A stretch of 63,249 nt of DNA, filler included, from Kipferlia bialata (taxonomy: Eukaryota): the NCBI GenBank assembly GCA_003568945.1. It is 5 parts of 4 records of this genome, joined end to end, with 100 filler letters (N's around TTAATTAATTAA, not from the genome) between each part and the next. Parts side by side here need not be neighbours in the genome. Positions count along the whole stretch, not along the records: positions 1 to 20,427 come from BDIP01000039.1; positions 20,528 to 37,206 come from BDIP01000039.1; positions 37,307 to 45,170 come from BDIP01000041.1; positions 45,271 to 54,855 come from BDIP01000042.1; positions 54,956 to 63,249 come from BDIP01000052.1. One strand, 5' to 3'. Both the position numbers and the translations under genes were made by a program. The notes beneath the pieces were generated by a model. That model had not been told where the DNA came from and did not search any database. It saw only the letters and a program-made list of their open reading frames with translations. Of the stretch, positions 1 to 63,249 are shown in pieces (the stretch's first letter is position 1; each line of letters opens with the position of its first letter).

Positions 1-584
1 ACTTGACTGCAAAGGCACGGTACATGAGTTCTATGGGTAAGACGGAGAGAGAGAGAGAGAGAGAGAGAGCTAAGTTGTTATACCCAAGAATCGTAGGGAG
101 GGACTCCCCTTCTTCTCGTATGAAAGGCCACGAATAGAGAATATACACATAGACAGTGGGGTATATATATATATATGAGATATACATACCTCCAGCTCGT
201 GTGTGGCCAGCTTCTGCAGGCATGCCTTGACCTGGGGGTCAGAGACTGTATGTAAACACACACATATATATACATATGAATGCATTTAGAGCCGAAAGTG
301 TATGGTCAATCATCATTGACATAGGGTCAGACATTGACAACAATGTATATGGTACGTATCTCAGTAATACACGGCAGTTATGGCTATATATCAGGTCTGG
401 GAGTCGGGATGTATGATATGGACTGCGATGTAGAGGCTAGCTGCCACTGCCACAAACCTTGTTGTCAAAGAAGGGAATAGAAAGGAGACTGAAACCAAAA
501 CACATGCAACAACCCACAGAAAGCAACTCGGTGGGGATAATCATACTCAATTGCACTCACCTCGTCGTTCTTAAGCTCAGCCAT
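1..584 (-). CDS. 5' part of a multi-exon hypothetical protein gene (runs off the window)
   Basis: ATG at 584; exons 561-584 (MAELKNDE|gtgagt), 190-231 (VKACLQKLATHELE), a tentative exon ending near 84, and an exon from about 30 (ELMYRAFAVK). GT-AG introns with typical acceptors. No recognised family. Confidence 0.55.
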
Positions 585-1143
585 TGTCTCTCTGTCTCTC
601 TCCAGTGAGTAGCTGAGAGGGGTCGTGGTTCGTCTGCTCTCTTGCTTCGATGTCTGTTACTGTATACCTCACATCTCCCATCTACAGGTGAGGGGTGATG
701 GTGAACAGGAACTATGAACTGTAGACACACTTGGGTTGTCAGACATTCATGCAGTCACTCTCTATCCCCCTACTTCTGTAACGGGGAGAGAAATACATGC
801 AGTCTTACTGTACGACTATATGTATTCATTTAGCTGGTGACCAGCCTGGTCACTGTACTAAATAGAGGCGATCAATGGCAAATTCGTGACATGTCACTTA
901 ACAGTGTCAACAATGTAGATTCATGACAACCATCACTCACCTGTATACAGTGCCACTTTTCGATGATTACAGATTTGTGCCAACCTAGAAACCGAGCCAC
1001 CAGAGCGATCGGAGCGAGAGAAAGCAATAGGGCATCTTGCGACACTATTTCAAAGATAGAGGCCATTTAGAGGACTAAATTCGTCCGACATGAATCAGAC
1101 CAGGGAAGAGGCCCTGTCTCTTCCACCCATAGCCTGCACAGCA

Positions 1144-2012
1144 ATGTCAGGCAGAGAGAGAAGGCCCCAATTGTACGTAAGTGGTATATACATGGTTATA
1201 GTGGGTTCTATATGGTGTTATAGCGCACCTGTGTGTGATTCTGGGTAGTATTGTCCTTCTTTAGCAGGTTTATCCCCTTTATCGGGTGTATAGGGAGACA
1301 TGTGTTACTAATCACCCTTCCTCCTTCACATACCATACCTCATTTGATATTGGTACTCATGTGATTGTGTGTATTGTCGTGTAAATAGTGTAGGAATCAG
1401 TGTGGTACTCTCTGTTGTGTTCCCTGCGAATACATATGATTCCTTCCCTTCTGGTATGTCTCCTATACAGTTTATGTGTACCGTATACCATGAATGTGAC
1501 ACCGACATCTTGTAGAACTAACCCTGCAGGGAATGTGTGTATTGATGTCACTCTATTCACTCAACTGTGTCACAGTCTCTCCCTCCACCCGACTCTCTCT
1601 CCACACAACGTAGCTCTCACTCTAACACCTTCTCTGTTCCCACGTCATCTGTTCTCACCCCTAAGAAAGTACCCCTCGTCTTGTTGCAGATGGTGATATA
1701 CTCCCTCTCCCACTCCACTCACCCTCTCTCACCCCCTAGTAGTCACCCGAAGGATATCAGTATACATATCTATATCTATATCTAGTATATATACTTAGAT
1801 CTATCCTCTAATCCCTCAGTAGTGACCCCTCTGCCAAGCAGAGGGCGATTCATATGACTGTCATATATACATTATGTATCACATAGTATATACTAACCCC
1901 TCAGTAGTGACCCCTCTGCTAAGCAGAGGGTCATGAAGGATATCAGGAAGCTCTCCATGCGCTTCCCAGTCAGTGCGGTGGATGACAGGTATCCCTCTCT
2001 CTCTCTGAGAGA

Positions 2013-2046
<34 letters not shown>

Positions 2047-2431
2047 GTACCTATATTGATGTGTCACAGTCAGTGCGGTCGACGACAGGTGCGTCTCTGC
2101 CTCTCTCTCTCCCTCTATATATATATATATATATATATACATATATGGTATCACTACTGTCGAGATCGACATGGCTAAGAGTCCACTGTGTGTCTCTCTC
2201 TATCCCTCTCACTCATAGCAGGATCGACGAGTTCCACGTCTGGATCTGTGGGCCCAGTGACTCACCATACGAGGGTGAGTGCCTCTCTCTCTCCCCTCCC
2301 TTAAGCCCCAGTACATGTATATTCTGTGACGACTTACATACTCTTGTGAGGCCATAAACCCTTCTCCCTCACCCCCAGGTGGAGTGTTCCAGATCCATGT
2401 GACCCTGCCACCCAACTACCCATACAAGGTA

Positions 2432-2466
<35 letters not shown>

Positions 2467-3904
2467 ATCTATTACATACTAATCTCAGTCCCCCTCCGTA
2501 GGGTTTGTGACCAGGATCATGCACCCCAACGTGGACACGGGGTCGGGATCAGTGTGCCTGTACGTGTATATACATACTTACTCGATACTCAGTGTTCTAT
2601 TCAATACGATTGTATAGTTCTGCTTGGTACTCGGTTTCCTACACGATATCTCTCCGCCTCTCACCCCCTAGGGATGTGCTCAATGCCAGATGGACCCCTC
2701 TGTATGGCCTTGCCCATGTGTTTGAGACATTCATCCCACACCTGCTCAGGTAGTGTATATATGTATATATATCTGACTACCTCTCTCTTGGTTCCTTGTA
2801 TATATTCTCACCCCCAGGTACCCCAACCCCCACGACCCCCTCAACACCTGATTGATAGAAGGACATACATACCTTCATTACTGTCAAGCTTGATGTAGAT
2901 ACTCATCGCAAGGTACCCCAACCCCCACGACCCCCTCAACAGTGATGCCGCCAGGATGCTCATAGGCAACGAGGAGCAGTACAAGGTATATATATACTAA
3001 ATGTATATATACACTAGTATGTATGCATACAATAGTATATATACACTAGTATGTTTGCCGAATGAGGAACAGTACAAGGAATATATACATATATTGTGTA
3101 TGCAGGGGCAGAGTCTACTCTTGTATACATTGCTGACCCCTAGGTGCAGGTGCGCCGGTTCACCTCTGTGCATGCCTCCCCTGAGAATGCCCATCTACCC
3201 AAGGACATACCCAGGTATATGAATATGTACACATATATATATCCATATACATACATTGAGTATACTATACATATATGTACTCCCTGAGAATGCCCATCTT
3301 CCCAAGGACATTCCAAGGTACATGAATATACATCTATATATTAATACTAGACACAATATTGGAGAAGTAGTATTCCCCAGGTATTTGTTTGACTTGTACA
3401 CTCACCCCAGTCCCTTCAAGCAGCTCCTGCTACAGCAGTCACACAAGGAGGAGGTATGACTATGAGTATACATACTCCATACATATGGATACAGTTACTA
3501 CTCTGTATAGTGACTGATACTCAGGTTGGTGCTGGCATAGGTGCCCTTGTGTCACCAACCATACATGTAATCACTGCCTATACACGATAATCAATTGTCT
3601 CACTCTCACCTTTGGGTTGGTGCTGGCATTGGTGCCCTTGTATATACTCTCATATTCCAGACATACAGTTACTACTCTGTGTTATTGCTTACTTATTTAT
3701 TACTAACACATAGGTCGGTGCTGGCATAGGTGCCCTTGTGTCACCCACCATGAGCACCAGGAGTGAGCTGGTGGGAGAGGTACAATGTATTCACTTGCTT
3801 GACATGAAACCTTGTTCTTCTGCTAGAAAGCATAGTATGCTCCCTCATCCTACCCCCACCCTCAGGTGTCTGACGAGGAGTTCTCCTTCAGTGACCCAGT
3901 GTAG
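1144..3904 (+). CDS. UBC8: Ubiquitin-conjugating enzyme E2, UBE2H/Ubc8 (GID complex) type, about 11 exons
   Basis: Spliced by hand: [138 protein letters not shown]...[12 protein letters not shown]. Has HPN plus catalytic Cys (SVCLD) and the YPNPxDPLNxDAA motif typical of UBE2H/Ubc8. All introns are GT-AG and phases are compatible. Confidence 0.92.
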
Positions 3905-4386
3905 ATAGAGAGAGAGAGAGAGAGAGATGAAGTGTGTAAGAGAGAGAGAGAGAATGACTGAAGTCGTCTGCCGAATTCTGTTTCCCACTGTGTGTATTCA
4001 TTATGTTTGTGTGTTCAATTTCCTATCTTCAACCTCATCTAACGACTGAGATGTGGTTGGACCTGTGTGTATATCCAATAGAAAAAGAGAAACTATGTCA
4101 TTTGTCTGTTTACACCCTCGCTTCTGGAATGGTCGCAAAGTCTATTCAACCAAATACATCACTATTCGATATATCTACAATACATACTACACTACGCAAA
4201 CGTGGGCCCCTAACTACACCCACTCCGTGACAACACAATCATTGTCTAACCTGCCAATATTACAGATCCCAATGAATCCTACCCACACATACTCCTAATA
4301 GTGTGTCCCTTCACCAAATGTGTCGAGGCCATTAACTACACCACTGAAGGTGTAGTAGAATAGGGTTTTTAGACCAGACAGAGTTC

Positions 4387-5655
4387 TTACACGATCAGCC
4401 TGACCTCAGGTAGCTCCACCTGGATATCGGTGAGTAGCTCTCTGGGTACACGGGTGCCCCTGTGGTGAGACAAAGGGTGTACAATGAAACATGTATCTAT
4501 ACGTAGTCTTGACCAATGTGCTATCAGGTCCAGTAGACCAATATCTCCCCCTCTCTCTACATAAAGCATATTCATCTGAATGTAATCTACCTCAGTACAA
4601 TAATAATATATGAATATAGTATATATAGTATATACCTGAGCACTATGGTGTGCAGCCTTGGGCACTCTGCGATCAGGTCCAAGAGGCCTGAGTCACTGAC
4701 ACGGGTGTGGGATACATCGATGGACTCCAGACGCCGCAGGAGGCTGGGGGGTTAGTCTCTCTCTCTCTGGATACATATACATCTACAATACCAAGTCAGA
4801 GACAGCAGGAGTCTGGGGGGTCAGGTATCCATATATTCATTGCGCAGTTTCACGCGTACACATAGAGACAGTATTATAAAGTATATATGTCAATACCTAG
4901 CCACCCCCCTCAGTGCCCTGTCACTGCTCCTCTCTCTCTTTAACTATATACATATATATATATACATATATATATATACATACACTACATACCTTGCTAC
5001 TCTCCTCAGTGCCCTGTCTGTCACTGCCTCTCTCTCTCTCTATATATATATATATACATATACAAATCTTACACCATATATATAGAGTGTCTATACCTTG
5101 CCACCCTCCTGAGTGCCCTGTCTGTCACCGCACTGCCACTCAGATCAACACTCAGGGCACCACGAAGCAGGGCCTAGGGTGAGGGTATATATATGAGTAT
5201 ATGTACATGTCCATGTATATCAAACAATCTGGGGTGAGGGTTTGTATACGAATATGTAAATGGTTATCATACATACATCATACACTTTGAGCATGGATAC
5301 AATGGTGGTACCTTCTCGCCCTCTGTGACGTCCCCCTGTCTCATGGTGTGTGAGGCCGGGAGGGAGATGAGTCTTCTCAGCAGGGTAGAGGCTGGATCAT
5401 ACTCAGCCTCTCTCTCCCTCTCTCTCTCCCTCTCTCTCTCCACCTGTGGCACCGTTGCACGAACGGTCTCGGGGGTATCCCTGAGGTGACCTGTCCTCTG
5501 CCTGATAGAGTTCTCTCTCTCCCTCCCCCTCTCCCTCTCTGTGTTATCCACCTCGTGGTACATGCGGTTGATGCGTTTGAGGGTGTTGACGCCACGGCCT
5601 GATATATCAGGGTATATTCAGAGATATGTATGTATACATAGAGAATACTTGTGTG

Positions 5656-5695
<40 letters not shown>

Positions 5696-8600
5696 TACCT
5701 GCACTTGTGGGTCTGTTGAGCCCCCCTCTGTTGAGTGGACTCTTACCCCCTCTGGTCCTTCTCCTCCTGCCCTGGTCCACAAGTCGCCTGGTACGTCAGT
5801 ACATGCATATACACATACTGATAACATCTTACATATTCACTATAAAGAATACTGATTATTACCTTGTGCTCCGGAGCCTGTCTCCGCTGTCACCCTCTCT
5901 CTCACCGTCTCTCTCTCTGTCCACTCTCCTGCCTCTGGCACTGCCCCGACTGGCACTTCTCTCTCTCTCTCTCTTCTTTGTGGGTGCCCTTCCTCTCTCT
6001 CTCTCTCTTCCCTTACCCTTGGTGTCTAGGTCAGAGTAGGTGAGGGGGGCAGGCTCAGGAGAGGCACTAGCACCAGGCTGCTCCTGTTGCTGTAGCAGGG
6101 AGGAGAGAGAGAGATGCACACTGGGTACAGAGGCAGCTGGGGTTGGTACTCTCTCTCTCTCTCTCTCTCTGCCTGTTGTGGATCTGAGTCTCCTAGCAGA
6201 TGTGGGTCTCTCCCTCCCCCTCTCTCTCTGGGAGGTGACAGCCATCCTGCTCCTGCTCCTGGAGGCAGAACGGCCCCTGGCACGCTCCCTTAGTGTCAGT
6301 ATAAGAGAATCAATATACATTACTGTGAATGTTGTACACTCTTACCTGCTCAGGGCACGCATGTCTCTGGCTCTCTCTCTCTCAAGCCTCTCCCTCTCCA
6401 CACGCTCCCTCTCCTCTCTCTCCTCTCTCTCCTCCACTGCAACCCTGGGGGTGAGAAAAGATATACATATAGAACTCAGCTTCATACACATGTCTTGATA
6501 CTCATTAACACGTGTGTTCCAGCTTTCCAGACATCTCTAATGTATACACATATATGCATAAGAGTATACCTGTGTGCCAGCTTCGACACACTCCTGGACC
6601 GCTGTGTCAGGACAGACTTGGCCCGGTGGTGCTTGGTCTCACTCTCCCTGGGGTGTGAGATATACACATGTATACATATGAGAGACATGCACAAGGCTAT
6701 GGAGAAAGTATTCCCATACTGTATGTAATTTGCCCTGGTGCTAGGAGTCACTCTCCGTCGAGAAAAAACATGCAAATGATATATATAAATACATATACAC
6801 ATTCGTGTACAATATCAACAATTCTCCTATCCATACCTGATGAGCCGTGTGATGCTGGCGATGACGGGGGTCAGTTCCTGGGAGTCAGTACAGAAGCTAC
6901 TGATAGTATAGTGTTGCATATGTATATATTGAACATCAATACCTGAGCGTTGTCGATGGCGGTCAGCACCGACTGGGCCACGGATATCAACTCAACGAAG
7001 CGGTCGGTCAGGACCCTGGGCGTGAGATACACAATATCACAAGTGTCAAATGAATTTATAGATACCTGATCTGTGGGCTGTACTTGGTAGACATCCCCTC
7101 CAACCCCTCCTGTAACATGATGTCACGCTGCATCTCAGCTGAGGTGGGGCGGTGCACGCCCTGCAGTGAGTATGTTTAAAATTAGATGTATACTACTACA
7201 CTATGTAGAATAATGTACAATTGCAAATTCATAAAGATATATATATATGTAATCGGCTGAGGTGGGGGGTACACACCCTGCAGTAATACGATATACACAT
7301 AAATACTGTAGTGTACTAACTCAATCCCCACCTGCATCTCATCGACCACGAGGCCAAGCTCGAGGCCAATCTCTCTCTCCATGCCACGGAGGGCCTCGGC
7401 CTGGGGTTAGAACATTGATAAGAGAGATAGATAGAGAGAGATAGTATACCATGCGATTGAGAACCTCGGTCTAGTACTAGGCTAGAGTATGAAAGTATCA
7501 GTAGAGAGTGTGAATGTATATATCGGTGAATGAGATATATCCTCTTACCTCAGCCTCTGTGAGCTCCCCTCCCCAGATACCATCCCCGTCACCCTCTCCC
7601 TCTCCCTCTCCCTCTCTCCTCTGTCTGCCCTCTCTCTCCAATAGGGTCTTGACACGTCTGTCGGGGGACGTCATGTAGATGGAGTCTGTGTTAGGGTGAC
7701 TATTAACATACAGAGACAGAATACCCGTATATATATTGACACACCAACGCAATAGAAAAGAGAAAACTCAAACATACTACCTGCGATGCATATTGTCTTT
7801 GAGTATGCCTCTCTCACTGCCTCCTCTCTCTCCCTCAGCTCCTGCTGCCACAGGGCCTCTCTCCTGAATGTGAGAGATATACTTTACGCATTTATGTGAT
7901 GAATAGTGGAAATGACACAATCTATACTCACACACAGCTACACATGCATACCTAGCCTCATCCTCTCTGACGACTGTGTCTGTGAGGTGCTGCACTGTGT
8001 CACGCACACCGGAGAGCATGGCATCGGTCTCGGCCCTGAGGGTTGGGGACATACATACCCCGGTGTATTCATTCAATTCAATGTGTATTTTCACCCCTAC
8101 CTTGTAATGGCGAGTGTCACCATCTCCTCCAGTTGGCATACACAGAGATACATATATATATACATATATATATATATATGTAAAGACTTCACTCCGATAT
8201 ACATACCTTGTAATGGCGAGTGTCACCATCTCCTCCATCATCATTATAGATAGATACCTCAATAATTATAATGATTTACTACCGCATAACTTCATATAGG
8301 TCTTACCTTGTAATGGCGAGTGTCACCATCTCCTCCAGGATGTCTGAGCACACCCCCTCCACCCTCTGCCTCTCTCTCTCCTTCTCGAGGGCAACGGACA
8401 GACTCTCCACCATTCCCTCTCCCTCTCCCTCTCCGGTTGGACCCTTTAGAGACATGGCAACCTCTCTCTCTCTCTCTGTCAGGCCAATCTCCGCAAACTC
8501 ATAGTCCACAGAGACAATCTCCCGGGGGGGCTCGGCGGATACAGCGGCAACTGGCTTCATGGCCTACACAGTTAGTACAACGACTGCACGGAAATGTAGC

Positions 8601-11600
8601 TCAAACATCTAAGAACAAAACAATACAAATACTACCATATCAATACAAATATTACCGTAGTCGTAGAGGAAGAGAACTGCATGAACCATATATTGACTAA
8701 ACATACCATAGGCTTAGGGGGGGGTGGCAGGGCAGGTGCCAGCAGTCTCGAGACTATGCTCTTGATGGGTCTCTCTCCCCTGGGGGTTAGAGAACACTAG
8801 TATTCAATACATACATAATTGTATGTGAAACTCTAATTAGGTTCATACCTAGCATCCACCGGCTTCTTGGAGACAACCTCTCCCTCTCCCTCTCCATCGG
8901 TGAATGTGGCAAAGAGTCTCTCCCTCTCCACATCACCCCAGTAGGCACCATACACCACATACTCGGACTGGATTGTTAGTTATCTATATAGCAGACACAT
9001 AGGATGATGAGTATTTCAACAATTCGAAGAGCGATATTCGAGTACATATCAACAGTAGGCACCATCACACTTACTCAGACTGGGGTCAGTGATGTATACA
9101 GTGTGCAATATACTAACTAGCATTCAACACATTACCAATGACACTGTCCACTGTAGTGAACACATACAATGTACACTACATTCTAGATGTAAAGAATATT
9201 AAATATACATACCGTGACTGCCTCTCTGACGCTGTCTCTGGCCATGGACCTGGCAAGGGACACGGTCTGGGAGTGAGATGCACACATATACATGAATGAG
9301 TGTACTTGTTAGATCCAGTAGAGATAGTGATAATAGTAGAAAGGACACGCACCTCTGCCAGCACCGACTCCTCGACCCACCCGGCCTCTCCCTCTCCCTC
9401 TCCCTCTCCCTCTCCGTCTCCCTCTGTCTCTCTGTTGAGGAATGGGTTGGGAGCATAGCTAGACACAGCTGGGGAACCAGACCCCACCCAGGCAATGGCA
9501 CGTCTGAAGATTAGCGTGTATATATATAGTATTAGTTATCAAACTATATATACAGAAATAGACACACCCAGGCATTGCACGTCTGGGGGTGAGATGGAAT
9601 ATGTATAGAGAACACGTACAACCATATACATTATAGTCATGTATATATGTATATATAATAGTATAATAGTATATGTATAGTATGAAATACTGCTACTAAC
9701 CTCACTGGGCTGAGCACTGACAGGATGGGCGCCAGGGTGTCTGGACTGGGCCCTGGGTCCTCTCTGACCACACTGCCACGTCTGGACCTAACAGTTAGAC
9801 ATGTAAATACAGTACAGTACAGTAGTCAATGGTTGTGGTATCTCACTCTATAAAACATACCTGCTCCCCCTTCTGCTCCTCCTGCCACTCTTCTCTCTCT
9901 CCTGCCTCTCCTTCTCTGCTCTCTCTCTCTCTCTCTCCTCCTCCTCCTTGGCCCTCTGGGCTATGCCCCTCTCCTTGTCCTGTCTCTCACGGTGCATCTG
10001 AGAGACGGCCTCGGAAAGCTGTCTGGGGTAAGACTATCTTCACACACATTGTATATACAAAGAAGAAGCTAGTGTAATGTGCTAGTGCTTAGGTAAGAGT
10101 ACATAGGAGGATACATACTACGATAATATGGTACCTGCTCCTCTCCGGTGTGTATCTCCGCATGTAGCAGCACTCAAAGGTGGACAGGGGCAGGAGGGAG
10201 AGAGAGGGGACAGAGGAGAGCTCAGACAGAGGAGCAGTGTGGCAGAAGAACAGAACCTGGGAGTTAGGTGTACACATTGAATACACACTGAATACCACAC
10301 TGTGTACATGGTAACTATATGGATACCCTATCTACTATATCTACTATTATATATATATACATATATACTATAAATGTGAAAAAGATACATACCTGTGTGT
10401 CTGCGCTAGTGTTGATGGGTACCAGTCTGAGGTCGTAGAGACCAGAGACATCCAGAACAAGGGGGGACACACGGTCAGCCAGGGACTGGGGTGAGCATAT
10501 GAAATGGTAAAGAGAGAGAGAGGGAGAGAGAGAGATACATCCAGGACAAGGGGGGACACACGGTCAGCCAGGGACTGGGTTGGTATGTGAATATGTGGGG
10601 TCACTTATAGCGAAACACATGATATGTGAGAGAGAACTACGGGTGACACCTGCAGTGCCCTCTGGAAGCTCTGTCTGAACTGTGCCATGTCTGTGTCTGT
10701 CTCAACAGTGTCTGGGAACAGGGGCATGCCACCCTGGGCACGCAGCCTAAGGGTCTGGAGGTACTGATGGTCAGTAACTACAAATAGAGAGAGAGAAAGA
10801 GAGAGAGAGAGAAAGTGAGCTAGAGAAGCATGTCACCCTCGGCTACGGGAGGAGGTACCCGATCGAGCATGGCCATAAATACTAATGTATATATAATACA
10901 TACTCATTACCTCCATCTCCCGCGTCCCCAGTGTCTCCACCACCCTGTCCTCCCTATCAACAAGGGGTACCGATGGCACAAAGGACCAGTCGGAGTTGGG
11001 AACAGCAACCATGCACTCGCCGGCGGTGCTATCGCCTAGGGGTTAAGGTGGTACCTGGTGTGTACATGCATATATAGTATTAAAACTGGTGTTTGTGTAC
11101 CTGCGATGCTGAATGAGACTAGTGCCAGGTGCACTCCAGGTGCCAGCCTATCCACATCCTCTCTCTCTCCCTCTGCCTCTCCCGCCATGGATGGAAGGGT
11201 GGGGTGGGGGGCACTTCTGGCCATAGAGGAGATGAACCTAGAGGTGAGCCATGCAAAACACATATATCAGTGCAAATGAATATCAATTGATAGTATACCT
11301 AGTGTGTCTGAGGGATGGGGGTCCCCTGCTGGCCACGTCCAGGTGGATGTCAAGGAGGGGGTACAGGACAGACTCGACCTGACATTAAGTGGATTGCATG
11401 TATATAGCATGTGTACACTATATATATGAAAACATATATATGTGTGTGTGTAGGTATAATAAGAAAGGGTAGAGGACAGACTCAATCTGACTGTTAGCAG
11501 AGAGACAAATAACTGAAGGTGAGGGGGTAGACTATATGCCACATATATTCATGTCGCTAAAAATATGTATATATGTACATATGTATAATACATACCTCTG

Positions 11601-14600
11601 CCACCCCCATGCGTCTGAACAGGGCCTCCCTCTCCTTCTCCTGCTGCCTCTCTCTCTCCCTCTCATTGTCAGTGACTATAGCGGCAGGGGGCACCACACT
11701 GGCATCAGTGCAAGCAAATTTGTAGATATGTTTACATACCTAAGTATATATACACTTCTACATGCGTACAGCAGCATATTCATACATTCATGTGAATGTG
11801 TATATGATATTTAAGAATTATGGATCTCCATACCTGCATGCATAGAGCAGCAGTGCGTCTGTGTGGTGGGGTGTGATGGACAGAGACAGGGGGCGGGGGA
11901 AGGGGGTGAGGGTCTCCCTGTCAACTCGGAAGCCTGGGGGTCAGTTATCACTTGTATATGTATATGAATACATTGTCTACACCTAAAACTATACCTGCCA
12001 TGTCCATCTGTGTACATACAGCGTGTAGAGCAGCTACAATAATACCAAATATGCAAATACACAATACTTAGTGATTATCTATCTATGTCATATATGCTAC
12101 CTGCCATGTCTATGTGTGTACACACTGTGTGCAGGGCAGCCTTGACTATATATCATACATCTGTATATATACTATATATATATACACATGTTGTATATAT
12201 ATATATATGCCCTATCTACCTGCCATGTCCATCTGTGTACACACTGTGTGCAGGGCAGCCTTGACAGCTGGGTCCCCGTCCTCCAGAGAGGACAGGAGGG
12301 AGAGGGTGGCAGACTGGACTGGGGGTTAGAACTTGTAGTTATGTATACGTACAATGAGGCATATATACATATATACAAATAGTTTAGATGATAGGAGGGA
12401 CAGGGTGGCAGACTGGACTGGGGGTCATATATATATACATACTACTGCATATATATATATTGATATGAAAATGAATCAGGGGGACAGGGTGGCAGACTGG
12501 ACTGGGGGTTGGTGTGTGAATATATAAAATATACATGGATGTGAATCATACGGAAGAGGGTGGGGATACAAATGAAATATGGAGTACCTGACTGATCCAC
12601 CCCCAACAGGGCAGATGATGCCTTGGGAGTGAACTCACAGGAGGGGAGGGCAAGGGGCAGGGCCTGAGGGTGAGGGTCAATGAAACAATACTACATACAA
12701 TGGACGGGTACAAATATACACTGCGCACAGTACCTGGGAACAAAATTAAACATACGAGTATTGACTCTAGTGTATAAAATGTACAATACCTATGTACTAT
12801 TAGCCTTGTTGGGCATTGGGTATGAGAGTGTACATAAATAACACTGACTCTAGTATATATATACCACAATACCTGGGTACCATTAGCCTTGTTGGGCATT
12901 GGGTATGCCAAGGCCAGTGCAGATGCCTTGTCCTGTGCGCCCCCTACATTGACAGCCACAATATCTCTCTCTCCCTCTTCCTCTGTCTCATCGGACTCTG
13001 GGCATGTGCCAATGAGCACCACTCTATAGGTCTTGGTCTGCTTGGGCTTCTCTCTCTCCCTGGAGGGGAGGGCAGGGGGAAGACTGGGGTGAGACCGAGT
13101 ATCACTGTAACCACAACAGAATACACGCTTTCTCCCTCAGAATCGTATTACTATAATAATTACCACCAGTATACTATACCTAGCCATAGAAGTGGGTGGC
13201 TCTGCCCTGGATGTCGTCAGAAGGGACCGGAAGCCCTGGCCTCTGCCCTCCTGGGCACCCTGGGCGTGAGAGGGTTATAACATGATATATACTATATACT
13301 GAACAATTATGGAATTCACAACAATACGGTATTGCACATACATAGAGATTACACTCTTATGCCCCGGCCAGTAGTAATGAGTAACAATTATTATGAATGA
13401 AAATGGAACGTAAATCCCCTCCATGTACACGCTGAATGATACAACCTATTTGGCCTAGTAACGTAAACATGTATACTACCATTACCTTATCAGCCGAGTA
13501 CTTTGACGCGAATGACAGACTCATCATGTCATCTAGGACACATATATAGTAATATTGATATATATATATATACCTAAATACTCATATACGTGTAGTAATG
13601 AATATAGTACTCTTGTCTTACCTTATCAGCCGAGTACTTTGACGCGTATGACAGACTCATCATGTCATCCAGGACATGGTCCAGATGGGTCAGGAGGGCG
13701 TCACTGATGCCGGCACTGACGGCAATGTCCCTAGTGGTTAGAATACATATAATGCCAGTAGGTACATGCATATGACTGTATTTGGTACAAAGAGGATAAT
13801 AGTTTGTCACTGATGTCGGCACTGACTGCAACGTCTCTGGGGTGTAAGTACACACATACTCTTCTTCTACACAAACAATTAATATAGCAGCTATATATAT
13901 ATATAAATGGTGGTTGTCACTGATGCCGGCAATGTCCCTGGGGGCTCAGAATAATATACCGTACACACACATACACACATATATACACATATATGCATCC
14001 AAGTATATTAATGTACAAAATGTCCAGTACCTGAGCTTAGCGAGTGTCTTCCCTAGGTCAGGCTGGGCAGGGATAGGCCCAGGGTAGAGAGACATCTGCT
14101 CAGCGATGAGAAGCAGTCTCTCGACGGAGGAGGCATCTCCTGAGTGTGAGTGAGATATATACACTTGGAATATAAGCTGTGTACATTTGTGTACACACAT
14201 TCAGTACATTACATTCTACACTATAGCTAGTAAGACTACTGTGGATGACAAATAGTGGGCGTTCCCAAATGTATACACCACGTTATGAGCAGAGCTCACC
14301 TGACACCTCCATGTCTGCTGCCTGTGTTGTTACCATATCATATATACATACATATACATAAATATACCCAAACTACAATCTATCTATATATCTATATATA
14401 TATAACACTGTCCAATCACCTGACACCTCCATGTCTGCTGCCTGTGTCGTGATGGTGTGGCACCTATAATACACACTAATACACTACTATATACTGTCAT
14501 TCTCACCTGACACCTCCATGTCTGCTGCCTGTGTAGTGATGGTGTGGCAACTATAGAACATATCAATACACTACTATATATATATATATATATATATTAT

Positions 14601-17600
14601 AACTCTTTAGTACCTGACACCTCCATGTCTGCTGCCTGTGTTGTGATGGTGTGGCACAGCTGGGCAACGGCAAGGGCTGGAAGGTGAGGGAAGAGAACCA
14701 AAACGCATTGTCGCTCTACTATCTAAATACATATATATCAAATACATACCTCTGATGCGGATGTTGCCGAGGTAGAGTGTCCTGAATGCAGACAGGGCAG
14801 AGGGGAGGGCAGAGGGCTGGGGGTGAGGATGGTATAGTTATATACATATACTTTGTAAGTCAATGTATGTATATATATATACATCTATATGCAGACAGGG
14901 CAGAGGGGAGGGCAGAGGGCTGGGGTTGGAGGAGCGTGTATATACTCTTGAAATACTGGAATGGAAAGTCGCCAGGTGCCATGTAGTTTACATTGACCCT
15001 AAGAGACTCGTTGAGTATACCTAGTCATTGACTCAAACTATACCGTACATACATACCTTGACACTCATCAGATGAGCAATAGCACTATTGACCGACAGTC
15101 TGGAGCCCAGACCGGCACGGGTCTCTGGGTATGAGTGCATATTCTAAGTTTTAACGAATTATCTAAGATATATGTATGTACTGCTGTGCATACCGGACAT
15201 GAGTCTCTAATGAGGACAAACAAATTCACATATGGATATATGAAAGCAAATATGTAAATTTCTATACCGCGTGTGTTATACTACTATATACTACACTTAC
15301 CTGTGGGTGGAGGGAAGAGTGTGTCGATGTGTTCCATCCACACATCGGCAAAGGGGTAGATACTCTGCTTGGGGTCGGGGGTCAGGCGGCCTGACAGTAA
15401 GAATAATACATCCAGTTTAGGAAAATACATTTCTAATACATAGTCGGGGAGACACCATAGTATATACGTTATCAACGATATGGAGATGTCTTTCTCTACT
15501 GTTGAGATTGACTACTAATACTCACCTGACACATACTGGTACCACTTTGTGAGCCCCTCCACATACTCAGGACTGGGGGACAGGGCACGGTTGAGAGTGA
15601 GGGCAAACTCAATGGAGGCGCCCCTGATGTCAGTATAGAAGTGTTACAGATACCCAGAAGCACAGCAGCGTATACCGTGCAAGGGTGGCCAGTCTACTCT
15701 CTGGCACTGTACAATATAGAATACAAATATATGGGAGGCATACCTGGTTGCAAGGGTGGCCAGTCTCTGGCACTGTGCCACCTCTCTATCCACCAGAACA
15801 CCCCTGGTCTCAACAGGTGAGAGGGGGGTCAGGTGGGCCTCGAGGGATGCCTGGCGTCAGAGTGTTAATCTCTTTTATATACATATACATAGGAGGGTCA
15901 GATCGGCCTCGAGGGCTGCCTGGGATTAGTACATATACATGGATCTACATCCAAACATATACTTATGATATATCTTTTACACATGTTAACCGTGGACCCC
16001 ATAGACCATAGGCACAATACTCTATACAGTGCATGAGTGTATATATATATGAACATACCTGTGTCTCCTCCCTGGCCTTCCCCTTGCCCATGTCCACTAT
16101 GCACTGCATACCATCCACACTCAGACACAGCCTCTCCCGCTCAAGGTCGTGGTCTGGGGTAAGGCGGTAAGAAGCTGAGGTATTCTGCATGCAACGTGGG
16201 AGCATGCATTATATGAATATCTGACACATACCCGAGAGGATGTCAGCCGTAGCAGAGAGTGCTGCCCCGTATACCATGGGCAGGGACAGGGAGAGGGACC
16301 ACTCCACGGCCTGTCTCCTGGGGTGCCTGGGGTGAGATGGTGCATTGATAATGCTAAGAGTACACTATACTAGATAATCATAGTAAGCGTAAGATTGTAT
16401 ACAAACTCACGTTGTGCTAAGATTTCCATACAAAATTGCTACTGTGCATACCTGAGCAGCAGCAGCGCCCTTACTGGGGCCACTGCTCCCCCTGTCTCTC
16501 CCTCTGTGGGTGCCCTGACTGTTGTATCCTCAACCACAACTAGGTAGTGGGACCTGGAAATGAGATGTAGACATGGTATCTATATGTATAACACAATACT
16601 GTATATTTGAATACATACGTGTGCCCTGGCGCGTGATGAGACACTACAACTATAATAATAACCTATTGAGAGCACTTCTGTTGAGTGCATTGGGCACTGT
16701 CAGGGTGGATGGAAATATGTACAATGAATATATACTACATGTATTACACTACCACACAACTACCACACTATATATATAAGGAGTACCTGTTGAGTGCACT
16801 TCTGTTGAGTGCATTGGGCACTGTCAGGGTAGAGGGGTCAGGCAGCATGGGACCATCACTCTCCCCCTCCCCCTCTCTCTCCCTCTCTGCCATTGACCTG
16901 TACCAGGCATGGACAGGGGAGGCAAAGGAGGTCAGGGTGCACTTCACTGCGCAGTGGACCTTTTGGTTACAGAGGAGCAGTCTGAAATGTACTAATATAC
17001 ATATATTAATATGTACTGATCTAGTGTATCAATTATAATAGCGCCCTACCTTGACGCTCTTCCCCGTGGCTGACCCGAGCCAGGTGCTGATGTCACTGGG
17101 GGTGAGAATGGAAACATACATGGAACAAAACTCAATATATATATCAAAATATCTATATATAATGAAATTAGTATAAGCCAGGTGTTAATGTCACTGGGGG
17201 TGAGGATGGTAAAGACAACAATAAGTAATATGTTGTACTGTATACCCCCTATTCATATGTATGAGGAAGTTGGTTATATGAGTCAAAAATGTTCAGTTAT
17301 TGCTATTGTATATATAGTTATTAATGTGATGTACTGTGAATCTATACCCATGAGTGCTTATGGACCAATACATGTGTTTATTGTACCTGATGTACTTTGG
17401 CTCACATAATCTCAAGAGTATATGTAAATGTGTATGAATATATATATATATACAGTCATACATATTTACATGCATATGATACCTGATGTACTTTGACTCG
17501 TGTCCCTCAGTCACTGGGGGAGATGCCACCAGTCTCTGCCTCTCAGCGGCACAGACCTGAGGGTAAGAACAGATATATAAATAGGAGACAGTGAATACTA

Positions 17601-17670
17601 TATTCAATTTCTAGTCTGGTCGTAGAAGGAAACCTCTAAGAATGGGACATGGGAGGCAGAGTATTTCACT

Positions 17671-17701
<31 letters not shown>

Positions 17702-18631
17702 CTATCCATTACCTTGCGTGTCTCTGCCAGGGACACCTCTGAGAATGGGGCATCCTTAGCAATGTGGTCTGGGATGGCAGTCTTGGAGGCCTCGATCATG
17801 GTGTTGGCCCTGGGTTTAGATCGATGAATATAGAAGAATATAGAATACTTATGTAATATCATAGTAATACATTGAGTATACTACGTTATTGGATGCCTCG
17901 ATCATGGAGTTGGCCCTGGGGGGGTAGCAGAAAACAAAACTCCAATGTATATACTACAATATAAATTAAATGTATAATGTACTCTATCCCCGCAACGCAT
18001 GCAAATGTATAGAAGGTGTATGTATATATACATATTAGCATGTATATACCTTGGTGTTCCAGGTGCAAATGATGGGCTCCTCACCATGCCAGGGGACAGG
18101 ACAGTGCGGCGGAGACGCTCCTAGGCATAAGAATACATATAGAATACATATGCATTATTTCCTTAGAGGGAGATAATGTATACCGTTGGCCTGTGCTTGA
18201 GGCTGGCCATCCCCAAATAATGCATGTATACCAGAAATACCCACGTGTATATGTACACACTGCAATGTGTCCTAATATAATATACGAAATACATACCTTT
18301 GGCCTGTGCTTGAGGCTGTCTCTCCCCTGCTTCAGCAGGTCACTCTTCCCAGGCTGGACTGCAGCCTCTCTGGCAAGGGGAGAGGAGTGTCTGGGGTGAG
18401 GATCCGTTAATATATATGTGTATATGTATATATATACATCCTATATATTAGTAATTACGTATAAATAGCTATCACTCTGACCAGGGGGAGGAGTGTCTGA
18501 GTGAGGATAGAGATATACACAGAATACTATCCTGCCATATATATATACTATATATATATATTACCTGAGGAATGGTGACTCCTGCCCTACTGTTGTGGAC
18601 ACAGCACTATCCATACCATATATCCATATGT

Positions 18632-18672
<41 letters not shown>

Positions 18673-20046
18673 CCCTGATAAAATAGTTACTAATACACAC
18701 CTGAGGAATGGTGACTCCTGCCCAACTGATGTGGACATGGCAAGGGGAGATGGGGAGGGGAGGATGGGGGAGGGAGCTGTATCTCTCTCCCTCTCCCTCT
18801 CTATCTCAGGCTGAGGGGGGGCAGCGGGGGAGCCTATAGATTAGAGAGGGAAGAGGGATCCAGTAATATATACAAAAGACAAAGGAAATAATGTATATGG
18901 ATATCACTTTCGTATCATTCTTATTTATCGTATTATCGAAAGAGAGAAATCATGTATACTTCCCATACCTGTCATGGGGCATGGCTCCACGCCAACTGTT
19001 CTTATCACCCATTTCACAATACATATATTATCAATAGTAAGACTCTCTCTGTATACATAGTATACACTGTACCTGTCATGGGGCATGGCTCCTCGGGCAC
19101 TGTGCCCTGGCCAGCCAAGGGGTTGGCAGCCTCGGAGGGCTGGGGGTGAGGGGCCAGAAATACATAGAGGGAGAGACGAAAGGAGTGGGGGTTGGCATTA
19201 GAAACCCATATGAAGATATATAATATAGATATCGGTCTAGTATACCTGCTCCTGCTCCCATGTCCCCAGTGGCCTCACTAGTATGTATACCATACTAATA
19301 TGTACCTATTGATATACAGAGAGACAGATAGAGTATATAGACAGTCACACAGTATACCTGCTCCTGCTCCCATGTGCCCAGTGGCCTGACCAGTATGTGG
19401 GAGGCAGAGGGCAGCTTGAGGTCATGGACCTGGGCATGAGGGAATACATAGGTACACAGACACTGCATACTCAGCTCTCATAGTACGGAGACAATGGAAT
19501 ATGATATATAGTGGGAGACACACATACCTGGCACATATGTAAAGTAGTGTATACTCATACCTTTCCCACCAGGGGCAGGGGCCTTATGACATCCAGGTTG
19601 GGCTTGATCTCACACAGCTCATAGGCAGACAGATCAGCAACCTGGAAGGGTAAGGAGGGTTAGTAAGGACAGTGAATATTCATTATATATATACATATAT
19701 ATATAACACATCGATCTCACACAGCTCATAGCCAGACAGATCAGCAACCTGGAGGATTAGAAGTATACCTAGATAGAGGGAATATGTGGTGTTATCGAAA
19801 AAGGTTGAGGGGGGAGGGGGGGGGGGGTATCGAACACCATATACTGAGGAATCCGTCCATACGTATATCGGGGTACAAATATATACACATGTACCTACAA
19901 TGTAACATATTTACTCTACATACACGTATCAATACCTGCAGCTTCCTCCCTATACTCTTGAGCAGTCCCTCCATCTGTATACTGGCAGGTGCCACCACAA
20001 TGACAGGGGGAGTGGGCTTGGAGCCGGCATGCTCCTGGAACCTGAC
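4387..20046 (-). CDS. Large multi-exon (>45 exons) hypothetical protein with coiled-coil region and C-terminal LRR-like repeats; 5' end lost at the gap
   Basis: Continuous chain of GC-rich exons bounded by CCCAG/CCTAG acceptors and GT donors on the minus strand. C-terminus: ALLRGALSVDLSGSAVTDRALRRVA...LRRLESIDVSHTRVSDSGLLDLIAECPRLHTIVLRGTRVPRELLTDIQVELPEVRLIV* (TAA 4387-4389), an LRR-like pattern. ER-rich coil at 6350-6445. Not every phase was checked, so it could be more than one gene. Confidence 0.65.
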
Positions 20047-20258
20047 CTGGGTATAAGAGATAATGCATACAATATTTGGATATATAGAGATTGAGAGAGA
20101 GATAGAGATGTCGTCATGCTGCTGGAACCTGACCTGGTCTATAAGGAAGTATACATGTTGATATATATAAATATATACATATATATCGAGAGAGAAATGT
20201 CGGTATGCTTGCTCCTGGAACCTGACATGGGTGTAAGATAGTATACATGTGAATATAC

Positions 20259-20301
<43 letters not shown>

Positions 20302-20427
20302 TGTCGGCATGCTCCTGGAACCTGGGGGTAAGAGATAACACAATAGAAATATGAATTGGATAGGGTGACAAATACGGGAAAGAGAGGGGAGGGGGGGGGG
20401 GGGGAGGGGGGAAATTACCAAAGGGAA

Positions 20428-20527
20428 NNNNNNNNNNNNNNNNNNNNNNNNNNNNNNNNNNNNNNNNNNNNTTAATTAATTAANNNNNNNNNNNNNNNNN
20501 NNNNNNNNNNNNNNNNNNNNNNNNNNN
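20428..20527. other. Artificial assembly linker (44 N + TTAATTAATTAA + 44 N)
   Basis: Exactly 100 nt with a six-frame stop 12-mer; identical structure at four places. Confidence 0.97.
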
Positions 20528-20624
20528 TTTTTTTGTCTAAAAAACAACCCACCCCCCCCCCCCCCCCCCCCTCCCATTCTGTGCTTCTCTCTCTCTCTCT
20601 CTCTCTCTCTCCCTCTCCCCCTAG

Positions 20625-22961
20625 GACCTAGATGGCCAGTGGGTGGTCAAGCTGGAGAACATCCAGAGGATGGGAGACATCTCCGTCAGGGCCTTTGCCG
20701 GTGTCATCATCGGAGCCGCTCTCTCGGTGGGTGTCTGTGTATACTCACCCATGGACTGAGTCTCTTCCTCTGTATGTAGTGATATAGTCCCTCACCCCAG
20801 GCCGGTCTGGACTCTTCCTTCTTTGCCCCTCCCCCGGGCTCCTCCGATAGGACCATCCACATCCCATACTCTCCCGAGAAGGCCCCGTTCCTGGCCCTCC
20901 ACCTGCTGGAGATTGCCACCGTGGCCTCCCACATGAGGCTCAAGACAGTGCTCTACGTGGATGCCAGGAGGCCCCTGGGGCTCTCTGGGCTCTACCAGAT
21001 GTACACGGCATGCACAATCGGTGAGAGAGTGTCCTATAGTGTCTAATCTCTTCTCTCTTGACTATGAGTGACTCTCTCTTGAGTACCCACTAGTCTCTCT
21101 AACCATAACCCCCCCCCCCCGTTTACCCCAGGCCGTGAGATGTCCGAGGCCCCTGTCTGTGGCAAGTGGGCATCAGTCGTCTTCATCGACGGGGATGGAC
21201 AGGACACCATGGAGGCTGCCAGGGCTGCGGCAGAGGCAGACGCTGACAAGGGGCTCTACATGGCACCAGGTACGTAATCTCTCCCTCTTCCTTCACTTCA
21301 CCTCCCTTCCTACCCCTTTAGGCACCGAGAGGGAGTATGCCGTGGTGGGCCTTGGCTATCTCTCTATCTCTCTCTCTCTCTCTCTCACTTCCCCTCCTTT
21401 CCCTCCTACCTCCAGGGACTGAGAGGGAGTATGCCATGGTTGGTCTGGGCACTGCCGCCCAGGAGCTGTGGGAGGGCCAGTGTGTGGTGGATGGCCAGGA
21501 CGTGCTGTCAGACGTGGTGGTGCCAAACAGGAAGCTCAACTCTAGGTATCTATTCGAATATACATATACAATATATATATATACATTTATGAGTGGTACG
21601 TACTCTGGTATATACTGACATCCAGGGAGTTTGGCACCCTTGCCGCCTTTGCCCTCTATGCTGCCTCCTGTGAGACAGCCGGTGTCCCATCCAAGCCAGT
21701 CAGGATCCACTGTGCATCCCCAGCTGCCAACATCGAGGTGCGGGACTATATTTATGTCTCTCTCTCTGTCTCTCTTACCCCTTACATCAGTCTTCTCATG
21801 ACATGACCTCCATGACAGAATCTCTCCATCTCTCCATCTCTCTCTTTCTCTCTCTTTCTATTTATATATAGAATGACCCTCACCCCCCAGTCCTCCCATG
21901 ACATGACCTCCATGACATATGCTGCAGAGGCCAGGTGGACCAGGAACAAGCACGACTACGCACACCCCTCAGGTATACATACCCTGCCCCATACTCTATC
22001 TATCTATATACTACCACTATCATTGAGTGTTAGGTGCTTGAGGCCTTACCCTCATACTCTCTCTCTCTCTATACTACCACTGTCCATTACCGCCAGGTGT
22101 GCTGGAGGCCTTGCCCTCTCACTCTCTCTCTCTTCATATATACTATCCCTCACCCCCAGGTGTGCTTGAGGACTGGCTGAACGAGATGCCCTCTGCCGTC
22201 CCAGGTGTCCCCATCGAGACCATGACTGTCACCTCAGAGACACTCTCCGGTGTCCTCAGGTGCCATACATATTTCTTATGTGTGTTATTTGTATATTTTT
22301 TTGACGTACTTACTTACACCTAGGTTCCTGGGCATGTCCGAGGAGATGGCGTCCAAGGTGTGTGTCTCTGCATGCATGTCCCACGACAGCCAGGGCACGG
22401 GGGAGGGTATCTCCCTCTCCTCTGTCGAGTTCAGGAGTGTGATGGCCAAGGATAGGACCCTGCTGCACACCTACATGCTCCACGCAGACCCCCTCCTCAC
22501 AGCCTACCTCTCAGTCGACTACATGGTGACCATGGGCCTGGTGCACTCTGTCTCTCATCTGACGGAGGAGCAGCTCGGCCACGCATACCTCCTCAACCTC
22601 GGGTACACACACACACACGGTGCCAAGAGGAGTGTCTCAGGTCGGTGTGCCCTGCTATATGTACTCTATGTATATATGCACTCCCTCCCCCCCCCCCCAC
22701 GCCAGGCCTTGCCGCCCTCATGTTTGGCAAGGTGGCCGAGCACATCCCCCCCGAGTCATTCACAGGGGGTGCTGTATTGATCACAGGAGGCACAGTGGAC
22801 ATCAGGTGACAGTAGCAATGTCAATCTCTCAGTATCGATACTGATACTGATACTAATACTGATACTGATACTGACATCAGGACACTGAGGCAGGACGTGA
22901 CCACAGCCCACATGGGTGCCGGTAAGCACTGGATGCTGAAGGTCACCATCCAGCACGACAG
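20625..22961 (+). CDS. Internal part of a multi-exon hypothetical protein gene (both ends missing)
   Basis: 10 phase-compatible exons: DLDGQWVVKLENIQRMGDISVRAFAGVIIGAALSAGLDSSFF...HWMLKVTIQHDR. Ends in phase 2 just before the poly-C run. No recognised family. Confidence 0.7.
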
Positions 22962-22981
22962 GTGGGGTGTTATGTGGATAC

Positions 22982-23029
<48 letters not shown>

Positions 23030-23049
23030 TTCCCCCCCCCCCCCCCCCC
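22982..23049. repeat. Poly-C run (probable mis-join point)
   Basis: About 68 nt of nearly pure C. Similar runs sit at contig ends (about 20552, 37311, 45116, 63214). Confidence 0.85.
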
Positions 23050-23075
23050 GTTCATCATCGGTCTGGTAACCTCAG

Positions 23076-23404
23076 GTTCAGATGGCCCTCTGGAAGGACG
23101 TCATTGACTTTGAGAGACTACTCGGTACGTGTAAGTCACTCAATTAACTGGGTCACTCTATGTATCTTATATGTATATATATATATCTTGTATTGACTGA
23201 AGTCATTGACTTTGAGAGACTGCTCGGTACGTACCACAGTATTCATATTATTCACAACAAATTGGAGATCCGTCCGACTATTTGTGACTATTCCTGACTC
23301 TCAATTGACTTTAGGCGACTCCATGCAGCTTGACGCTGGTCTCGCTGCCAACAGACTATTGTTTGTGTACGAGCAGGCACTGCTGCACCTGAGGTATACA
23401 TACA

Positions 23405-23441
<37 letters not shown>

Positions 23442-26400
23442 TAGTATATTCTTATGTATTCCAACTACTATTGTGTGTTTGATGTCAATGAGCAAGTACT
23501 GCTGCACCTGAGGTACTTTCTCTCTTCTATTCTGACTATGAATCTATGTAGTAATGTATTTGTACATATATTGGTAATCTCGTTATTTTTGTGTATGAGC
23601 ATGTTCTGCTGCACCTGAGGTACTCTCTATTTCATGTACATATACGGATATATACAGATATTTGTATTCCAAATAGTATTCTGGCTTTGATAACTCATAC
23701 ATACATATGTATATACTCGCTCTATCTTCGTATTCATATGGCGAATTTATAATCGTATTACCTATGTCTTTTTACCCCAGGCACTGGCCCGACCTGTGGA
23801 TCGAGGCAGCGGAGGTCATGTCGGGGGCAAGGTATATAAATATATATATTGCATTATATGAGTACTGACTATGTTTGCTGTCTCTCTCCCTCCTTTACAT
23901 ACTCTTTGTGGCTCTATGCATGATCTCTAGGACCATTGTGTCCCGCACCATTCACTCACTCTCTATCTTAGTATCTCTCTCTCTCTATATATATATCTAT
24001 CTACCCTTACCTCTAGAACTATCATGTCTCGCACCATGCTGAAGCACGACATGGCATACGGGGCACTGACTGGCAAGGAGATTGCAATAGGTGTGTATAG
24101 TACTTTATATATATATTCAAAGAGTGAGAGAGGGATACATATATATGATATGTATGAATATTGTTATATATACTCATCCCTAGGCCTTCTGCAAAAGGGC
24201 ATCCTGGCCTGTCCCAATATATATAGATACACACATATATATGCATTAATATTTAGTGTGGACCTAGTATATATGTATCTTATACTCACAGAGGGGCATC
24301 CTGGCCTGTCCCAATGTAGAATATCTATATATATACCGAGATATAGAAAAATATATATATATAATATAAATATAAATATATAATATAAATATAAATATAT
24401 AATATAAATATATATATATTGACTTCCAGGTCTGCTCCAGAGGGGCATCCTGGCCTGTCCCAAGTGTGCCCTGCTCTACATGTGTCTGGCAGACAGATAC
24501 GAGGAGGTACAGTATATATATATATGTATATGCAAATATTTGAATATATGTGTTTACTAACTGTATTTAATACTATCGATATGCCCTGCTATACATGTGT
24601 CTGGCAGACAGATACGAGGAGGTATATATACCAGTATAATATGCGTTGACATGGGTTATTGTCTAAATGGATTCCAATCATTGGTAGTATTGAATCTATT
24701 CTCAATCTAACAACTAGAACAACAAGCGCCACCTGGCCGATGCCGTCTACAGAAGGGCACTCATATCGGCACCCAGCCCAGCTCTATTCAGGTAATCTTT
24801 CTCTCATGTGTTCCATGTACTATCTATATATTACAAGCATGTGCTTATTGTATCCGCACCCAGCCCAGCACTCTTCAGGTACTGTGTGTATGTGTGTGTA
24901 TGTGTGTGTGTTTGTCTCTCTTCCTATTCTGGTACGCTCTCTCCCACTCATTCTCAGCGAGTACATGAAGTATGTCTCCCGCACCCGTTCAGTGGCTAAT
25001 GCGTTTATTTCCCATCTCTCTCTTTCTCGCTCTCTCTCTCTCCCTCTCTCTCTCTCTCTATCTAACTATAGTGAGTACATGAAGTACGTGTCAAGAACAC
25101 GTTCAGTGGCTGATGCCCTCTCTCTCTATCCCTCTCTCTGTCTCTCTAACTGTAGTGAGTACATGAAGTATGTCTCCCGCACCCGTTCAGTGGCTGATGC
25201 CCTTTCGGCATTTGAGCTGGCATGCGACGATCCCAGTAAGATTCTAGGTGTGTTACAAGCTCTACAATGTGTCTAGATTATATACACTACCCATGTTTGT
25301 ACTCTCTACATGCATATATGTATACCTAACCATAGGCTCTCCCTCTGTCCCCTCTGTCCTCTATGCCATTGTATATATACATCTCTCTCTATATATATGT
25401 ATTTATATATATTTATAACCCTAGGCTCCCCCTCTGTCCCCTCTGTGCTTTATGCCATTGTGGCCAGACTAGATACCCTATACATGTACTATATATATAT
25501 ATATACATATATCATATGTCTCACTATAGGCTCTCCCTCTGTCCCGTCTGTCCTCTATGCCATTGTGGCCAGACTCGAGTACCACGGGATGGGTCGGTCA
25601 GGCACAGCAAGGCAGAATGCTATCAACAGGTATAATATATATATATATATATATATATAGTATATTGGATATATTAGTATGTATATATACCACCGGATGG
25701 GCAGGTCAGGCACAGCAAGGCAGAACGCTATTGACAGGTATACCTATGTACAGGAGTCTATGTTTGACGATGTTTGTGAGTGGATAACCCCCTAGGTTTG
25801 AGTCTGGCATCCGTGCCAACCCCCTCCCCCCCCACCACCACACACACATTTATTTTGTATATTATTTATATGTATCATCTATATGTATCATCTATATGTG
25901 TCATCTATGTGTATCATCTATATATACACTCACGTCTCAGGTTTGAGTCTGGCATCCGTGCCAACCCCACCAATGCAGAGCTGCTCGCAGAGTATGTCAG
26001 GTTAGTATGTTCCCCCTCTCTCTTTCTCTCTGCCAACACCCTAATTTACACCCTTCGCGAAGGTGATCAAGTTATAAGGATTAGTATGTACTCTCTCTCT
26101 CTCTCTCCCGCTACACCCTTATTGCCAGGTTCCTGTCCGAGATGGGTGATGAGACCGGTAAGGTGGATGTCATCAACAGGTATGGGATACATATAGATAC
26201 AGAGTAGTTGTATAATGTATATGTATAGAATGCATTTCATAGTGTGTAGTACTAATACATTGACAGGCATGGTGGATGTCATCAACAGGTGTGTATATAT
26301 ATTTATGTACACATATATCATGCATATAAATAGTATGCATAGTATATACTCATATATATATATAGTGTATATTATTCTCATTCGGACTGGCATGGTGGAT

Positions 26401-26987
26401 GTCATCAACAGGTATCGGAATACATGTATTTGTGTTAGTATACAACGTTAATGCTTTCTGTACTCCTTATACGTCTCGTCACCAGATGTGAAGACAGCCA
26501 CTCAGACTCTGACACATGGAACACACACACTACCTGCTCAATGTTATATAACCATATACATTAATATATATATTTATTACTAACTCCAGATGTAAGGACA
26601 GCCAATATATATGTATATATATTGGTATAGAGAGAGAGAGAGATAGTTGCAATATGTGGGGTGTCGCTGCATGGTTGCCACATGTAGTTGTTAGTAATAG
26701 TGATATATGACGTTCTCCTTTCCTCCAGGTGCAAGGACAGCCACTGATACTGATGATAATATATATATATATATATGCATTAATATGTTTTTATATGTAT
26801 ATATGTATTTCTTACCCCTCAGATGCAAGGACAGCCACTCGGACTCTGACACATGGAACCAGTACCTGGTGTCACTGCAGATAGAGAGCGGAAAGAGGTA
26901 TATCCAGGGCTTACTCTATCTCTGCTATAGTGTCTCTGAGTGTATTGAGACACTAACCCTTCAGAACCGAGTCCCAGCCCCTGCCTG

Positions 26988-27034
<47 letters not shown>

Positions 27035-27668
27035 CTTTCTATTTTCTCTCTCTCCATACATCTACGTGTGTAAGATATCATACTTACATATCAGAACCGA
27101 GTCCCAGCCCCTCCACGATGCCTCTCTCTCTCTCTCTAACTCCTTCAATATGCAATATATGTACTAATGACATGTACTAACATCAGAACCGAGTCCCAGC
27201 CCCTGCCTGATGCCTCCCCAGCCGAGGGGGTGCTACTGAGACACAGTTACAGGTATATATACATTCTACATGATTTGTTTCTATTTATAACTATATAAAT
27301 TAGAACAGCCCCTACACACATTTATGTTACATATCTATTCTATATCTGTGTTTTGTACTATATCTGTGTTTTGGTGTGTCTACTTGTATCCACACTGACC
27401 CCCAGAGACCTTGTGCCCCTTGCCCCTGCCCTCCAGAGCTGCATAGCAATGAGGTATACTATTATATACATACATATATAGGCACATATGTATATTAGAC
27501 GAAAGTTTGTGAAGCACATCACATTTGCATATTCACCAGTATTTCCCCTCCAAGACTGCCAATATGGTTTATATCCCTGTATGTATGTATATATATATAT
27601 AGTAACCCCTAGAGGTGTCCAGTCCCTGCCATCCATGACAACCAGTATACTCTTTCTCTCTCTCTCTT

Positions 27669-27713
<45 letters not shown>

Positions 27714-27802
27714 ATATATATACGTATACTAACATCTAGGGGTGTCCAGTCCCTCCCCTCCATGACAACCAGATATACTCTTTCTCTCTCTCTCTCTCAC
27801 TC

Positions 27803-27837
<35 letters not shown>

Positions 27838-29136
27838 TAACCTCAGGGGTGTGCAGTCCCTCCCCTCCATGACAGCTATCTGTATACTCTCTCTTTCTCT
27901 CTCTCTCTCTCTCTTCGTATATATATGTATTCTTATATATACACATTTACACCCAGGGGTGTCCAGTCCCTCCCCTCCATGACTGGCGAGGACGAGACAG
28001 TCGGGTTCCTGGCAAGGTGTGTATCAGTATATAGGGTTATTAGTATATATATATGTACTAGCACTATTTGCATATGGTAGGCTCCGACCCAGTCGGCAGA
28101 CTCAATCCATAGATATGGATAAATTCATATACATACGAACAAGTACTAATTACAGGGTCCCCATCTCCGACCCAGCTGGCAGACTCATCATTTACATATA
28201 TATCAATATATTCATGTGAGTATATATACACATATGTAGGTTACCTTCTATTCTCACCCCTAGGGTCCCCATCTCCGACCCAGCGGGCAAGCTGAGGGCA
28301 GAGAGGATCACAAAGCCAGACTTCCCACGCCTACCTGGTATGTATTACATATATATAATGGTAGTATTGTATAAATATTATATTCATTATAATAGTGTAT
28401 ATGAGTGTCAGTATTCACTAGGCCAGACTTCCCACGCCTTCCTGGTACGGTATTGTATATATAATGATAGAGCTACTTATATTTGTTTACAATATTTTAG
28501 AGCAAGTGTCAGTTGATCAAGCCAGATTTCTCACGCCTGCCTGGTATGTATTGCATAAACATATATATATGAATATACATTAATTCTAAGTGACCTTTTC
28601 AATGAGTATTTGAATGGATTACATTTTGATATGTATGTATTTTTATCCCCTTCTTAACAGCAGTCTATGACGTTGTGAGTGACTCCGTCACCAACTATAT
28701 ATATATATATTTATATGTATGTATACTTGTCTGCATATCTCCCTCATATGTTTAACTATATATCCCCCTTCTAACCCCCAGTCTATGACGTTGTGAGTGA
28801 CTCAGTCACCAACAATATTAGTATATATATATATATATATTAATTATATACATAATATATATACATTACTAAAATCTCTCTCTTTTACCCCCAGTCTATG
28901 ACGTTGTGAGTGACTCAGTCACCAACCATATTCATATATATATATATATATATATACTATATATATATTATACCTACGTAGTAATAACTCCATATATATA
29001 TATATATATATATCTTAACCCCAGTATATGACGTTGTGAGTGACTCAGTCACCAACCCCAGAGGCGGGGCCCAGATATCGGCGGTATGGCTCTTTCTCTC
29101 TCTCTCTCTCTCTCTCCCTCTCTCTCTCTCTCTCTC

Positions 29137-29171
<35 letters not shown>

Positions 29172-29208
29172 TCACATATACAACCCCAGATATCGGCGGT
29201 ATGTATAT

Positions 29209-29245
<37 letters not shown>

Positions 29246-32200
29246 CTTCTGTATATAACCCCCAGCACAACCCTGTGAACCTGAGTATATATGTGTATAT
29301 GTCAATTAATATGTCTATCCATAATACCCCTCACCTCAGCACAACCCTGTGAACCCACTTCCCCCCACGGCTCCTGCCGCACTCAAGGCACTCTATGGCC
29401 TTCTTCCAGGTATATATATATATATTCATATGTATATATATATTCATATGTATATGTGAAACATAGCTTATATATGCATATACCCCACTGCACCTGCCGC
29501 ACTCAAGGCATTGTATGGTCTCCTGCCAGGTATTCTTTGATGTATGTGGATATATATTTTGACTCCTTTGACCTCTTCTGACAGATATCGTATGTATAAT
29601 TCATGTATGTGTAATGGGTACATGTCTGTATTAGATCAATATCTGTAAATACTTGTCGCGTGCGTGTATTGATTGTGTATGATATACATATATTGCTCTA
29701 TCTCACTTCCAGTCCACATGTCTGCTGTTCTCCCCCCCCTTGTGACAGACGTCATATCTATGTATTTATTCATATACATTTAGTAGAACAATAGTATTGT
29801 ATTGATAGTGTGGTCATACCTTACTCCAGTCCACATGTCTGCTGTCCTCCCCCCCCTTGTGACAGACGTCATAGTGGGTGCAAACAAGTGGAAGCCAGGT
29901 ATTGGATACAATTATGTGTGTAAATATGTGTGGATTCCTGTCTTGATTGTACATCTTGCATTTTGATTCAGTGAGACAAGTCCAAGTCTGATTTATAATT
30001 CCATGTCTTCATTGTCTGTCTCACCCCCCAGCCAGACGCGACCCAGATGGCCACCCGTACCTACCCACAAGGGCAGTCGGTACGTATCATATGTATACAG
30101 TGTGGATATATANNNNNNNNNNNNNNNNNNNNNNNNACGTATCATATGTATACAGTGTGGATATATATATGAATATATATGTATATGCATTTACTATGTG
30201 TCATATAGTATACCTACCCATAAGGGCTGTCGGTACGTATGCCTCTACTTATGTTCAAGTTTGGGCAAGACGAAGGCTGGGGAGAGTCACATTCCTATCT
30301 AGCAATTTATACGCGTAGACAGATAGATTGTTATACATATGTATACATATGCCCTCACTCCAGTGGCCACTGCCAATTGGTTGGGTGAGAAGGGATAGTC
30401 CCTTCCTATATATATGTATACATTTGTCCATTATTATTACTAAACCCTCTCTCCATATATATTTACTCTCTCTGACCCCAGTGACCACTGCCTACTCCCT
30501 GGGTGAGAAGGCGAGAGAGAGAGAGAGAGAGGAGGCAGAGAGGGAGAGAGAGAGAATCGAGGCCAACCGCAGACAGGCAGAGAGAGAGGTACATGCACAT
30601 GTATATGAATACCTGACATGCATATGAAATATATATATTTTTATATATATACTCGTACTATTGTGGATGTACTTGTAAACAAACACTAATTGTAGGGCAT
30701 CGACGCTCGCCGTGCCGAGAGAGAGAGACAGCTGGCCAAGGAGGAGGAGAAGGAGAGAGAGAGAGACAGGGAGAGAGAGAGGGCCAAGAAGGCAGTGGAC
30801 CCCAGGGCTAGGTACATGATTCTCTTCTGTTTCTAGTTATGGGTGTAGTTGTATAGTATATAGATATTTGAATATTTGTATTACTAGTTGTATGTATATG
30901 TATGTGTATGTATATACTGATGCCCAGGCCCGTTGACCCAAGGGCACAGGACCCTAGAGCCATGGATCCTAGAGCTATAGACCCCAGGTGATAACTGCAT
31001 CATATATGTTATAATATGTGTAATAAGTAAGGTATACGTAATGTTCTCTCTTTATATGCATTATCATTATATACCCATCATGTATGTATACTGACCGTCA
31101 GACAGGCCTCCATCGATCCCAGACAGGCAGCCGACCCTAGGTATGTGTACTTGTAGTACTTGGAATATTATATGTTTGATGTATGCAACCAAGTATATAC
31201 AGTCCATAATTAGAATAATCATTAGAGTTCATTCTATAAATTAATTTATATATATATATATTGTACACTGTGTATCTGCACTCACCGCCAGACAGGCAGC
31301 TGACCCCAGGGCCCAGGATCCAAGGTCCATCGACCCCAGGTATAGACAGACGTAAGGCCATGCATTATGTGGATATATGTATTCAAATATATATATATAT
31401 ATATATATATGTGTATATAGTTAATCACTCACCCGTCAGGCAGGCAGCCATGGACCCCAGGCAGGCTGCTGATCCCAGGTACATATATAACATACATACA
31501 TACATACATATATGTATGTATTCAGGCATGCTGCTGAACCCAGAGGAGTGGACCCCATGTATTCATATGTATACATATATATTCATAGTATGTATATGTA
31601 TACATCCTATTCTATCTTATATAGGTATATACACTCACCCTCAGACATGCTGCTGACCCCAGAGCAGTGGACCCTAGATCCATTGATCCCAGGTACGATA
31701 TACAAGAGATATACATGTGCTTATAAAAAATATATTGTGCCTCACTTTGAGTTATGGTGTCTCGCTATATACTTGCCCATTTAATGGCACGCTATATTTG
31801 TAGTATGTAAATATATACATCAATACATATACCTCACGTCAGGCAAGCCGGTTCCGCTGACCCCCGTGATCCAAGGTACGCTACCCTCTGTGTATATTAT
31901 GTATATATATATCTGTGTATATATGTATATATAGGTATTCATGTCGTGATCCAAGGTATGGCACACTGTCAACTCTGTAGATGATGTGTATACAATTATT
32001 TGTGTACTAGTACACTCTGTGAAGATATTTGTGAAAATGTGTGTATATTGATACTGGTGGTATATATGCTAGTACTGGTATATATGAGTGTGTATGTATC
32101 TCATATCCCTAGGATGCAGGCTGCCGACCCCCGTGACCCCAGACAGGCAATGGACCCAAGGTATGGGTATATATATATATATAAGTATATATACATTTAC

Positions 32201-32566
32201 ATTTATATATATATATATATATGTTACATATATATATATATATGTAGGAATTAGTACATGTGTATTATATCCCCAGACAGGCCATGGACCCAAGGTATAT
32301 ACATATATATATACATATATACTTTTATATTTATATATATATAGGAATTAGTGCTTGTGTATTATGACTCCGTGACCCCAGACAGGCAATGGACCCCAGG
32401 TGCCTATTATAGTTATATCAACAACAATATGAATATATATTTGTTCCTATGTCAGTAAGTACTGCTGCCTCTGGGAGACTTTGCACTTCCTACGATCTGT
32501 GTTTGTCTATTATATATTGTAATTAGCTATCTCTGGCTCACTTCCAGGGCCAAGCGCCGCCCATAA
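23076..32566 (+). CDS. CSTF3: Cleavage stimulation factor 77 kDa / Rna14 / Suppressor-of-forked HAT protein, 3' part, with coiled coil and DPR-repeat tail
   Basis: Spliced: VQMALWKDVIDFERLLGDSMQLDAGLAANRLLFVYEQALLHLRHWPDLWIEAAEVM...GLLQRGILACPKCALLHVCLADRYEE...AVYRRAL...ALFSEYMKYVSRTRSVADALSAFELA...LYAIVARLEYH...NRFESGIRANPTNAELLAEYVRFLSEMGDE. This follows the CstF-77 HAT motifs as I recall them (WKxYIxWE, FAYEQCLL, HxPDIWYEAA, YMKFxRR, FExGL, YIDYL). Ends AKRRP* at 32564-32566. N-terminal HATs are absent. Confidence 0.85.
24958..25120 (+). repeat. Intronic echoes (acceptor + 5' exon half) of exon 25156-25235
   Basis: Two copies of SEYMKYVSRTRSVA, each behind its own branch/AG. Representative of dozens of such echoes. 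Confidence 0.95.
30113..30136. other. Short scaffold gap with overlapping flanks
   Basis: 24 N; ACGTATCATATGTATACAGTGTGGATATATA occurs on both sides, i.e. an unmerged overlap. Confidence 0.9.
30795..32160 (+). repeat. Coding DPR repeat array (about 20 xxDPR units) spread over short phase-2 exons
   Basis: AVDPR, PVDPR, AQDPR, AMDPR, AIDPR, SIDPR, AADPR ... QAMDPR. Confidence 0.85.
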
Positions 32567-32730
32567 GTGCCAGGGTCACCGACATAATAATAGATTGAGC
32601 CGATGTTGTCTATTTACAGTAATTGTTCCATTAGGTCTCGAACAGCACGTTGACTTGTTACGTTAGCAGCAGAGCGATGTGCAATAGTAACACGATTCTT
32701 CCAGAGCATGTATATCAAAGAAAACATAAG

Positions 32731-33421
32731 TCAGCATCTATATGTCTCACTGGCGTTGATACGAGCTGAGAGCCTACGCATAGGCGGATCAGAGACCAAT
32801 CCTCTGACAGGTGCAGTGCACTCTGGAGGGGAGAGAGGTCTAGTGTTGGCACGGTGCATGCATATATCGTCCCACCTCTCTCCCTCCCACCGCAGCATAG
32901 CGTCCACCTGGCGCTTCCTGAAGGCATTGACCCTTGACATCAGCCTCTCTGACTGGACGGGGTCTCTGACAAAGAGACGCAGCCTGTCGATCTTGGCCTT
33001 GGGAACCTGGAGGGTAAGACCATATTTATGAGGAAGCACTGCACTTGTCAATAACGGATACAAAGTAGGTGAGAGAGAGAGAGAGAGAGGGAGAGAGAGA
33101 CACACCTCTTTCACACCACGGAGGTAGCGATCATAGTTACAGGTGTCTGGGATGTACTCGCCTAAAGGTGAATATGGGAGAGAGAGAGAGAGAGAGAGAG
33201 GGATGTACTCGCCTGAAGGTGGGATATGGGAGAGAGAGAGAGAGAGAGATGGTTACATAATTGAGAGATGTCGGTGATGCACTCGCCTAGGTCAGATAGA
33301 AGGGGAGGGGGAGGAAGGGGGTAGAATACAAAGATGATGTAGTGTAATGTATGTATGTAGATAGTAGATAGAGGATTATGATACACGGAGAGTACCTGGT
33401 GCACGGCCCCTCCAGAGAGAA

Positions 33422-33455
<34 letters not shown>

Positions 33456-35887
33456 AGAATTTGATGAGAGCATGATACGCAGTGCCAGTAGTGTGTACCT
33501 GGTGCCCGGCCTCTCCTGCGTCCCTGCCCTGCCACTCTCTTGTACCTGGTATCAGTAGCAGTAGCAGCATATATATATATATCAGTATAGGAAATATAGG
33601 ATACTGATAATCTGCCCTGCCACTCTCTTGTACCTGGTATCAGCATATATATATCAGTATCAGTATATAGGATATATATAGGATATATATCAGTATATAT
33701 AGGGATACTGATACTCTGCCCTGCCACTCTCTTGTACCTAGTAGCAGTATATATGTATGTATGTATCAGTAGCAGTATATATTGGATACTGATACTGGTA
33801 CCTCTCTAACAACATGATACTGAGCCTGACAAGTTCCGTCTGACTCCGCTTCTGCTCCGCCTCTCTCTTCACCCTCCACTCTCTCTCCCACTTCTCCAGT
33901 CCGCCACCCTTTCGGACAGCAGCAATCAACCTGGCAATCAACATAACATATCAAGAGATGAGTGAGAGAGAGTATATTACAGTATACATATTTAGCAGCA
34001 ATCAACCTAGCAATCAATAGAGACCAGGGGAATCCCCTGTGGGGATGAAAAATAATGAGTATACAATTAATGAAGAACACTCATCCTACCTCGCCATAAC
34101 AACAATACCAGGGGAGGGCCCCTGGGCCCCATCAGTAACTACGGGGACCAATGCACGGCCTACAGTCCTCTCCTGGGACTCAAGCACCTTCGACCCAAGC
34201 CGGCCTAGGTCCCCAACAAGCCCCTGCAGAATCAGTATGAGTTAATACTATGGTCTATAGATACACACAGAGTATAGTCTCTAGATATATATATGTATCT
34301 ATAGTCTATGGATACATATATACTATAGATACAGGTTCAGACATTAGTACAGGTACTGGCCCAGTATCAGTATCAGTATATATACAAGTACTGATAATGA
34401 TGCCTATGATACTTATACGCATACATATACTGATGCTATTATACCTTCAATTGTATCAGACGGTCACAGTAGTCTGTACATTGCGAAGTGTTACTGCCAA
34501 AGGGAAACACTAGCCGCGCCATCTGGTATTAGTGTCAGTATCGCTTCATTGTTTCATGATTGAAACTATCTTATCGAAAGGACACTTCGTGAATGACTAG
34601 TACTAATATAATACCTGGTCCATCTCGAATGCATGCAGAGGCTGATCTAGGGCACTCCCTCCTGTACCCTTATTGCACAACCAGCGATACCCAACCACGC
34701 TGTCTGCCAGCCATGTGAATCCAATAAGATCCCCAGTAGGATCCCTATAGATATGTTCCCCGCCAGAGGCCGCTGATAGCATCTCGTCAACCAGTCTGAT
34801 GTGAGAAGAATCTTCTCAGAAGATACTATCTTCAAGATAGTGATAAAGAGAATACAGAGATACACAGAATCTGTGACAGATACAAATATGGACATAGATA
34901 ACGGGAGAGAGGGCGGTTGGCAGGAACGGTGTGATAGAGAGAACACAACACACACAAATATATATGTATGCATATGTATAACAATAGACAGGAGACAGGC
35001 GATTGACACCTCACAGGAGTATATACTATATAGTATGTAACCATGCTCTATACACTCATTCACTATATATAGTGTATATATAGTATAGATACCTCCTAAT
35101 TTGTTGTTATAAACTAGTTATAAATTCTAACTACTATACCTCATTAACACCAAACTGGCAGTCGCGTATGTACATCTGAACTGGCCCATATGTCTCTCTC
35201 TCTCTCTCTGCAACTTATTCTCCTGCTGCCGGCCACCCTCCTTCTTTCTCTCTCTCCTCTTCCTATCCCTCGCTCTCGCCTCTCTGTCACCATGCCTATC
35301 GTGCATACGGCGCTTGGCAGGTGTGGTACGGTCCTTGTGACTGCAGCTGTTCTCGCCGGAGGCCTCTGTCACCCCTGGAGACACAGACCCACCAGGGCCT
35401 CGCTTCTGTGACAAGTGCACCCTATGGACACTGAGTGAGTGATACAAGGGAAGATATGTTTGTGTAATTACTGTCCTTTCCGAATTAGAATATTGAGTAT
35501 ATATAGAGTCAGCAATCGGCTGCGTACATCGAGAGAGTGCTGTAGTCATACACAAGAAGATTACAAGTGGGAGCGCTGTCATAGGGAATCTCTGTCAGAC
35601 AGATACTCTATATGTACTGTTCAGGATATATTTAGCATATACATACTACGTACTGGTCAAGGATAGGCTGGCGCAGGTGTATGATCCGCGGGTTGCCAGC
35701 TACCAGCCTGGGGTCAATGCATGTACCCCAACCCGCCCACAACTATATCCCCACTGTTCCCCTTCAAGCCTATCTCCTCACAAACCACTCAGGTCCACAC
35801 AGCAATAATGAAGTGCTCTAGCAAGAAATATATCCCCCACCTGTACACCTGAAGGCACCGAGTATCAGGCTCTAACCGAGTGGTCAT
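32731..35887 (-). CDS. Multi-exon hypothetical protein
   Basis: Candidate ATG 35887 (MTTRLEPDTRCLQVYR). Exons include RLVDEMLSAASGGEHIYRDPTGDLIGFTWL..., MARLVFPFGSNTSQCTDYCDRLIQLK, GLVGDLGRLGSKVLESQE..., LIAAVRKGGGLEKWEREW..., GEYIPDTCNYDRYLRGVKE, VPKAKIDRLRLF...ETYRC*. No recognised family. Confidence 0.6.
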
Positions 35888-35970
35888 CCAGCCGATATTA
35901 CAGGAAGCCAAGAATGGAATGAGAATAGAATAGCATTGGTCAGGATAGCAATGGCTGGCAAATCGGTCAT

Positions 35971-36020
35971 TTTCGCAAAGTAGATTTCGAAAAGTAGAGT
36001 TCGAAAAGTAGTTTTCGAAA
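35971..36020. promoter_or_regulatory. 14-bp tandem repeat (TTTCGAAAAGTAGA x about 3.5) in a divergent promoter
   Basis: tttcgcaaagtaga tttcgaaaagtaga gttcgaaaagtagt tttcgaaa between head-to-head ATGs at 35887 (-) and 36361 (+). The repeat is seen directly; a regulatory role is inferred. Confidence 0.4.
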
Positions 36021-36360
36021 TTCCCACCGGTGCACCCTCACCCACATTTTTGTGTGCAACATGAAGCACGTTCCTCAGTGACGTCGGGGGTCTGGGGTCT
36101 GTTCAATCCAACAATGGGCGGGCAGATTTGCCGACCACTGGTGGTCGGATATTATGAGTAGATTGTAGCTCATTCACGGCTGTAACTGGCTTTCTTCTGT
36201 GTTTGCCGCTGTTTGGAGAAGGATATGAGTATGGGAGACAGATTAGCCGGTGATACCGCAACAGGGTACGTGTATGCACTTCTGATACTCTTTTGGGTCG
36301 TGTTGTGGTCTTCTGCTGACTCATTTTCTTCTCTAGTCGAAGTATACTTATCCCAGGAAC

Positions 36361-37121
36361 ATGATGACAAGTTCCGGCATCTCTGAGTCTTCATCGTCGT
36401 CTCTCACGAGTGAGGTACACACACTGAGGCTTGTCTCTGCACCTAGATATATATTATGTTTCAATGTCATCTCAATCTAATCCTACATAATATTCCAGGT
36501 CACTGTCCTCTCCAGTGTGAGGCCCCACAATGCCAACGCCGATGTCCCCGTTGTGCTCGTTGAGGCCGATCCCGCCGTCAACCAGGGTGGGGACGATGGC
36601 CCCCAGGAGGCCGACCCCGCTGTCAAGCTGGGGGAGTCCGCCAGGGAGGAGGGCAGCTCAGGCTCGCTTTACCTGCATTCATCTGGGAACACGGAAGAGG
36701 TAAGCTATGAGCTAGGTTGAGTTTGACATTGTGCCTATCTGTTTGTGAGACCGAAGGTGTGATATCATATTTTATATATATATATATATTAATCACCTAT
36801 ACTTATCTACCTCGATCTGTGTTGACACTGACCCAGCACAGCTCCCTCGGCCACAGGAGGGTAGTTGAGGAGGTGGCTGCGAAGCGTGAGGCTGAGGGGG
36901 CACGTTTTCAGGTAGGATACAGCGTCAATGTCTTCCTATTACCCCCCCCCCCCTCCCCTTATACATTTGTGCAGGGACTGGAAGCTCTCTGTTTCTGCCA
37001 CTAACGGCCAGGCCCAAATGCGGGAGAGATACTGTGGTGTGCACCCTCCCCCTGTGGCCCAGGTGCCTGCCCGTGGCTCTCTGGAGTCTCGCAACACGAC
37101 CGCTAATGCAGCCAGGTTCAG
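36361..37121 (+). CDS. 5' part of a hypothetical protein gene (truncated by linker)
   Basis: Four exons: MMTSSGISESSSSSLTSE|VTVLSSVRPHNANADVPVVLVEAD...NTEE|HSSLGHRRVVEEVAAKREAEGARFQ|AQMRERYCG...AARFR. Confidence 0.6.
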
Positions 37122-37136
37122 GTATGACGTGTGCAT

Positions 37137-37206
<70 letters not shown>

Positions 37207-37306
37207 NNNNNNNNNNNNNNNNNNNNNNNNNNNNNNNNNNNNNNNNNNNNTTAATTAATTAANNNNNNNNNNNNNNNNNNNNNNNNNNNNNNNNNNNNNN
37301 NNNNNN
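37207..37306. other. Artificial assembly linker
   Basis: 44 N + TTAATTAATTAA + 44 N. Confidence 0.97.
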
Positions 37307-37309
37307 GGT

Positions 37310-37352
<43 letters not shown>

Positions 37353-37370
37353 TCTCTCTCTTACCGTTAG

Positions 37371-38962
37371 GCCAACATGGGTATGGGCGAGGAGGAGCTC
37401 GATATCTCGGATGACAGGTGGGTTCCGTAGTTGGAGTAGCGAGTCTCTGCCGTTGTTGCTTGTTTCATTGAATACCCCTCTCTCCCCCTACCCCCAGTGA
37501 CGGTGAGGCTGCCAGACTGAGGAAGAAGGTGACCAGGCAGGACAAGCTGTCGAGGAGGGGGAAGGCACCCACAGAGCCCACAGGTACACTCATGAGTGGA
37601 CTTGTCACCGATCGTGTTACACTCTACCCTCTGCATAGTCTAACCCCACAGCCAACAGGAAGGAGATCCTCTGTAACGGCCTGGTGTTTGCACCAGATGG
37701 CGGATGTGTGTACGCAGCCACACCTGAGGGTATGTTGACCTCTCAGTCCCTCTCTCTCACCTACCCTCTTTCCTCACTCTCAGGTGTCTCTGTGTTCTCT
37801 CTTGCTGGTGCTGATGCCGGTGGGTTTGACGCCACAGACCTGGAGCCCAGCATCACAGTACAGCGGTACGGAGGATACTCTCCCTCTCTCTCTCCCTCTC
37901 TCCACCCCCTGACCCCCAGTGTTGTTGAGCTGTCTGGTGAGGGCAGGCACTCCATGGCCCTAGCTATGTCCCTCAGACTAGGCAGTGTGCCCATGTGGGT
38001 GCAGTGCCTCGAGAGGGTGAGTGTGTGACTGTATTCGATGGACTCACTGTAGTCGCCCTCTTCTACTCTCTCCCCCCCTCACCCCCCAGGTCCCTCTCTG
38101 TGACCTTGAGTCTGTGATGACTGGTGTGCATGAGAGATACATCGGGCAGACACTCACTCTCCTGGCAGACTACGTCCAGGTACCCTCGTTCTCTCTCTCA
38201 ATAGTGTTTTCATTGATCTTCGTGGACTCCTCCCATAGTGCCACTCTTATTGTGTCTCTCTCTTCATAGATGAGAGATGGACTACCCCCACCCCCCTCTC
38301 CTCTCACTCTCAGACCACCTCCAGTGTCCAGTTTGCCCTGTCTGCCGCCAAGTGTCTGGTGGAGGACAACAGGTGCTCTATCATATATCTCTATCAGTAC
38401 TCAGTATGAGTGGCACATGCCATTACTCAGTACTCACCATCTCTCTCTCTCTCTGACCGTCAGGGAGTACATCAACAACAACCTGCGTGACCTCTCTGCC
38501 CCTCTGCTCCACCTCCAGAGGGCCATCAAGGGAAGGTGGGGGATACTCTTTATGTGTGAATCTGGTATATTCAAGCAACTTGTATACCCCTCTCTCACCC
38601 CAGGACCACCACCCTGGACGCCGTGTCCAGAAGGGCCCAGGAGCTGAGTACAGCTGTGGCCTGTGTGGCAGTGACTGCAAAGAAGGACAGGTCTAAGGAG
38701 ATTGAGGTGGGTTAGAGTGACTGTAATAGTATATGCACACTCCTCGTGTGTCTTCACTCTGACCCCAGATCATCCGTGAGAGGCAGCGTGAGGCCGAGGT
38801 GCTAGAGATCCAGGTAGGACTATATGTATCTGCATATCTTTGTGTATATATGTGTCTATCTTCACTCCTCTCTCTCTCTCTGACCTCTAGGCCAAGGTCA
38901 AGCAGCAGGAGGCAGAGGAGGAGGAGAGGTTCAGGACAGAGAGGAAGAGAACATACCGGTAG
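37371..38962 (+). CDS. PWP2: Periodic tryptophan protein 2 (Utp1), 3' part: last WD blade + Utp12-type helical domain
   Basis: Spliced: ...DISDDSDGE...RKEILCNGLVFAPDGGCVYAATPEGVSVFSLAG..GFDATDLEPSITVQRV..ALAMSLRLG..CLERVPLCDLESV..RYIGQTLTLLADYVQ..VQFAL..LLHLQRAI...RKRTYR*. Fits the PWP2 pattern FSPxGxxFAAAxTEGLLIYS / FDPxDLD / ALxMAxRL. Confidence 0.82.
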
Positions 38963-39319
38963 ACTTGGAGAGAGAGACTGGGGATACCGGCCTCATATAT
39001 ATGCATTTATAGACAATAGCGTCATCGTCATGATAAAATAGGGAAGAGCCAGCAGTTTTCTGAATGGTGTTATAGAGGGAGTGTATATATTTAGTTGGGT
39101 ACTTTGGGCATAGTTCTGAGTAATCAGTGAGAAGTGTCTGATGAGACACTGTCAACATTTGACTGATCAGATCAGTCTGATCTCCGAATCGGAGCTCTCC
39201 TTCCTCTCCTTCGTCTCCAACCTACTCCCAGCTGTTCTGCACTTTCCCTTCTTACAGTATTTCCGCTGCTTCCCCTTAAGGGGGTCCTTGCAGATGCAAC
39301 AGCGTCTAATGGGGTCCAT
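38931..39319 (-). pseudogene. Small intronless C4 zinc-finger-like ORF interrupted by a 14-nt hairpin footprint
   Basis: MDPIRRCCICKDPLKGKQRKYCKKGKCRTAG... stops at 39167. Deleting 14 nt of the footprint at 39162-39183 fuses it in frame to ORF 38931-39158 (EISQMLTVSHQ...). Confidence 0.45.
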
Positions 39320-39467
39320 GTTAAAGAGACATACAGCTACGACCATTTCCACTTGACGTGACCATGATACTATCTATTGACAAACACTGTAGGCATCTCC
39401 TCCGGAGTGGACAGTTAAATGCTAAAAACCATAGAGACACAATTTACTTGGTATAGTGGAGTTTAAA

Positions 39468-39503
39468 TGCAGGGGAGTCTCCGATTGCAGGGGAGTCTCC
39501 GAT
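39468..39503. promoter_or_regulatory. 18-bp perfect tandem repeat TGCAGGGGAGTCTCCGAT x2 upstream of the PIN nuclease ATG
   Basis: Each unit holds the dyad GGAG-T-CTCC; lies between divergent ATGs at 39319 (-) and 39567 (+). Function inferred. Confidence 0.35.
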
Positions 39504-39566
39504 TCTCAGATAGACCGTGACACGATGATTGGCTATATCCACTCTTCTAGCACTCATACTGTAACA

Positions 39567-41956
39567 ATGGGGATCCGTGGCTTCTTTGGCGCTCTCAACC
39601 GTGGTGGCCTCCTCCGGCAGACCCGTCTGTCGGAGTATGCCAACAGCACCTTGCTCATCGACACCTCTGCACTCAAGTTCTCCTTTGTGCCCCTGTTGGA
39701 TGCAGACCACAGGTGGAGTCCTGAGGATGTGGCCACACACCTCAGGGCCTTCTTCCAGTCCTTCAGGGAGGTGGTCTCTGTCAAGGATGGGGCCATTGGT
39801 GCCACCCAGGCCCAGCTCAAGGTGAGGTGGATAGTATTCTGTTTTGTGTTGATCTCACCGTGTTTCTAACCCCAGAAGCGCGCCGATCGCTTTGGGGGTC
39901 GCTATGACGACTCCAGGACTGCTGCTAGGGTGAGTGACTTGCGTCTATAACATCACCATTGTGGTCCGAATTGGTATTAATAGTGATATACCCTTTGAAG
40001 TTGACTGAATGTGATATATGCCCACCCCAGTGGCTGGTACACGGTGGACAGGAGGCCCCCAACTGCCTCCTGAGGGTACTGGACGATACTGTGCAGGCCA
40101 CTCTCGCAGGGTATGTTACTACACATTACTGGGATAGTAGTGCTGTGTCCCACAAATGTGTCTCCCCCTCACCCCCAGTGTGTGCGACCGCCACATCACT
40201 GCCGTGTCAGAGGCCGATGACGTCATCATGCAGATGGCCCTCGAGAACAGGAACTGCGTCATCCTCACAGGGGACACAGACTTCTGCAAGGTATGGCTCT
40301 CCCCCCAGTATTGACTCTGCCCTCTCCACCCCTTACTCTCTATGCCACCCCCAGATCCCTTGCACCATTGTCTGGGCCAAGCCCCTCTGGAGGACCCTGG
40401 ATGCCATTAGGAGGAACGGAGGTGCTCGCAGGAGGGCTGCCCTGGTGGAGACCACAGACACAAGGAGTGCAAAGGTATTGAGATATGACCATGCATCTGG
40501 TAGATCCCTAGGACTGACACTCTTGGTTATGCTCTAACACTTAGGTTGAGGACCTTCTCCGCAGCTTCCGTGAGCGCCGCATCTCCCATGTCCCAGTACC
40601 CCATGCTATGACACAGAGGTGTGACACATATTTACATACTATATGTTATGACACAGAGGTATGGATTCAGTCTCTCTCCCACCCTCCCCTCTCTCTTCCC
40701 CTAGGCACTGCGTGTCCAAGCGGCCCTTCCCCCCGTCCTTCATGGACCTGTGGAGACAGGGCGTCATGTCTGGGGGCCTAGCAGACAAGGCCGGCCAGGC
40801 ACTTTCGAGTGTCTCCCCATGCATCGAGCACTCCCACGTGTCCTCTCCTGGCAGGGCAGTGTCCATCCAGGCCGAGGTCTGCCTCGCAAACCTGGCACTC
40901 AGGTGTATATATATTGCAGTCACTTTGCACTGCTTGTGACTGAAGCCTCTGAACCTCTGACCCTCAGGTTCTCAGCCTCCTTCTCCCGTGACACTGTGGT
41001 TGTTGAGTCATACAGGGGCAGACAGCCAGTCAAGGTGTGTGGCTAGTACCCCTCGCATATGTGTTGACCCCTTCTCATGTCCCAGCTGACCTTCCCCCTC
41101 ACCGGCACTGTCACTCTCCCTGGTGGGTCTACCCTGCCTCTGCCCACATTCTCAGAGGTGTTCCCCCCCAACGGCCCTGCCAATGGGGCAGAGAGAGACC
41201 GCTTTGTGGCAGCGGCTGGCTTCAACACTACTGACACTGCCGTACTCACAGGGGACAGGCTGCATGTCCAGAGGTGCATGCTGCTCTCAGTCATCACCAG
41301 AGAGGTGCTGCTCGGTACGGGTATTGTGGGATTCGGTTCTGTTCTAAGCCAATAGTAGTCCCCTCATCCTCAGGTGTGATCCCTGCCCACCGTCTCCTGA
41401 CCCTGGCCCTTCTGCTGTGTGGGCCAGAGGCTGGGGTAGAGCTACCCAGGAGGACAAGGTATACACATGCACACACACACACGCTTATATTTATATCTCT
41501 ATATTTACATACACTCCCCTCACCCTCAGGGCACATCCAGATGACGGGGACACCTACGGTCTCCTCAACGCCTGTCTCCCCATTGTCAGGGACTACCTAT
41601 CCCTCGGACCGGACAGGTATATATCCATTGTACTAGCCCATCATGTTCTGTATACGTATATGTGTGTGGATGTTCCCCTGACCCCAGATACGTCCCTGCC
41701 CTGTTCCCCCTCTGTGACCACAGGAGGTGCATAGCCATGGCCGCAGAGGTGGGGCATTGTATGTATAGTGATGGAGTATCAGTGATGCTAGCTCCTCTCT
41801 GACAGCCAGGTACGCACTGAGTGTGCCCCCCTCGTGACCCCCCGTGTCTACTCTGCTGCCGACCTCCTTGGCGCCCTGCTAGGTGGGGTGGACACCATGG
41901 GAGGGCGCAGGGTGGTGGGAGAGGTCCTGATGGGTATCCCCCTCCTGCAGGAGTAA
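39567..41956 (+). CDS. Asteroid/FAM120-like XPG-family PIN-domain nuclease
   Basis: MGIRGFF N-terminus, LLIDTS, KDGA, AVSEADDVIMQMALENRNCVILTGDTDF: the acidic XPG-N/XPG-I motifs are present. About 13 exons; ends GIPLLQE* (TAA 41954-41956). Confidence 0.82.
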
Positions 41957-42545
41957 GAGAGTGAGCATAGACATGAGACTGTGCACAGGGACACTGTATG
42001 AGACTGTGCACAGGGACATGCAGTGGGAGAGGGACAGGGCTAGATAGGAGAGCTCAGGTGGCTGGTAGAGTGGCAAGAGGGGATTCTGAGGCCTTACTGA
42101 GGGAGAGAGGATTTGTGGAGGACTGTATAGGTGATACTGGCTCGTGGTGGCCTGTCATAGTGGCAGGGTATCATGATCAGTATGTGAGAACAACCTCCCT
42201 GAGTTGCAAGCAGTTGTTGCTGGGAAGGGTGTTTTCATGTTGTCTTATGTCAATAGAGGGCATGATGAGGAGGCTGCCTTGGGTCTCAGAATGGTAGCTA
42301 GATAGAGGACATACTTCAGTCATCCATGTAAATGAGAATGAACTCCTCTGTGCCCAGGATAGAACACGAAACACACACAGTAATGAATGAACCTGCGATC
42401 CAATCATTGACACTCCATACTCCAAACACCTCAGCCCCGCTCATAAATAAACAGTTTTCAACCGCGTTTCCGGGCAACTGCAATCCTGGAAGTGAGTCAT
42501 TGAATAATGAATACACTAAGTATACGCTCAGAGAAAATGTCTCCT

Positions 42546-42557
42546 NNNNNNNNNNNN
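42546..42557. other. Short scaffold gap with overlapping flanks
   Basis: 12 N; AATAATGAATACACTAAGTATACGCTCAGAGAAAATGTCTCCT on both sides. Confidence 0.9.
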
Positions 42558-43242
42558 AATAATGAATACACTAAGTATACGCTCAGAGAAAATGTCTCCT
42601 CAGTACATGCAATGGTCTCTTTGTTTCGCTAGAGTTAAGAGTACCAAAGCTAGGATAGGGATATTCTTCATCATTTGTGTCTAAAACACATATATCCTCT
42701 TTACCTCACATTGGAAGACAAAGAGAGAGCACTGGACCCACTCTCTTTCGACCTGTGTTTTGATATCGCAAACAAAAACAATGTTTATTGAGCATTTATC
42801 CAAGGTGAGAAAAGGGTTAATGTACATTAATACACTGGGACGATAGATCTAACTCTTCTCTTTGAGCTATCGACCCTCGGTATGTGTACTTCTATTGTTG
42901 TCTGTATTATGGAATCCAGTCTCTGCTTGTACTCACCCTCAGAAGCGTTGGGAGTATTAACTACTTACTGATACGACGTCAAAAGGAGTCGTATACTGGC
43001 CCATTATGGAGATGAGCTTCGCAAAGAGGCCTGGCCTTGGACTTGTCCTCGGCCTTTACTCCACTTGGTACATTCTTGTTTATTGAATCCTGGGCCGCAT
43101 TGTGGAAGACTTCCACTGAGGTGGCTTAGTAACGCAACAGACAATTTCAAATTGTCAATTTGTCAGTTGCCTTGTGACACAAAAACTCAAGAGAGAAGGG
43201 GTCAGCCGAGACTGAGCCTCCTTGCCTTTATAGTAGCCAAAT

Positions 43243-44370
43243 ATGGACTTCTGCGACATTTTTGGGAACTTATTGTGGTTTGTACGTGTTCATACCTGTA
43301 TATTGTGATGTTATGGAAGAATTTGTGGGTTTCAGTGTGGGATAGTCGGTCATATGATTTCTTTTGTGTTTATTGACGCCAGATTGTAGGAGGAGAGATC
43401 GTCTTCCTCTTCTACCTCCTTGCTGGTGCCGTACTATGCGTCACAATCATCGGAATTCCCTTTGGAATCCAGCTCTTCAAGGTACCCGGATTTTGTTTCT
43501 TCATGGTACCGGTAACATTTTTTGGTACTGGTCCTATTGCTTGTATCGTCTGTGTTCACCTGGTAATCGTGTACTGTGTGGTCGTGTTAGCGTCGCCAGT
43601 GTATATCAGAGGGTTTGTCGGGCGGTTGGTCCTTGGAGTCCACTATAGTGTGCTATTATTGGATATCGGTGCAGAGTGCACTATGGGATTATGAGCTGGT
43701 CTACCCCTGTGGAAATAGTATATGGGACCACTGCTTGTAGTCTTCTGTCGTGTTGTGTTTGGGTCTCATTTATGTGGCCATTCTGTCTCTCCTATGACAC
43801 CATTTCTATATGACTCAGGTTATGCATCTTATACCGGAAAGTGATATGAGCATTTGTATAACAGGTGTGTCTCTTCTACCTCCTCTGACCCCAGATCGCC
43901 ATGTACGCTGCCTTCCCCTTCGGCCGTGTGGTCAGAAGGAGGCCAGACGCCACTGAGATGGGTATGTGACTCAAGTGTCATTGTATTGTCTTCTCTCTCC
44001 TATACTCACACTCAGGCATTTGCGGAAACGTTGTCTGGATGATCCTGGCCGGATGGTTCATTGCCCTGGTCCACACACTCGTTGGATGCCTGTTTGCCAT
44101 CACAATCATCGGTACGACTCCTGTCTAGTATTGGGACACACCTGCTCTCTCTCACTCCAGGCTGGCCCTTTGCCTGTGGCCACTGGAGACTGGCCAGGCT
44201 TGCATTCATGCCCTTCAACCACATTGTGGAGACCAAGTACCAGGTTCGTACACCACCCTGTGTCCCTGCCACTATATCATTGTATAATATATACCCTCTC
44301 ACCCCCTCAGGCCCTTGCCATTGAGCAGGAGAAGAGGAGGAACTACTACCAGCCCATGGTTGTGTACTAG
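43243..44370 (+). CDS. yccF: YccF-type (inner membrane component domain, duplicated) membrane protein, 6 exons
   Basis: MDFCDIFGNLLWFIVGGEIVFLFYLLAGAVLCVTIIGIPFGIQLFKIAMYAAFPFGRVVRRRPDATEMGICGNVVWMILAGWFIALVHTLVGCLFAITIIGWPFACGHWRLARLAFMPFNHIVETKYQALAIEQEKRRNYYQPMVVY*. Two copies of the GNxxW..GG..TIIGIPF..K.A..PFG unit. Confidence 0.9.
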
Positions 44371-44639
44371 AGGGGCCCAGATATGCGGGATACCATACCA
44401 GGGTTGATATAGACCGGACCTCAGCACTTAGGTCCTGGTGACACCTCGTCTATGGGTGTGGGCCACTTTGAAGGCCCCACCCATTCACAATCATGACGAG
44501 AGTTTTATGTGTTTTGAGTAAATGTACGATATGTGTTGCTTCTGTGCCAGGAGGTGTGTGAATCTCTCTTCTTGGGATCAGAACGGACCATAAGGGCTTT
44601 GATAGAAGATATCATGTTGACGCTAAAACCGCACCGAAT

Positions 44640-44992
44640 TTAGTAAATTTGAAATTCACCAATTTTTCTGATTTTTGTGCTGCTCAGGTCATGAATCACT
44701 CTGTCTTCCTGAGAGGTCAGCATCGTCCCTGTGGCTGATATAGGCTGCCTGCAGGGGTCACACAGTGACTACAGGATAGTACCTTCTGGTGGAAGCGCAG
44801 AGGGAGATCCCCGGCAGTTGGAGACTAGTACAGTCAGCTGTGTTTGGTATATAGAGGGAGTGGACAGAGAGTGGCCACCGTCCATCAGTGCCCTTAGGCC
44901 AGGCTGCCATGTACGTGAGCCCCTCGACCAAGCTGATCAATGATCCGATGAACCACAGCCCCATGAGGATGGTGCCCAGTGCCAGTAGCAGG
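44640..44992 (-). CDS. 3' part of a membrane protein gene (5' end lost at poly-C/linker)
   Basis: Exon LLLALGTILMGLWFIGSLISLVEGLTYMAAWPKGTDGR plus two further candidate exons. Hydrophobic and vaguely TM2-like; the stop position is uncertain. Confidence 0.4.
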
Positions 44993-45113
44993 CTGTATAG
45001 GTATTGGTACCGATGTGTATGGATGTGACATCCTGTTGGCTCAGTAGTGTTGACCCTGTATTCTGCATACACTGTGTGTCCAGCTATGCTACTACTGGAT
45101 ATGAGGTGTGTAC

Positions 45114-45150
<37 letters not shown>

Positions 45151-45170
45151 ACCCCCCCCCCCCCCCCCCC

Positions 45171-45270
45171 NNNNNNNNNNNNNNNNNNNNNNNNNNNNNN
45201 NNNNNNNNNNNNNNTTAATTAATTAANNNNNNNNNNNNNNNNNNNNNNNNNNNNNNNNNNNNNNNNNNNN
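45171..45270. other. Artificial assembly linker
   Basis: 44 N + TTAATTAATTAA + 44 N. Confidence 0.97.
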
Positions 45271-45303
45271 TATATATCCACACTGTATACATATGATACG
45301 TAC

Positions 45304-46137
45304 CGACTGCCCTTGTGGGTAGGTACGGGTGGCCATCTGGGTCGCGTCTGGCTGGGGGGTGAGACAGACAATGAAGACATGGAATTATAAATCAGACTTG
45401 GACTTGTCTCACTGAATCAAAATGCAAGATGTACAATCAAGACAGGAATCCACACATATTTACACACATAATTGTATCCAATACCTGGCTTCCACTTGTT
45501 TGCACCCACTATGACGTCTGTCACAAGGGGGGGGAGGACAGCAGACATGTGGACTGGAGTAAGGTATGACCACACTATCAATACAATACTATTGTTCTAC
45601 TAAATGTATATGAATAAATACATAGATATGACGTCTGTCACAAGGGGGGGGAGAACAGCAGACATGTGGACTGGAAGTGAGATAGAGCAATATATGTATA
45701 TCATACACAATCAATACACGCACGCGACAAGTATTTACAGATATTGATCTAATACAGACATGTACCCATTACACATACATGAATTATACATACGATATCT
45801 GTCAGAAGAGGTCAAAGGAGTCAAAATATATATCCACATACATCAAAGAATACCTGGCAGGAGACCATACAATGCCTTGAGTGCGGCAGGTGCAGTGGGG
45901 TATATGCATATATAAGCTATGTTTCACATATACATATGAATATATATATACATATGAATATATATATATATACCTGGAAGAAGGCCATAGAGTGCCTTGA
46001 GTGCGGCAGGAGCCGTGGGGGGAAGTGGGTTCACAGGGTTGTGCTGAGGTGAGGGGTATTATGGATAGACATATTAATTGACATATACACATATATACTC
46101 AGGTTCACAGGGTTGTGCTGGGGGTTATATACAGAAG

Positions 46138-46174
<37 letters not shown>

Positions 46175-46211
46175 ATATACATACCGCCGATATCTGGGGT
46201 TGTATATGTGA

Positions 46212-46246
<35 letters not shown>

Positions 46247-47545
46247 GAGAGAGAGAGAGAGAGAGGGAGAGAGAGAGAGAGAGAGAGAAAGAGCCATACC
46301 GCCGATATCTGGGCCCCGCCTCTGGGGTTGGTGACTGAGTCACTCACAACGTCATATACTGGGGTTAAGATATATATATATATATATATATGGAGTTATT
46401 ACTACGTAGGTATAATATATATATAGTATATATATATATATATATATATGAATATGGTTGGTGACTGAGTCACTCACAACGTCATAGACTGGGGGTAAAA
46501 GAGAGAGATTTTAGTAATGTATATATATTATGTATATAATTAATATATATATATATATATACTAATATTGTTGGTGACTGAGTCACTCACAACGTCATAG
46601 ACTGGGGGTTAGAAGGGGGATATATAGTTAAACATATGAGGGAGATATGCAGACAAGTATACATACATATAAATATATATATATATAGTTGGTGACGGAG
46701 TCACTCACAACGTCATAGACTGCTGTTAAGAAGGGGATAAAAATACATACATATCAAAATGTAATCCATTCAAATACTCATTGAAAAGGTCACTTAGAAT
46801 TAATGTATATTCATATATATATGTTTATGCAATACATACCAGGCAGGCGTGAGAAATCTGGCTTGATCAACTGACACTTGCTCTAAAATATTGTAAACAA
46901 ATATAAGTAGCTCTATCATTATATATACAATACCGTACCAGGAAGGCGTGGGAAGTCTGGCCTAGTGAATACTGACACTCATATACACTATTATAATGAA
47001 TATAATATTTATACAATACTACCATTATATATATGTAATACATACCAGGTAGGCGTGGGAAGTCTGGCTTTGTGATCCTCTCTGCCCTCAGCTTGCCCGC
47101 TGGGTCGGAGATGGGGACCCTAGGGGTGAGAATAGAAGGTAACCTACATATGTGTATATATACTCACATGAATATATTGATATATATGTAAATGATGAGT
47201 CTGCCAGCTGGGTCGGAGATGGGGACCCTGTAATTAGTACTTGTTCGTATGTATATGAATTTATCCATATCTATGGATTGAGTCTGCCGACTGGGTCGGA
47301 GCCTACCATATGCAAATAGTGCTAGTACATATATATATACTAATAACCCTATATACTGATACACACCTTGCCAGGAACCCGACTGTCTCGTCCTCGCCAG
47401 TCATGGAGGGGAGGGACTGGACACCCCTGGGTGTAAATGTGTATATATAAGAATACATATATATACGAAGAGAGAGAGAGAGAGAGAAAGAGAGAGTATA
47501 CAGATAGCTGTCATGGAGGGGAGGGACTGCACACCCCTGAGGTTA

Positions 47546-47580
<35 letters not shown>

Positions 47581-47669
47581 GAGTGAGAGAGAGAGAGAGA
47601 AAGAGTATATCTGGTTGTCATGGAGGGGAGGGACTGGACACCCCTAGATGTTAGTATACGTATATATAT

Positions 47670-47714
<45 letters not shown>

Positions 47715-48348
47715 AAGAGAGAGAGAGAAAGAGTATACTGGTTGTCATGGATGGCAGGGACTGGACACCTCTAGGGGTTACTATATATATATATACATAC
47801 ATACAGGGATATAAACCATATTGGCAGTCTTGGAGGGGAAATACTGGTGAATATGCAAATGTGATGTGCTTCACAAACTTTCGTCTAATATACATATGTG
47901 CCTATATATGTATGTATATAATAGTATACCTCATTGCTATGCAGCTCTGGAGGGCAGGGGCAAGGGGCACAAGGTCTCTGGGGGTCAGTGTGGATACAAG
48001 TAGACACACCAAAACACAGATATAGTACAAAACACAGATATAGAATAGATATGTAACATAAATGTGTGTAGGGGCTGTTCTAATTTATATAGTTATAAAT
48101 AGAAACAAATCATGTAGAATGTATATATACCTGTAACTGTGTCTCAGTAGCACCCCCTCGGCTGGGGAGGCATCAGGCAGGGGCTGGGACTCGGTTCTGA
48201 TGTTAGTACATGTCATTAGTACATATATTGCATATTGAAGGAGTTAGAGAGAGAGAGAGAGGCATCGTGGAGGGGCTGGGACTCGGTTCTGATATGTAAG
48301 TATGATATCTTACACACGTAGATGTATGGAGAGAGAGAAAATAGAAAG

Positions 48349-48395
<47 letters not shown>

Positions 48396-51300
48396 CAGGC
48401 AGGGGCTGGGACTCGGTTCTGAAGGGTTAGTGTCTCAATACACTCAGAGACACTATAGCAGAGATAGAGTAAGCCCTGGATATACCTCTTTCCGCTCTCT
48501 ATCTGCAGTGACACCAGGTACTGGTTCCATGTGTCAGAGTCCGAGTGGCTGTCCTTGCATCTGAGGGGTAAGAAATACATATATACATATAAAAACATAT
48601 TAATGCATATATATATATATATATTATCATCAGTATCAGTGGCTGTCCTTGCACCTGGAGGAAAGGAGAACGTCATATATCACTATTACTAACAACTACA
48701 TGTGGCAACCATGCAGCGACACCCCACATATTGCAACTATCTCTCTCTCTCTCTATACCAATATATATACATATATATTGGCTGTCCTTACATCTGGAGT
48801 TAGTAATAAATATATATATTAATGTATATGGTTATATAACATTGAGCAGGTAGTGTGTGTGTTCCATGTGTCAGAGTCTGAGTGGCTGTCTTCACATCTG
48901 GTGACGAGACGTATAAGGAGTACAGAAAGCATTAACGTTGTATACTAACACAAATACATGTATTCCGATACCTGTTGATGACATCCACCATGCCAGTCCG
49001 AATGAGAATAATATACACTATATATATATATGAGTATATACTATGCATACTATTTATATGCATGATATATGTGTACATAAATATATATACACACCTGTTG
49101 ATGACATCCACCATGCCTGTCAATGTATTAGTACTACACACTATGAAATGCATTCTATACATATACATTATACAACTACTCTGTATCTATATGTATCCCA
49201 TACCTGTTGATGACATCCACCTTACCGGTCTCATCACCCATCTCGGACAGGAACCTGGCAATAAGGGTGTAGCGGGAGAGAGAGAGAGAGAGTACATACT
49301 AATCCTTATAACTTGATCACCTTCGCGAAGGGTGTAAATTAGGGTGTTGGCAGAGAGAAAGAGAGAGGGGGAACATACTAACCTGACATACTCTGCGAGC
49401 AGCTCTGCATTGGTGGGGTTGGCACGGATGCCAGACTCAAACCTGAGACGTGAGTGTATATATAGATGATACACATAGATGACACATATAGATGATACAT
49501 ATAGATGATACATATAAATAATATACAAAATAAATGTGTGTGTGGTGGTGGGGGGGGAGGGGGTTGGCACGGATGCCAGACTCAAACCTAGGGGGTTATC
49601 CACTCACAAACATCGTCAAACATAGACTCCTGTACATAGGTATACCTGTCAATAGCGTTCTGCCTTGCTGTGCCTGACCTGCCCATCCGGTGGTATATAT
49701 ACATACTAATATATCCAATATACTATATATATATATATATATATATATTATACCTGTTGATAGCATTCTGCCTTGCTGTGCCTGACCGACCCATCCCGTG
49801 GTACTCGAGTCTGGCCACAATGGCATAGAGGACAGACGGGACAGAGGGAGAGCCTATAGTGAGACATATGATATATGTATATATATATATATAGTACATG
49901 TATAGGGTATCTAGTCTGGCCACAATGGCATAAAGCACAGAGGGGACAGAGGGGGAGCCTAGGGTTATAAATATATATAAATACATATATATAGAGAGAG
50001 ATGTATATATACAATGGCATAGAGGACAGAGGGGACAGAGGGAGAGCCTATGGTTAGGTATACATATATGCATGTAGAGAGTACAAACATGGGTAGTGTA
50101 TATAATCTAGACACATTGTAGAGCTTGTAACACACCTAGAATCTTACTGGGATCGTCGCATGCCAGCTCAAATGCCGAAAGGGCATCAGCCACTGAACGG
50201 GTGCGGGAGACATACTTCATGTACTCACTACAGTTAGAGAGACAGAGAGAGGGATAGAGAGAGAGGGCATCAGCCACTGAACGTGTTCTTGACACGTACT
50301 TCATGTACTCACTATAGTTAGATAGAGAGAGAGAGAGAGGGAGAGAGAGAGAGCGAGAAAGAGAGAGATGGGAAATAAACGCATTAGCCACTGAACGGGT
50401 GCGGGAGACATACTTCATGTACTCGCTGAGAATGAGTGGGAGAGAGCGTACCAGAATAGGAAGAGAGACAAACACACACACATACACACACATACACACA
50501 GTACCTGAAGAGTGCTGGGCTGGGTGCGGATACAATAAGCACATGCTTGTAATATATAGATAGTACATGGAACACATGAGAGAAAGATTACCTGAATAGA
50601 GCTGGGCTGGGTGCCGATATGAGTGCCCTTCTGTAGACGGCATCGGCCAGGTGGCGCTTGTTGTTCTAGTTGTTAGATTGAGAATAGATTCAATACTACC
50701 AATGATTGGAATCCATTTAGACAATAACCCATGTCAACGCATATTATACTGGTATATATACCTCCTCGTATCTGTCTGCCAGACACATGTATAGCAGGGC
50801 ATATCGATAGTATTAAATACAGTTAGTAAACACATATATTCAAATATTTGCATATACATATATATATATACTGTACCTCCTCGTATCTGTCTGCCAGACA
50901 CATGTAGAGCAGGGCACACTTGGGACAGGCCAGGATGCCCCTCTGGAGCAGACCTGGAAGTCAATATATATATATTTATATTATATATTTATATTTATAT
51001 TATATATTTATATTTATATTATATATATATATTTTTCTATATCTCGGTATATATATAGATATTCTACATTGGGACAGGCCAGGATGCCCCTCTGTGAGTA
51101 TAAGATACATATATACTAGGTCCACACTAAATATTAATGCATATATATGTGTGTATCTATATATATTGGGACAGGCCAGGATGCCCTTTTGCAGAAGGCC
51201 TAGGGATGAGTATATATAACAATATTCATACATATCATATATATGTATCCCTCTCTCACTCTTTGAATATATATATAAAGTACTATACACACCTATTGCA

Positions 51301-51941
51301 ATCTCCTTGCCAGTCAGTGCCCCGTATGCCATGTCGTGCTTCAGCATGGTGCGAGACATGATAGTTCTAGAGGTAAGGGTAGATAGATATATATATAGAG
51401 AGAGAGAGATACTAAGATAGAGAGTGAGTGAATGGTGCGGGACACAATGGTCCTAGAGATCATGCATAGAGCCACAAAGAGTATGTAAAGGAGGGAGAGA
51501 GACAGCAAACATAGTCAGTACTCATATAATGCAATATATATATTTATATACCTTGCCCCCGACATGACCTCCGCTGCCTCGATCCACAGGTCGGGCCAGT
51601 GCCTGGGGTAAAAAGACATAGGTAATACGATTATAAATTCGCCATATGAATACGAAGATAGAGCGAGTATATACATATGTATGTATGAGTTATCAAAGCC
51701 AGAATACTATTTGGAATACAAATATCTGTATATATCCGTATATGTACATGAAATAGAGAGTACCTCAGGTGCAGCAGAACATGCTCATACACAAAAATAA
51801 CGAGATTACCAATATATGTACAAATACATTACTACATAGATTCATAGTCAGAATAGAAGAGAGAAAGTACCTCAGGTGCAGCAGTACTTGCTCATTGACA
51901 TCAAACACACAATAGTAGTTGGAATACATAAGAATATACTA

Positions 51942-51978
<37 letters not shown>

Positions 51979-52307
51979 TGTATGTATACCTCAGGTGCAG
52001 CAGTGCCTGCTCGTACACAAACAATAGTCTGTTGGCAGCGAGACCAGCGTCAAGCTGCATGGAGTCGCCTAAAGTCAATTGAGAGTCAGGAATAGTCACA
52101 AATAGTCGGACGGATCTCCAATTTGTTGTGAATAATATGAATACTGTGGTACGTACCGAGCAGTCTCTCAAAGTCAATGACTTCAGTCAATACAAGATAT
52201 ATATATATACATATAAGATACATAGAGTGACCCAGTTAATTGAGTGACTTACACGTACCGAGTAGTCTCTCAAAGTCAATGACGTCCTTCCAGAGGGCCA
52301 TCTGAAC
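45304..52307 (-). CDS. CSTF3: Mirror copy of CstF-77 exons 23076-30079
   Basis: Reverse complement of the + strand copy, inside the duplicated contig. Confidence 0.7.
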
Positions 52308-52353
52308 CTGAGGTTACCAGACCGATGATGAACGGGGGGGGGGGGGGGGGGAA

Positions 52354-52401
<48 letters not shown>

Positions 52402-52421
52402 GTATCCACATAACACCCCAC

Positions 52422-54758
52422 CTGTCGTGCTGGATGGTGACCTTCAGCATCCAGTGCTTACCGGCACCCATGTGGGCTGTGGTCACGTCCTGCCTCAGTG
52501 TCCTGATGTCAGTATCAGTATCAGTATTAGTATCAGTATCAGTATCGATACTGAGAGATTGACATTGCTACTGTCACCTGATGTCCACTGTGCCTCCTGT
52601 GATCAATACAGCACCCCCTGTGAATGACTCGGGGGGGATGTGCTCGGCCACCTTGCCAAACATGAGGGCGGCAAGGCCTGGCGTGGGGGGGGGGGGAGGG
52701 AGTGCATATATACATAGAGTACATATAGCAGGGCACACCGACCTGAGACACTCCTCTTGGCACCGTGTGTGTGTGTGTACCCGAGGTTGAGGAGGTATGC
52801 GTGGCCGAGCTGCTCCTCCGTCAGATGAGAGACAGAGTGCACCAGGCCCATGGTCACCATGTAGTCGACTGAGAGGTAGGCTGTGAGGAGGGGGTCTGCG
52901 TGGAGCATGTAGGTGTGCAGCAGGGTCCTATCCTTGGCCATCACACTCCTGAACTCGACAGAGGAGAGGGAGATACCCTCCCCCGTGCCCTGGCTGTCGT
53001 GGGACATGCATGCAGAGACACACACCTTGGACGCCATCTCCTCGGACATGCCCAGGAACCTAGGTGTAAGTAAGTACGTCAAAAAAATATACAAATAACA
53101 CACATAAGAAATATGTATGGCACCTGAGGACACCGGAGAGTGTCTCTGAGGTGACAGTCATGGTCTCGATGGGGACACCTGGGACGGCAGAGGGCATCTC
53201 GTTCAGCCAGTCCTCAAGCACACCTGGGGGTGAGGGATAGTATATATGAAGAGAGAGAGAGTGAGAGGGCAAGGCCTCCAGCACACCTGGCGGTAATGGA
53301 CAGTGGTAGTATAGAGAGAGAGAGAGTATGAGGGTAAGGCCTCAAGCACCTAACACTCAATGATAGTGGTAGTATATAGATAGATAGAGTATGGGGCAGG
53401 GTATGTATACCTGAGGGGTGTGCGTAGTCGTGCTTGTTCCTGGTCCACCTGGCCTCTGCAGCATATGTCATGGAGGTCATGTCATGGGAGGACTGGGGGG
53501 TGAGGGTCATTCTATATATAAATAGAAAGAGAGAGAAAGAGAGAGATGGAGAGATGGAGAGATTCTGTCATGGAGGTCATGTCATGAGAAGACTGATGTA
53601 AGGGGTAAGAGAGACAGAGAGAGAGACATAAATATAGTCCCGCACCTCGATGTTGGCAGCTGGGGATGCACAGTGGATCCTGACTGGCTTGGATGGGACA
53701 CCGGCTGTCTCACAGGAGGCAGCATAGAGGGCAAAGGCGGCAAGGGTGCCAAACTCCCTGGATGTCAGTATATACCAGAGTACGTACCACTCATAAATGT
53801 ATATATATATATTGTATATGTATATTCGAATAGATACCTAGAGTTGAGCTTCCTGTTTGGCACCACCACGTCTGACAGCACGTCCTGGCCATCCACCACA
53901 CACTGGCCCTCCCACAGCTCCTGGGCGGCAGTGCCCAGACCAACCATGGCATACTCCCTCTCAGTCCCTGGAGGTAGGAGGGAAAGGAGGGGAAGTGAGA
54001 GAGAGAGAGAGAGAGATAGAGAGATAGCCAAGGCCCACCACGGCATACTCCCTCTCGGTGCCTAAAGGGGTAGGAAGGGAGGTGAAGTGAAGGAAGAGGG
54101 AGAGATTACGTACCTGGTGCCATGTAGAGCCCCTTGTCAGCGTCTGCCTCTGCCGCAGCCCTGGCAGCCTCCATGGTGTCCTGTCCATCCCCGTCGATGA
54201 AGACGACTGATGCCCACTTGCCACAGACAGGGGCCTCGGACATCTCACGGCCTGGGGTAAACGGGGGGGGGGGGTTATGGTTAGAGAGACTAGTGGGTAC
54301 TCAAGAGAGAGTCACTCATAGTCAAGAGAGAAGAGATTAGACACTATAGGACACTCTCTCACCGATTGTGCATGCCGTGTACATCTGGTAGAGCCCAGAG
54401 AGCCCCAGGGGCCTCCTGGCATCCACGTAGAGCACTGTCTTGAGCCTCATGTGGGAGGCCACGGTGGCAATCTCCAGCAGGTGGAGGGCCAGGAACGGGG
54501 CCTTCTCGGGAGAGTATGGGATGTGGATGGTCCTATCGGAGGAGCCCGGGGGAGGGGCAAAGAAGGAAGAGTCCAGACCGGCCTGGGGTGAGGGACTATA
54601 TCACTACATACAGAGGAAGAGACTCAGTCCATGGGTGAGTATACACAGACACCCACCGAGAGAGCGGCTCCGATGATGACACCGGCAAAGGCCCTGACGG
54701 AGATGTCTCCCATCCTCTGGATGTTCTCCAGCTTGACCACCCACTGGCCATCTAGGTC
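52422..54758 (-). CDS. Mirror copy of hypothetical gene 20625-22961
   Basis: Reverse complement, inside the duplicated contig. Confidence 0.6.
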
Positions 54759-54855
54759 CTAGGGGGAGAGGGAGAGAGAGAGAGAGAGAGAGAGAGAAGC
54801 ACAGAATGGGAGGGGGGGGGGGGGGGGGGGGTGGGTTGTTTTTTAGACAAAAAAA

Positions 54856-54955
54856 NNNNNNNNNNNNNNNNNNNNNNNNNNNNNNNNNNNNNNNNNNNNT
54901 TAATTAATTAANNNNNNNNNNNNNNNNNNNNNNNNNNNNNNNNNNNNNNNNNNNN
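54856..54955. other. Artificial assembly linker
   Basis: 44 N + TTAATTAATTAA + 44 N. Confidence 0.97.
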
Positions 54956-54988
54956 TATCTATATACTATATACATTCTCTATATATAC

Positions 54989-57529
54989 CTGCATGCGCTG
55001 CCACTGCCCTATCTCTGGGTCTAGGGACCAGCAGTCTCTGAGAATAGAGGCATCGTCTGTCCTGCCTCCTAGGGGGTAAGTATATGTATAATATTGTGAC
55101 TCTAGTATTTATGATACTGATACTGTCACTAGACCAGAGCAACAGCAGTCTCTAAGGAGAGAGGTATTGTTTAGTTTGCCTCCTAGGGGTGTGTATTCCA
55201 TTCAGAGTATACCCGCCATGTCATGATGTATCATATCTTAGCCAGGATACTTGAAGGTTTCATACTGGTTGTATCATACCACCCATGTATGCATCAATTG
55301 TATGAGTACTGACTCTTCGGTGCATATACATACAACACTGTATTTTACGTATACATATGGGGAAGGGGAGACAGTACCTGCAATGTAGAGACGGCCTCCC
55401 AGTGTCCACGAGGAGTGTCCGTATCTAACGTTAGAAAAGTAATAGAAATGTAGGTAGAAATATTAATTCTATAGCCTAACGACGAGTGGCCGTATCTAAT
55501 GTTATCACAGAACAGTAATTGGCTATTACTGTTACTAATGGTATCATAAGTAACCGTATACCACAATAGTCAAGACGACTATGAATGTAACCTATGTATA
55601 CAGCCTACTATATATAATCTACTATATGTATAATCTACTACATACGTAATCTACTATATATGTAATCACCTAGCACAAGGCCACTTGTCAGTCTCTCTCT
55701 CTCTCTTACACTCAGTCCACTCCTTGGTGATCAGGGAATACACCGCTAGCCGGGAGAGAGCACCCACTGATGTTAATTACTATATAGGTTATTGTATTTT
55801 ATATGTCTATTAGTTTCGTAACCAGATCACCTCCTGGGGTAAATACTTGTATATAGGAAGAGAGCGACATATCAACGAGCTGAGATATATTCATTATTTT
55901 GCCGTTGAATTCAAATGTATGTGTGTATATATGTCGTAATGGCAAAGATCTGTGTTTACATGGGGGGGGGGGCACGTACTTCGCTGGTTATCCCCTCCGA
56001 ACTGCAGTATGAAGTCTCCTATTCTAGTGCCAGGTGCATGAGCAACCTACTATGAGTGTTGTACACTTAATATACTATATTTTTATATATATTGTATATA
56101 TAGTATATTTGGTAAATATACATATATGTGAACTGCAGTATGAAGTCTCCTATTCTGGTGCCTGGTGCATGTGCAACCTATTCTAAGTGCATATAGTATG
56201 TATATACACTGTAAGCCATATGGTTTATATACTACATCTATTAACACATACTGCATACTATATATTAACAACTATTTGTATCTAGTGCCACGTGCATGCA
56301 CAAACTATTCTAAGTTAGAATCTAACTTAGAATTTCTTAGGGCATATATTCCATATATAGTACGTATGTAATGCAAACTAAATACACAACGCACACTACA
56401 TTTACAATATCTAAATACACATAGGAAGAAGAACTACAATGTATGGGAGGCAAGAGCAGCCCCAACTTGTTCTGAGTGAAAAGAAATATCAGTATAATAT
56501 CATTACTCATAATAGTAATAGTGTATATATTGTAAGAGTATATGTATAGAAACTCCCTATCTCTTTCCCTAATAGGGAGAGAGTAGGTGGGAAGAAGGCG
56601 TCATCATGTTATAGTAAATACAATACTAGATACTAATTATTACTTGTATATATATTGAGAGAGAGGGTGGGTGGGAAGAAGACATCATCAATATTCAATA
56701 TTTATTATTACAACTAATGTGTACCTCCATATCTGTGTGTCTACTTATAATATATATATATATATATATATACTATATATTGTATAGTATATTCAATATA
56801 TACTAATACAACTAATGTGTACCTCCATATCTGTGTCTCTACACCCTATATACTTATAAATATATACTTATAAGTATTACTTATATATATATATTATTCA
56901 ATACCACTAATCTGTACCTCCATATCTGTGTCTCTACAATCCAATTTGGGCTCACATGAGTAAGAGTAAGGTCCAGGGGCCTGCGGTGAAACGAGGTTCG
57001 CAGATACACCACAGAATAGGTCTTCTAATCTGAGCAGAGATTGGAAATTCCAATTTGGAATATATGATACATCATATCTCAACCACCAGGTCCATCAAAC
57101 TTGCACTCAAACCTTCTGGGTGCAAGTGAGGGTATACATATACATACACACACTCACACACACACACATATATATATATATACATATACATATTTATATA
57201 TACATATGCATACATACACACACATATATATATATGGGTATATGTCTACAAATACATTTGCATAATATGCATTGCACACATACATACATATATATGTGTC
57301 TATATACACATATGCATACTTTTACCTTCTGGGTGCAACTGAGGGTCACATGCGGGTAGTAGGGGAACCCATGCATGTTCTTTCCTGCAATCACTGCAGA
57401 ATACTCGTCTCCCGGAAGGAGAGAGGGGGATGGGGATACACCATCTGCTGAAAGGGTGCCACTGTATGCCAGACACACACACTCCCCCTTATGCTTCGCA
57501 TCATACTCTGTCCACTTGATATCAGGCAT
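54989..57529 (-). CDS. Kelch-repeat protein, intron-rich, 3' end lost at linker
   Basis: MPDIKWTEYDAKHKGECVCLAYSGTLSADGVSP...TQK|APGPYSYSCEPK...|VAHAPGTRIGDFILQFGGDNQR|..LAVYSLITKEWTECKRERETDKWPCAR|YGHSSWTLGGRLYIAG|GRTDDASILRDCWSLDPEIGQWQRMQ. Canonical Kelch R-x-x-H, GG, DxW and W motifs. Exon structure between 56.4 and 56.7 kb is unresolved. Confidence 0.8.
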
Positions 57530-58641
57530 CAACCTCTCAGAGAGACCAGAGAGAGCGATAGAGAAAGCTACAGGAGAGCAGCTTCATATCTCTCCGACTT
57601 TCCAGAATCGGAGATTTTTGCTCGCTCACACCCTTTTGTCATATTGGCCAGTGTCTCTCTACCATACATGGCTTGGCTTAATAGCCGCAAGAAACATAGA
57701 CGAGAATCATACAGGGTGTCTGGTCCAGACGCTGGGTGTTCGGACCGCTATGGATTCTCATTTCCAATATAACTTAGTTACCAGACAATCATACTTCTGG
57801 CTCTAGTCAGTTTTGGAACTGGCAGAAACATGAGTGTAATTATAGCCCCCCACATATTGATATGTGGCACTTACTGATATGAGTATAGGCAGCAGAGAGT
57901 TAATATACTAATGGATTCAGGCCAGCGCTATGCAGAATCGTGATCTCGTGACTGATAATATCAGTCTGATATACAGACATTTACACTCGTCTGAATCTAT
58001 CTTCCACTTCAACATCATAACGTACCTGAGTGCCAGTATATGTATACTGTCAACTACATTACTGCCCTGCATAAAGACGTACCTCTGTCTGCAATGCTGA
58101 AGTACTTATGCGCCTGATGTACTCTGTGGTCTGTGTGTAGAATCTGCGTATCTGCAGCATTCATATACATATGCACTGTAGGATACAATGTATACACACC
58201 CTTACCCCCTGACACTGCGGTGCACTGCTTCCCGGGTATTCATTCAAAATTCACTACGTGTAAGTAAAAGAGTATCACTATATCGTATAGTGACTATATA
58301 GTGACTATATATCACCCCCCAACCGAATTTCACAGCTATATCGAAACCGATCAAAGGGGTACCTCAGCCCCAAGACAGTCTATACTGTGTAGGTACTTCC
58401 ACTATATGCCTTGGGACAACATGCCCTAGCAGTGCTGTGACTGGTTTCTACTGTTGAGTCAACAGTATTGACTCAACACTGTTGAATCTATGCGCGTTTG
58501 AACATCATCCCTGAGAGAGCTCTATACAGTCCGGAGTGAAAACCTCTCGCTCGATAGAAACCATACTGCAGTAGAAGGCTATCATGACTCTTCGCCACTA
58601 CCGTGTGTCTTCTTTACCTAGCCTAAGGGATATATAGTCAG

Positions 58642-60888
58642 ATGGCTCGGATGACGGACCCTGTAACTGGACACCGCTATGACACACACACAGAGCAGCT
58701 GACACGTGACACATTTGAAGTTCCACAGCAGCTCTTAGTGGATAGAGGCGAGAGAGTATATGGCAACCCACTAACATGTGTGTACCTAGGCCCTCTCAGC
58801 GCTGATGGTGTCTCCCCCGCCGAAACACTAGAGGAAGGCCAGCACTACGTGTCAGACTGACACTGTCAGTGGTCATAGGAGGGCAAGGGCGTAGATCATC
58901 AGGCTCGCGTTTCTGCCAGACCAGCTGTGTGCTGTTGACCCTAGATACTGGGACTGGACACTGTCCAGTGGACACTGTCCAGTGGACAGTACACTTCCGA
59001 GGTGGTTCCAGGCGTTCCTGTCTCCGAGTGTGGTTTAGACCCCCTAACTGCCGTACGCAATGGTGACTCAGTGGTTGTTTTCGCTAGTTCTCATCAGATT
59101 AAGAAGCCCCGACAGAGTTATGGTTATTCTGAAGCCACGACACTTGTGAATGCTCTATACGTATATTCCATCAGGGACAAGACATGGAGAGTTGTGCCTA
59201 AGAGTGGAGAGTGGCCCAAAGGGAGAAAGAGTGAGAGTTCTTGGTGTCTCGGAGGGCGATTCTACATTGCAGGTGGCATGAACCAAACGGGTATGGCGCT
59301 GAATGACTGTTGGAGATTCGACTTCCTTTCAAATGAGTGGACCCAGCTTTCAAACGCCCCAGTGGCTTTCTGCTTATCCTGTACAGTGGCAGACCTCGAC
59401 ACTGTCCATTTGTTTGGAGGCTGCGGGTCATACGATGATACAACAGTATGCAAAATGCACGTAACATTCAAGAGGTCGTCTAATAACGCTGGGTATTGGC
59501 GTCAATGTGCTGATCTTCCCATAGTGGTGAGTGCAGCAGTTACTTTACAATATTGACCCATATTTAAGTAGGTAACACTATGTCGTACTCTGAGGATATT
59601 GCCCTGTTTCTGGGACGCATACATTGCAACTGTACTGTCTGTCCGACAGACTGTGCAAGACGACAGACTGTCGTCTTGCTTACGATAGGTGAACCGGATG
59701 GCAGGCCTTGTAGCCCAACCCGTTTTCATAAAACCCAATGTGTACCTCATGGGAGCTCTCAGACACCATCCTGACAACTCCAACAGAGGCTTAGATAGGT
59801 ATTGGTATGTCTCCAGGCTCGGTTCTGGAGAATGGATGCAAGTGATGACTAAGACACCTTATGCGGCGTACTGTTGTTGTGTTGCTGGACCGCGTACTAT
59901 CCTGGTACATCATGCATCAGGTAGGCAGGGGTGTCTGACGCTGTGGAAGACGGTTGAGAGCCCGTGGGAGAGAAAGAGGAGAATGGAGAGGGAACGTCAA
60001 CGTCAGACTGCAAGGCAGCGCAGCAGAGAGCAGCAGAGGACGAGCACAAGCACTCACACTCCTCCACATGTGTACCCCTACCCTCCTACAGACCACTCTA
60101 CAGACAGCAAGGCCACTAGTACACCAAGAGCTAACACTGGAGCTCGTCCAAGTATGTTCAACCGGCCACATGCTACCAGTTGGGGGAGCACTCACCCTGA
60201 GAGGCAGAGCATGCAAGAGAAGGCGAGAAAGAGGAGAGAGGAAAGAGAGAGAAAGAGCCAACATGAACAGGAACAGAAGCATGAGAGTGAGAGGCAGAGG
60301 GAGAGGGGGAGATCTGATAGTGCACAGCACTTACACCGGCAAGAGAGAGGGGATGCAGATGCCCGGGAGAGAGCTAGGAATTTCAGTGCCTGTACAGACG
60401 ACTATTACAAGGTACCTCACCCCGCTATCTGAAATTTCAAGGATACGTATATTTACTATACATATATACTCTAATTGTCACGTAGAATATGTTTGCTATG
60501 GCAGCTGCTCTCCAAGGCTAAGCATAGATACTTGGTGTCGCCCAGAGTTCAAGTCTCACAGAGATCAGCAAGGCCTTCCGGAGGCTAGCGCTCAAGTGGC
60601 ACCCAGGTCATATAGTTACATTGTTAGTATTGAATCTAGATGCACTGGTATTGATATAGAAATGATATATATTCCAACACACACCAGGTTCTGCAGCAGA
60701 ACCTCTGCTCGAATGCGCAATGTTACTTTAAAGGTATTTCTTACACCCCAGACCACAACCCAAACAGAATTGAGATGGCGTCTATGATGTTCAAGCGAAT
60801 CACAGCTGCCTATTCAGTGCTCAGGGAGCCTCAGGAGAGGGCCGCATACGACAAGTACTGCTGGATGCGGCTGTACGTGAACCAGTGA
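58642..60888 (+). pseudogene. Kelch-repeat + C-terminal DnaJ (J-domain) protein, frameshifted by hairpin footprints
   Basis: Kelch blades (WPKGRKSESSWCLGGRFYIAGG..NDCWRFD..W; VHLFGG). J-domain spliced over introns 60412-60527 and 60607-60751: DYYKILGVAQSSSLTEISKAFRRLALKWHPDHNPNRIEMASMMFKRITAAYSVLREPQERAAYD (HPD intact). Frameshifts at 58849-58870 and 58954-58989, and a further break at 59550-59690. Confidence 0.75.
58849..58989. mobile_element. Two putative DNA-transposon (hAT-like) excision footprints
   Basis: gtgtcag-actgacac-tgtcagt and ctggaca-ctgtccag-tggaca-ctgtccag-tggacag, i.e. T[1..7]+revcomp(T)+T[2..8] of an 8-mer. No element is present; transposon origin is inferred. Confidence 0.55.
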
Positions 60889-61113
60889 CCATGTGTAGGA
60901 GTGCCACTATATATTCAGCGCGCTTGGGGCTTTGAATACTTCTAGTGTTGAATAGACACTACTTAGTTCACTCCCAATGAAGCTTTGGGGTATATGAGGG
61001 ACTTGAACTGAGTAGCAGATTGAATTGTAGGGTGACAACGAATCGTTGACAACAATCTCCCTTACTCTGTGTTCCGTGTAGACTGTTGTGTCTCAATGAA
61101 ACGCAAACACGAT

Positions 61114-62800
61114 TTATGGCCCATGGTAGTTCGCAGCTGCCTCTCTCACCCTTTCCACATCCACGTGTAGTATGTAGTGCTTCCCATCCCACGTCACCAG
61201 GAAAGACGCGGGACCAACCTACTATCAACCGAGTGACCATATGCATAAATACACACACACACATATACACAAATAAGAATATACATAAGTGTATATCATT
61301 ATACAACACACATATCCTGCAGTAGTATATATATGGTAAATATTTGATACATATACTTGGAACCAACCTGTGCCCGGACCTCCCATGCACACTGGTCCTG
61401 TGGCACTGCCTGGAAGAGAGGGGACCACTGCCCCGAGACAGGATCCAGAGCACTCACTACATACCACCTACGTGCCGCAGCTGGGCCAAGCATTACGCAG
61501 ATGACTAGACTTCCCACTCTTATTAGAGATCTCTCCATGATACTGCCTCGAAAGTCCTGTAGAGCCCTCCTCCAACCACTCTCTGCTGTGTACTCATTGA
61601 AGATAACCGTGCACTCTGACTGCCGTCCTTCATACTCCATGATGGTGGCTGTTCCAGAGAAGAGGGTATCTCCTATCACGAACCGAACTGATCTCATCTT
61701 TCTCCGAAAGTGACGCCGCCAAGACCGTTTAATGACGCCGTGTCTTTGCTCTGTCCACTGCTGAGAGGTAGGATCGAAGGTCCAAGTGTGGCCGTGCTCA
61801 TAAAATACTAAAGCACCCCCAACATTGTATAGAGTCTGGTGGTGAGCACGAGATTCATGCAGCCAGTATTTGTGTGAACTGAGAAGCAGATACAAGCCAG
61901 CAATTACGCCAGAATGTCTCACTGTGACATACTATGATACTATGATAGTATGATACTATCACTCACCCCTGGTCCCTCTGGTCTCACCCCCTGCGCATGG
62001 CTGGTCCAGGTACCTGGGGTTAGTGTATCTATCTATCTATCTGTCTATCTATATACTAATATAACTATCTATATATCTATATCTATAATTATCTCTTCTT
62101 ATATTTATATATAGGCATAGTGAAGTAGAGTGAAGTGCATGGCTGGTCCAGGTACCTGAGGTTAGTGTATCTAATAGATACTATCAATAGCAACACCTGG
62201 GTCATTTAGTACAAGTGACAGAGAGAGGCAGGGATGGTGACAGAGGAACATAACACAAATGGAAATGGAAACTGAGATGTCACTGACACGTAAATCTAGC
62301 AGTTACTATCAGCACTGGTAATCTACCTGACTCATGGTTGAACATATATACATATACATATACATTCATATATATGCGTGTGCATCATCCATATATATAT
62401 ATATATATAGTGTATATACACATATTATACCTGACTCATGGTTGTACATCCACAGTTTCACAGGGTAGTCACCCAGGTCAAGAGTACCCCACTCCCCTCT
62501 GTGTCCATCAATCTCCTGCCTGATAAGATACGAGACCTCACCCACCCTCACACAGGAGGTATACTCAATCTCGGGACATCCCTTGCTCTCCTCTCCCCTC
62601 CGAAACACTGGCTTGCCCCCCTCCCCCTCTCTGTCCAGGGTGTATACGTATCCGTCGTGGGTGTTCAGGACTGACCCAGGCCAGAGAGGCATGGGGGAGA
62701 AGTGGGGTGAGGCTATCTCAACCTCTTCTAGCCACACGCATGCGTCTCTCGTTTCAACCAGATCTCTGATGGAGAGGGTTGGAAGTACACCGGGAGTCAT
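61114..62800 (-). CDS. Divergent Kelch-like / beta-propeller protein, 4 exons
   Basis: MTPGVLPTL...SCVRVGEVSYLI...KLWMYNHES|GTWTSH...PG|TLYNVGGALVF..TWTFDPTSQQW..FVIGDTLF..SALDPVSGQW..RAQ|VGPASFLVTW...NYHGP*. Repeated DP-x-S-x-x-W and VG/IG motifs. Confidence 0.7.
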
Positions 62801-63249
62801 GCTGGACACTTGTCCACTTTCTCTTTCTCTCTCTCTCTGTGTCTCTCCTGCTCTAGACTCTAGTGCCCCACTCTCTGTCTCTCTCTTTCTCTCCCCTCTT
62901 ACAGACTTTTGTCCCGACTATCACTATCAGCCAAACCTGGACGAGGAATTACTGGTACAGAAAGATACACTGTAGTGAGGTATATGAGGGTTACAGTGTA
63001 GAGACGCTAGCTATACATATAGAAAATGCCATACAGTATATGCAAAGGTAGAAGATCAGCTATGGATTCGTGATGGAGGCAGATTGATCCACTCTAGTAA
63101 GGAATACGAGGTTTGAAGGAGTACACTAGCAAAAATTGTATATAGTGTGATGGAGGTAGCTGGTGATAGGGAAAAGAGTGGGTGGGAGGGACTCCATACG
63201 GGAGAGAATGAGTGGGGGGGGGGGGGGGGGGGGGGTGTAAAGGGGGGGG

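What the first reader, a model, noticed from the sequence alone, without database searches (positions are those of the whole stretch)
1820..62330. Window-wide 'exon echo' system: polarised partial exon copies with splice sites inside introns
Seen: many exons are preceded by 1-3 copies of branch point+AG+first 20-50 nt of the exon, and followed by copies of the last 20-50 nt+GT donor. Examples: UBC 1820, 2067, 2818, 3282, 3525, 3617; 8101/8207; 14300/14420/14507; 20116-20322; 27613/27740/27847; 28664/28782/28895; 55131, 56130, 62137. In the cases checked, 5' halves lie upstream and 3' halves downstream. Copies usually break off into (AT)n/(CT)n. Inference: a recurrent junction-duplicating process inflates introns, and the spliceosome must skip intact decoy sites, which points to strict exon definition or recursive splicing. 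I cannot check whether this has been published.
Basis: partly seen in the sequence, partly recalled or inferred. Interest (0 to 1): 0.88.

Follow-up and report, generated by a model that had tools for sequence, protein, structure and literature searches.

The report
Allele-derived exon echoes inflating protist introns
In a free-living protist, two in five of the introns examined hold short copies of the neighbouring exon's end with its splice signal, and these copies differ from the real exon mostly at silent positions, so they are likely leftovers of other working versions of the gene picked up by misaligned recombination.

Summary
Confirmed and extended. The window is five joined records of a Kipferlia bialata-type genome, one a duplicate. 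In 130 modelled introns, 52 carry 83 echoes (61 of 259 adjacent exon-intron pairs against 40 of 17,680 control pairs). Polarity is 83 of 83, but any junction-spanning tandem duplication gives that. DNA contigs run through echo and exon unbroken, so these are not stitched haplotypes. Units are about 107 nt: 30 nt of exon, one splice site, about 73 nt of AT-rich intron. New here: echo-versus-exon differences are mostly synonymous (pN/pS 0.19, bootstrap 0.13-0.27; simulated neutral decay gives 0.43-0.72), echoes differ silently from each other too, and their intron flanks barely align. Best reading (inferred): out-of-register recombination between diverged working alleles deposits and refreshes exon ends. 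Echoes lack a partner site and are skipped in the annotation and in one probable RNA contig; AG|GT recursive splicing is unsupported. Junction repeats are known as amphioxus 'mirages' and the F7 VNTR, and the scan noted such arrays in animal genomes; density, fixed size and protein-level constraint make this a new variant.

The parts
1905..3904 (+). Ubiquitin-conjugating (E2-like) gene, 10 modelled exons; 5' end unresolved
   Evidence: open spliced frame; family assigned from recalled sequence features, the one exon scanned had no Pfam hit
1820..1845 (+). acceptor echo of exon 1905; a second, internally deleted copy near 1739 seen by eye
   Evidence: one DNA contig spans both and the exon
2064..2088 (+). 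donor echo of exon 1905-1988, two synonymous differences
2818..2846 (+). acceptor echo of exon 2913, identical over 29 nt, with a different and more consensus-like acceptor
   Evidence: shared 31-mer at double depth
3282..3317 (+). donor echo of exon 3144-3214, three synonymous differences
3525..3641 (+). two acceptor echoes of exon 3714 (3525-3562; 3616-3641, AG lost)
4388..20046 (-). large gene of unknown function, 57 predicted exons (about 2020 aa, 5' partial); 35 echoes in 26 of 56 introns
   Evidence: my own prediction; two 3' joins match the probable RNA contig; no database protein found
4744..5096 (-). intron with two donor echoes (4897-4922, 4993-5027), removed whole in a contig of run X2
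   Evidence: loose end at 4745 continues with the letters of 5099 onward (matched by eye)
8101..8237 (-). two donor echoes of exon 8563-8307, no mismatch, with unlike intron starts
14300..14549 (-). three donor echoes of exon 14676-14614
20112..20324 (-). three acceptor echoes of exon 20046
20670..30079 (+). Suf/CstF77-like gene, protein P0001, 29 exons; 34 echoes in 16 of 28 introns, nearly all in the AT-rich 3' two-thirds
27536..27873 (+). array of acceptor echoes of exon 27957 (27614, 27740, 27847, faded 27536); three share one breakpoint, yet one carries three private synonymous changes
28415..28927 (+). two donor echoes (28415, 28519) followed by three acceptor echoes (28666, 28784, 28897) in one 687-nt intron
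30080..34223 (.). further echo-bearing introns: 3' continuation of the Suf-like gene (+) and a minus-strand gene (33256-33737)
   Evidence: models predicted
37307..45170 (+). echo-free record: three genes with short (median 68 nt), GC-richer introns; internal contrast
45271..54855 (-). exact duplicate record of 20528-30112; no independent information
55143..56303 (-). acceptor echoes in a predicted kelch-like gene (55143-55182, 56130-56177, 56281-56303)
   Evidence: 'kelch-like' is recalled from motifs
62137..62345 (-). acceptor echo (62137-62155) and donor echo (62327-62345) in one intron

Best explanation
The echoes are real, one-sided, roughly 107-nt duplications across exon-intron junctions whose exon parts differ from the exon mainly at silent sites, and they likely arise and are likely refreshed by out-of-register recombination or repair between diverged working alleles. 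Shown: unit anatomy, polarity, synonymous bias, diverged intron flanks, skipping in the annotation and one probable RNA contig. Inferred step 1: introns here turn over fast through (AT)n/(CT)n slippage, so short exons are the only islands of homology between alleles. Inferred step 2: a break or strand invasion in an exon, with synthesis running into the unalignable intron and rejoining out of register, leaves one allele's exon end and splice site beside the other allele's intact exon; later unequal exchange inside the 30-nt homology multiplies the unit and swaps in fresh allelic sequence. Inferred step 3: only products with a single splice site survive, because the spliceosome pairs sites across the exon (or takes the first donor and last acceptor) and ignores a half exon; once parked, an echo decays slowly. 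The echoes are by-products without a function of their own.
For: Mismatches by codon position 49/37/140; 134 synonymous, 92 not; pS 0.21, pN 0.046; wrong frames abolish the effect. All four bases mismatch about three times more at position 3, so it is not composition. pN/pS 0.19, bootstrap over 58 exon ends 0.13-0.27, 0 of 5000 replicates reach 0.5; 0.13 in the independently annotated gene, 0.03 in the E2 gene. Simulated cis duplication with neutral decay, AT bias and CpG effects gives 0.43-0.72 under the same detection. Echo-private changes are 33 synonymous to 13 not, against only 7 and 2 where all echoes agree against the exon (counted; p 8e-6 against the most favourable serial model), so drift of the exon alone does not explain it. 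Intron flanks are related but far more diverged than silent sites (identity 0.47-0.53 next to the site vs 0.36-0.41 for unrelated introns) yet still score as working splice sites. Breakpoints coincide within 2 nt in 11 of 22 sister pairs (15% by chance). Polarity 83 of 83 and donor-then-acceptor order in 8 of 8 introns with both. Context: metamonads lack NHEJ and all fornicates examined lack Rad51A and carry two Dmc1 paralogues (PMC8516963, passages); Dmc1's tolerance of mismatches is recalled, not from a call.
Against: No second allele, strain or relative was available, so the required pool of alleles with silent divergence near 0.2 is unobserved (metagenome scans empty; contigs showed no other letters, though contigs drop variants). 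The bias is weak or absent in subsets: 8 echoes of the four small predicted genes give 0.51, the 26 low-scoring echoes 0.41, the large predicted gene 0.31. Synonymous differences lean exon-GC to echo-AT (71:28 untrimmed, 51:30 trimmed), which symmetric allele swapping does not predict. Exon-part divergence does not track flank similarity (rho -0.06, -0.13), against one-step capture of a whole unit though compatible with refreshing. The model is matched numerically by silent sites in exons changing four times faster than the echo. RNA support is one contig of a run only guessed to be RNA.
Confidence: 0.55

Rival explanations
1. Classical mirage: simple tandem duplication on one chromosome followed by neutral decay, with the silent bias coming from drift of the working exon.
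For: Explains polarity, nested order, unit spacing and shared breakpoints; decay is visible (15 of 16 gaps break frame, 3 stop codons); precedent in amphioxus (PMC3087553).
Against: Predicts pN/pS about 0.45 or more against 0.19; predicts that sister echoes share differences from the exon, but most are private and silent; predicts intron flanks about as alike as silent sites, but they are near saturation. It survives only if exon silent sites change about four times faster than intronic DNA.
Confidence: 0.15
2. Echoes are under present selection for coding because they are sometimes used, in mRNA or as frequent DNA templates that overwrite or replace the exon end.
For: Low pN/pS on echo branches and an AT-ward lean of silent changes, as if codon preference were relaxed but amino acids kept; AG/GT kept in 74 of 77.
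Against: No partner splice site (0 of 77); using an echo site would give a stop or frameshift in 71 of 77; frame-breaking gaps in echoes; annotation and one contig skip them. By my own estimate, back-and-forth conversion with the adjacent exon alone leaves pN/pS near 0.5 (reasoning, not a call).
Confidence: 0.15
3. Echo sites are stepping stones that let an intron-defining spliceosome remove long introns in 70-110 nt pieces (recursive or inside-out splicing), and are kept for that.
For: Unit intron part (median 73 nt) equals the size of echo-free introns (68 nt in the echo-free record); echo sites score near real ones; U1-70K, U2AF35 and SF1 were not detected in K. bialata (PMC6679479 supplement 10), which weakens the case for canonical exon definition.
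Against: Only 8 of 44 acceptor echoes are AG|GT, the same share as unechoed exons; 1 of 33 donor echoes has a branch motif before its AG; branch motifs and donor +3 A are decaying; it does not explain the silent bias. Inside-out removal between an inner donor echo and an inner acceptor echo was not testable.
Confidence: 0.1
4. Assembly artefact: divergent haplotypes or strains stitched in tandem.
For: Silent bias and unlike intron flanks are what two alleles look like; the assembly has gaps, unmerged overlaps and a duplicate record.
Against: Independent k-mer contigs cross echo-to-intron-to-exon joins without difference at full depth, and the shared 31-mer has twice the depth of its flanks. 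Tested only on 1-4900 and on one run that may be the source.
Confidence: 0.04

Closest known systems
Amphioxus 'mirages' (Adh3, globins BflGb6/BflGb9, troponin C, PGBD5; PMC3087553 and PMC3902484, passages read)
   Same: Tandem duplications spanning an intron-exon boundary, at either end of an exon, keeping AG/GT signals, without disturbing splicing; unequal crossing-over proposed.
   Different: Mirages are minisatellite-like arrays at single loci with 81-100% identity along the unit; here 52 of 130 introns are affected, copy number is 1-4, size is stereotyped near 107 nt, the intron part barely aligns, and the exon part shows protein-level constraint, which the passages read do not report.
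Human F7 intron 7 37-bp VNTR (PMC1557585, abstract and outline read)
   Same: Repeat whose first element spans the exon-intron boundary; downstream pseudo-donors are functional but silent, the most upstream donor is used.
   Different: One locus, donor side only, near-identical units; does not address use of the most downstream acceptor.
Intron gain by tandem genomic duplication (Rogers model; PMC4974935 and PMC3488318 seen in search listing only)
   Same: Internal tandem duplication involving splice signals.
   Different: There a duplicated exonic AG|GT creates a new intron; here existing introns lengthen and no new intron forms.
Recursive splicing and stwintrons (recursive splicing recalled; stwintrons PMC8469720 seen in listing only)
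   Same: Splice sites nested inside an intron, donor decoys before acceptor decoys.
   Different: No AG|GT enrichment and no interrupted splice element; the nested sites are copies of the exon's own ends.

Membership tests
Amphioxus-type mirage | tandem duplication spanning an intron-exon boundary, 5' or 3' side | tested here: met
   83 of 83 echoes polarised; both sides; flanks weakly but significantly related to the real flank
Amphioxus-type mirage | copies keep AG/GT splice signals | tested here: met
   42 of 44 AG, 32 of 33 GT
Amphioxus-type mirage | normal splicing undisturbed | tested here: inconclusive
   annotation uses outermost sites in 28 of 28 introns; one probable RNA contig agrees; no read counts
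Amphioxus-type mirage | minisatellite-like units alike along their whole length (81-100%) | tested here: not met
   intron side 0.33-0.53 ungapped identity; 6 of 22 sister-unit pairs beat all unrelated units
Amphioxus-type mirage | copy-number differences between haplotypes or cells | not testable with these tools
   no second haplotype, isolate or raw reads
Recursive (AG|GT ratchet) splicing | intronic AG|GT with a working acceptor upstream | tested here: not met
   8 of 44 acceptor echoes, no enrichment (Fisher p 1.0); 1 of 33 donor echoes with branch motif
Recursive (AG|GT ratchet) splicing | intermediates or lariats at the internal site | not testable with these tools
   only contigs were available
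Duplicated or mutually exclusive exons | copy has both an acceptor and a donor | tested here: not met
   0 of 44 and 0 of 33 have a real-strength partner site
cDNA-derived insertion | copy continues into the neighbouring exon across the junction | tested here: not met
   flank identity to neighbouring exon 0.26 and 0.28 vs 0.25 and 0.23 in controls
Intron gain by tandem duplication | duplicated sites bound a new intron inside coding sequence | tested here: not met
   P0001 maps uniquely with echoes wholly inside existing introns

The most novel reading that the evidence does not exclude
This protist's introns grow by capturing working exon ends from diverged alleles, so a single genome carries thousands of fossil allele fragments that record silent diversity near 20% and frequent recombination between homologues in a lineage where sex has not been observed, while a reduced spliceosome reads through near-full-strength decoys at roughly half its introns.
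Probability: 0.4. Interest if true: 0.87.

Novelty: new variant of a known kind. Interest (0 to 1): 0.72.

Why it matters
Echo units make up about 43% of intron bases in the three echo-bearing records (83 x 107 nt of 20,506), so this is a main route of intron growth here, not a curiosity. [quoted passage not shown] It is also a natural experiment on splice-site choice: many near-equal decoys, in a species where U1-70K, U2AF35 and SF1 were not detected (PMC6679479 supplement; the proteome is fragmented, so absence is weak). Practical point: echoes mislead gene predictors (my permissive model took many as micro-exons).

Tried and rejected
No whole genome is held, so nothing here is genome-wide. 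No listed run is on record as RNA; X2 is a guess, and its lack of cover over the E2 gene is no evidence. Read evidence covers only 1-4900. No database protein was found for the large minus-strand gene, so that model is my prediction; the S3b model started one base off, which does not affect echo counts. No relatives in metagenome contigs. Rejected: whole-exon duplication followed by loss of a random half (would give wrong-polarity copies; 0 of 83, and 0 wrong-side matches in non-S3 adjacent pairs in the anchored scan); cDNA origin; base composition or CpG decay as source of the third-position bias; frozen-ancestor model; RNA structure hiding the decoys as main cause (unpaired fraction 0.48 vs 0.55 at acceptors, p 0.09; 0.40 vs 0.37 at donors; mean folding z -1.0 over 36 introns). 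Six of 83 echoes that do not reach the junction were left out of anchored counts; the repetitive 3' region 30900-32400 was not modelled because protein repeats and echoes cannot be told apart. Literature: ten searches found no description of this pattern in Kipferlia; the genome paper's main text has no occurrence of 'duplicat' or 'microsatellite', its supplements were not read; the original mirage paper and the internal-duplication survey are not held, so they may discuss silent differences unseen.
Full report
Source and layout. The window is five records joined by spacers; record 45271-54855 is the exact reverse complement of 20528-30112 and was dropped from all counts. An exon at 22325-22639 is 100% identical to P0001, labelled Kipferlia bialata by its source, a Suf/CstF77-like protein. 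K. bialata is a free-living fornicate with 124,912 GT-AG introns whose gene models were built with transcript hints (PMC5874029, two sections and passages read). No whole genome is held here.

Gene models. P0001 maps to 20670-30078 by exact spliced alignment in one optimal way, with 28 introns. The E2-like gene was modelled by open frame. Eight other models are my own predictions, trained on these two and corrected by eye; two 3' joins of the large minus-strand gene match a contig of run X2. In all, 130 introns.

The observation. Aligning each exon to its flanking introns gave 83 echoes in 61 of 259 pairs, against 40 of 17,680 non-adjacent pairs. On the two best-founded genes alone, 44 hits at a lower threshold, against 14 of 1407 controls. 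All 22 cited positions are echoes. Every echo has the stated polarity (47 exon starts upstream, 36 exon ends downstream), and donor echoes precede acceptor echoes in 8 of 8 introns holding both. A model-free scan found 120 local direct repeats, 82 of them echo-exon or echo-echo pairs; of the 38 others most, by inspection, are further junction copies or protein repeats, two are gap overlaps and one is plainly intron-only. The record 37307-45170 has none in 26 introns; elsewhere 52 of 104 introns have them, and these are richer in AT dinucleotide runs.

Not an assembly artefact. Contigs of DNA run X1 cross echoes and exons without a difference at depth about 410-450, and the one 31-mer shared by an echo and its exon has depth 750. 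Stitched haplotypes would give the reverse pattern. This was tested on 1-4900 only, with a run that may be the source.

Anatomy. An echo is 16-55 nt of exon (median 30-33) with one splice site: AG kept in 42 of 44, GT in 32 of 33. Spacing is tight, median 107 nt; the intronic part is 73 nt, like a whole short intron; each echo adds about 113 nt. Echo sites score close to real ones and equal or exceed them in 14 of 44 and 16 of 33 cases, but branch motifs and donor +3 A are partly lost. No echo has a real-strength partner site, and using one would give a stop or frameshift in 71 of 77 cases. Polarity needs no special system: when a segment crossing a junction is duplicated head to tail, only the copy continuous with the rest of the exon stays exon. 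It does exclude whole-exon duplication with random loss of a half.

The unexpected result. Echo and exon differ mostly at silent sites: 49/37/140 mismatches by codon position, pS 0.21, pN 0.046; junction-anchored pN/pS 0.19, bootstrap 0.13-0.27. All four bases show the third-position excess. A copy that only decays should give about 0.5; simulation with the same detector gave 0.43-0.72, and reached 0.19 only when exon silent sites changed four times faster than the echo. Earlier scan notes on other genomes put such silent differences down to drift of the exon; here that fails, because sister echoes differ silently from each other (pS 0.25, pN 0.046) and private changes (33 silent, 13 not) outnumber exon-only ones (7, 2). 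Against generality: the eight echoes of small predicted genes give 0.51 and the 26 weakest echoes 0.41, as expected if decay or model error is mixed in. Decay is real: 15 of 16 gaps break frame and 3 codons became stops. Meanwhile the intron flank is nearly saturated even beside the splice site (0.41 identity at donor +4 to +8; unrelated about 0.30), though still detectably related (mean z about 1).

Mechanism. The exon part of an echo must have spent most of its divergence inside a working exon. The simplest source is another allele. I infer that fast-changing microsatellite introns leave exons as the only homology between alleles; an exchange or repair event that starts in an exon and ends out of register in the intron parks one allele's exon end and splice site next to the other's exon; unequal exchange in the 30-nt homology then multiplies units and brings in fresh allelic sequence. 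Shared breakpoints in 11 of 22 sister pairs, with private silent changes in some sisters (27614 vs 27740), fit this. Metamonads lack NHEJ, and fornicates have replaced Rad51A by two Dmc1 paralogues (PMC8516963, passages); that Dmc1 tolerates mismatches is recalled. Left unexplained: the lean of silent differences toward AT in echoes (51:30 after trimming), the narrow unit size, and the echo-free record. No second allele was seen.

Splicing. The annotation and one probable RNA contig use the outermost sites. Cross-exon pairing explains this most simply; first-donor scanning is shown for F7 (PMC1557585, abstract). AG|GT recursion is unsupported, RNA folding is at most a minor help, and inside-out splicing could not be tested. 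U1-70K, U2AF35 and SF1 were scored absent in K. bialata while U2AF65, U1A, U1C and several SR proteins were present (PMC6679479 supplement 10, read whole), so the bridge, if any, may be unusual.

Relation to known systems. It works like amphioxus mirages (PMC3087553, PMC3902484, passages), a lead taken from an earlier scan note, but fails the test of unit-wide similarity and adds density, fixed size and coding constraint. Ten literature searches found no report for Kipferlia; the original mirage paper was not available. Verdict: real, a new variant of a known kind, interest 0.72; allele capture about 0.55.

Noticed in passing
45271-54855: Exact reverse-complement duplicate of 20528-30112, ending at the scaffold gap at 30113; the collection holds the same contig twice.
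   Followed up: yes
30080-30172 and 42503-42600: Identical sequence on both sides of small N gaps: unmerged overlaps, not real repeats.
   Followed up: yes
20670-23124 vs 23315-30079: P0001 joins an N-terminal half with a weak PALP match (residues 106-196) and short GC-rich introns to a Suf/HAT half with long AT-rich, echo-rich introns; it may be a fusion or two genes merged by the predictor, with one intron bordered by a G-rich/C-rich stretch near 22969-23075.
   Followed up: partly
30900-32400: 3' part of the Suf-like gene is built of many short exons encoding 'DPR' repeats, each ending at an intron; possibly echoes that became exons.
   Followed up: no
2913 vs 2818: The real acceptor of this E2 exon is a poorer match to the branch/pyrimidine consensus than its upstream echo.
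   Followed up: partly
37307-45170: Echo-free record with short, GC-richer introns; genes include an XPG_N-like protein (weak Pfam match, E 0.007; XPG was reported absent from fornicates in PMC8516963) and a YccF-domain protein.
   Followed up: partly
21973-22159: Intron with repeated faded copies of exon-start-like sequence (22030-22114) below or outside my echo call.
   Followed up: no
58900-60900: Intron-poor kelch-like region with in-frame stops in the frames tried, followed by a short DnaJ-domain gene; may be a pseudogene or a fused gene.
   Followed up: no
7450-7470: Likely genuine 21-nt micro-exon (minus strand) with both splice sites, not a copy of a neighbour.
   Followed up: partly

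Follow-up and report, generated by a model that had tools for sequence, protein, structure and literature searches.

The locus and its gene models

The window is a stretch of 63,249 nucleotides of Kipferlia bialata DNA, made of five parts joined by N linkers, in which eight genes with 131 exons were modelled by a self-trained gene finder and hand curation. All eight curated models have open frames and GT–AG introns. Introns of this window carry short partial copies of one end of a neighbouring exon, hereafter named echoes, and the gene models that bear them include the following.

1905..3903, plus strand: ubiquitin-conjugating-enzyme-like gene (G1); 7 echoes, with 12 silent differences against 1 non-silent
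4391..20041, minus strand: long 56-exon gene (G2), a gene-finder model only; 34 echoes, dN/dS 0.225
23076..30987, plus strand: Suf/CstF-77-like gene (G4), 22 curated exons, open frame with GT–AG introns; 34 of the 82 echoes counted
32876..33930, minus strand: gene fragment (G8); 4 echoes

The first 424 residues of G4 are identical to part of the deposited protein KIPB_000364 (P0002), on which Pfam Suf is matched with an E value of 4.9e-23, while the UQ_con match on one exon of G1 (E 3.9e-5) lies below the curated cut-off. G2 has an open frame of about 2000 residues with tracts rich in ER/GE, and exon 39567-39821 is a 100% match to KIPB_000362 of K. bialata. Two sets of contigs were used alongside the window, namely, those of run X2, which is taken as RNA by guess and not from its record and behaves as spliced, and the DNA contigs of run X1, which may be the read set from which the window was built.

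Positions 45271-54855 are an exact inverted second copy of 20528-30112 (9585 of 9585 nt, 100%), flanked by N linkers that contain a stop-in-all-frames spacer. The two stretches are the same contig placed twice, and the inverted copy was left out of the echo counts; the silent patch of the focal echo described below recurs inside it, at 50284-50298. A poly-C run at 22983-23049 probably fuses two different genes: the deposited KIPB_000364 joins a PALP-like part to the Suf part across it, and X2 contigs of 4655 and 2482 nt lie separately on either side. The C-terminal DPR-type repeats of the Suf gene (30928-32399) form a run of tandem-duplicated exons of 18-60 nt, that is, a duplication of whole exons beside the partial echoes. 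Further along the window, 59122-59550 and 60500-60870 (plus strand) hold a kelch-repeat ORF with few introns (Pfam Kelch_4, E 7e-17) and, behind it, exons that resemble a DnaJ J-domain, with an HPD motif. A kelch-gene echo at 55140-55185 (minus strand), outside the counted set, shows about six amino-acid changes and one silent codon with no indel or stop, and a second one at 55480-55500 (minus strand) shows two silent changes.

A focal intron of the Suf/CstF-77 gene

The features of the focal intron and its surroundings are as follows.

24718..24791, plus strand: exon upstream of the focal intron, seen in X2 as a contig piece and a joint
24792..25155, plus strand: focal intron, 364 nt, GT..AG, with three echoes; the X2 contig joint skips these 364 nt
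24851..24880, plus strand: echo of the 3' end of exon 24718-24791, donor GT included; three differences, all silent
24958..25002, plus strand: far echo of the 5' end of exon 25156, behind an AG; one silent and one non-silent difference
25072..25119, plus strand: near echo of the 5' end of exon 25156, behind CTAAC..TAG, continuing into (CT)n
25156..25247, plus strand: functional exon (EYMKYVSRT...), in the X2 contig with no other letters and in the deposited protein
25336..25372, plus strand: far echo of the 5' end of exon 25530; one silent difference
25425..25473, plus strand: near echo of the 5' end of exon 25530; five differences, all silent
25530..25629, plus strand: next functional exon, in the X2 contig and the gene model

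An earlier note on this DNA had drawn attention to six silent changes in five consecutive codons, and these are indeed present: the near echo reads TAC GTG TCA AGA ACA at 25085-25099, and the exon TAT GTC TCC CGC ACC at 25169-25183, both coding for YVSRT, and the far echo agrees with the exon throughout this patch. Six random changes in those 15 nt would all be silent with a probability of 2.5-4.5e-5. Multinucleotide mutation was considered as the cause of this patch and rejected.

The 2482-nt X2 contig joins 24791 to 25156 at GT..AG, with no other letters in its eight listed exon pieces, and since this joint skips 364 nt, the echoes at 24958 and 25072 are intronic in the main transcript. The deposited KIPB_000364 uses exon 25156-25247, as does the X2 contig; the exon ends at 25247 and not at 25235, as first given. 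The near echo was also described as lacking a donor and running into (CT)n, and the second half of this description holds, but a donor-like GTACGT lies at 25084-25089, 12 nt into the echo; the same donor-like site (GTATGT) is found in exon 25156 itself and in the far echo. Furthermore, to say that such copies cannot form exons is too strong, as reading from the acceptor of 25072 or of 24958 into the exon is in frame and stop-free, with extensions of 84 and 198 nt, respectively, and both echoes are usable in principle as 5' exon extensions.

Echoes differ from their exons mostly at silent sites

Alignment of each exon to its flanking introns gave 93 matches, and a cut-off score of at least 16, reached by none of 221 unrelated exon–intron pairs, keeps 82 of them on 48 exons. 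The counts leave out the 11 matches scoring below 16, contig 54956-63249, the DPR tail of G4 after 30987 and the fragments 1-700 and 34000-37200. The echoes cover 13-55 nt of one exon end with a median spacing of 111 nt, and occur in 48 of 123 introns, whose median length is 256 nt as against 86 nt for the others. Nearly all lie in genes with long AT-rich introns. In G5-G7 (37307-45170), the introns are short and GC-rich (median 60-70 nt) and only one echo is found in 26 of them, which makes echo formation regional.

The 82 echoes show 178 differences from their exons, distributed as 27, 23 and 128 over codon positions 1, 2 and 3, with 123 silent and 55 non-silent ones; 48 of 1615 0-fold sites (3%), 33 of 402 2-fold sites and 97 of 461 4-fold sites (21%) are affected. 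Marks of decay amount to two stops and four frameshift indels. The resulting dN/dS is 0.126 (exon-cluster bootstrap 95% interval 0.087-0.18), in agreement with the expectation of the earlier note that it should be far below 1. This value also lies below a stricter null that the note had missed, with a ratio that should be close to 0.5 if a conserved exon adds silent changes only while its echo decays neutrally; none of 5000 bootstrap resamples was at or above 0.5. The ratio changes little with the choice of data: 0.130 without the two echoes of the focal exon, 0.142 for 0-fold over 4-fold sites with one echo per exon (n = 48), 0.15 with all 93 matches, 0.066-0.15 over six score thresholds, and 0.077 in the annotated exons of G3 and G4, against 2.5 and 4.7 in the wrong-frame controls. 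By gene, it is 0.02 in G1 and 0.10 in G4, which are recognisably conserved, versus 0.225 in G2. Third-position transversions affect 5 of 299 2-fold sites and 60 of 461 4-fold sites (p = 3e-9), a contrast that identifies the filter as the genetic code and rules out a mechanical 3-nt periodicity. Divergence shows no relation to spacing among the echoes, overdispersion among them is not significant (p 0.09-0.23), and a shift to conservative amino-acid changes is marginal (p 0.04-0.09). Silent-biased echoes are real and general in this window, and neutral decay does not explain them.

An assembler that stitched two haplotypes or strains in tandem could produce a similar picture, and the window does contain clear artefacts, namely, the contig placed twice and the probable poly-C chimera; in addition, X1 may represent the very reads from which the window was built, and the focal echo lies outside the eight longest X1 pieces shown. 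However, X1 contigs cross whole echo arrays with no difference (23451-23967, 25669-26080, 26119-26979, 27929-28687 and 29461-30087), the word depth in the echo arrays (353-397) is the same as that of the remaining pieces (421-484), no alternative letters are listed, 94% of the words sampled are present, and the echoes have unique flanks and partial lengths. We regard such an artefact as very improbable.

The echo lineages themselves were filtered

In exons with several echoes, the changes private to an echo affect 14 of 349 0-fold and 24 of 97 4-fold sites (p = 5e-4 against 0.5). Among 23 adjacent echo pairs, the changes private to the near echo number 7 in 420 0-fold versus 12 in 114 4-fold sites (p = 1e-4 against 1), and the two echoes of a pair diverge from each other by d0 0.033 versus d4 0.21. 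Given this silent bias in echo-private changes, the echo lineages themselves passed purifying selection.

These data bear directly on the simplest account, in which an echo is a copy of its own exon that decays neutrally while the exon drifts at silent sites. Decay does take place: stops and frameshifts occur, the pair branch with fewer private changes looks neutral (5, 5 and 1 changes at 0-, 2- and 4-fold sites), and exon-to-echo changes lean from GC to AT (41 vs 24 at 4-fold and 23 vs 11 at 0-fold sites), as decay in the echo would give; the neutral-looking branch and this lean both count against the allele-exchange reading proposed below. Nevertheless, this account predicts a ratio of at least 0.5, which neither the observed value nor any bootstrap sample attains, and the changes private to echoes show a silent bias and no nesting. 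If the echo were frozen and the exon next to it fast-evolving, the echo would retain its flanks; these are nearly saturated, which, together with the silent-biased private changes, rules out this variant. Neutral decay is hardly credible as a general explanation.

With regard to their internal structure, four sites show three states among an exon and its echoes, and silent differences are clustered, with 31 adjacent pairs where 19.6 would be expected (p = 8e-4). A two-state HMM gives a 2dLL of 19.9, compared with at most 6.8 in 12 shuffles, and roughly estimates a 4-fold divergence of 7% for 72% of sites and of 58% for the other 28%, the patches being about 6 nt long. We read the echoes as mosaics of exon-identical stretches with a little decay, plus foreign patches, and the patches at about 58% suggest donors from deep lineages and not from one well-mixed population. 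The gradient of 0-fold changes towards the breakpoint expected under crossover refresh was not seen, in a test that alignment trimming weakens. As to the anchoring of exchanges in microsatellites put forward in the earlier note, inspection by eye shows many junctions that enter TA/CT tracts and many that do not.

Splice sites, flanks and use at the RNA level

The AG or GT at the exon boundary is intact in 77 of 82 echoes. Echo acceptors (n = 44) score 8.5 bits; the acceptors of the exons they copy reach 9.0 bits (in-sample), and 712 further AGs within introns -3.2 bits. A TNAC branch motif accompanies 21 of the 44, versus 67% of real and 8% of random sites. Among the 123 real acceptors, the branch-like TNAC of these 67% lies up to about 14 nt from the AG, often with a C run after it. 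Flanks, in turn, resemble the flanks of the neighbouring copy with a gapped identity of 64-65%, versus 60-61% for unrelated controls, and are barely above controls even for most of the 13 echoes with no difference; 14-18% of flanks exceed the 95th percentile of controls, and directly upstream of acceptors, a stretch of 8-10 nt lies modestly above control. Some echo arrays are clear tandem units (113 nt, 81% matches). Functional-looking splice sites with dissimilar flanks are what pieces of working alleles would show if the introns of these could not be aligned; old units fit equally well, provided that their exon-like part has been reset again and again. At 2818, an echo acceptor scores 14.8 bits and the acceptor of the copied full-length exon at 2913 only 2.8 bits, which, as far as the bases go, suggests that splice choice is made by exon definition.

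Strong splice sites kept in 77 of 82 echoes, together with the two focal echoes that read in frame and stop-free into their exon, raise the possibility that echoes serve as alternative acceptors or donors, as micro-exons or in an AG/GT hand-over, and are thereby exposed to protein-level selection; minor isoforms would be hidden in contigs, which drop rare forms. Yet the only contig set that bears on echo-containing transcripts shows skipping, with the full exon and no other letters in all eight listed pieces. Echo spacing is in frame in 27 of 82 cases (chance 1/3) and both in frame and stop-free in 8 of 82, so in-frame extensions are not enriched; the 74 echoes that cannot be read through into the exon keep the same ratio (0.143 vs 0.127), and an internal AGGT shared with the exon is found in 4 of 82 only. 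A general use of echoes at the RNA level is not supported, although rare use is conceivable, and we consider RNA-level use improbable as the source of the silent bias.

Origin of the exon-like sequence

Our preferred reading, to which we assign a probability of roughly 0.6, is that recombination with working but strongly diverged alleles of the gene concerned provided or renewed the exon-like part of the echoes. At the start, a duplication in tandem, about 110 nt long and straddling one exon boundary, a pattern visible in the arrays, would leave an acceptor and exon start upstream, or an exon end and donor downstream. Such copies with a single splice site may survive through being skipped by exon definition. 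If the introns of different haplotypes are nearly unalignable, homology would be limited to the exon-like 30-50 nt, and unequal crossover or short conversion tracts could place pieces of other functional alleles in the echo or in the exon, some of these pieces bringing a splice site along. Most echo–exon differences would then be differences between alleles that selection on the protein had already filtered, with slight neutral decay on top, and the echoes would need no function of their own. From the literature, we can speculate that Dmc1-type recombinases, acting where Rad51A and NHEJ are missing, favour this refresh.

The earlier note had offered two routes, namely, capture from diverged functional alleles and cycling in and out of the exon. 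Capture fits the low dN/dS, the silent echo-private changes and the functional-looking but dissimilar acceptors, although no donor allele was found. Cycling confined to a single clonal lineage is not supported: a toy simulation of one lineage, in which exchange was unequal, conversion took place and the last copy had to pass a viability filter, gave ratios of 0.64-0.92 in 11 of 11 settings, compared with the 0.126 observed, whereas the ratio was 0.035-0.33 in 12 of 12 settings once tracts were drawn in addition from a set of diverged functional alleles. At high recombination rates, a plain coalescent with recombination reproduces how many echoes are identical and how low the overdispersion is. 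It misses the clustering, with adjacency ratios of 1.0-1.17 versus 1.6 observed and at most 1 of 60 runs reaching 1.55 in each of eight settings, so that the model has to be supplemented by donors with deep structure or a history of hybridisation, or by a patchy repair of heteroduplex; the simplest, well-mixed version of the allele-exchange model fails. Moreover, the required allelic diversity (at least 0.2 at 4-fold sites) is extreme and counts against allele exchange, and flanks close to saturation, next to a 4-fold divergence of only 21%, call for introns that turn over fast or for units that are old. The mostly non-synonymous kelch-gene echo at 55140-55185 likewise speaks against allele exchange.

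Each of several protein searches, limited by their length windows, returned only the deposited protein of the window itself, with a protein cluster size of 1, and no other letters are listed in the DNA or RNA contigs; the donors thus appear to be absent from this genome. No second strain was found among the sequencing runs, and metagenome scans, with 30 pattern matches for the protein, none of them confirmed, and no match for a degenerate pattern, are uninformative on other strains.

The donors could instead be homeologs or paralogs that stem from an earlier hybridisation or a doubling of the genome; the second gene set would since have been lost or left unassembled, and the echoes would be its remnants, deposited by out-of-register repair. 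The two-class mosaic with its patches at about 58%, the poor fit of the plain coalescent to the clustering and the paralog-like kelch echo at 55140-55185 speak for this origin, as does the fragmented state of the deposited assembly (N50 10.5 kb, BUSCO 84%, as given in the available text of PMC8516963). It has to contend with the single protein returned per search within those length windows and the cluster size of 1, with the four three-state sites, which need more than two donors or repeat hits, and with the low 0-fold divergence, meaning that the donors were functional until recently. We hold it to be unlikely, if conceivable.

A clonal alternative would treat echoes as spare parts, brought into the exon by repeat-mediated deletion or conversion so often that second-order selection would clear echoes of non-silent changes and of dead splice sites, with no exchange between individuals. 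It explains intact echo acceptors and a low ratio without sex, and metamonads, according to the available text of PMC8516963, appear able to use every sub-pathway of homologous recombination, single-strand annealing among them. Against it, clonal cycling without population-level selection yields the high simulated ratios given above; by arithmetic, a d4 of about 0.25 would limit the exchange rate to about eight times the mutation rate; selection would work only with a diversity of about 0.3, which is unlikely under clonal interference; and saturated patches and unrelated acceptor flanks are left unexplained. This alternative seems to us rather unlikely. All counts refer to one 63-kb window, and the simulations are toys.

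Returning to recombination with diverged alleles, a wider version, which we put forward tentatively and at somewhat less than even odds, is that the lineages of K. bialata form a complex in which they recombine despite deep divergence (0.2-0.6 at 4-fold sites), and that mismatch-tolerant, Dmc1-only recombination, anchored in exons since introns do not align, deposits allelic exon ends and splice sites in introns genome-wide. If so, a single genome would contain thousands of allele samples and a readable record of sex and diversity, and the echoes would form a pool for swapping exon ends and splice sites back in.

Biological context

According to the available text of PMC5874029, the K. bialata genome is a short-read SPAdes assembly with 124,912 GU–AG introns and the one intron-rich fornicate genome described there; its main text makes no mention of duplications or of alleles, ploidy or heterozygosity. 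The portion of PMC6679479 at hand does not mention tandem duplications either. As described in the accessible part of PMC8516963, metamonads are without NHEJ, and all examined Fornicata have lost Rad51A and possess two Dmc1 paralogs; the key proteins of meiosis are conserved, and there is as yet no direct observation of sexual or parasexual processes in Metamonada. Certain Dmc1 residues have been tied to the stabilisation of mismatched heteroduplex (PMC6719624, available text), and a link of this mismatch tolerance to the echoes is speculation. No published description of the echo pattern was found in the openly accessible main texts searched; the echoes are a variant assembled from known processes.

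K. bialata is a free-living protist, and on the preferred reading the echoes would be a genomic trace of sex in a group without direct observation of it. Non-coding copies bearing the mark of protein-level selection are hard to obtain clonally, and the question of sex thereby becomes testable from one genome. The echoes would also yield allelic diversity and tract length without population sampling, and indicate a route of intron lengthening and splice-site turnover. They represent, in addition, a trap for annotation, as the gene finder used in this analysis took echoes for micro-exons.

Comparison with known systems

Internal (intragenic) tandem duplications spanning exon–intron boundaries were reportedly described by Gao and Lynch in 2009. 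Like the echoes, they are short intragenic units copying a splice site and part of an exon, and the echoes are adjacent direct copies with one splice site, 77 of 82 being anchored at an exon end. Neutral decay of a non-functional copy, with a ratio of 0.5-1, is what such duplicates should undergo; the echoes, in contrast, occur in 48 of 123 introns and at dN/dS 0.126 are diverged as alleles and not as decaying duplicates.

Tandem duplicated, mutually exclusive exons also place homologous exon sequence side by side with a silent excess, as seen here. They were rejected as a model, the echoes being partial (13-55 nt), limited to one boundary and passed over in the spliced contig. The available text of PMC3443670 outlines how introns are gained when genomic DNA is duplicated in tandem at AGGT, a route that shares with the echoes a tandem duplication involving splice signals. 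The echoes differ in making no new intron and in lengthening existing ones (256 vs 86 nt). This candidate was also set aside, with an internal AGGT in 4 of 82 echoes and a focal intron that is spliced around both echoes of its downstream exon.

Cassettes of the Borrelia vls type diversify antigens by amino-acid change at dedicated loci. Silent-cassette archives used in gene conversion, such as Borrelia vls (PMC11499132), resemble the echoes in being unexpressed partial copies beside an expressed locus, linked to it by segmental conversion. The echoes, however, belong to housekeeping genes, differ mainly by silent changes and give no hint of a programme; antigenic variation by silent cassettes was rejected given 123 silent versus 55 non-silent differences and host genes that include the Suf and UQ_con families.

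In highly diverse sexual species, concerted evolution and inter-allelic conversion bring the difference between copies close to allelic diversity when exchange is frequent. The protein-level filter on both branches and the mosaic tracts found here are those expected of such a process acting with diverged alleles, with the difference that an echo is a non-coding exon end of 15-55 nt, repeated across many genes. In the way they work, the echoes are most likely an instance of concerted evolution in which one partner is a partial, non-coding duplicate and the other a highly diverse set of functional alleles.

Follow-up and report, generated by a model that had tools for sequence, protein, structure and literature searches.

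Why do the introns of a protist gene hold partial copies of the neighbouring exon edges, splice sites included, that differ from the exons mainly at silent positions? The question is raised by a gene of Kipferlia bialata in a 63,249-nucleotide stretch of assembly GCA_003568945.1 (the window; five parts of four records, joined by filler and numbered as a whole), where a preliminary description had noted such copies between positions 25336 and 29060. To our knowledge, sex has not been observed in Kipferlia bialata. A literature search of sources other than subscription journals returned no description of these copies in Kipferlia, and the main text of the Kipferlia genome paper holds 0 occurrences of "duplicat," "ploid," or "heterozyg." Here, we report that the copies ("echoes") are head-to-tail partial exon-edge copies with intact splice sites that are skipped by the mRNA, and that they probably descend from once-working alleles. 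An acceptor echo consists of an acceptor and the start of an exon and lies upstream of that exon; a donor echo consists of an exon end and its donor and lies downstream.

Gene models and counting

The host gene encodes K. bialata CstF-77: residues 449 to 677 of protein P0001 match the Suf HAT-repeat domain (Pfam PF05843; E 4.9e-23, above the cut-off), and P0001 also matches the solved CstF-77 structures 2OOE and 7ZY4 (E about 1e-13). Echo counts cover this window only, with 7 gene models and 117 introns (Table 1). Models beyond CstF-77 were curated by the rule that the last acceptor and the first donor are used, so that echo polarity outside CstF-77 is partly circular. The gene at 1905 to 3904 (plus strand) is presumed, by resemblance, to be ubiquitin-conjugating-enzyme-like (UBC-like). 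Among annotated proteins of up to 2000 aa, none was found for the large minus-strand gene, whose model is incomplete. Excluded before counting were a mirrored contig (45271 to 54855), a 26-nt copy at 24289 that had no anchor (8 false mismatches appeared when one was forced), two weak copies (27536 and 28082), and echoes outside the curated models, namely those at the first exons of the large and UBC-like genes, in the repetitive end of CstF-77 beyond 30811, and in 54956 to 63249 (uncertain frames).

Table 1. Gene models, working exons, and echoes, numbered along the window
Feature	Position	Strand	Details
Presumed ubiquitin-conjugating-enzyme-like gene (own model)	1905..3904	+	6 echoes in 9 introns; 10/11 differences synonymous
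Large gene, 56 exons, 2025 aa, no stops (own model)	4385..20046	-	30 echoes in 55 introns
CstF-77 (Suf/HAT) gene, C-terminal part, 21 exons modelled	23076..30811	+	GT-AG junctions; echo host
Acceptor echo of exon 25530	25336..25372	+	37 nt; 1 synonymous difference
Acceptor echo of exon 25530	25425..25473	+	49 nt; 5 synonymous differences
Working exon (last acceptor, first donor)	25530..25629	+	RNA contig piece 25527-25625, 0 other letters
Donor echo of exon 25530-25629	25688..25737	+	50 nt; 4 synonymous + 2 replacement differences
Acceptor echo of exon 25941	25796..25823	+	28/28 identical; flank at background identity
Working exon	25941..26000	+	RNA piece 25938-25997
Working exon	26129..26179	+	Annotation; 51-nt gap between listed RNA pieces equals exon length
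Two donor echoes of exon 26129-26179	26262..26411	+	26262-26288, 26385-26411
Three acceptor echoes of exon 26823	26486..26745	+	26486-26522, 26590-26604, 26729-26745
Working exon	26823..26897	+	RNA piece and GT..AG joint
Two acceptor echoes of exon 27187	26965..27124	+	26965-26994, 27095-27124; skipped by 289-nt RNA joint
Working exon	27187..27252	+	RNA contig
Working exon, upstream intron without echoes	27406..27453	+	GT..AG joints in RNA
Three acceptor echoes of exon 27957	27613..27873	+	27613, 27740, 27847; each 27 nt; common spacer; skipped by 503-nt RNA joint
Working exon	27957..28016	+	RNA contig
Acceptor echo of exon 28264, plus weak copy	28082..28181	+	Echo 28156-28181; weak copy 28082-28098
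Working exon	28264..28337	+	RNA contig
Two donor echoes (PDFPRLP)	28415..28543	+	28415-28444, 28519-28543
Three acceptor echoes of exon 29025	28664..28927	+	28664, 28782, 28895
Working exon	29025..29083	+	RNA

Extent and geometry

Between 25336 and 29060, 20 scored echoes form 10 clusters (15 acceptor side, 5 donor side). The observation proved wider than first claimed: the 7 gene models hold 75 echoes (39 acceptor, 36 donor) in 46 of the 117 introns. The repeat unit (median, 106 nt) spans the exon-intron boundary with an intact splice dinucleotide in 71/75 echoes, and the same exon half is retained in 76 of 80 segments. Median intron length is 86 nt without an echo, 210 nt with one, and 300 nt with two; two short-intron genes carry a single echo in 22 introns. 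Near-tandem repeat pairs that touch a modelled gene number 91, of which 88 include exon or echo sequence; the remaining 3 are intron-intron pairs, two of them short echoes. The same exon edges gave 0 hits against 159 non-adjacent introns. Echo length reaches at most 55 nt, where uniform breakpoints would put 24/75 above that value; truncation of longer echoes by indels is ruled out, as the maximum is still 55 nt with gaps allowed. At the distal joint, a microsatellite index did not reach significance (p 0.15), a count against an allelic origin; by eye, several ends run into dinucleotide repeats.

Copies of one cluster often stop at one exon position with a common spacer behind it in the alignment, and therefore are not independent events. 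Nor did a comparison of copy order with divergence, proposed as a tree of copies per cluster, give any order (rho -0.11, p 0.53).

Splice sites, flanks, and RNA/DNA support

The AG or GT is kept in 20/20 echoes of 25336 to 29060. A slight decay is visible in echo acceptors: the strict branch-plus-YAG motif is present in 18/37 of them and in 90/117 true acceptors (p 0.002). By splice-site score, echo acceptors (median 4.0 bits, n=37) lie far above random intronic AGs (-7.7, n=663) and not significantly below true acceptors (6.1, n=117; p 0.17), so the first description withstands one of its own refuting conditions, a score no better than that of random AGs. The three upstream flanks first quoted as strongly different (cctaaccatag, ataaccctag, and ctcactatag) are correct, and recent simple duplication, which would leave flanks as conserved as exon parts, is contradicted: identity is 65% in intron flanks, 61% in background, and 92% in exon parts. 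Flanks stay near background even beside identical exon parts of 28 to 32 nt, and exceed the 95th percentile of background in 14/75 echoes. They are also more diverged than a dS of 0.2 predicts without extra slippage, which counts against an allelic origin.

In a single spliced RNA contig, the exons are joined at the last acceptor and the first donor, and the echoes are skipped (one contig, with 8 of 25 pieces and 5 joints listed; minor forms would not show). After the 28337 donor it reads TA, found only in the 29025 copy, whereas the three echoes have TC. The run (X2) was marked RNA by guess and treated as such because its contig joins exons at GT..AG. The DNA run contains all 20 echoes of the interval; its contigs cross the three echoes of exon 26823 (26119 to 26979) and both PDFPRLP donor echoes (27929 to 28687) with 0 differences. 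Neither DNA nor RNA contigs show other letters, hence no sign of heterozygosity in this sample, a further count against an allelic origin.

Synonymous bias

The codon differences first described were present for the copies at 25336 and 25425 versus 25530 (TCT/TCC, CCC/CCG, GTC CTC/GTG CTT, CTA/CTC), for GVQSLPSMT at 27613, 27740, and 27847 versus 27957 (GTC/GTG and CTG CCA/CTC CCC, with AGA/AGG in addition), and for VYDVVSDSVTN (TCC/TCA, plus GTC/GTA across the splice junction). PDFPRLP shows CTA/CTT/CTG as stated, but its copies are donor-side (exon end plus GT, downstream) rather than acceptor echoes. The one P>S replacement is CCA>TCA in the 28519 copy; one K>R exists as AAG>AGG in the 28415 copy, while the AAG>AGA originally quoted falls in fading homology just outside the scored part of the 28156 copy.

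Between 25336 and 29060, 27 of 37 unique differences are synonymous, against 26.5% under neutrality (p 5e-9) and 41.9% for dead copies with only the live exon constrained (p 1e-4). Over all 7 models the figure is 109/170 (p 6e-9 against the 42% dead-copy expectation). pN/pS is 0.12 in the interval (confidence interval [CI], 0.04 to 0.24) and 0.20 overall (CI, 0.13 to 0.30), with 0/4000 bootstraps reaching 0.5. Mutation spectrum as a source of the bias is ruled out by spectrum- and context-matched permutation (29/37 observed versus 10.2 and 14.9 expected; 0/200000), and in a frame control, the count was 117/170 in frame and 22/170 and 24/170 in the two shifted frames. Of the changes confined to a single echo, 27/43 are synonymous (26.6% expected; p 7e-7), so that the echo lineages themselves were under coding constraint; this was predicted by the early suggestion that each copy was once a working acceptor, and supports it. 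That interpretation was nevertheless incomplete, as donors echo equally, other genes do so too, and serial duplication in one lineage is insufficient.

The silent bias follows each gene (contrast p 0.002), in favour of an allelic origin: UBC-like, 10/11; CstF-77, 56/78; upstream gene, 7/8; and large low-complexity gene, 34/66. The marks of dead partial duplicates (pN/pS of about 0.5 or more and neutral private changes) were absent; the large gene by itself, however, is compatible with the dead-copy null (p 0.069; CI, 0.16 to 0.62), as is a small minus-strand gene (2/6 synonymous), and both count against an allelic origin. So do the lack of a proximal-distal gradient in synonymous share (62/89 versus 55/91, p 0.21) and an excess of third-position changes from GC in the true exon to AT in the echo (51 versus 25, p 0.004), since two equally working alleles should be symmetric. 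In simulations, clonal conversion gave pN/pS of 0.53 to 0.84, and recombination or copying from a homologue gave 0.07 to 0.27 in 4 of 5 settings; only haplotype exchange fell below 0.3. One recombining setting, with weak conversion, gave 0.60, which counts against the same origin.

Weighing of explanations

Ordinary tandem duplications of a single lineage, non-functional from the outset, whether or not gene conversion acted locally, and with a silent bias due only to selection on the live exon, would account for the geometry, the slight acceptor decay, the drift from GC to AT, two nonsense changes among the echoes, and the large gene taken alone. They predict 42% synonymous differences and pN/pS of at least 0.5, however, against the 109/170 and 0.20 found; the private echo changes and the clonal simulations disagree as well, and flanks should decay about as fast as exon parts, which they do not. 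This explanation is largely refuted for CstF-77 and very unlikely overall. Selection on protein made from the echoes, now or until recently, as minor alternative 3' or 5' ends or worn mutually exclusive exons, would directly explain both the bias and the intact sites, and a single RNA contig may drop rare forms. Yet use of an echo site leads to a frameshift or stop in 69/75 cases (6/75 stay in frame without a stop), a donor-grade GT ends 0/39 acceptor echoes (background, 33/452 windows), an acceptor starts 1/36 donor echoes, the same half is consistently kept, and the RNA carries the letters of the last or first copy; we regard such translation as quite unlikely. It is also highly improbable that echoes stay coding-compatible through use at a high rate as DNA templates, or through programmed excision at direct repeats, with the copies taking turns to encode the exon in a fraction of the population. 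Given direct repeats and intact sites, a working gene would indeed remain if the DNA from any echo to its true exon were deleted, but exposing an echo to selection would, we argue, also erase the pair; the simulated conversion analogue stays at 0.53 to 0.84, and the DNA joints listed include no shortened form.

An assembly artefact, in which reads of several divergent genotypes in one culture were stitched in tandem, would produce exactly such allelic differences. The unit size near 100 nt (median, 106 nt) is close to a common read length, the window has other flaws (a duplicated contig, a likely mis-join, and gap-flanking repeats), and the window may itself derive from the DNA run, which is hence not independent. 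Against this stand a separate assembly of that run, with single contigs across echo junctions and 0 differences; depth over echo junctions of 371 to 397, like the 421 to 484 of echo-poor stretches; mid-exon-to-spacer junctions that no simple allele contains; the single RNA form without other letters; and the scarcity of echoes in the two short-intron genes. An artefact is the remotest of the explanations. One or a few past hybridisations or genome fusions would leave an identical synonymous signature, the imprecise exon-anchored recombination then having acted on two diverged parental genomes rather than within a standing hyperdiverse population. There is some overdispersion in the number of synonymous differences per echo (X2 100.4, df 74, p 0.022), and the sample lacks visible heterozygosity, as hybridisation would have it; four sites with three states within clusters, the absence of an excess of zero-difference echoes (19 versus 16.2 expected), and flanks that differ among copies of one cluster speak against it, and we consider it unlikely.

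Proposed origin

Because pN/pS values under about 0.5 are out of reach for simple serial duplication within a single lineage, the copies were most likely functional on other, divergent haplotypes. We think it probable that working alleles separated by about 0.2 dS gave rise to the echoes, which would be remnants of exon-anchored recombination tolerated through exon definition. As no second strain or allele was found, we infer this allelic divergence rather than see it; a protein search with the CstF-77 region returned P0001 alone, and metagenome scans with one exon and with P0001 returned no relative, neither of which bears on diversity. Alleles would differ by ~0.2 at synonymous sites while their microsatellite-rich introns no longer align, which would confine homologous pairing to exons. 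A break in an exon may then lead to invasion of the homologue's exon and copying of ~100 nt across the splice site; with the other end joined without homology, the previous working exon edge would stay behind as an echo. Later crossovers or conversions inside an echo could multiply units and refresh them from working alleles, so that echoes would stay young relative to allele divergence. Tolerance of echoes would follow from a pairing of splice sites over the exon (the closest acceptor ahead of a donor, the closest donor behind an acceptor), and echoes longer than about 55 nt, or with a donor after them, would be purged.

We give an even chance to a broader proposal, that one Kipferlia genome archives the allele history of its population: exon-limited, mismatch-tolerant Dmc1 recombination and polymerase-theta joining would leave former working exon edges piled up in some 40% of introns, a sign of cryptic sex and of synonymous diversity near 0.2 in a metamonad, and a reduced spliceosome would rely on exon definition, short introns notwithstanding, to select the outermost sites over decoys of equal strength. 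In favour of an allelic origin, the K. bialata entries in the available portion of PMC8516963 include Spo11, Dmc1, and polymerase theta but lack Rad51A and Ku70; Dmc1 is reported to stabilise mismatched triplets (PMC6719624). As far as the available portion of PMC6679479 extends, 87 of 174 searched spliceosomal proteins are reported in K. bialata, and Prp40, SF1, and U2AF35 went undetected in its homology searches, which counts against exon definition. If echoes are former alleles, then diversity, per-gene constraint, and recombination would be readable from one genome, and a self-feeding route of intron growth would exist.

Comparison with known systems

Tandemly duplicated mutually exclusive exons (e.g., of Dscam) are complete, carry both splice sites, and are translated. 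Kipferlia echoes are likewise exon derived with a synonymous bias, but they are half exons, skipped, and mostly frame breaking; duplicated exons of this type are rejected by the low in-frame count and the lack of a second splice site given above. Ratchet points of recursive splicing are rejected too (GT starts 2/15 acceptor echoes in 25336 to 29060).

Silent junction-spanning repeats are known from human F7 intron 7 (IVS7), where a 37-bp variable-number tandem repeat unit spans the exon-intron boundary and the most upstream donor is used, with functional but silent donor copies downstream (Borensztajn et al. 2006, PMC1557585). Kipferlia units also span the boundary, with pseudo-sites silent in mRNA (one RNA contig), and differ in spread, site types, and coding signature. 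As described in the available portion of that source, IVS7 is one locus with donors only and near-identical units, whereas Kipferlia has echoes in 46/117 introns, both donors and acceptors, use of the last acceptor, and exon parts with a protein-coding signature beside intron parts diverged to near background; a flank identity of 0.65 versus 0.61 is not that of a homogeneous minisatellite. Repair-mediated duplications through synthesis-dependent strand annealing (SDSA) in vertebrates are closely linked, 50 to several hundred bp long, and able to duplicate exons along with splice sites (Pace et al. 2009, PMC2671141); in the available portion of that source they are rare and templated by nearby DNA of the same genome, and allele-like synonymous divergence is not described. 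In the Rogers model of intron gain, a duplicated exonic AGGT supplies both ends of a new intron (PMC3443670). Local tandem duplication touches splice signals in Kipferlia too, but copies existing junctions and forms no new intron, and gain of this type is rejected by the 0/39 donor-grade ends.

Under the exon-centric proximity rule, sites closest across the exon win in human introns over about 250 nt, short introns being intron-centric (PMC9225289, available portion). Site choice in Kipferlia matches the exon-centric rule, though the innermost donor-acceptor pairs, still passed over, span only 46 to 226 nt (median, 94.5). Whatever the origin of the echoes, a few genes already offer dozens of decoy acceptors and donors of equal strength, in effect a duplicated-splice-site experiment set up by nature, and in a short-intron protist these decoys make exon versus intron definition directly testable. 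On the practical side, echoes mislead gene prediction and read mapping in the K. bialata genome: the predictor used here called them mini-exons, and the read aligner misplaced one exon.

Introns of the CstF-77 gene were searched for echoes, i.e., short copies of a neighboring exon edge with its splice site, by comparing each exon, unanchored, with its two flanking introns. In the 28 introns this gave 37 segments, every one copying either the start (5′ edge) of the exon that follows or the end (3′ edge) of the exon that precedes; the same exon edges had no match in 159 nonadjacent introns. Within 25336-29060, 10 clusters contained 20 scored echoes, all with AG or GT intact: 15 were acceptor echoes located 5′ of the working exon, and 5 were donor echoes located 3′ of it. 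Every codon difference quoted in the preliminary description was confirmed in the sequence.

Other genes were modeled with a small predictor and hand curated by a last-acceptor/first-donor rule (predicted models); the largest comprised 2025 residues in 56 GT-AG-bounded exons with no stop. Across seven models, 46 of 117 introns carried 75 echoes (14 to 55 nt; AG/GT intact in 71), with a median unit of echo plus spacer of 106 nt (interquartile range, 97 to 116 nt). Polarity was obeyed by 76/80 unanchored segments in these rule-curated models, and donor echoes preceded acceptor echoes in 9/9 introns with both kinds. A blind scan returned 111 near-tandem repeat pairs, 91 touching a modeled gene, of which only 3 were intron-intron. 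Echo load differs strongly between genes: AT-rich genes carry 0.5 to 1.7 echoes for each intron, against a single echo in the 22 introns of two GC-richer genes.

Contigs of DNA run X1 ran through echo junctions and matched the window without a single difference (26119-26979 at depth 397; 27929-28687 at depth 371), at depths similar to echo-poor stretches (421 and 484). X1 may be the source of the window itself, so this agreement is a check on the assembly rather than on the sample. In run X2, treated as RNA, one 2482-nt contig (depth 193) joined exons at GT..AG, leaving out 289, 153, 503, and 247 nt, with 0 other letters in all 8 listed of the run's 25 pieces. A fifth joint was aligned to an echo of identical sequence at 28784, with an intervening TA; TA starts the last copy (29025), where echoes of that exon read TC. 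The mRNA in this contig therefore uses the first donor and last acceptor; contigs hide minor forms.

Splice sites were scored with leave-one-out matrices (intron side only). Echo acceptors had a median of 4.0 bits (n = 37), true acceptors 6.1 (n = 117), and random AGs −7.7 (n = 663); the corresponding donor values were 1.6 (n = 34), 1.9, and −0.1. Echoes outscored their own true site in 15/37 acceptor and 16/34 donor pairs. The earlier claim that echo acceptors each keep branch point and AG thus held as to score, far above random AGs, but the strict branch+YAG motif was somewhat decayed (echo, 18/37; true, 90/117; random, 18/632). Flanks had diverged as described, with 65% identity to their true counterparts (background, 61%; exon parts, 92%). 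A branch-like motif was nearly fixed 10 to 12 nt ahead of the 3′ end in 104/117 modeled introns, a fused branch-acceptor layout.

Synonymous changes made up 27/37 unique differences in the range (codon positions, 5/4/28) and 109/170 in the seven models. The proper null is that of a dead echo next to an exon under constraint (42% synonymous), not that of neutrality (27%); it was rejected for the range (P = 1e-4), overall (P = 6e-9), and for the other genes pooled (P = 1e-3), and was not rejected for the large gene alone (minus strand, 4385..20046; 34/66 synonymous, P = 0.069). Cluster-bootstrapped pN/pS was 0.12 (0.04-0.24), 0.20 (0.13-0.30), and 0.32 (0.16-0.62) for the range, overall, and the large gene, respectively; dS was ~0.22. 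Controls for mutation spectrum, context, and wrong frame did not account for the bias. Because changes private to one echo (true exon and other echoes agreeing) were still mostly synonymous (27/43), echo lineages were under constraint.

Using an echo site would give a frameshift or stop in 69/75 cases, and echoes have no partner splice site; because they are thus unusable as exons, their coding signature is most simply explained if, until recently, they served as the edges of working exons in other haplotypes. Two-locus Wright-Fisher simulations (small populations; replacements in the working copy lethal) gave pN/pS values of 0.84, 0.58, and 0.53 under clonal conversion, 0.60, 0.16, and 0.07 under echo-exon recombination with increasing conversion, and 0.27 and 0.12 under copying from the homologue's working exon. 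Against this reading, true-to-echo third-position changes were biased GC-to-AT (51 versus 25); exchange of alleles alone would not give this bias, which may stem from some time spent dead or from selection making the true copy look more exon-like. Echoes also showed no gradient along their length, their joints carried no significant signature, and no second allele was seen in X1/X2 contigs, a protein search, or metagenome scans.

In copying from other haplotypes, introns would be too diverged for pairing, limiting invasion to exons; synthesis would run through the splice site, and the end, joined without homology, would leave the old edge as an echo. Later exchanges within echoes would multiply them, fitting the end points and spacers shared within clusters. 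The available text of PMC8516963 lists Spo11, Dmc1, and polymerase theta for Kipferlia bialata, and not Rad51A or Ku70; Dmc1 stabilizes mismatched triplets (PMC6719624). Tolerance of echoes may come from splice sites being paired over the exon (PMC9225289): although intron sized (median, 94.5 nt), the innermost donor-acceptor span is passed over, echoes reach at most 55 nt (24 expected to be longer), and a donor-grade GT lies behind 0/39 acceptor echoes (~3 expected, a weak signal). Also counting against this reading, Prp40, SF1, and U2AF35 were undetected in K. bialata in a published search, according to its available text (PMC6679479).

The echo observation is real. Junction-spanning repeats with silent sites were already known in F7 IVS7 (PMC1557585), as were repair-mediated duplications (PMC2671141) and duplication-born introns (PMC3443670). 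The available text of the K. bialata genome paper reports 124,912 GU-AG introns with no mention found of exon-edge copies (PMC5874029), and our literature search found no description of the echo pattern. The novelty lies in how dense the echoes are, in their covering acceptors as well as donors, and in a coding signature stronger than dead copies would allow.

The window comprises five contigs and N-linkers. KIPB_000364 of K. bialata matched exon 22325-22639 at 100%; its residues 449-677 match Pfam Suf (E = 4.9e-23) and solved CstF-77 chains, so the gene name first proposed stands. The annotated CstF-77 model has GT-AG in 28/28 introns. A 4655-nt RNA contig tracks exons upstream in KIPB_000364, with a loose end at 22961, where RNA depth drops from ~400 to 50; the CstF-77 RNA contig has ~1 kb more 5′ sequence than exons of this genomic contig provide.

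Further features of the window
Position	Strand	Observation
13924-13937	minus	Echo lacking exactly 9 nt relative to true exon and sister echo; the gap keeps the frame and has short repeats on either side
22961-23075		Apparent two-gene fusion in KIPB_000364 at poly-C run 22983-23049; likely a scaffold mis-join
30078-30811		CstF-77 runs beyond its annotated end across a 24-N gap (exons 30482-30588, 30696-30811)
to ~32400		CstF-77 tail of short DPR-like peptide repeats, also with echoes
30113-30136; 42546-42557		N gaps with identical direct repeats (~30 and ~43 nt) on both sides; these are overlaps from scaffolding rather than echoes
37371-41956		The two GC-richer genes; short introns (51-134 nt)
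45271-54855		Exact reverse complement of 20528-30112 (9585 nt, 100%), ending at N gap; same contig filed twice, biological inverted repeat ruled out; excluded from every count
54956-57450; 61900-62450	minus	More echo clusters; frames uncertain, left out of counts
56709/56805/56902; 61995/62137	minus	Clusters among these with well-conserved flanks; probably young
58800-60400		GC-richer, nearly intron-free, long open frames; unlike genes around

Follow-up and report, generated by a model that had tools for sequence, protein, structure and literature searches.

The last intron of a predicted CstF-77/Suf family gene of Kipferlia bialata contains two 18-nt units, at 32277-32294 and 32382-32399, which an earlier note on this DNA had proposed as frame-preserving micro-exons arising from the resemblance of DPR codons to splice acceptors. 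We are fairly confident that both units are silent by-products of tandem duplications spanning an exon-intron border, that they are too short and too weakly branched to be used, and that the neighboring array of DPR-coding exons grew by duplication of exon plus intron. The units are most likely silent pseudo-exons of an already known kind, and the process that generates them is most likely unusually active in the Kipferlia genome. The observations in the earlier note were mostly right, and their interpretation was mostly not borne out. All counts given here come only from the window, the whole 63,249-nt stretch of DNA that was analyzed, and all features of the gene lie on its plus strand.

A 105-residue exon in the window is 100% identical to KIPB_000364, a partial protein of Kipferlia bialata, and exact mapping of the 873-residue KIPB_000364 model to the window gave 28 GT-AG introns and an end at 30079, before an N gap. 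The upstream exons at 23076-30079, which encode the HAT region (partial KIPB_000364, residues about 449 to 873) and are separated by echo-rich introns, were assigned by protein mapping, Pfam, PDB and the echo scan. Residues 449 to 677 matched Pfam Suf (PF05843) with 81.9 bits against a cutoff of 24.7, and the HAT region had four matches in the PDB, all to CstF-77 chains (E values of 3e-14 to 1e-13). Judged by this Suf HAT domain, the gene to which these upstream exons belong is a member of the CstF-77/Suf family. Pfam searches with three single exons as queries, one of them out of frame, gave no useful match, and the search for relatives found no close relative of the HAT half. The reading frame stays open past the N gap, across exons 30482-30588 and 30696-30811 and then the DPR array, and ends at 32566. 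The echo scan also detected, past the gap at 30211-30232, a donor echo of exon 30032-30079, which would tie the DPR-tail side to the CstF-77 exons. Because of the open frame, the partial model without a stop and this echo, we infer a single gene running from the HAT exons into the DPR tail; among the RNA contigs of run X2, none was seen to bridge the gap between them.

Several features of the assembly bear on how the window is read. Spacers of the form N44-TTAATTAATTAA-N44 lie at 20428-20527, 37207-37306, 45171-45270 and 54856-54955; the window thus consists of separate contigs joined together, and neighborhood across the spacers is therefore meaningless. A stretch of 9585 bases occurs twice, 100% identical and inverted (20528-30112 and 45271-54855), with both copies bounded by N runs; one of the two is likely a redundant contig, and the 5' part of the gene therefore appears twice. 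The annotated model seems chimeric at a poly-C run (22983-23049): KIPB_000364 residues 1 to 445 match long PALP-domain proteins, residues from 449 on match CstF-77, and the junction is likely a mis-join or a fused gene model. At the other end of the gene, its RNA contig and that of a convergent minus-strand gene end no more than 5 bases apart (32601-32605), so the 3' ends of the two genes abut or overlap.

Both units lie downstream of the last DPR exon, E7 (32113-32160), a 48-nt exon of phase 2-2 that is the source of both echoes, holds an in-exon acceptor mimic, TGACCCCAG, at 32134-32142 and is matched by an RNA contig piece (32111-32156) with no other letters. The last intron (32161-32547, 387 nt) is built of three modules that start from the GTs at 32161, 32295 and 32400, and contig positions place its removal as a whole in the RNA contig. 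It is followed by the last exon (32548-32605), in which the frame places the stop at 32564-32566 and which runs to the end of the RNA contig at 32605. The echo scan found donor-side echo 1 at 32271-32294 (24 nt, 23/24 identical to the end of E7) and donor-side echo 2 at 32370-32399 (27/27 identical to the end of E7 over 32370-32396), the latter also found in a DNA contig; each contains one candidate micro-exon. Both candidates are preceded by AG and followed by GT at the coordinates originally proposed. As read from the sequence, they are in frame, lack a stop and would each add QAMDPR, and the claim that the DPR exons are all of phase 2-2 is true for the seven exons in 30928-32160. The proposed DPR-codon acceptor mimic was found ahead of unit 2 and not of unit 1, which follows an AT-rich stretch with no branch motif; accordingly, TGACCCCAG occurs in echo 2 and not in echo 1. 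The motif TGACCCCAG, taken in the earlier note as the branch-plus-acceptor consensus, is enriched in the window (10 observed versus 1.12 expected), and one copy, at 30473-30481, is an inferred acceptor of this gene; as a consensus it is incomplete, as position -3 of real branch hexamers is never G (0/37) and the CGT-GAC mimic has G there. An AT run after the GT is common to E7 and echo 1. The two echoes also have an upstream stretch of intron in common, which makes it likely that one arose from the other by tandem duplication, with echo 2 as the probable copy of echo 1. The hallmarks of silent pseudo-splice sites produced by border-spanning duplication, namely, a copied exon end with its donor, duplicated flanks and use of the upstream-most donor, were all found.

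Two sequencing runs, X1 (DNA) and X2 (RNA), cover the locus, both as contigs; neither is labeled as RNA at its source, and X2 was treated as such because GT-AG introns are missing from its contigs. Two X2 records lie on 30140-34300, none of them on the echoes, and bins without RNA cover over the echoes were excluded from the evidence. RNA record 9 (432 nt, depth 196) has five listed joints at which GT-AG introns are left out, and exon 31440-31478 appears as the intervening letters of one of them. The joint table lost two joints at repeats, and the joint between 32160 and 32548 was read from record positions: base 32546 lies at position 60 and base 32156 at position 63, which indicates a direct splice, whereas one unit would predict position 81 and two units position 99. 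Base 30928 lies at position 373, matching the combined length (373) of the eight true exons that begin with the one at 30928. All eight true exons are therefore present in the spliced RNA over the array, and neither 18-nt unit is, in the single contig from this one run. The main transcript consists of all true exons and neither micro-exon, and the units matter little as micro-exons because the main RNA skips both. The echoes at 31526 and 31945 are likewise absent from record 9; donors 32161 and 31876 are used, and 32295, 32400 and 31956 are skipped. The suggestion that the echoes work as micro-exons and make the repeat number splice variable thus finds no support in the single RNA contig over the array. 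The RNA represents one run from one culture condition, and contigs lose rare variants; because minor isoforms are dropped in this way, the units could still be included rarely. In the DNA, the echo 2 unit is present with no other letters in a contig of run X1 (record 4, 32352-33059), and unit 1 lies in a repeat stretch that was passed over.

Splice signals were scored with a model of the donor and of the branch plus acceptor that draws on just 37 introns (8 of the array, 27 taken from the annotated protein and 2 inferred); the intron at 22969-23075, which includes the poly-C run and is 1 of the 28 mapped, was left out. Across these introns the branch A lies 7 to 10 nt from the intron end, position -3 of the branch hexamer is C in 31, T in 6 and G in 0, and real acceptors score 5.0 to 18.6 in leave-one-out scoring. 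The unit 1 acceptor scores 4.5, below all 37 real acceptors, and has no branch motif. That of unit 2 scores 12.2 to 12.4, above 10 of the 37 and thus within the lowest third, and ranks second among the AGs of the last intron; its branch has a G at position -3. Both donors are ordinary by score (9.6 for unit 1 and 9.8 to 10.0 for unit 2), and inclusion of unit 2 would create introns of 220 and 148 nt, which are of normal length. None of the 36 internal exons is shorter than 33 nt, about twice the length of either unit. DPR codons within real exons can resemble acceptors more closely than the echoes do: GCT-GAC-CCC-AG codons at 31301-31309 and 31654-31662 score 16.8 in the splice model, above 32 of the 37 real acceptors, and the in-exon mimic ending at 32142 scores 12.2. 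All three (31309, 31662 and 32142) are read through by the RNA contig, with no other letters at the first two. Since the two stronger in-exon mimics are read through, the mimicry of acceptors by DPR codons is real yet insufficient for splicing.

Echoes are not confined to the DPR tail. Donor-side echoes were flagged in 12 of the 37 introns versus 0 of 870 mismatched exon-intron pairs, a count in which one donor flag (31523-31543) in fact marks an acceptor echo and two genuine donor echoes fell under "other," and acceptor-side echoes were flagged in 11 of 37 versus 1 of 870. By hand count, 21 of the 37 introns have an echo of some kind; their median length is 289 nt, compared with 112.5 nt for the 16 introns without. 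Repeat periods of 60 to 130 nt are found throughout the window, and an annotation-free scan recovered 93 exact local repeats of at least 16 nt with a median spacing of 113. A junction-like motif was present in 77/93 of these versus 2812/4266 random stretches, the motif being too lax to discriminate. The 687-nt intron at 28338-29024 comprises six modules of about 100 to 130 nt, with two donor echoes followed by three acceptor echoes, and intron length tracks the number of echoes. In other genes (window positions 1-20427), echoes can be seen by eye, for example as three copies near 14300-14660 and, on the minus strand, near 8100-8340.

Six pseudo-exons in the 37 introns exceed the score thresholds, and two of them are 18-nt in-frame units: that of echo 2 and one at 28427-28444. 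The latter, which served as a control, derives from a donor echo in a non-DPR intron and has an acceptor of 11.3 and a donor of 7.4; it is absent from the annotated protein, in which its hexapeptide occurs once. An equivalent unit with passing scores in a non-DPR intron shows that such units are not confined to DPR-coding sequence. The same introns hold 31 decoy donors and 28 decoy acceptors, of which 9 equal or exceed the score of their own real site, these stronger decoys all lying in introns known from annotation or inference and none in those from the RNA seen here; the decoys at 30363 and 31956 score 17.3 and 10.5. The Kipferlia annotation was, according to part of its published description, made with transcript hints (PMC5874029). 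Six acceptor echoes in the region 24792-30481 (24957, 26589, 27846, 28781, 29712 and 30363) carry a full branch-plus-AG and score at least as high as their own real acceptor. The acceptor echoes in this region sit upstream of the real acceptor, and the open frame requires the last acceptor. Border copies in 21 of 37 introns, strong decoys among 9 of 28 acceptors and a frame that needs the outermost sites together suggest that Kipferlia, a short-intron protist, uses exon-based splice-site choice.

The DPR array (30696-32160) comprises exons 30696-30811, 30928-30987, 31102-31140, 31292-31339, 31440-31478, 31645-31692, 31843-31875 and 32113-32160 and encodes 20 DPR in total. All eight array introns are of phase 2, and seven of the eight come directly after the AG of a DPR arginine. 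Symmetric exons of one phase, as in tandem exon duplication arrays, are found in all seven exons from 30928 on (7/7 phase 2-2), each of which holds two to four DPR units and never one. Exon pairs E2/E4 and E3/E5, with identities of 0.74 and 0.77, are the top two of 21 pairs, a ranking expected from a two-exon duplication. At their 3' ends, the array introns are more alike than other introns are (P = 1.4e-4, the pairs not being independent); their 5' ends show no clear relationship (P = 0.06), and the pairing of the most similar 3' ends departs from that of E2/E4 and E3/E5. From 14 phase-2 and 9 phase-0 MAG/R sites, the chance of eight phase-2 introns in eight is roughly 0.006 to 0.02, an estimate that leaves the rival models unseparated because exon duplication equally predicts uniform phase. 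The earlier note had suggested that the echo process built the array. This stands to the extent that local tandem duplication likely made both, as the exon pairs and phase indicate, but not by way of DPR-codon acceptors: none of the eight array acceptors matches GAYCCNAG, no exon holds one unit only, and none is below 33 nt. Founding of array exons by DPR codons is unsupported because it predicts GAYCCNAG-like acceptors and single-unit exons, neither of which is seen. On these comparisons, the array likely grew by exon-plus-intron duplication, through the same mutational process as the echoes.

Could echo 2 be an emerging micro-exon that a minority of transcripts include, so that these carry 21 rather than 20 DPR, with echo 1 silent? 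Its unit is in frame and lacks a stop, its acceptor and donor scores fall in the real range, its acceptor is the second best of the intron, and a low-complexity tail would probably accommodate one more DPR unit. Minor forms carrying it would be invisible to contigs, and stochastic splicing of repeat number is described for UBC in part of one report (PMC10809524). Nevertheless, we consider this unlikely: echo 2 is absent from the only RNA contig, its branch has a G seen at that position in none of the 37 real introns, its 18 nt are about half of the shortest of 36 exons, and in-exon mimics stronger than its own are ignored. A broader reading, which we regard as a long shot, is that Kipferlia shows exon and intron birth in progress, with echo 2 as a newborn minority micro-exon tuning a putative WD40-binding array of 20 DPR on CstF-77 that is unmatched among the relatives found.

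The complete proposal of the earlier note, in which DPR-codon acceptors turn echoes into exons, build the array and set the repeat number by alternative splicing, draws on the good fit that DPR codons can have to the acceptor consensus (16.8) and on the eight phase-2 introns, seven of them right after a DPR arginine AG. We judge it very improbable in view of the 0/8 array acceptors matching GAYCCNAG, the two to four units in each of the seven exons, the exon-pair similarity pointing to whole-exon duplication, the single RNA form seen and the equal prediction of uniform phase by exon duplication. It is barely credible that the echoes are assembly artifacts of a repeat-rich short-read genome. 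The window does have other faults (the 9585-base double copy and the likely chimeric poly-C join), but the echoes carry substitutions relative to the exon and to each other, their flanks differ, and a separately assembled DNA contig, which may be from the same sample, has echo 2 with no other letters.

We therefore favor border-spanning duplication, which may have proceeded as follows. A duplication of 100 to 130 nt with one end in the exon and the other in the intron would leave the coding sequence intact and place a spare exon end and GT downstream, and a second duplication could then have produced echo 2. The spliceosome would likely keep the first donor and the last acceptor, i.e., the sites on either side of a full-size exon; at 18 nt and with a weak branch site, a unit would likely be too short for exon definition. 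The array likely grew when a duplication of the same type took in an entire intron or exon and both of its ends fell within DPR units; in that case the real sites would be copied, the frame kept and phase 2 repeated.

The density of ignored decoys and the tail of 20 DPR are worth more than the micro-exons. The gene resembles CstF-77/CSTF3/Rna14/Suf in its HAT region and differs in its tail (30696-32566), where 20 DPR follow a charged ER-rich stretch; relatives have at most one. Among 84 HAT-matching relatives, many of them partial and counted apart from the protein itself and five matches to the N-terminal half, DPR is absent from 74 and occurs just once in the other 10. A search for an annotated DPR-tail protein with a weak 40-residue query found none. 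According to part of one report, WDR82 binds the DPR motif of 3'-end and termination factors, and a DPK motif of CstF77 binds CstF-50 (PMC13710762). The 20-DPR tail could be a multivalent docking array for WDR82 or CstF-50, and on CstF-77 it would present in unusual multivalent form a motif that otherwise occurs in single copies. No published account of the echoes or the DPR tail in Kipferlia was found in main texts, and the strings "duplicat" and "alternative" have no occurrences in the available text of PMC5874029. The genome is reported, in parts of the respective articles, to have 124,912 introns (PMC5874029) and to retain only 87 of 174 spliceosomal proteins (PMC6679479). The rate at which duplications turn into exons or introns bears on whether Kipferlia introns are ancestral or partly gained.

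The closest known counterpart of the silent units is the variable-number tandem repeat in intron 7 of F7, whose pseudo-donors are silent according to part of the report of Borensztajn et al. 2006 (PMC1557585). There, as far as the available text describes it, the first repeat unit spans the exon-intron border, the most upstream donor is used and the downstream donor copies are silent, as in Kipferlia. The F7 repeat is a single human 37-bp minisatellite in that description, whereas the Kipferlia units are 100 to 130 nt long, decay fast and affect 21 of 37 introns; unlike in F7, echoes also occur on the acceptor side, and a few units additionally contain an AG. Gao and Lynch reportedly treated intron gain through tandem genomic duplication in 2009, as related in the review of Yenerall and Zhou. 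That review, in the part available, describes such gain as precise or as proceeding via latent splice sites (Yenerall and Zhou 2012, PMC3443670). In both settings, a local duplication makes new splice-site pairs, and latent duplicate sites are usable in the mechanism as described there. It acts on an exonic segment whose new sites are used, whereas in Kipferlia an existing border is spanned and the sites are skipped in the RNA seen. The earlier proposal itself resembles the case of the polyubiquitin gene UBC, in which, according to part of Duan et al. 2024 (PMC10809524), dual-specific splice sites let splicing set the repeat number, repeat-coding sequence resembling splice signals. The UBC sites, as described there, are AGGT sequences inside the coding array with observed isoforms, in contrast to the Kipferlia units, which are intronic copies beside an array for which one form is seen.

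Follow-up and report, generated by a model that had tools for sequence, protein, structure and literature searches.

The hAT transposases nick one base into the flanking DNA at excision, and the flanks are left as hairpins. MULE elements make 8-10 bp duplications and excise mostly precisely. End joining by Pol theta depends on PolQ and leaves iterative templated insertions where microhomology is used. Footprints of Ac/Ds excision were reportedly characterised by Yu in 2004 and by Colot in 1998.

Ac/Ds footprints in S. cerevisiae, Arabidopsis, and C. albicans contain palindromic P-nucleotide additions joined through microhomology, according to the sections of PMC5873905 drawn on here: Ds footprints form palindromes around the complement of the element-adjacent base; microhomology is given as 85-100% in Arabidopsis and 88-89% in yeast; and hosts with non-homologous end joining (NHEJ) yield many different footprints, 28 types among 128 clones, most of them short, with long arms of up to 20 nt occurring in yeast. 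Hermes prefers targets of the form nTnnnnAn (PMC10368747, in extract), and none of the 16 Hermes targets tabulated in the extract of PMC2803484 begins with T, by our own count from the table. Excerpts of PMC3276498 give 8 bp for 99.8% of hobo duplications, and show T at position 2 for two further elements as well, P (8 bp) and 1360 (7 bp), so this T2 bias is not specific to hAT elements. The MULE Muta1 also makes flank hairpins, with duplications of 8 or 9 bp, and over 90% of its excisions in yeast are precise (PMC5499845, in part). Short-range template switching, formally of order 3-4-1-2, likewise generates direct plus inverted repeats (portions of PMC7954356; see also PMC5453318); in apes, the lengths are broad (median 12, MAD 4.5, maximum 128; PMC7954356).

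A stretch of Kipferlia bialata DNA (63,249 nt, hereafter the window) contains stereotyped scars of a single shape. For an 8-base target T, each scar reads T[1..7]+rc(T)+T[2..8], 22 bases in all, and so adds 14 nt to a single 8-base site. These scars probably are templated insertions left by excision of what we infer to be an hAT-type (Ac/Hermes-like) element, with the hairpin ends annealed rather than Ku-joined; the class of mechanism, that of hAT footprints, is already known. The features are these:

833..851: exact scar with a 7-base word, or alternatively an 8-base scar minus 2 nt
34025..34046: +14 scar, one mismatch, intronic
34803..34840: two overlapping exact +14 scars (34803 and 34819), targets offset by 2 bases, intronic
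34863..34881: exact scar built on a 7-base word (+12), in the intron that holds the 34803 pair
39162..39183: exact +14 scar, target ACTGATCT
43141..43162: exact +14 scar, target ACAATTTG
56180..56187: sister echo in which the 8-mer target of 56307 stands unscarred
56307..56340: compound scar, compatible with a site hit twice or with doubling by slippage
57040..57061: exact +14 scar, target ATTGGAAT
57374..57529, minus strand: paralog fragment of the kelch N-terminus, with a longer alignment to the scar-free reading
57951..57972: exact +14 scar, target ACTGATAT
58451..58486: compound decayed scar; the inner event has one mismatch, the outer one departs from the pattern in its two tip bases
58627..59556, plus strand: kelch-repeat gene segment, broken by two scars
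58849..58870: exact +14 scar within the kelch reading frame, carrying a frame shift and a stop
58954..58989: doubled scar (+28) within the kelch frame, its 14-nt unit in tandem
59637..59679: complex scar, with an extra 14-nt inverted copy extending 6 nt past the target
60688..60709: +14 scar, one mismatch, in a likely intron of a DnaJ gene as judged from sequence
61035..61056: decayed +14 scar, two mismatches
61836..61966, minus strand: skipped interval, GT..AG
61928..61960: compound scar within the skipped interval, reading best with a 9-base word
62025..62032: sister echo in the ancestral state, its 8-mer being the unscarred target of 62167
62167..62188: +14 scar, one mismatch, between two exons of an X2 contig

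Every site in the preliminary description lies where it was placed: those at 57951, 58849, and 39162 are exact; those at 58451 and 62167 are near-exact, with one mismatch each; and 58954-58989 is both doubled and exact. Two sites had been called complex versions of the same pattern, which holds for 59637-59679; the other, 61928-61960, fits a 9-base word better. That list was incomplete. It lacked the exact sites 34803, 34819, 43141, and 57040, along with 34025 and 60688 (one mismatch), 833 and 34863 (7-base words), 56307 (compound), and 61035 (two mismatches).

The peak proposed for k=8 is sharp against shuffled sequence within the window, and a single base is lost on each side. Seven exact matches occur in 53,267 non-redundant bases, versus 0.0 per shuffle, and 14 with at most one mismatch, versus 0.08; this first null model consists of 12 local dinucleotide shuffles. 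(Contig 45271-54855, a reverse copy of 20528-30112, was left out of the counts.) Shuffles that preserve 3- to 6-mers (15 each) give 0.0 exact matches, and 0-0.13 with at most one mismatch. The 14 matches comprise 12 clear sites, the second half of the doubled site, and a doubtful AT-rich match (56766). Exact matches number three at k=7 and none at k=6 or k=9-13, and lengths k=9-20 yield nothing new beyond known scars. Within a 4x4 grid of offsets at k=8, the pair (1,1), equivalent to one base lost per side, is dominant; registers (0,0), (0,1), (1,0), and (2,2) have no exact match. Sorted by length of the middle segment from 3 to 16, more than one match is found only for length 8 (7 versus 0.0), the classes 3-7 contributing three in all. 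Length 2 gives ten matches versus 4.45 expected, five of them within known scars, and these short classes have low power against chance. Of the 12 sites, seven fall in the contig of 8.3 kb (a post hoc P of 0.0008), and scar density in this selected window is about one per 4.4 kb.

The targets themselves are biased, in the hAT-like manner that had been suggested. Across 13 targets, T2/A7 is present at 15 of 26 positions (P 0.0017 versus local random 8-mers) and T1/A8 at none of 26 (P 0.0002, same comparison); no target has TA at positions 4-5. Three targets do share ACTGA, as the preliminary description pointed out, a real but weak and post hoc feature (P 0.012), and ACTGA as target consensus was dropped in favour of the broader T2/A7 bias. 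Like the Hermes and hobo sites in the cited extracts, then, the scars have 8-bp targets with T2/A7 favoured and T1/A8 absent, as in the Hermes table. They differ in a weaker bias (15/26 versus 26/31 for Hermes, with the full nTnnnnAn motif in only 4 of 13 targets), in a tail of 7- and 9-base words, and in that no element was identified.

Four sites are polarised toward a single ancestral copy of the target. Full in silico removal of the 58849 and 58954 scars produces a kelch frame of 295 codons with no stops, versus four stops in the sequence as it stands and 8, 12, or 16 after partial removals. Scores to three paralogs climb accordingly (293 to 336, 297 to 345, and 259 to 321). Word-index searches with the kelch frame gave no match; a HMMER search did. 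The two intron echoes, 62025 and 56180, retain the plain 8-mer. Together, the stop-free frame, better paralog scores, and plain echoes argue that the scars are insertions, as had been claimed. A cut-and-paste transposon likely landed in the kelch gene and left, twice breaking it. Frame compensation (+14 and +28 making +42) was considered as a rescue of this gene and rejected, since four stops persist. X2 contigs, guessed to be RNA, give no cover over the kelch gene and so no evidence on its expression.

How might one product come to dominate? First, an element would insert and duplicate T. Excision then would leave two hairpins of the type established for hAT elements (left, T1..T7-cT8; right, cT2-T1). 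Pso2/SNM1 or Mre11 may open each hairpin 3' of its apex, leaving two 3' tails, rc(T)[1..i] on one side and T[1..j] on the other, that are mutually complementary. Whenever i+j is at least 8, the outcome is one and the same, T[1..7]+rc(T)+T[2..8]; of the 64 (i,j) opening pairs, 43 lead to it, 28 of them with at least 2 nt of overlap. Pol theta or a similar polymerase presumably would anneal and fill these tails, and its occasional slippage or fold-back could generate the doubled and complex scars. The nick made by yeast Pso2 lies about 2 nt from the apex (PMC3299998), which leaves tails too short to overlap; the model therefore has to assume that the hairpins open deeper or that the tails are extended by fold-back. 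If annealing ran through T2..T7, the site would be restored unmarked, and visible scars therefore would be a lower bound on events.

The host background is relevant here. A match at 86 of 87 residues identifies the DNA as that of K. bialata. Extracts of PMC8516963 list K. bialata without Ku70/80, Lig4, XRCC4, DNA-PKcs, Artemis, and CtIP, and with Mre11, SNM1/Pso2, and PolQ. A single dominant product likely follows from this combination of reportedly missing NHEJ genes and retained Pso2/SNM1, Mre11, and Pol theta. The diverse, mostly short Ac/Ds footprints described for NHEJ-proficient hosts contrast with the window, where that spectrum is not seen: one full-length inverted-target product, of length 8, dominates, the scars occupy natural, fixed sites, and short classes do not stand clearly above background. 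Scar uniformity would be in keeping with a cell from which NHEJ is reported missing, a link that rests on one species. The preliminary description had offered either insertion-excision traffic or an unusual hairpin-joining pathway; the data are compatible with both, and fit transposon traffic plus annealing-type hairpin repair in a species reported without NHEJ.

Among other explanations, the same route of flank hairpins and annealing might have served a different transposase, of MULE (8-9 bp), P-like (7-8 bp), or other hAT type, or several families. This is an unlikely reading. In its favour, Muta1 makes the hairpins, P and 1360 share T2 with suitable duplication lengths, scars with 7- and 9-base words are present (833, 34863, 61936, and 44635, including two 9-base cases), and distances of 6-9 separate residual palindromes from their partners. 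Against a MULE, the scar mode is 8 and not 9, and Muta1 excision in yeast is mostly precise in the cited extract; precise excisions leave nothing visible. To our knowledge, P elements cut without hairpins.

Somewhat less probable still is that no insertion ever occurred. A staggered cut of 8 nt, made by aborted integration or by a host or retroelement endonuclease, would be filled by 7 nt, closed or folded into the same two hairpins, and annealed. On paper the sequence is identical, and the searches are congenial to this route, since neither an element, a filled site, nor a class of partial footprints was found in the data examined. Pfam scans of 166 of the 375 window frames (filtered) revealed no transposase family, and three candidates with terminal inverted repeats and target duplications in the window were rejected as low-complexity, in keeping with the earlier remark that no element is visible there. 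Single unbroken X1 contigs spanning 57570-62016 and 33615-35865 contain no filled or empty alleles; they represent one sample, with rare variants dropped from contigs. A 14-period motif near 35960, considered as an element end, is spanned by single X1 contigs, and no clear element end appears near it among the loose ends listed. The sections of the K. bialata genome paper and supplements consulted yielded no mention of an hAT element. However, the Hermes-like target bias suggests that a DDE transposase picks the sites, and we know of no host pathway for such fill and fold-back.

Replication template switching over short range, or Pol theta snap-back at random breaks, is very improbable and, within the window, largely refuted. 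The ape events have the same formal order, and the complex site 59637 does display template switching, but the ape lengths are broad whereas the scars have one length, both offsets fixed, and biased targets. A library or assembly artefact (fold-back chimeras) is scarcely credible: although run X1 possibly is the source of the window DNA, and so not an independent sample, contigs that were assembled separately, at a depth of about 430-470, contain the scars without a single difference, the scars show substitution decay, and echo copies and paralogs lack them.

Excision by an hAT-type element remains the favoured reading, although the searches that found no element count against it, as do the 7- and 9-base words when set beside the 99.8% of hobo duplications that are 8 bp long. 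The reading has consequences. Excision footprints are normally too short and varied to be recognised from one genome alone; the +14 scar identifies itself, reveals which target it arose from, and can be counted. Even after an element is lost, its scars would record which targets it preferred, where its hot spots lay, and how its history ran. A gain of 14 bases also shifts the reading frame, so each exon excision would kill its gene, as in the kelch case. The scars also would be a natural test of hairpin-end repair in cells without NHEJ. More tentatively, eukaryotes without Ku, Lig4, and Artemis may funnel hairpin-capped breaks into a single, deterministic product of annealing. The +14 scar then would be a sequence-only readout of NHEJ loss and a dated, countable map of past transposition, and, at the density of this selected window, some ten thousand scars would mark a major gene-breaking mutational process in the K. 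bialata genome.

The doubled and complex scars add detail. Site 58954-58989 parses exactly as T[1..7]+rcT+T[2..7]+rcT+T[2..8], with one mismatch in each 22-mer half; tandem slippage fits exactly, and re-insertion models, worked by hand, do not. Site 59637-59679 parses exactly as T[1..7]+rcT+T[4..6], the 14-nt inverted copy, and resumption at T4. Both are iterative templated forms. At 56307, nested and slipped origins differ by one base only. Repeated events at one place (34803/34819 and 56307), together with the clustering of sites, are consistent with local hopping.

The scar pattern is real. Its general form is T[1..k-a]+rc(T)+T[1+b..k], where k is the length of the target word T, and a and b are the bases dropped per side; the window was scanned with k from 5 to 13 and a and b from 0 to 3, leaving out N and dinucleotide runs. 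With a=b=1, exact matches numbered nine at k=5 (one duplicated repeat accounts for six), none at k=6, three at k=7, seven at k=8 and none at k=9-13. Twelve local dinucleotide shuffles gave 0.0 exact k=8 matches per shuffle, and 0.08 against the observed 14 when one mismatch was allowed; shuffles of the scar-masked sequence that preserve 3- to 6-mers gave 0.0 and 0-0.13, respectively. The peak at k=8 over shuffled controls, which the preliminary description expected genome-wide, is seen in the window. Other k=8 registers have at most two exact matches each, and five k=9 matches in register (1,3) are interpreted as k=8 scars read a second time.

Twelve of the 14 matches are clear sites; the other two are the latter half of the doubled site and a doubtful AT-rich match. 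Scanning for longer words (k=9-20, about 10% mismatch allowed) found no new scar in the window; with two mismatches permitted, site 61035 was added at k=8 and site 44635 at k=9. The last 8.3-kb contig holds seven of the 12 clear sites (P 0.0008) and the first 20.4 kb none of them (P 0.003), both values being post hoc. Upstream of the kelch gene lies a short palindromic and tandem cluster (58270-58312), for which a 9-base scar fit needs three mismatches.

Positions 45271-54855 are a reverse copy of 20528-30112 at 100% identity, the same 9,585-base contig appearing twice in opposite orientations; dropping the duplicate leaves 53,267 non-redundant bases. The five contigs of the window are linked by N44-TTAATTAATTAA-N44. 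One Kipferlia bialata protein agrees with the exon at 39435-39866 in 86 of 87 residues; together with the kelch relatives given below, this identifies the organism as K. bialata or a conspecific strain. Contigs from sequencing run X1, a possible source of the window DNA and so not an independent sample, cover 57570-62016 and 33615-35865 with 0 differences; they span the scars in these intervals unchanged, which excludes an assembly slip.

The scars are insertions. Unedited, the kelch-repeat frame (58627-59556, plus strand) has four stops; cutting out both scars in silico (14 nt at 58849, 28 nt at 58954) yields 295 stop-free codons, and partial removals yield 8, 12 or 16 stops. Of the 150 matches listed, six were looked up, three of which had no name; the named ones, single-domain-like and of highest identity (43-46%), are three K. 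bialata proteins, to which local alignment scores rise on removal (293 to 336, 297 to 345, and 259 to 321). With a paralog fragment from within the window, the alignment extends six residues further on the scar-free reading (score 65 to 76). Two echoes, diverged sister copies within introns, retain the plain 8-mer: 62025 for scar 62167, and 56180 for scar 56307. Run X2 is guessed to be RNA; its contigs skip the intervals with scars 34025, 34803, 34819, 34863, 61928 and 62167, placing these six in introns. Throughout the window, introns often carry such tandem echoes, which copy the end of the adjacent exon with its splice site at about 70-80% similarity and may bear on intron gain in this intron-rich genome. 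A multi-copy stretch, at 4-6 times background X1 depth, occupies 57195-57672.

Multi-copy stretch and examples of intron echoes
within 57195-57672, minus strand: lineage-specific kelch-family N-terminus fragment, one of the stretch's contents
61999-62035 / 62138-62175: intron echo copies
56015-56060 / 56131-56200 / 56275-56310: intron echo copies
27570-27983: intron echo copies

One product dominates. When T[1..7]+middle+T[2..8], with the middle templated from rc(T), was counted by middle length, length 8 gave seven matches against 0.0 expected; lengths 3, 4, 5, 6 and 7 gave 0, 1, 0, 1 and 1, and lengths 9-16 none in the window. Length 2 gave 10 against 4.45, five of them inside known scars. 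This suggests that short classes are rare, with little power against chance. Site 58954 is an exact tandem repeat of a 14-nt unit; site 59637 is an exact two-round templated product.

hAT transposases leave hairpinned flanks (PMC5499845, PMC4763223, PMC3299998). Ds footprints are palindromes whose centre is the complement of the base adjoining the element, most being joined at microhomology (PMC5873905). With T duplicated on both flanks, opened hairpins would expose complementary 3' tails, rc(T)[1..i] and T[1..j]; by enumeration, 43 of the 64 (i,j) pairs yield the scar, 28 of these with at least 2 nt of overlap. This convergence is geometry; we infer that the scar's dominance reflects the repair setting of the host. 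Supplementary Data 2 of PMC8516963 lists K. bialata without Ku70, Ku80, Lig4, XRCC4, DNA-PKcs, Artemis and CtIP, and with Mre11, SNM1/Pso2 and PolQ. With Ku and Lig4 missing, ends lacking homology would join poorly, so two products would remain: the +14 scar, or annealing through T2..T7, which would restore the site without trace. Sites 58954 and 59637 would be as expected from an iterative polymerase such as Pol theta, which makes templated insertions (PMC6635534). Counting against the simple form of this route, the nick made by yeast Pso2 lies about 2 nt from the hairpin apex (PMC3299998), too near for tail overlap, so deeper opening or fold-back extension must be assumed. Overall, hAT-type excision followed by annealing repair is the likely origin of the scars. 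The 39435-39866 exon, in a gene annotated only as hypothetical, has a weak XPG_N match (E 0.02); its product could be a divergent XPG/FEN1/Asteroid-family nuclease. XPG is reported missing from fornicates (PMC8516963).

The targets are biased. Reading 13 targets on both strands places T at position 2 in 15 of 26 (P 0.0017) and at position 1 in 0 of 26 (P 0.0002), relative to random 8-mers drawn at most 300 nt away. T2 or A7 occurs in 11 of 13 targets, both together in four, and TA at 4-5 in none. Hermes prefers nTnnnnAn (PMC10368747); by our own count of 16 targets tabulated in PMC2803484, T at 1 occurs in none and A at 8 in 0 of 15 readable. The scar targets likewise avoid T1/A8 and favour T2/A7, less strongly than the 26 of 31 for Hermes. 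P element and 1360 targets also have T at 2 (PMC3276498), so the bias is stronger support for some DDE transposase in this group than for hAT in particular.

As the preliminary description had it, no element is visible in the window: the 166 of 375 frames scanned held no transposase family, and no TIR and TSD pair was convincing. Filled or empty alleles were not seen in the X1 contigs (one sample). In the searched text of the K. bialata genome paper and three supplements (PMC5874029), 'transpos' appears once, concerning Trichomonas. Four TTCG(A/C)AAA-type motifs with 14-base spacing lie upstream of a gene (35960-36025); the array looks promoter-like, with no sign of a multi-copy element.

An older layer may also be visible. 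Outside known scars, 29 palindromes have a one-base centre and arms of exactly 6 (three being tandem duplicates); shuffles gave 10.5-12.3, and at most 18 in any of 60. Among 35 with arms of at least 6, eight lie 7 nt from a partner (about 1 of 15 in shuffles); these are probably decayed scars. At 6, 8 and 9 nt there are 4, 5 and 5 partners, a tail that may represent a second element family.

Hairpin and footprint chemistry is already known. In the literature searched, at listing level, no report was found of a natural genomic scar made up of one fixed product with the full-length inverted target. The classic footprint papers of Yu 2004 and Colot 1998 reportedly describe long palindromic additions, so the scar product may already have been published as one of many classes. 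The window contributes a host documented as lacking NHEJ, a logo of the targets, and a gene knockout whose polarity is established. Elsewhere, two exons at 43377-44321 carry a mostly bacterial YccF (DUF307) membrane domain, possibly from gene transfer.

Follow-up and report, generated by a model that had tools for sequence, protein, structure and literature searches.

Exon 1 of a predicted Kelch-coiled-DnaJ gene of Kipferlia bialata carries two inserts, 58856-58869 (14 nt) and 58961-58988 (28 nt), which are frameshifting scars of a +14 type. We think it likely that they were left by excision of a cut-and-paste transposon that duplicates 8 bp of its target (most probably of the hAT type), and that they made a pseudogene of a recently intact gene. 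The gene lies in a window of 63,249 nucleotides, the whole stretch of DNA that was analysed, which joins five parts of assembly GCA_003568945.1. When both inserts are left out, the remaining 873 nt form a single open frame that starts at 58642, encodes 290 aa and ends with a stop at 59556, as an earlier sequence-only reading had proposed. Translation stops after 72 aa in the unrepaired sequence, after 136 aa when the first insert alone is removed and after 122 aa when 14 nt are taken from each site. Compensation of one frameshift by the other (14+28=42) was considered and rejected, because four stops sit between the two inserts and no protein is rescued.

Three K. bialata Kelch paralogues align without gaps over both repaired junctions, and a profile built from eight K. 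bialata paralogues matches the pieces flanking the inserts and also the joined frame as one stretch. The register with a minus-strand paralogue in the window, on which the earlier reading had relied, holds at the first junction, which is covered by a tblastn hit at 57466-57383; an exon for the second junction was sought in this paralogue and not found. Insert lengths of 14 and 28 nt are fixed by the repeat structure of the DNA and not by protein register alone, which scores 395 for removal of 17 nt and 391 for removal of 14 nt at site 1 and ties at 390 for 31 and 28 nt at site 2. The direction of change can be read at this locus from the coding frame together with the paralogues, which non-coding scars cannot provide. 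That the patterns are insertions, as first proposed, is borne out by the paralogue register and also by a tandem duplicate at 61995, in which the word underlying the scar at 62167 stands once and without a scar.

The gene itself is most likely longer than first read. Judged from the sequence, the stop at 59556 falls inside a likely intron that begins with a GT donor at 59527, and three introns predicted from frame and homology, two of them with weak acceptors, extend the gene to a stop at 60888. The Kelch/coiled/DnaJ protein so predicted has 593 aa, and its frame is broken at the two scars and nowhere else (Table 1). Pfam Kelch hits fall on 58990-59553, and the Kelch and DnaJ parts are fused in one predicted gene at 58642-60888. 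The closest named relatives of the Kelch piece found by profile search are K. bialata proteins. The paralogues KIPB_011066, KIPB_011166, KIPB_011597, KIPB_013423, KIPB_005314, KIPB_008549, KIPB_010706 and KIPB_002742 have the N-terminal block, the Kelch blades and the charged tail in common with it, and the three tested by BLASTP show 37-38% identity to the read-through protein. Unlike the gene described here, none of the eight ends in a DnaJ domain among the Pfam hits listed, and none carries either insert. No match was obtained in word-based protein searches with a single Kelch piece as query, exact look-up of 9 window frames found none on record, and a protein atlas search with the first 72 aa gave no usable match. 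Under simulated random substitution a stop appeared after a median of 15 changes, with a 95th percentile of 62 changes in 1,782 sites (<0.035 per site). Since the 593 codons hold no other stop or frameshift, constraint would have been lost very recently if the gene model is right, and the two scars are likely to have turned a recently intact gene into a pseudogene.

Table 1. Scars, predicted gene parts and paralogue in the window
Feature	Position	Strand	Basis
Scar 1, exact, 22 nt, net +14, introduces a stop at 58858-58860	58849-58870	.	
Scar 2, 36 nt, rule with a further 14-nt unit (W[2-7]+revcomp W), net +28	58954-58989	.	
Compound scar in predicted intron 1 on a word of 7 bp, with both inverted arms, a 4-nt copied filler and a longer right arm	59638-59673	.	
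One-mismatch scar in intron between predicted exons 3 and 4	60688-60709	.	
Exact +14 scar upstream of the Kelch gene	57951-57972	.	
Multi-unit scar with mismatches, ~160-190 nt upstream of the start codon	58451-58486	.	
Exact +14 scar, apparently intronic, in the Kelch paralogue of the window	57040-57061	.	
One-mismatch scar; tandem duplicate 61995-62031 keeps a single word	62167-62188	.	
Exact +14 scar in 3' UTR, unchanged in spliced RNA contig	39162-39183	.	
Exact +14 scar in 5' UTR of YccF-domain gene, unchanged in spliced RNA contig	43141-43162	.	
Two overlapping exact +14 scars (34803, 34819)	34803-34840	.	
Predicted exon 1 of Kelch-coiled-DnaJ gene, holds both scars	58642-59526	+	frame, paralogues
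Predicted intron 1, GT..AG, 162 nt long, weakly scoring acceptor	59527-59688	+	frame, homology
Predicted exon 2 (final Kelch blades, charged coiled tail), colinear with paralogues	59689-60411	+	profile/homology
Predicted intron 2	60412-60527	+	frame, homology
Predicted exons 3-4 (60528-60606, 60752-60888), DnaJ domain, stop at 60888	60528-60888	+	
Predicted intron 3	60607-60751	+	frame, homology
Intron-rich Kelch paralogue, register reference of the sequence-only reading	54962-57583	-	

The scars follow one rule: in place of a word W of 8 bp stands W[1-7]+revcomp(W)+W[2-8], a stretch of 22 nt with a net gain of 14. Counts were made on 53,276 unique bases, with one copy of an identical 9,585-bp segment masked. 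Exact matches were found for 8-bp words at 7 sites and for 7-bp words at 3, with 0 in 10 shuffles; words of 6 bp and of 9-12 bp gave no site, and 5-bp words gave 6 against 0.5 expected from shuffles, three of these six being tandem copies. Allowing up to one mismatch raises the number of distinct 8-bp sites to 12 (7 exact and 5 with one mismatch), against none in 5 shuffles. When simple sites were chosen by arm symmetry alone, 7 of the 8 had the complement of the lost base at each of their two centres; the exception was a CT microsatellite. Scar 2 agrees with this complement-centre rule by decomposition. The rule and the 8-bp length support the earlier description of the patterns as footprints, though the element itself is not seen; the 8-bp target duplication is deduced from the scars, with seven exact 8-bp sites, and not from an inserted element. 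A scan of 12 distant metagenome loci (24-40% identity, 84,736 bases), which serves as a negative control only, returned no 7- or 8-bp scar.

Short footprints of the Ac type (+7 to +13, fitting the hairpin rule) show no excess in the window. There are five +8 forms against 3.9 expected and two forms in total from +9 to +13, as compared with five +14 forms against none expected under a stricter filter, and the 14 forms of +7 that fit the hairpin rule are no more enriched than the 18 that do not. One +7 look-alike in exon 1, at 58699, was discarded as within chance. These scans detect palindromic scars alone, so that precise excisions and deletions escape them.

The earlier proposal of repeated hits on the locus agrees with the distribution of the scars, two of which lie in exon 1, two in predicted introns and three upstream. 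A stretch of 5.2 kb around the Kelch gene holds seven of the 12 sites (p=0.002, for a stretch picked after looking), and the density over the whole window, 0.23 scars per kb, is biased by this hotspot, which the Kelch gene would occupy and in which it would have received its two exonic scars. A second hotspot is present at 34803-34881, where a 7-bp scar and an overlapping pair of 8-bp scars lie within 80 nt and insertion took place beside or into an earlier scar. Scar 2 was also considered as a second insertion into a first scar, and this was rejected because the centre bases, worked out by hand, would differ from those seen. Exact 7-bp-word scars (+12) are located at 833-851, 34863-34881 and 56308-56333, the last nested in a 13-bp palindrome; they may be due either to occasional 7-bp duplications or to a second element. 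Palindrome chains occur at 61928-61961 and 58273-58315, one of which fits a 9-bp word with one mismatch.

A sequence of steps that could yield the rule can be drawn up from known hAT chemistry. The element would insert and thereby duplicate the 8-bp word W. On excision each flank would lose one base on one strand and would be sealed as a hairpin, the tip of which is the complement of the lost base. A host nuclease, for which Pso2/SNM1 or Mre11 are the listed candidates, would then open the two hairpins 8 nt or more away from their tips and expose the inverted W on both ends. The arms would anneal across the full 8 nt and be sealed to give W[1-7]+revcomp(W)+W[2-8], the product seen at the 7 exact sites. 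At site 2, one cycle of extension and release followed by renewed annealing at the 6-nt W[2-7] repeat would produce the second 14-nt unit, during repair or at later replication; the extra unit could be the result either of synthesis in trans resembling SD-MMEJ (synthesis-dependent end joining mediated by microhomology) or of later slippage. As 14 cannot be divided by 3, every exonic +14 scar shifts the frame, and surviving scars should therefore lie mostly in UTRs, introns and intergenic DNA. No convincing element with terminal repeats and target duplication was present in the window, where a terminal-repeat scan gave AT-rich chance pairs alone, and no transposase family was found in 150 of the 390 longest stop-to-stop window frames, of at least 60 aa. 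The responsible transposon is therefore one that we infer from its scars.

Footprints of transposons that break genes have long been known and are classical. Those of Ac/Ds contain palindromic inserts centred on the complement of the element-adjacent base, which derive from flank hairpins (PMC5873905), and are mostly joined at microhomologies (PMC5873905; PMC2921059); flank hairpins are common to hAT, Transib, MULE and RAG, and hAT duplications are mostly of 8 bp (PMC5499845). The K. bialata scars resemble Ac/Ds footprints of plants, Saccharomyces and Candida in their complement-centred palindromes, microhomology joins and 8-bp duplication. In contrast, Ac/Ds footprints are a mixture of short deletions and palindromes, often of 1-3 nt in Candida and beet (PMC5873905; PMC2921059), whereas here, among palindromic scars, the +14 product with the whole inverted word dominates and short forms are not in excess. 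Hermes prefers targets of the form nTnnnnAn (PMC10512250). The scar words likewise tend towards T at position 2 and A at position 7, but in only 14 of 24 half-sites (p=0.0015; this test and the hotspot statistic concern 12 sites and were picked after looking), and in addition they lack T at position 1 (0/24 half-sites).

The same course of hairpin formation and annealing could have been set off by an element other than a hAT, such as a MULE, which makes duplications of 8-10 bp and forms flank hairpins, or a further element with 8-bp duplications, e.g. Merlin; we hold this to be unlikely though the strongest of the alternatives. Muta1/MULE elements share flank hairpins and duplications of 8 or 9 bp with the scars (PMC5499845), Merlin with 8-bp duplications is present in metamonads (PMC8101967), and the three 7-bp scars and the one-mismatch 9-bp candidate would be accommodated. 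However, excision of Muta1 in yeast is mostly precise (>90%), and footprints are rare where the duplication is present (PMC5499845). Among 24 metamonad genomes Merlin was found in Preaxostyla only, and the available text of that report does not use the word hairpin (PMC8101967). The T2/A7 bias of the scar words, moreover, would fit Hermes-type hATs; a hAT element is the one we prefer.

The scars could also be real and the gene still functional, by splicing around them, by a downstream start or through an intact second allele, which we judge slightly less probable again. An in-frame ATG at 59278 would give 395 aa including the DnaJ domain, no further lesion is seen in the 593 codons, and contigs may hide alleles. 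RNA contigs show that the window is eukaryotic and intron-rich, with GT..AG joints of 54-413 nt (12 joints listed). The earlier claim that no frame-restoring GT-AG pair is available was overstated: such pairs exist, for example 22 nt at 58968-58989 and 44 and 62 nt at site 1, and GT..AG solutions of at least 20 nt that rescue the frame number 95 single and 586 double. Compared with the RNA-supported introns, these pairs near the scars are short or weak. The best single rescue intron scores 4.2 and would delete 393 nt of conserved sequence, and in the best two-intron rescue the weakest intron scores 0.1. When the 13 RNA-supported introns were left out one at a time, 11 of them scored at least 12.6 and the other two 2.2, on a matrix built from these 13 introns. 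The scars themselves lack GT..AG ends, and elsewhere scars are not removed from RNA: those at 39162 (piece 38889-39358) and 43141 (piece 43058-43281) are kept in spliced contigs, 2 of 2 among the pieces listed. None of the RNA pieces listed lies over the Kelch gene (58000-60900), to which we give no weight with respect to expression. Scar 1 (58856-58869) creates a branch-like CTGAC followed by CAG, resembling acceptors of this organism. Its AG scores -0.9, next to -0.4 and -2.2 for the predicted acceptors of the gene itself, and a 62-nt intron at 58808-58869 would restore the frame there. Because the matrix is built from 13 introns and this AG scores like the gene's own weak acceptors, we call rescue by splicing unlikely and go no further, and such scars could seed new splice sites. 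Elsewhere, 39568-41957 holds an RNA-supported multi-exon gene with a weak XPG_N match (E 0.02), whose 3' end overlaps RNA piece 41808-42421.

An origin without any transposon, in which ordinary breaks are mended by Pol theta snap-back and trans synthesis (SD-MMEJ) or by template switching, appears improbable. Snap-back and trans SD-MMEJ do generate inverted and direct repeats (PMC5728401), the window is rich in short tandem duplications (52 clusters), no element was seen in it, and the compound scars require iterative synthesis; the cycle of annealing, extension, release and re-annealing described for Drosophila (PMC5728401) suits the additional 14-nt unit as well as the compound scar of the intron. 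SD-MMEJ is, however, primed by repeats that pre-exist in the flanks (PMC5728401). By itself it does not yield a fixed 8-bp complement-centred core, and it does not explain why sequences that are unrelated should share a word length of 8 bp, a loop of 1 nt at each of the two centres and the complement rule. An assembly artefact, suggested by the scaffold gaps and by a 9.6-kb segment placed twice, is very improbable, given that a separately built DNA contig over 57570-62016 (depth 470, possibly from the same sample) shows zero differing letters or gaps and that RNA contigs carry two other scars; as contigs drop alleles, this agreement does not speak to a scar-free allele. The duplicated segment (20528-30112 and 45271-54855) is one stretch of 9,585 bp present twice in inverted orientation, 100% identical and bounded by N gaps, and is probably a scaffolding artefact.

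The window further contains the 52 clusters of short direct repeats just mentioned, mostly of 30-60 nt copies lying 85-360 nt apart (e.g. 55999-56189, 56691-56938, 61995-62173 and 27570-27983), two of which are gap overlaps. Many comprise a splice junction and a partial exon, as if exon-intron junctions had been tandemly duplicated into introns, and they are concentrated in 1-34 kb, a region without any 8-bp scar. These clusters may be another product of repair in the absence of NHEJ (non-homologous end joining), or a route of intron gain.

Searches of the open-access literature gave neither a genome-wide scar fixed at +14 nor any account of Kipferlia transposons, and the available text of the K. 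bialata genome paper holds a single mention of transposable elements, which concerns Trichomonas. The locus contributes the direction of change in a coding frame, the persistence of other scars in mRNA and a host lineage for which the set of repair genes suggests an explanation. Metamonads have been reported to be devoid of Ku and other NHEJ proteins (PMC8516963). In the supplementary table of that study K. bialata has no entry for Ku70, Ku80, Lig4, Artemis, Lig3, CtIP or PARP but has entries for Pol theta, Mre11, Rad50, Pso2/SNM1 and Lig1 (PMC8516963). The scars were probably healed without the usual end-joining repair proteins, the absence of which would explain the dominance of one long, microhomology-joined product.

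The interest of the scars lies in this combination of a single long footprint type with a host reported to lack NHEJ, as they bear on how metamonads mend hairpin-capped breaks. A signature of a fixed 22 bp lends itself to counting in any assembly, whether or not the element is known. It would therefore provide a direct test of whether footprint shape tracks the repair-gene inventory across protists, a map of where elements inserted in the past and of their target preference, and a means of dating and explaining pseudogenes. Given these findings, we put forward a wider proposal, which we regard as quite possible though somewhat short of probable: that a fornicate without Ku, ligase IV and Artemis mends transposon hairpin ends almost only by annealing of the whole inverted target duplication, with opening by Pso2/Mre11, filling by Pol theta and sealing by ligase I, so that each jump leaves a fixed +14 scar that always shifts the frame. 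The genome would then be a fossil map of perhaps ten thousand jumps, and excision, which would never restore a gene, would drive turnover of the large Kelch family.
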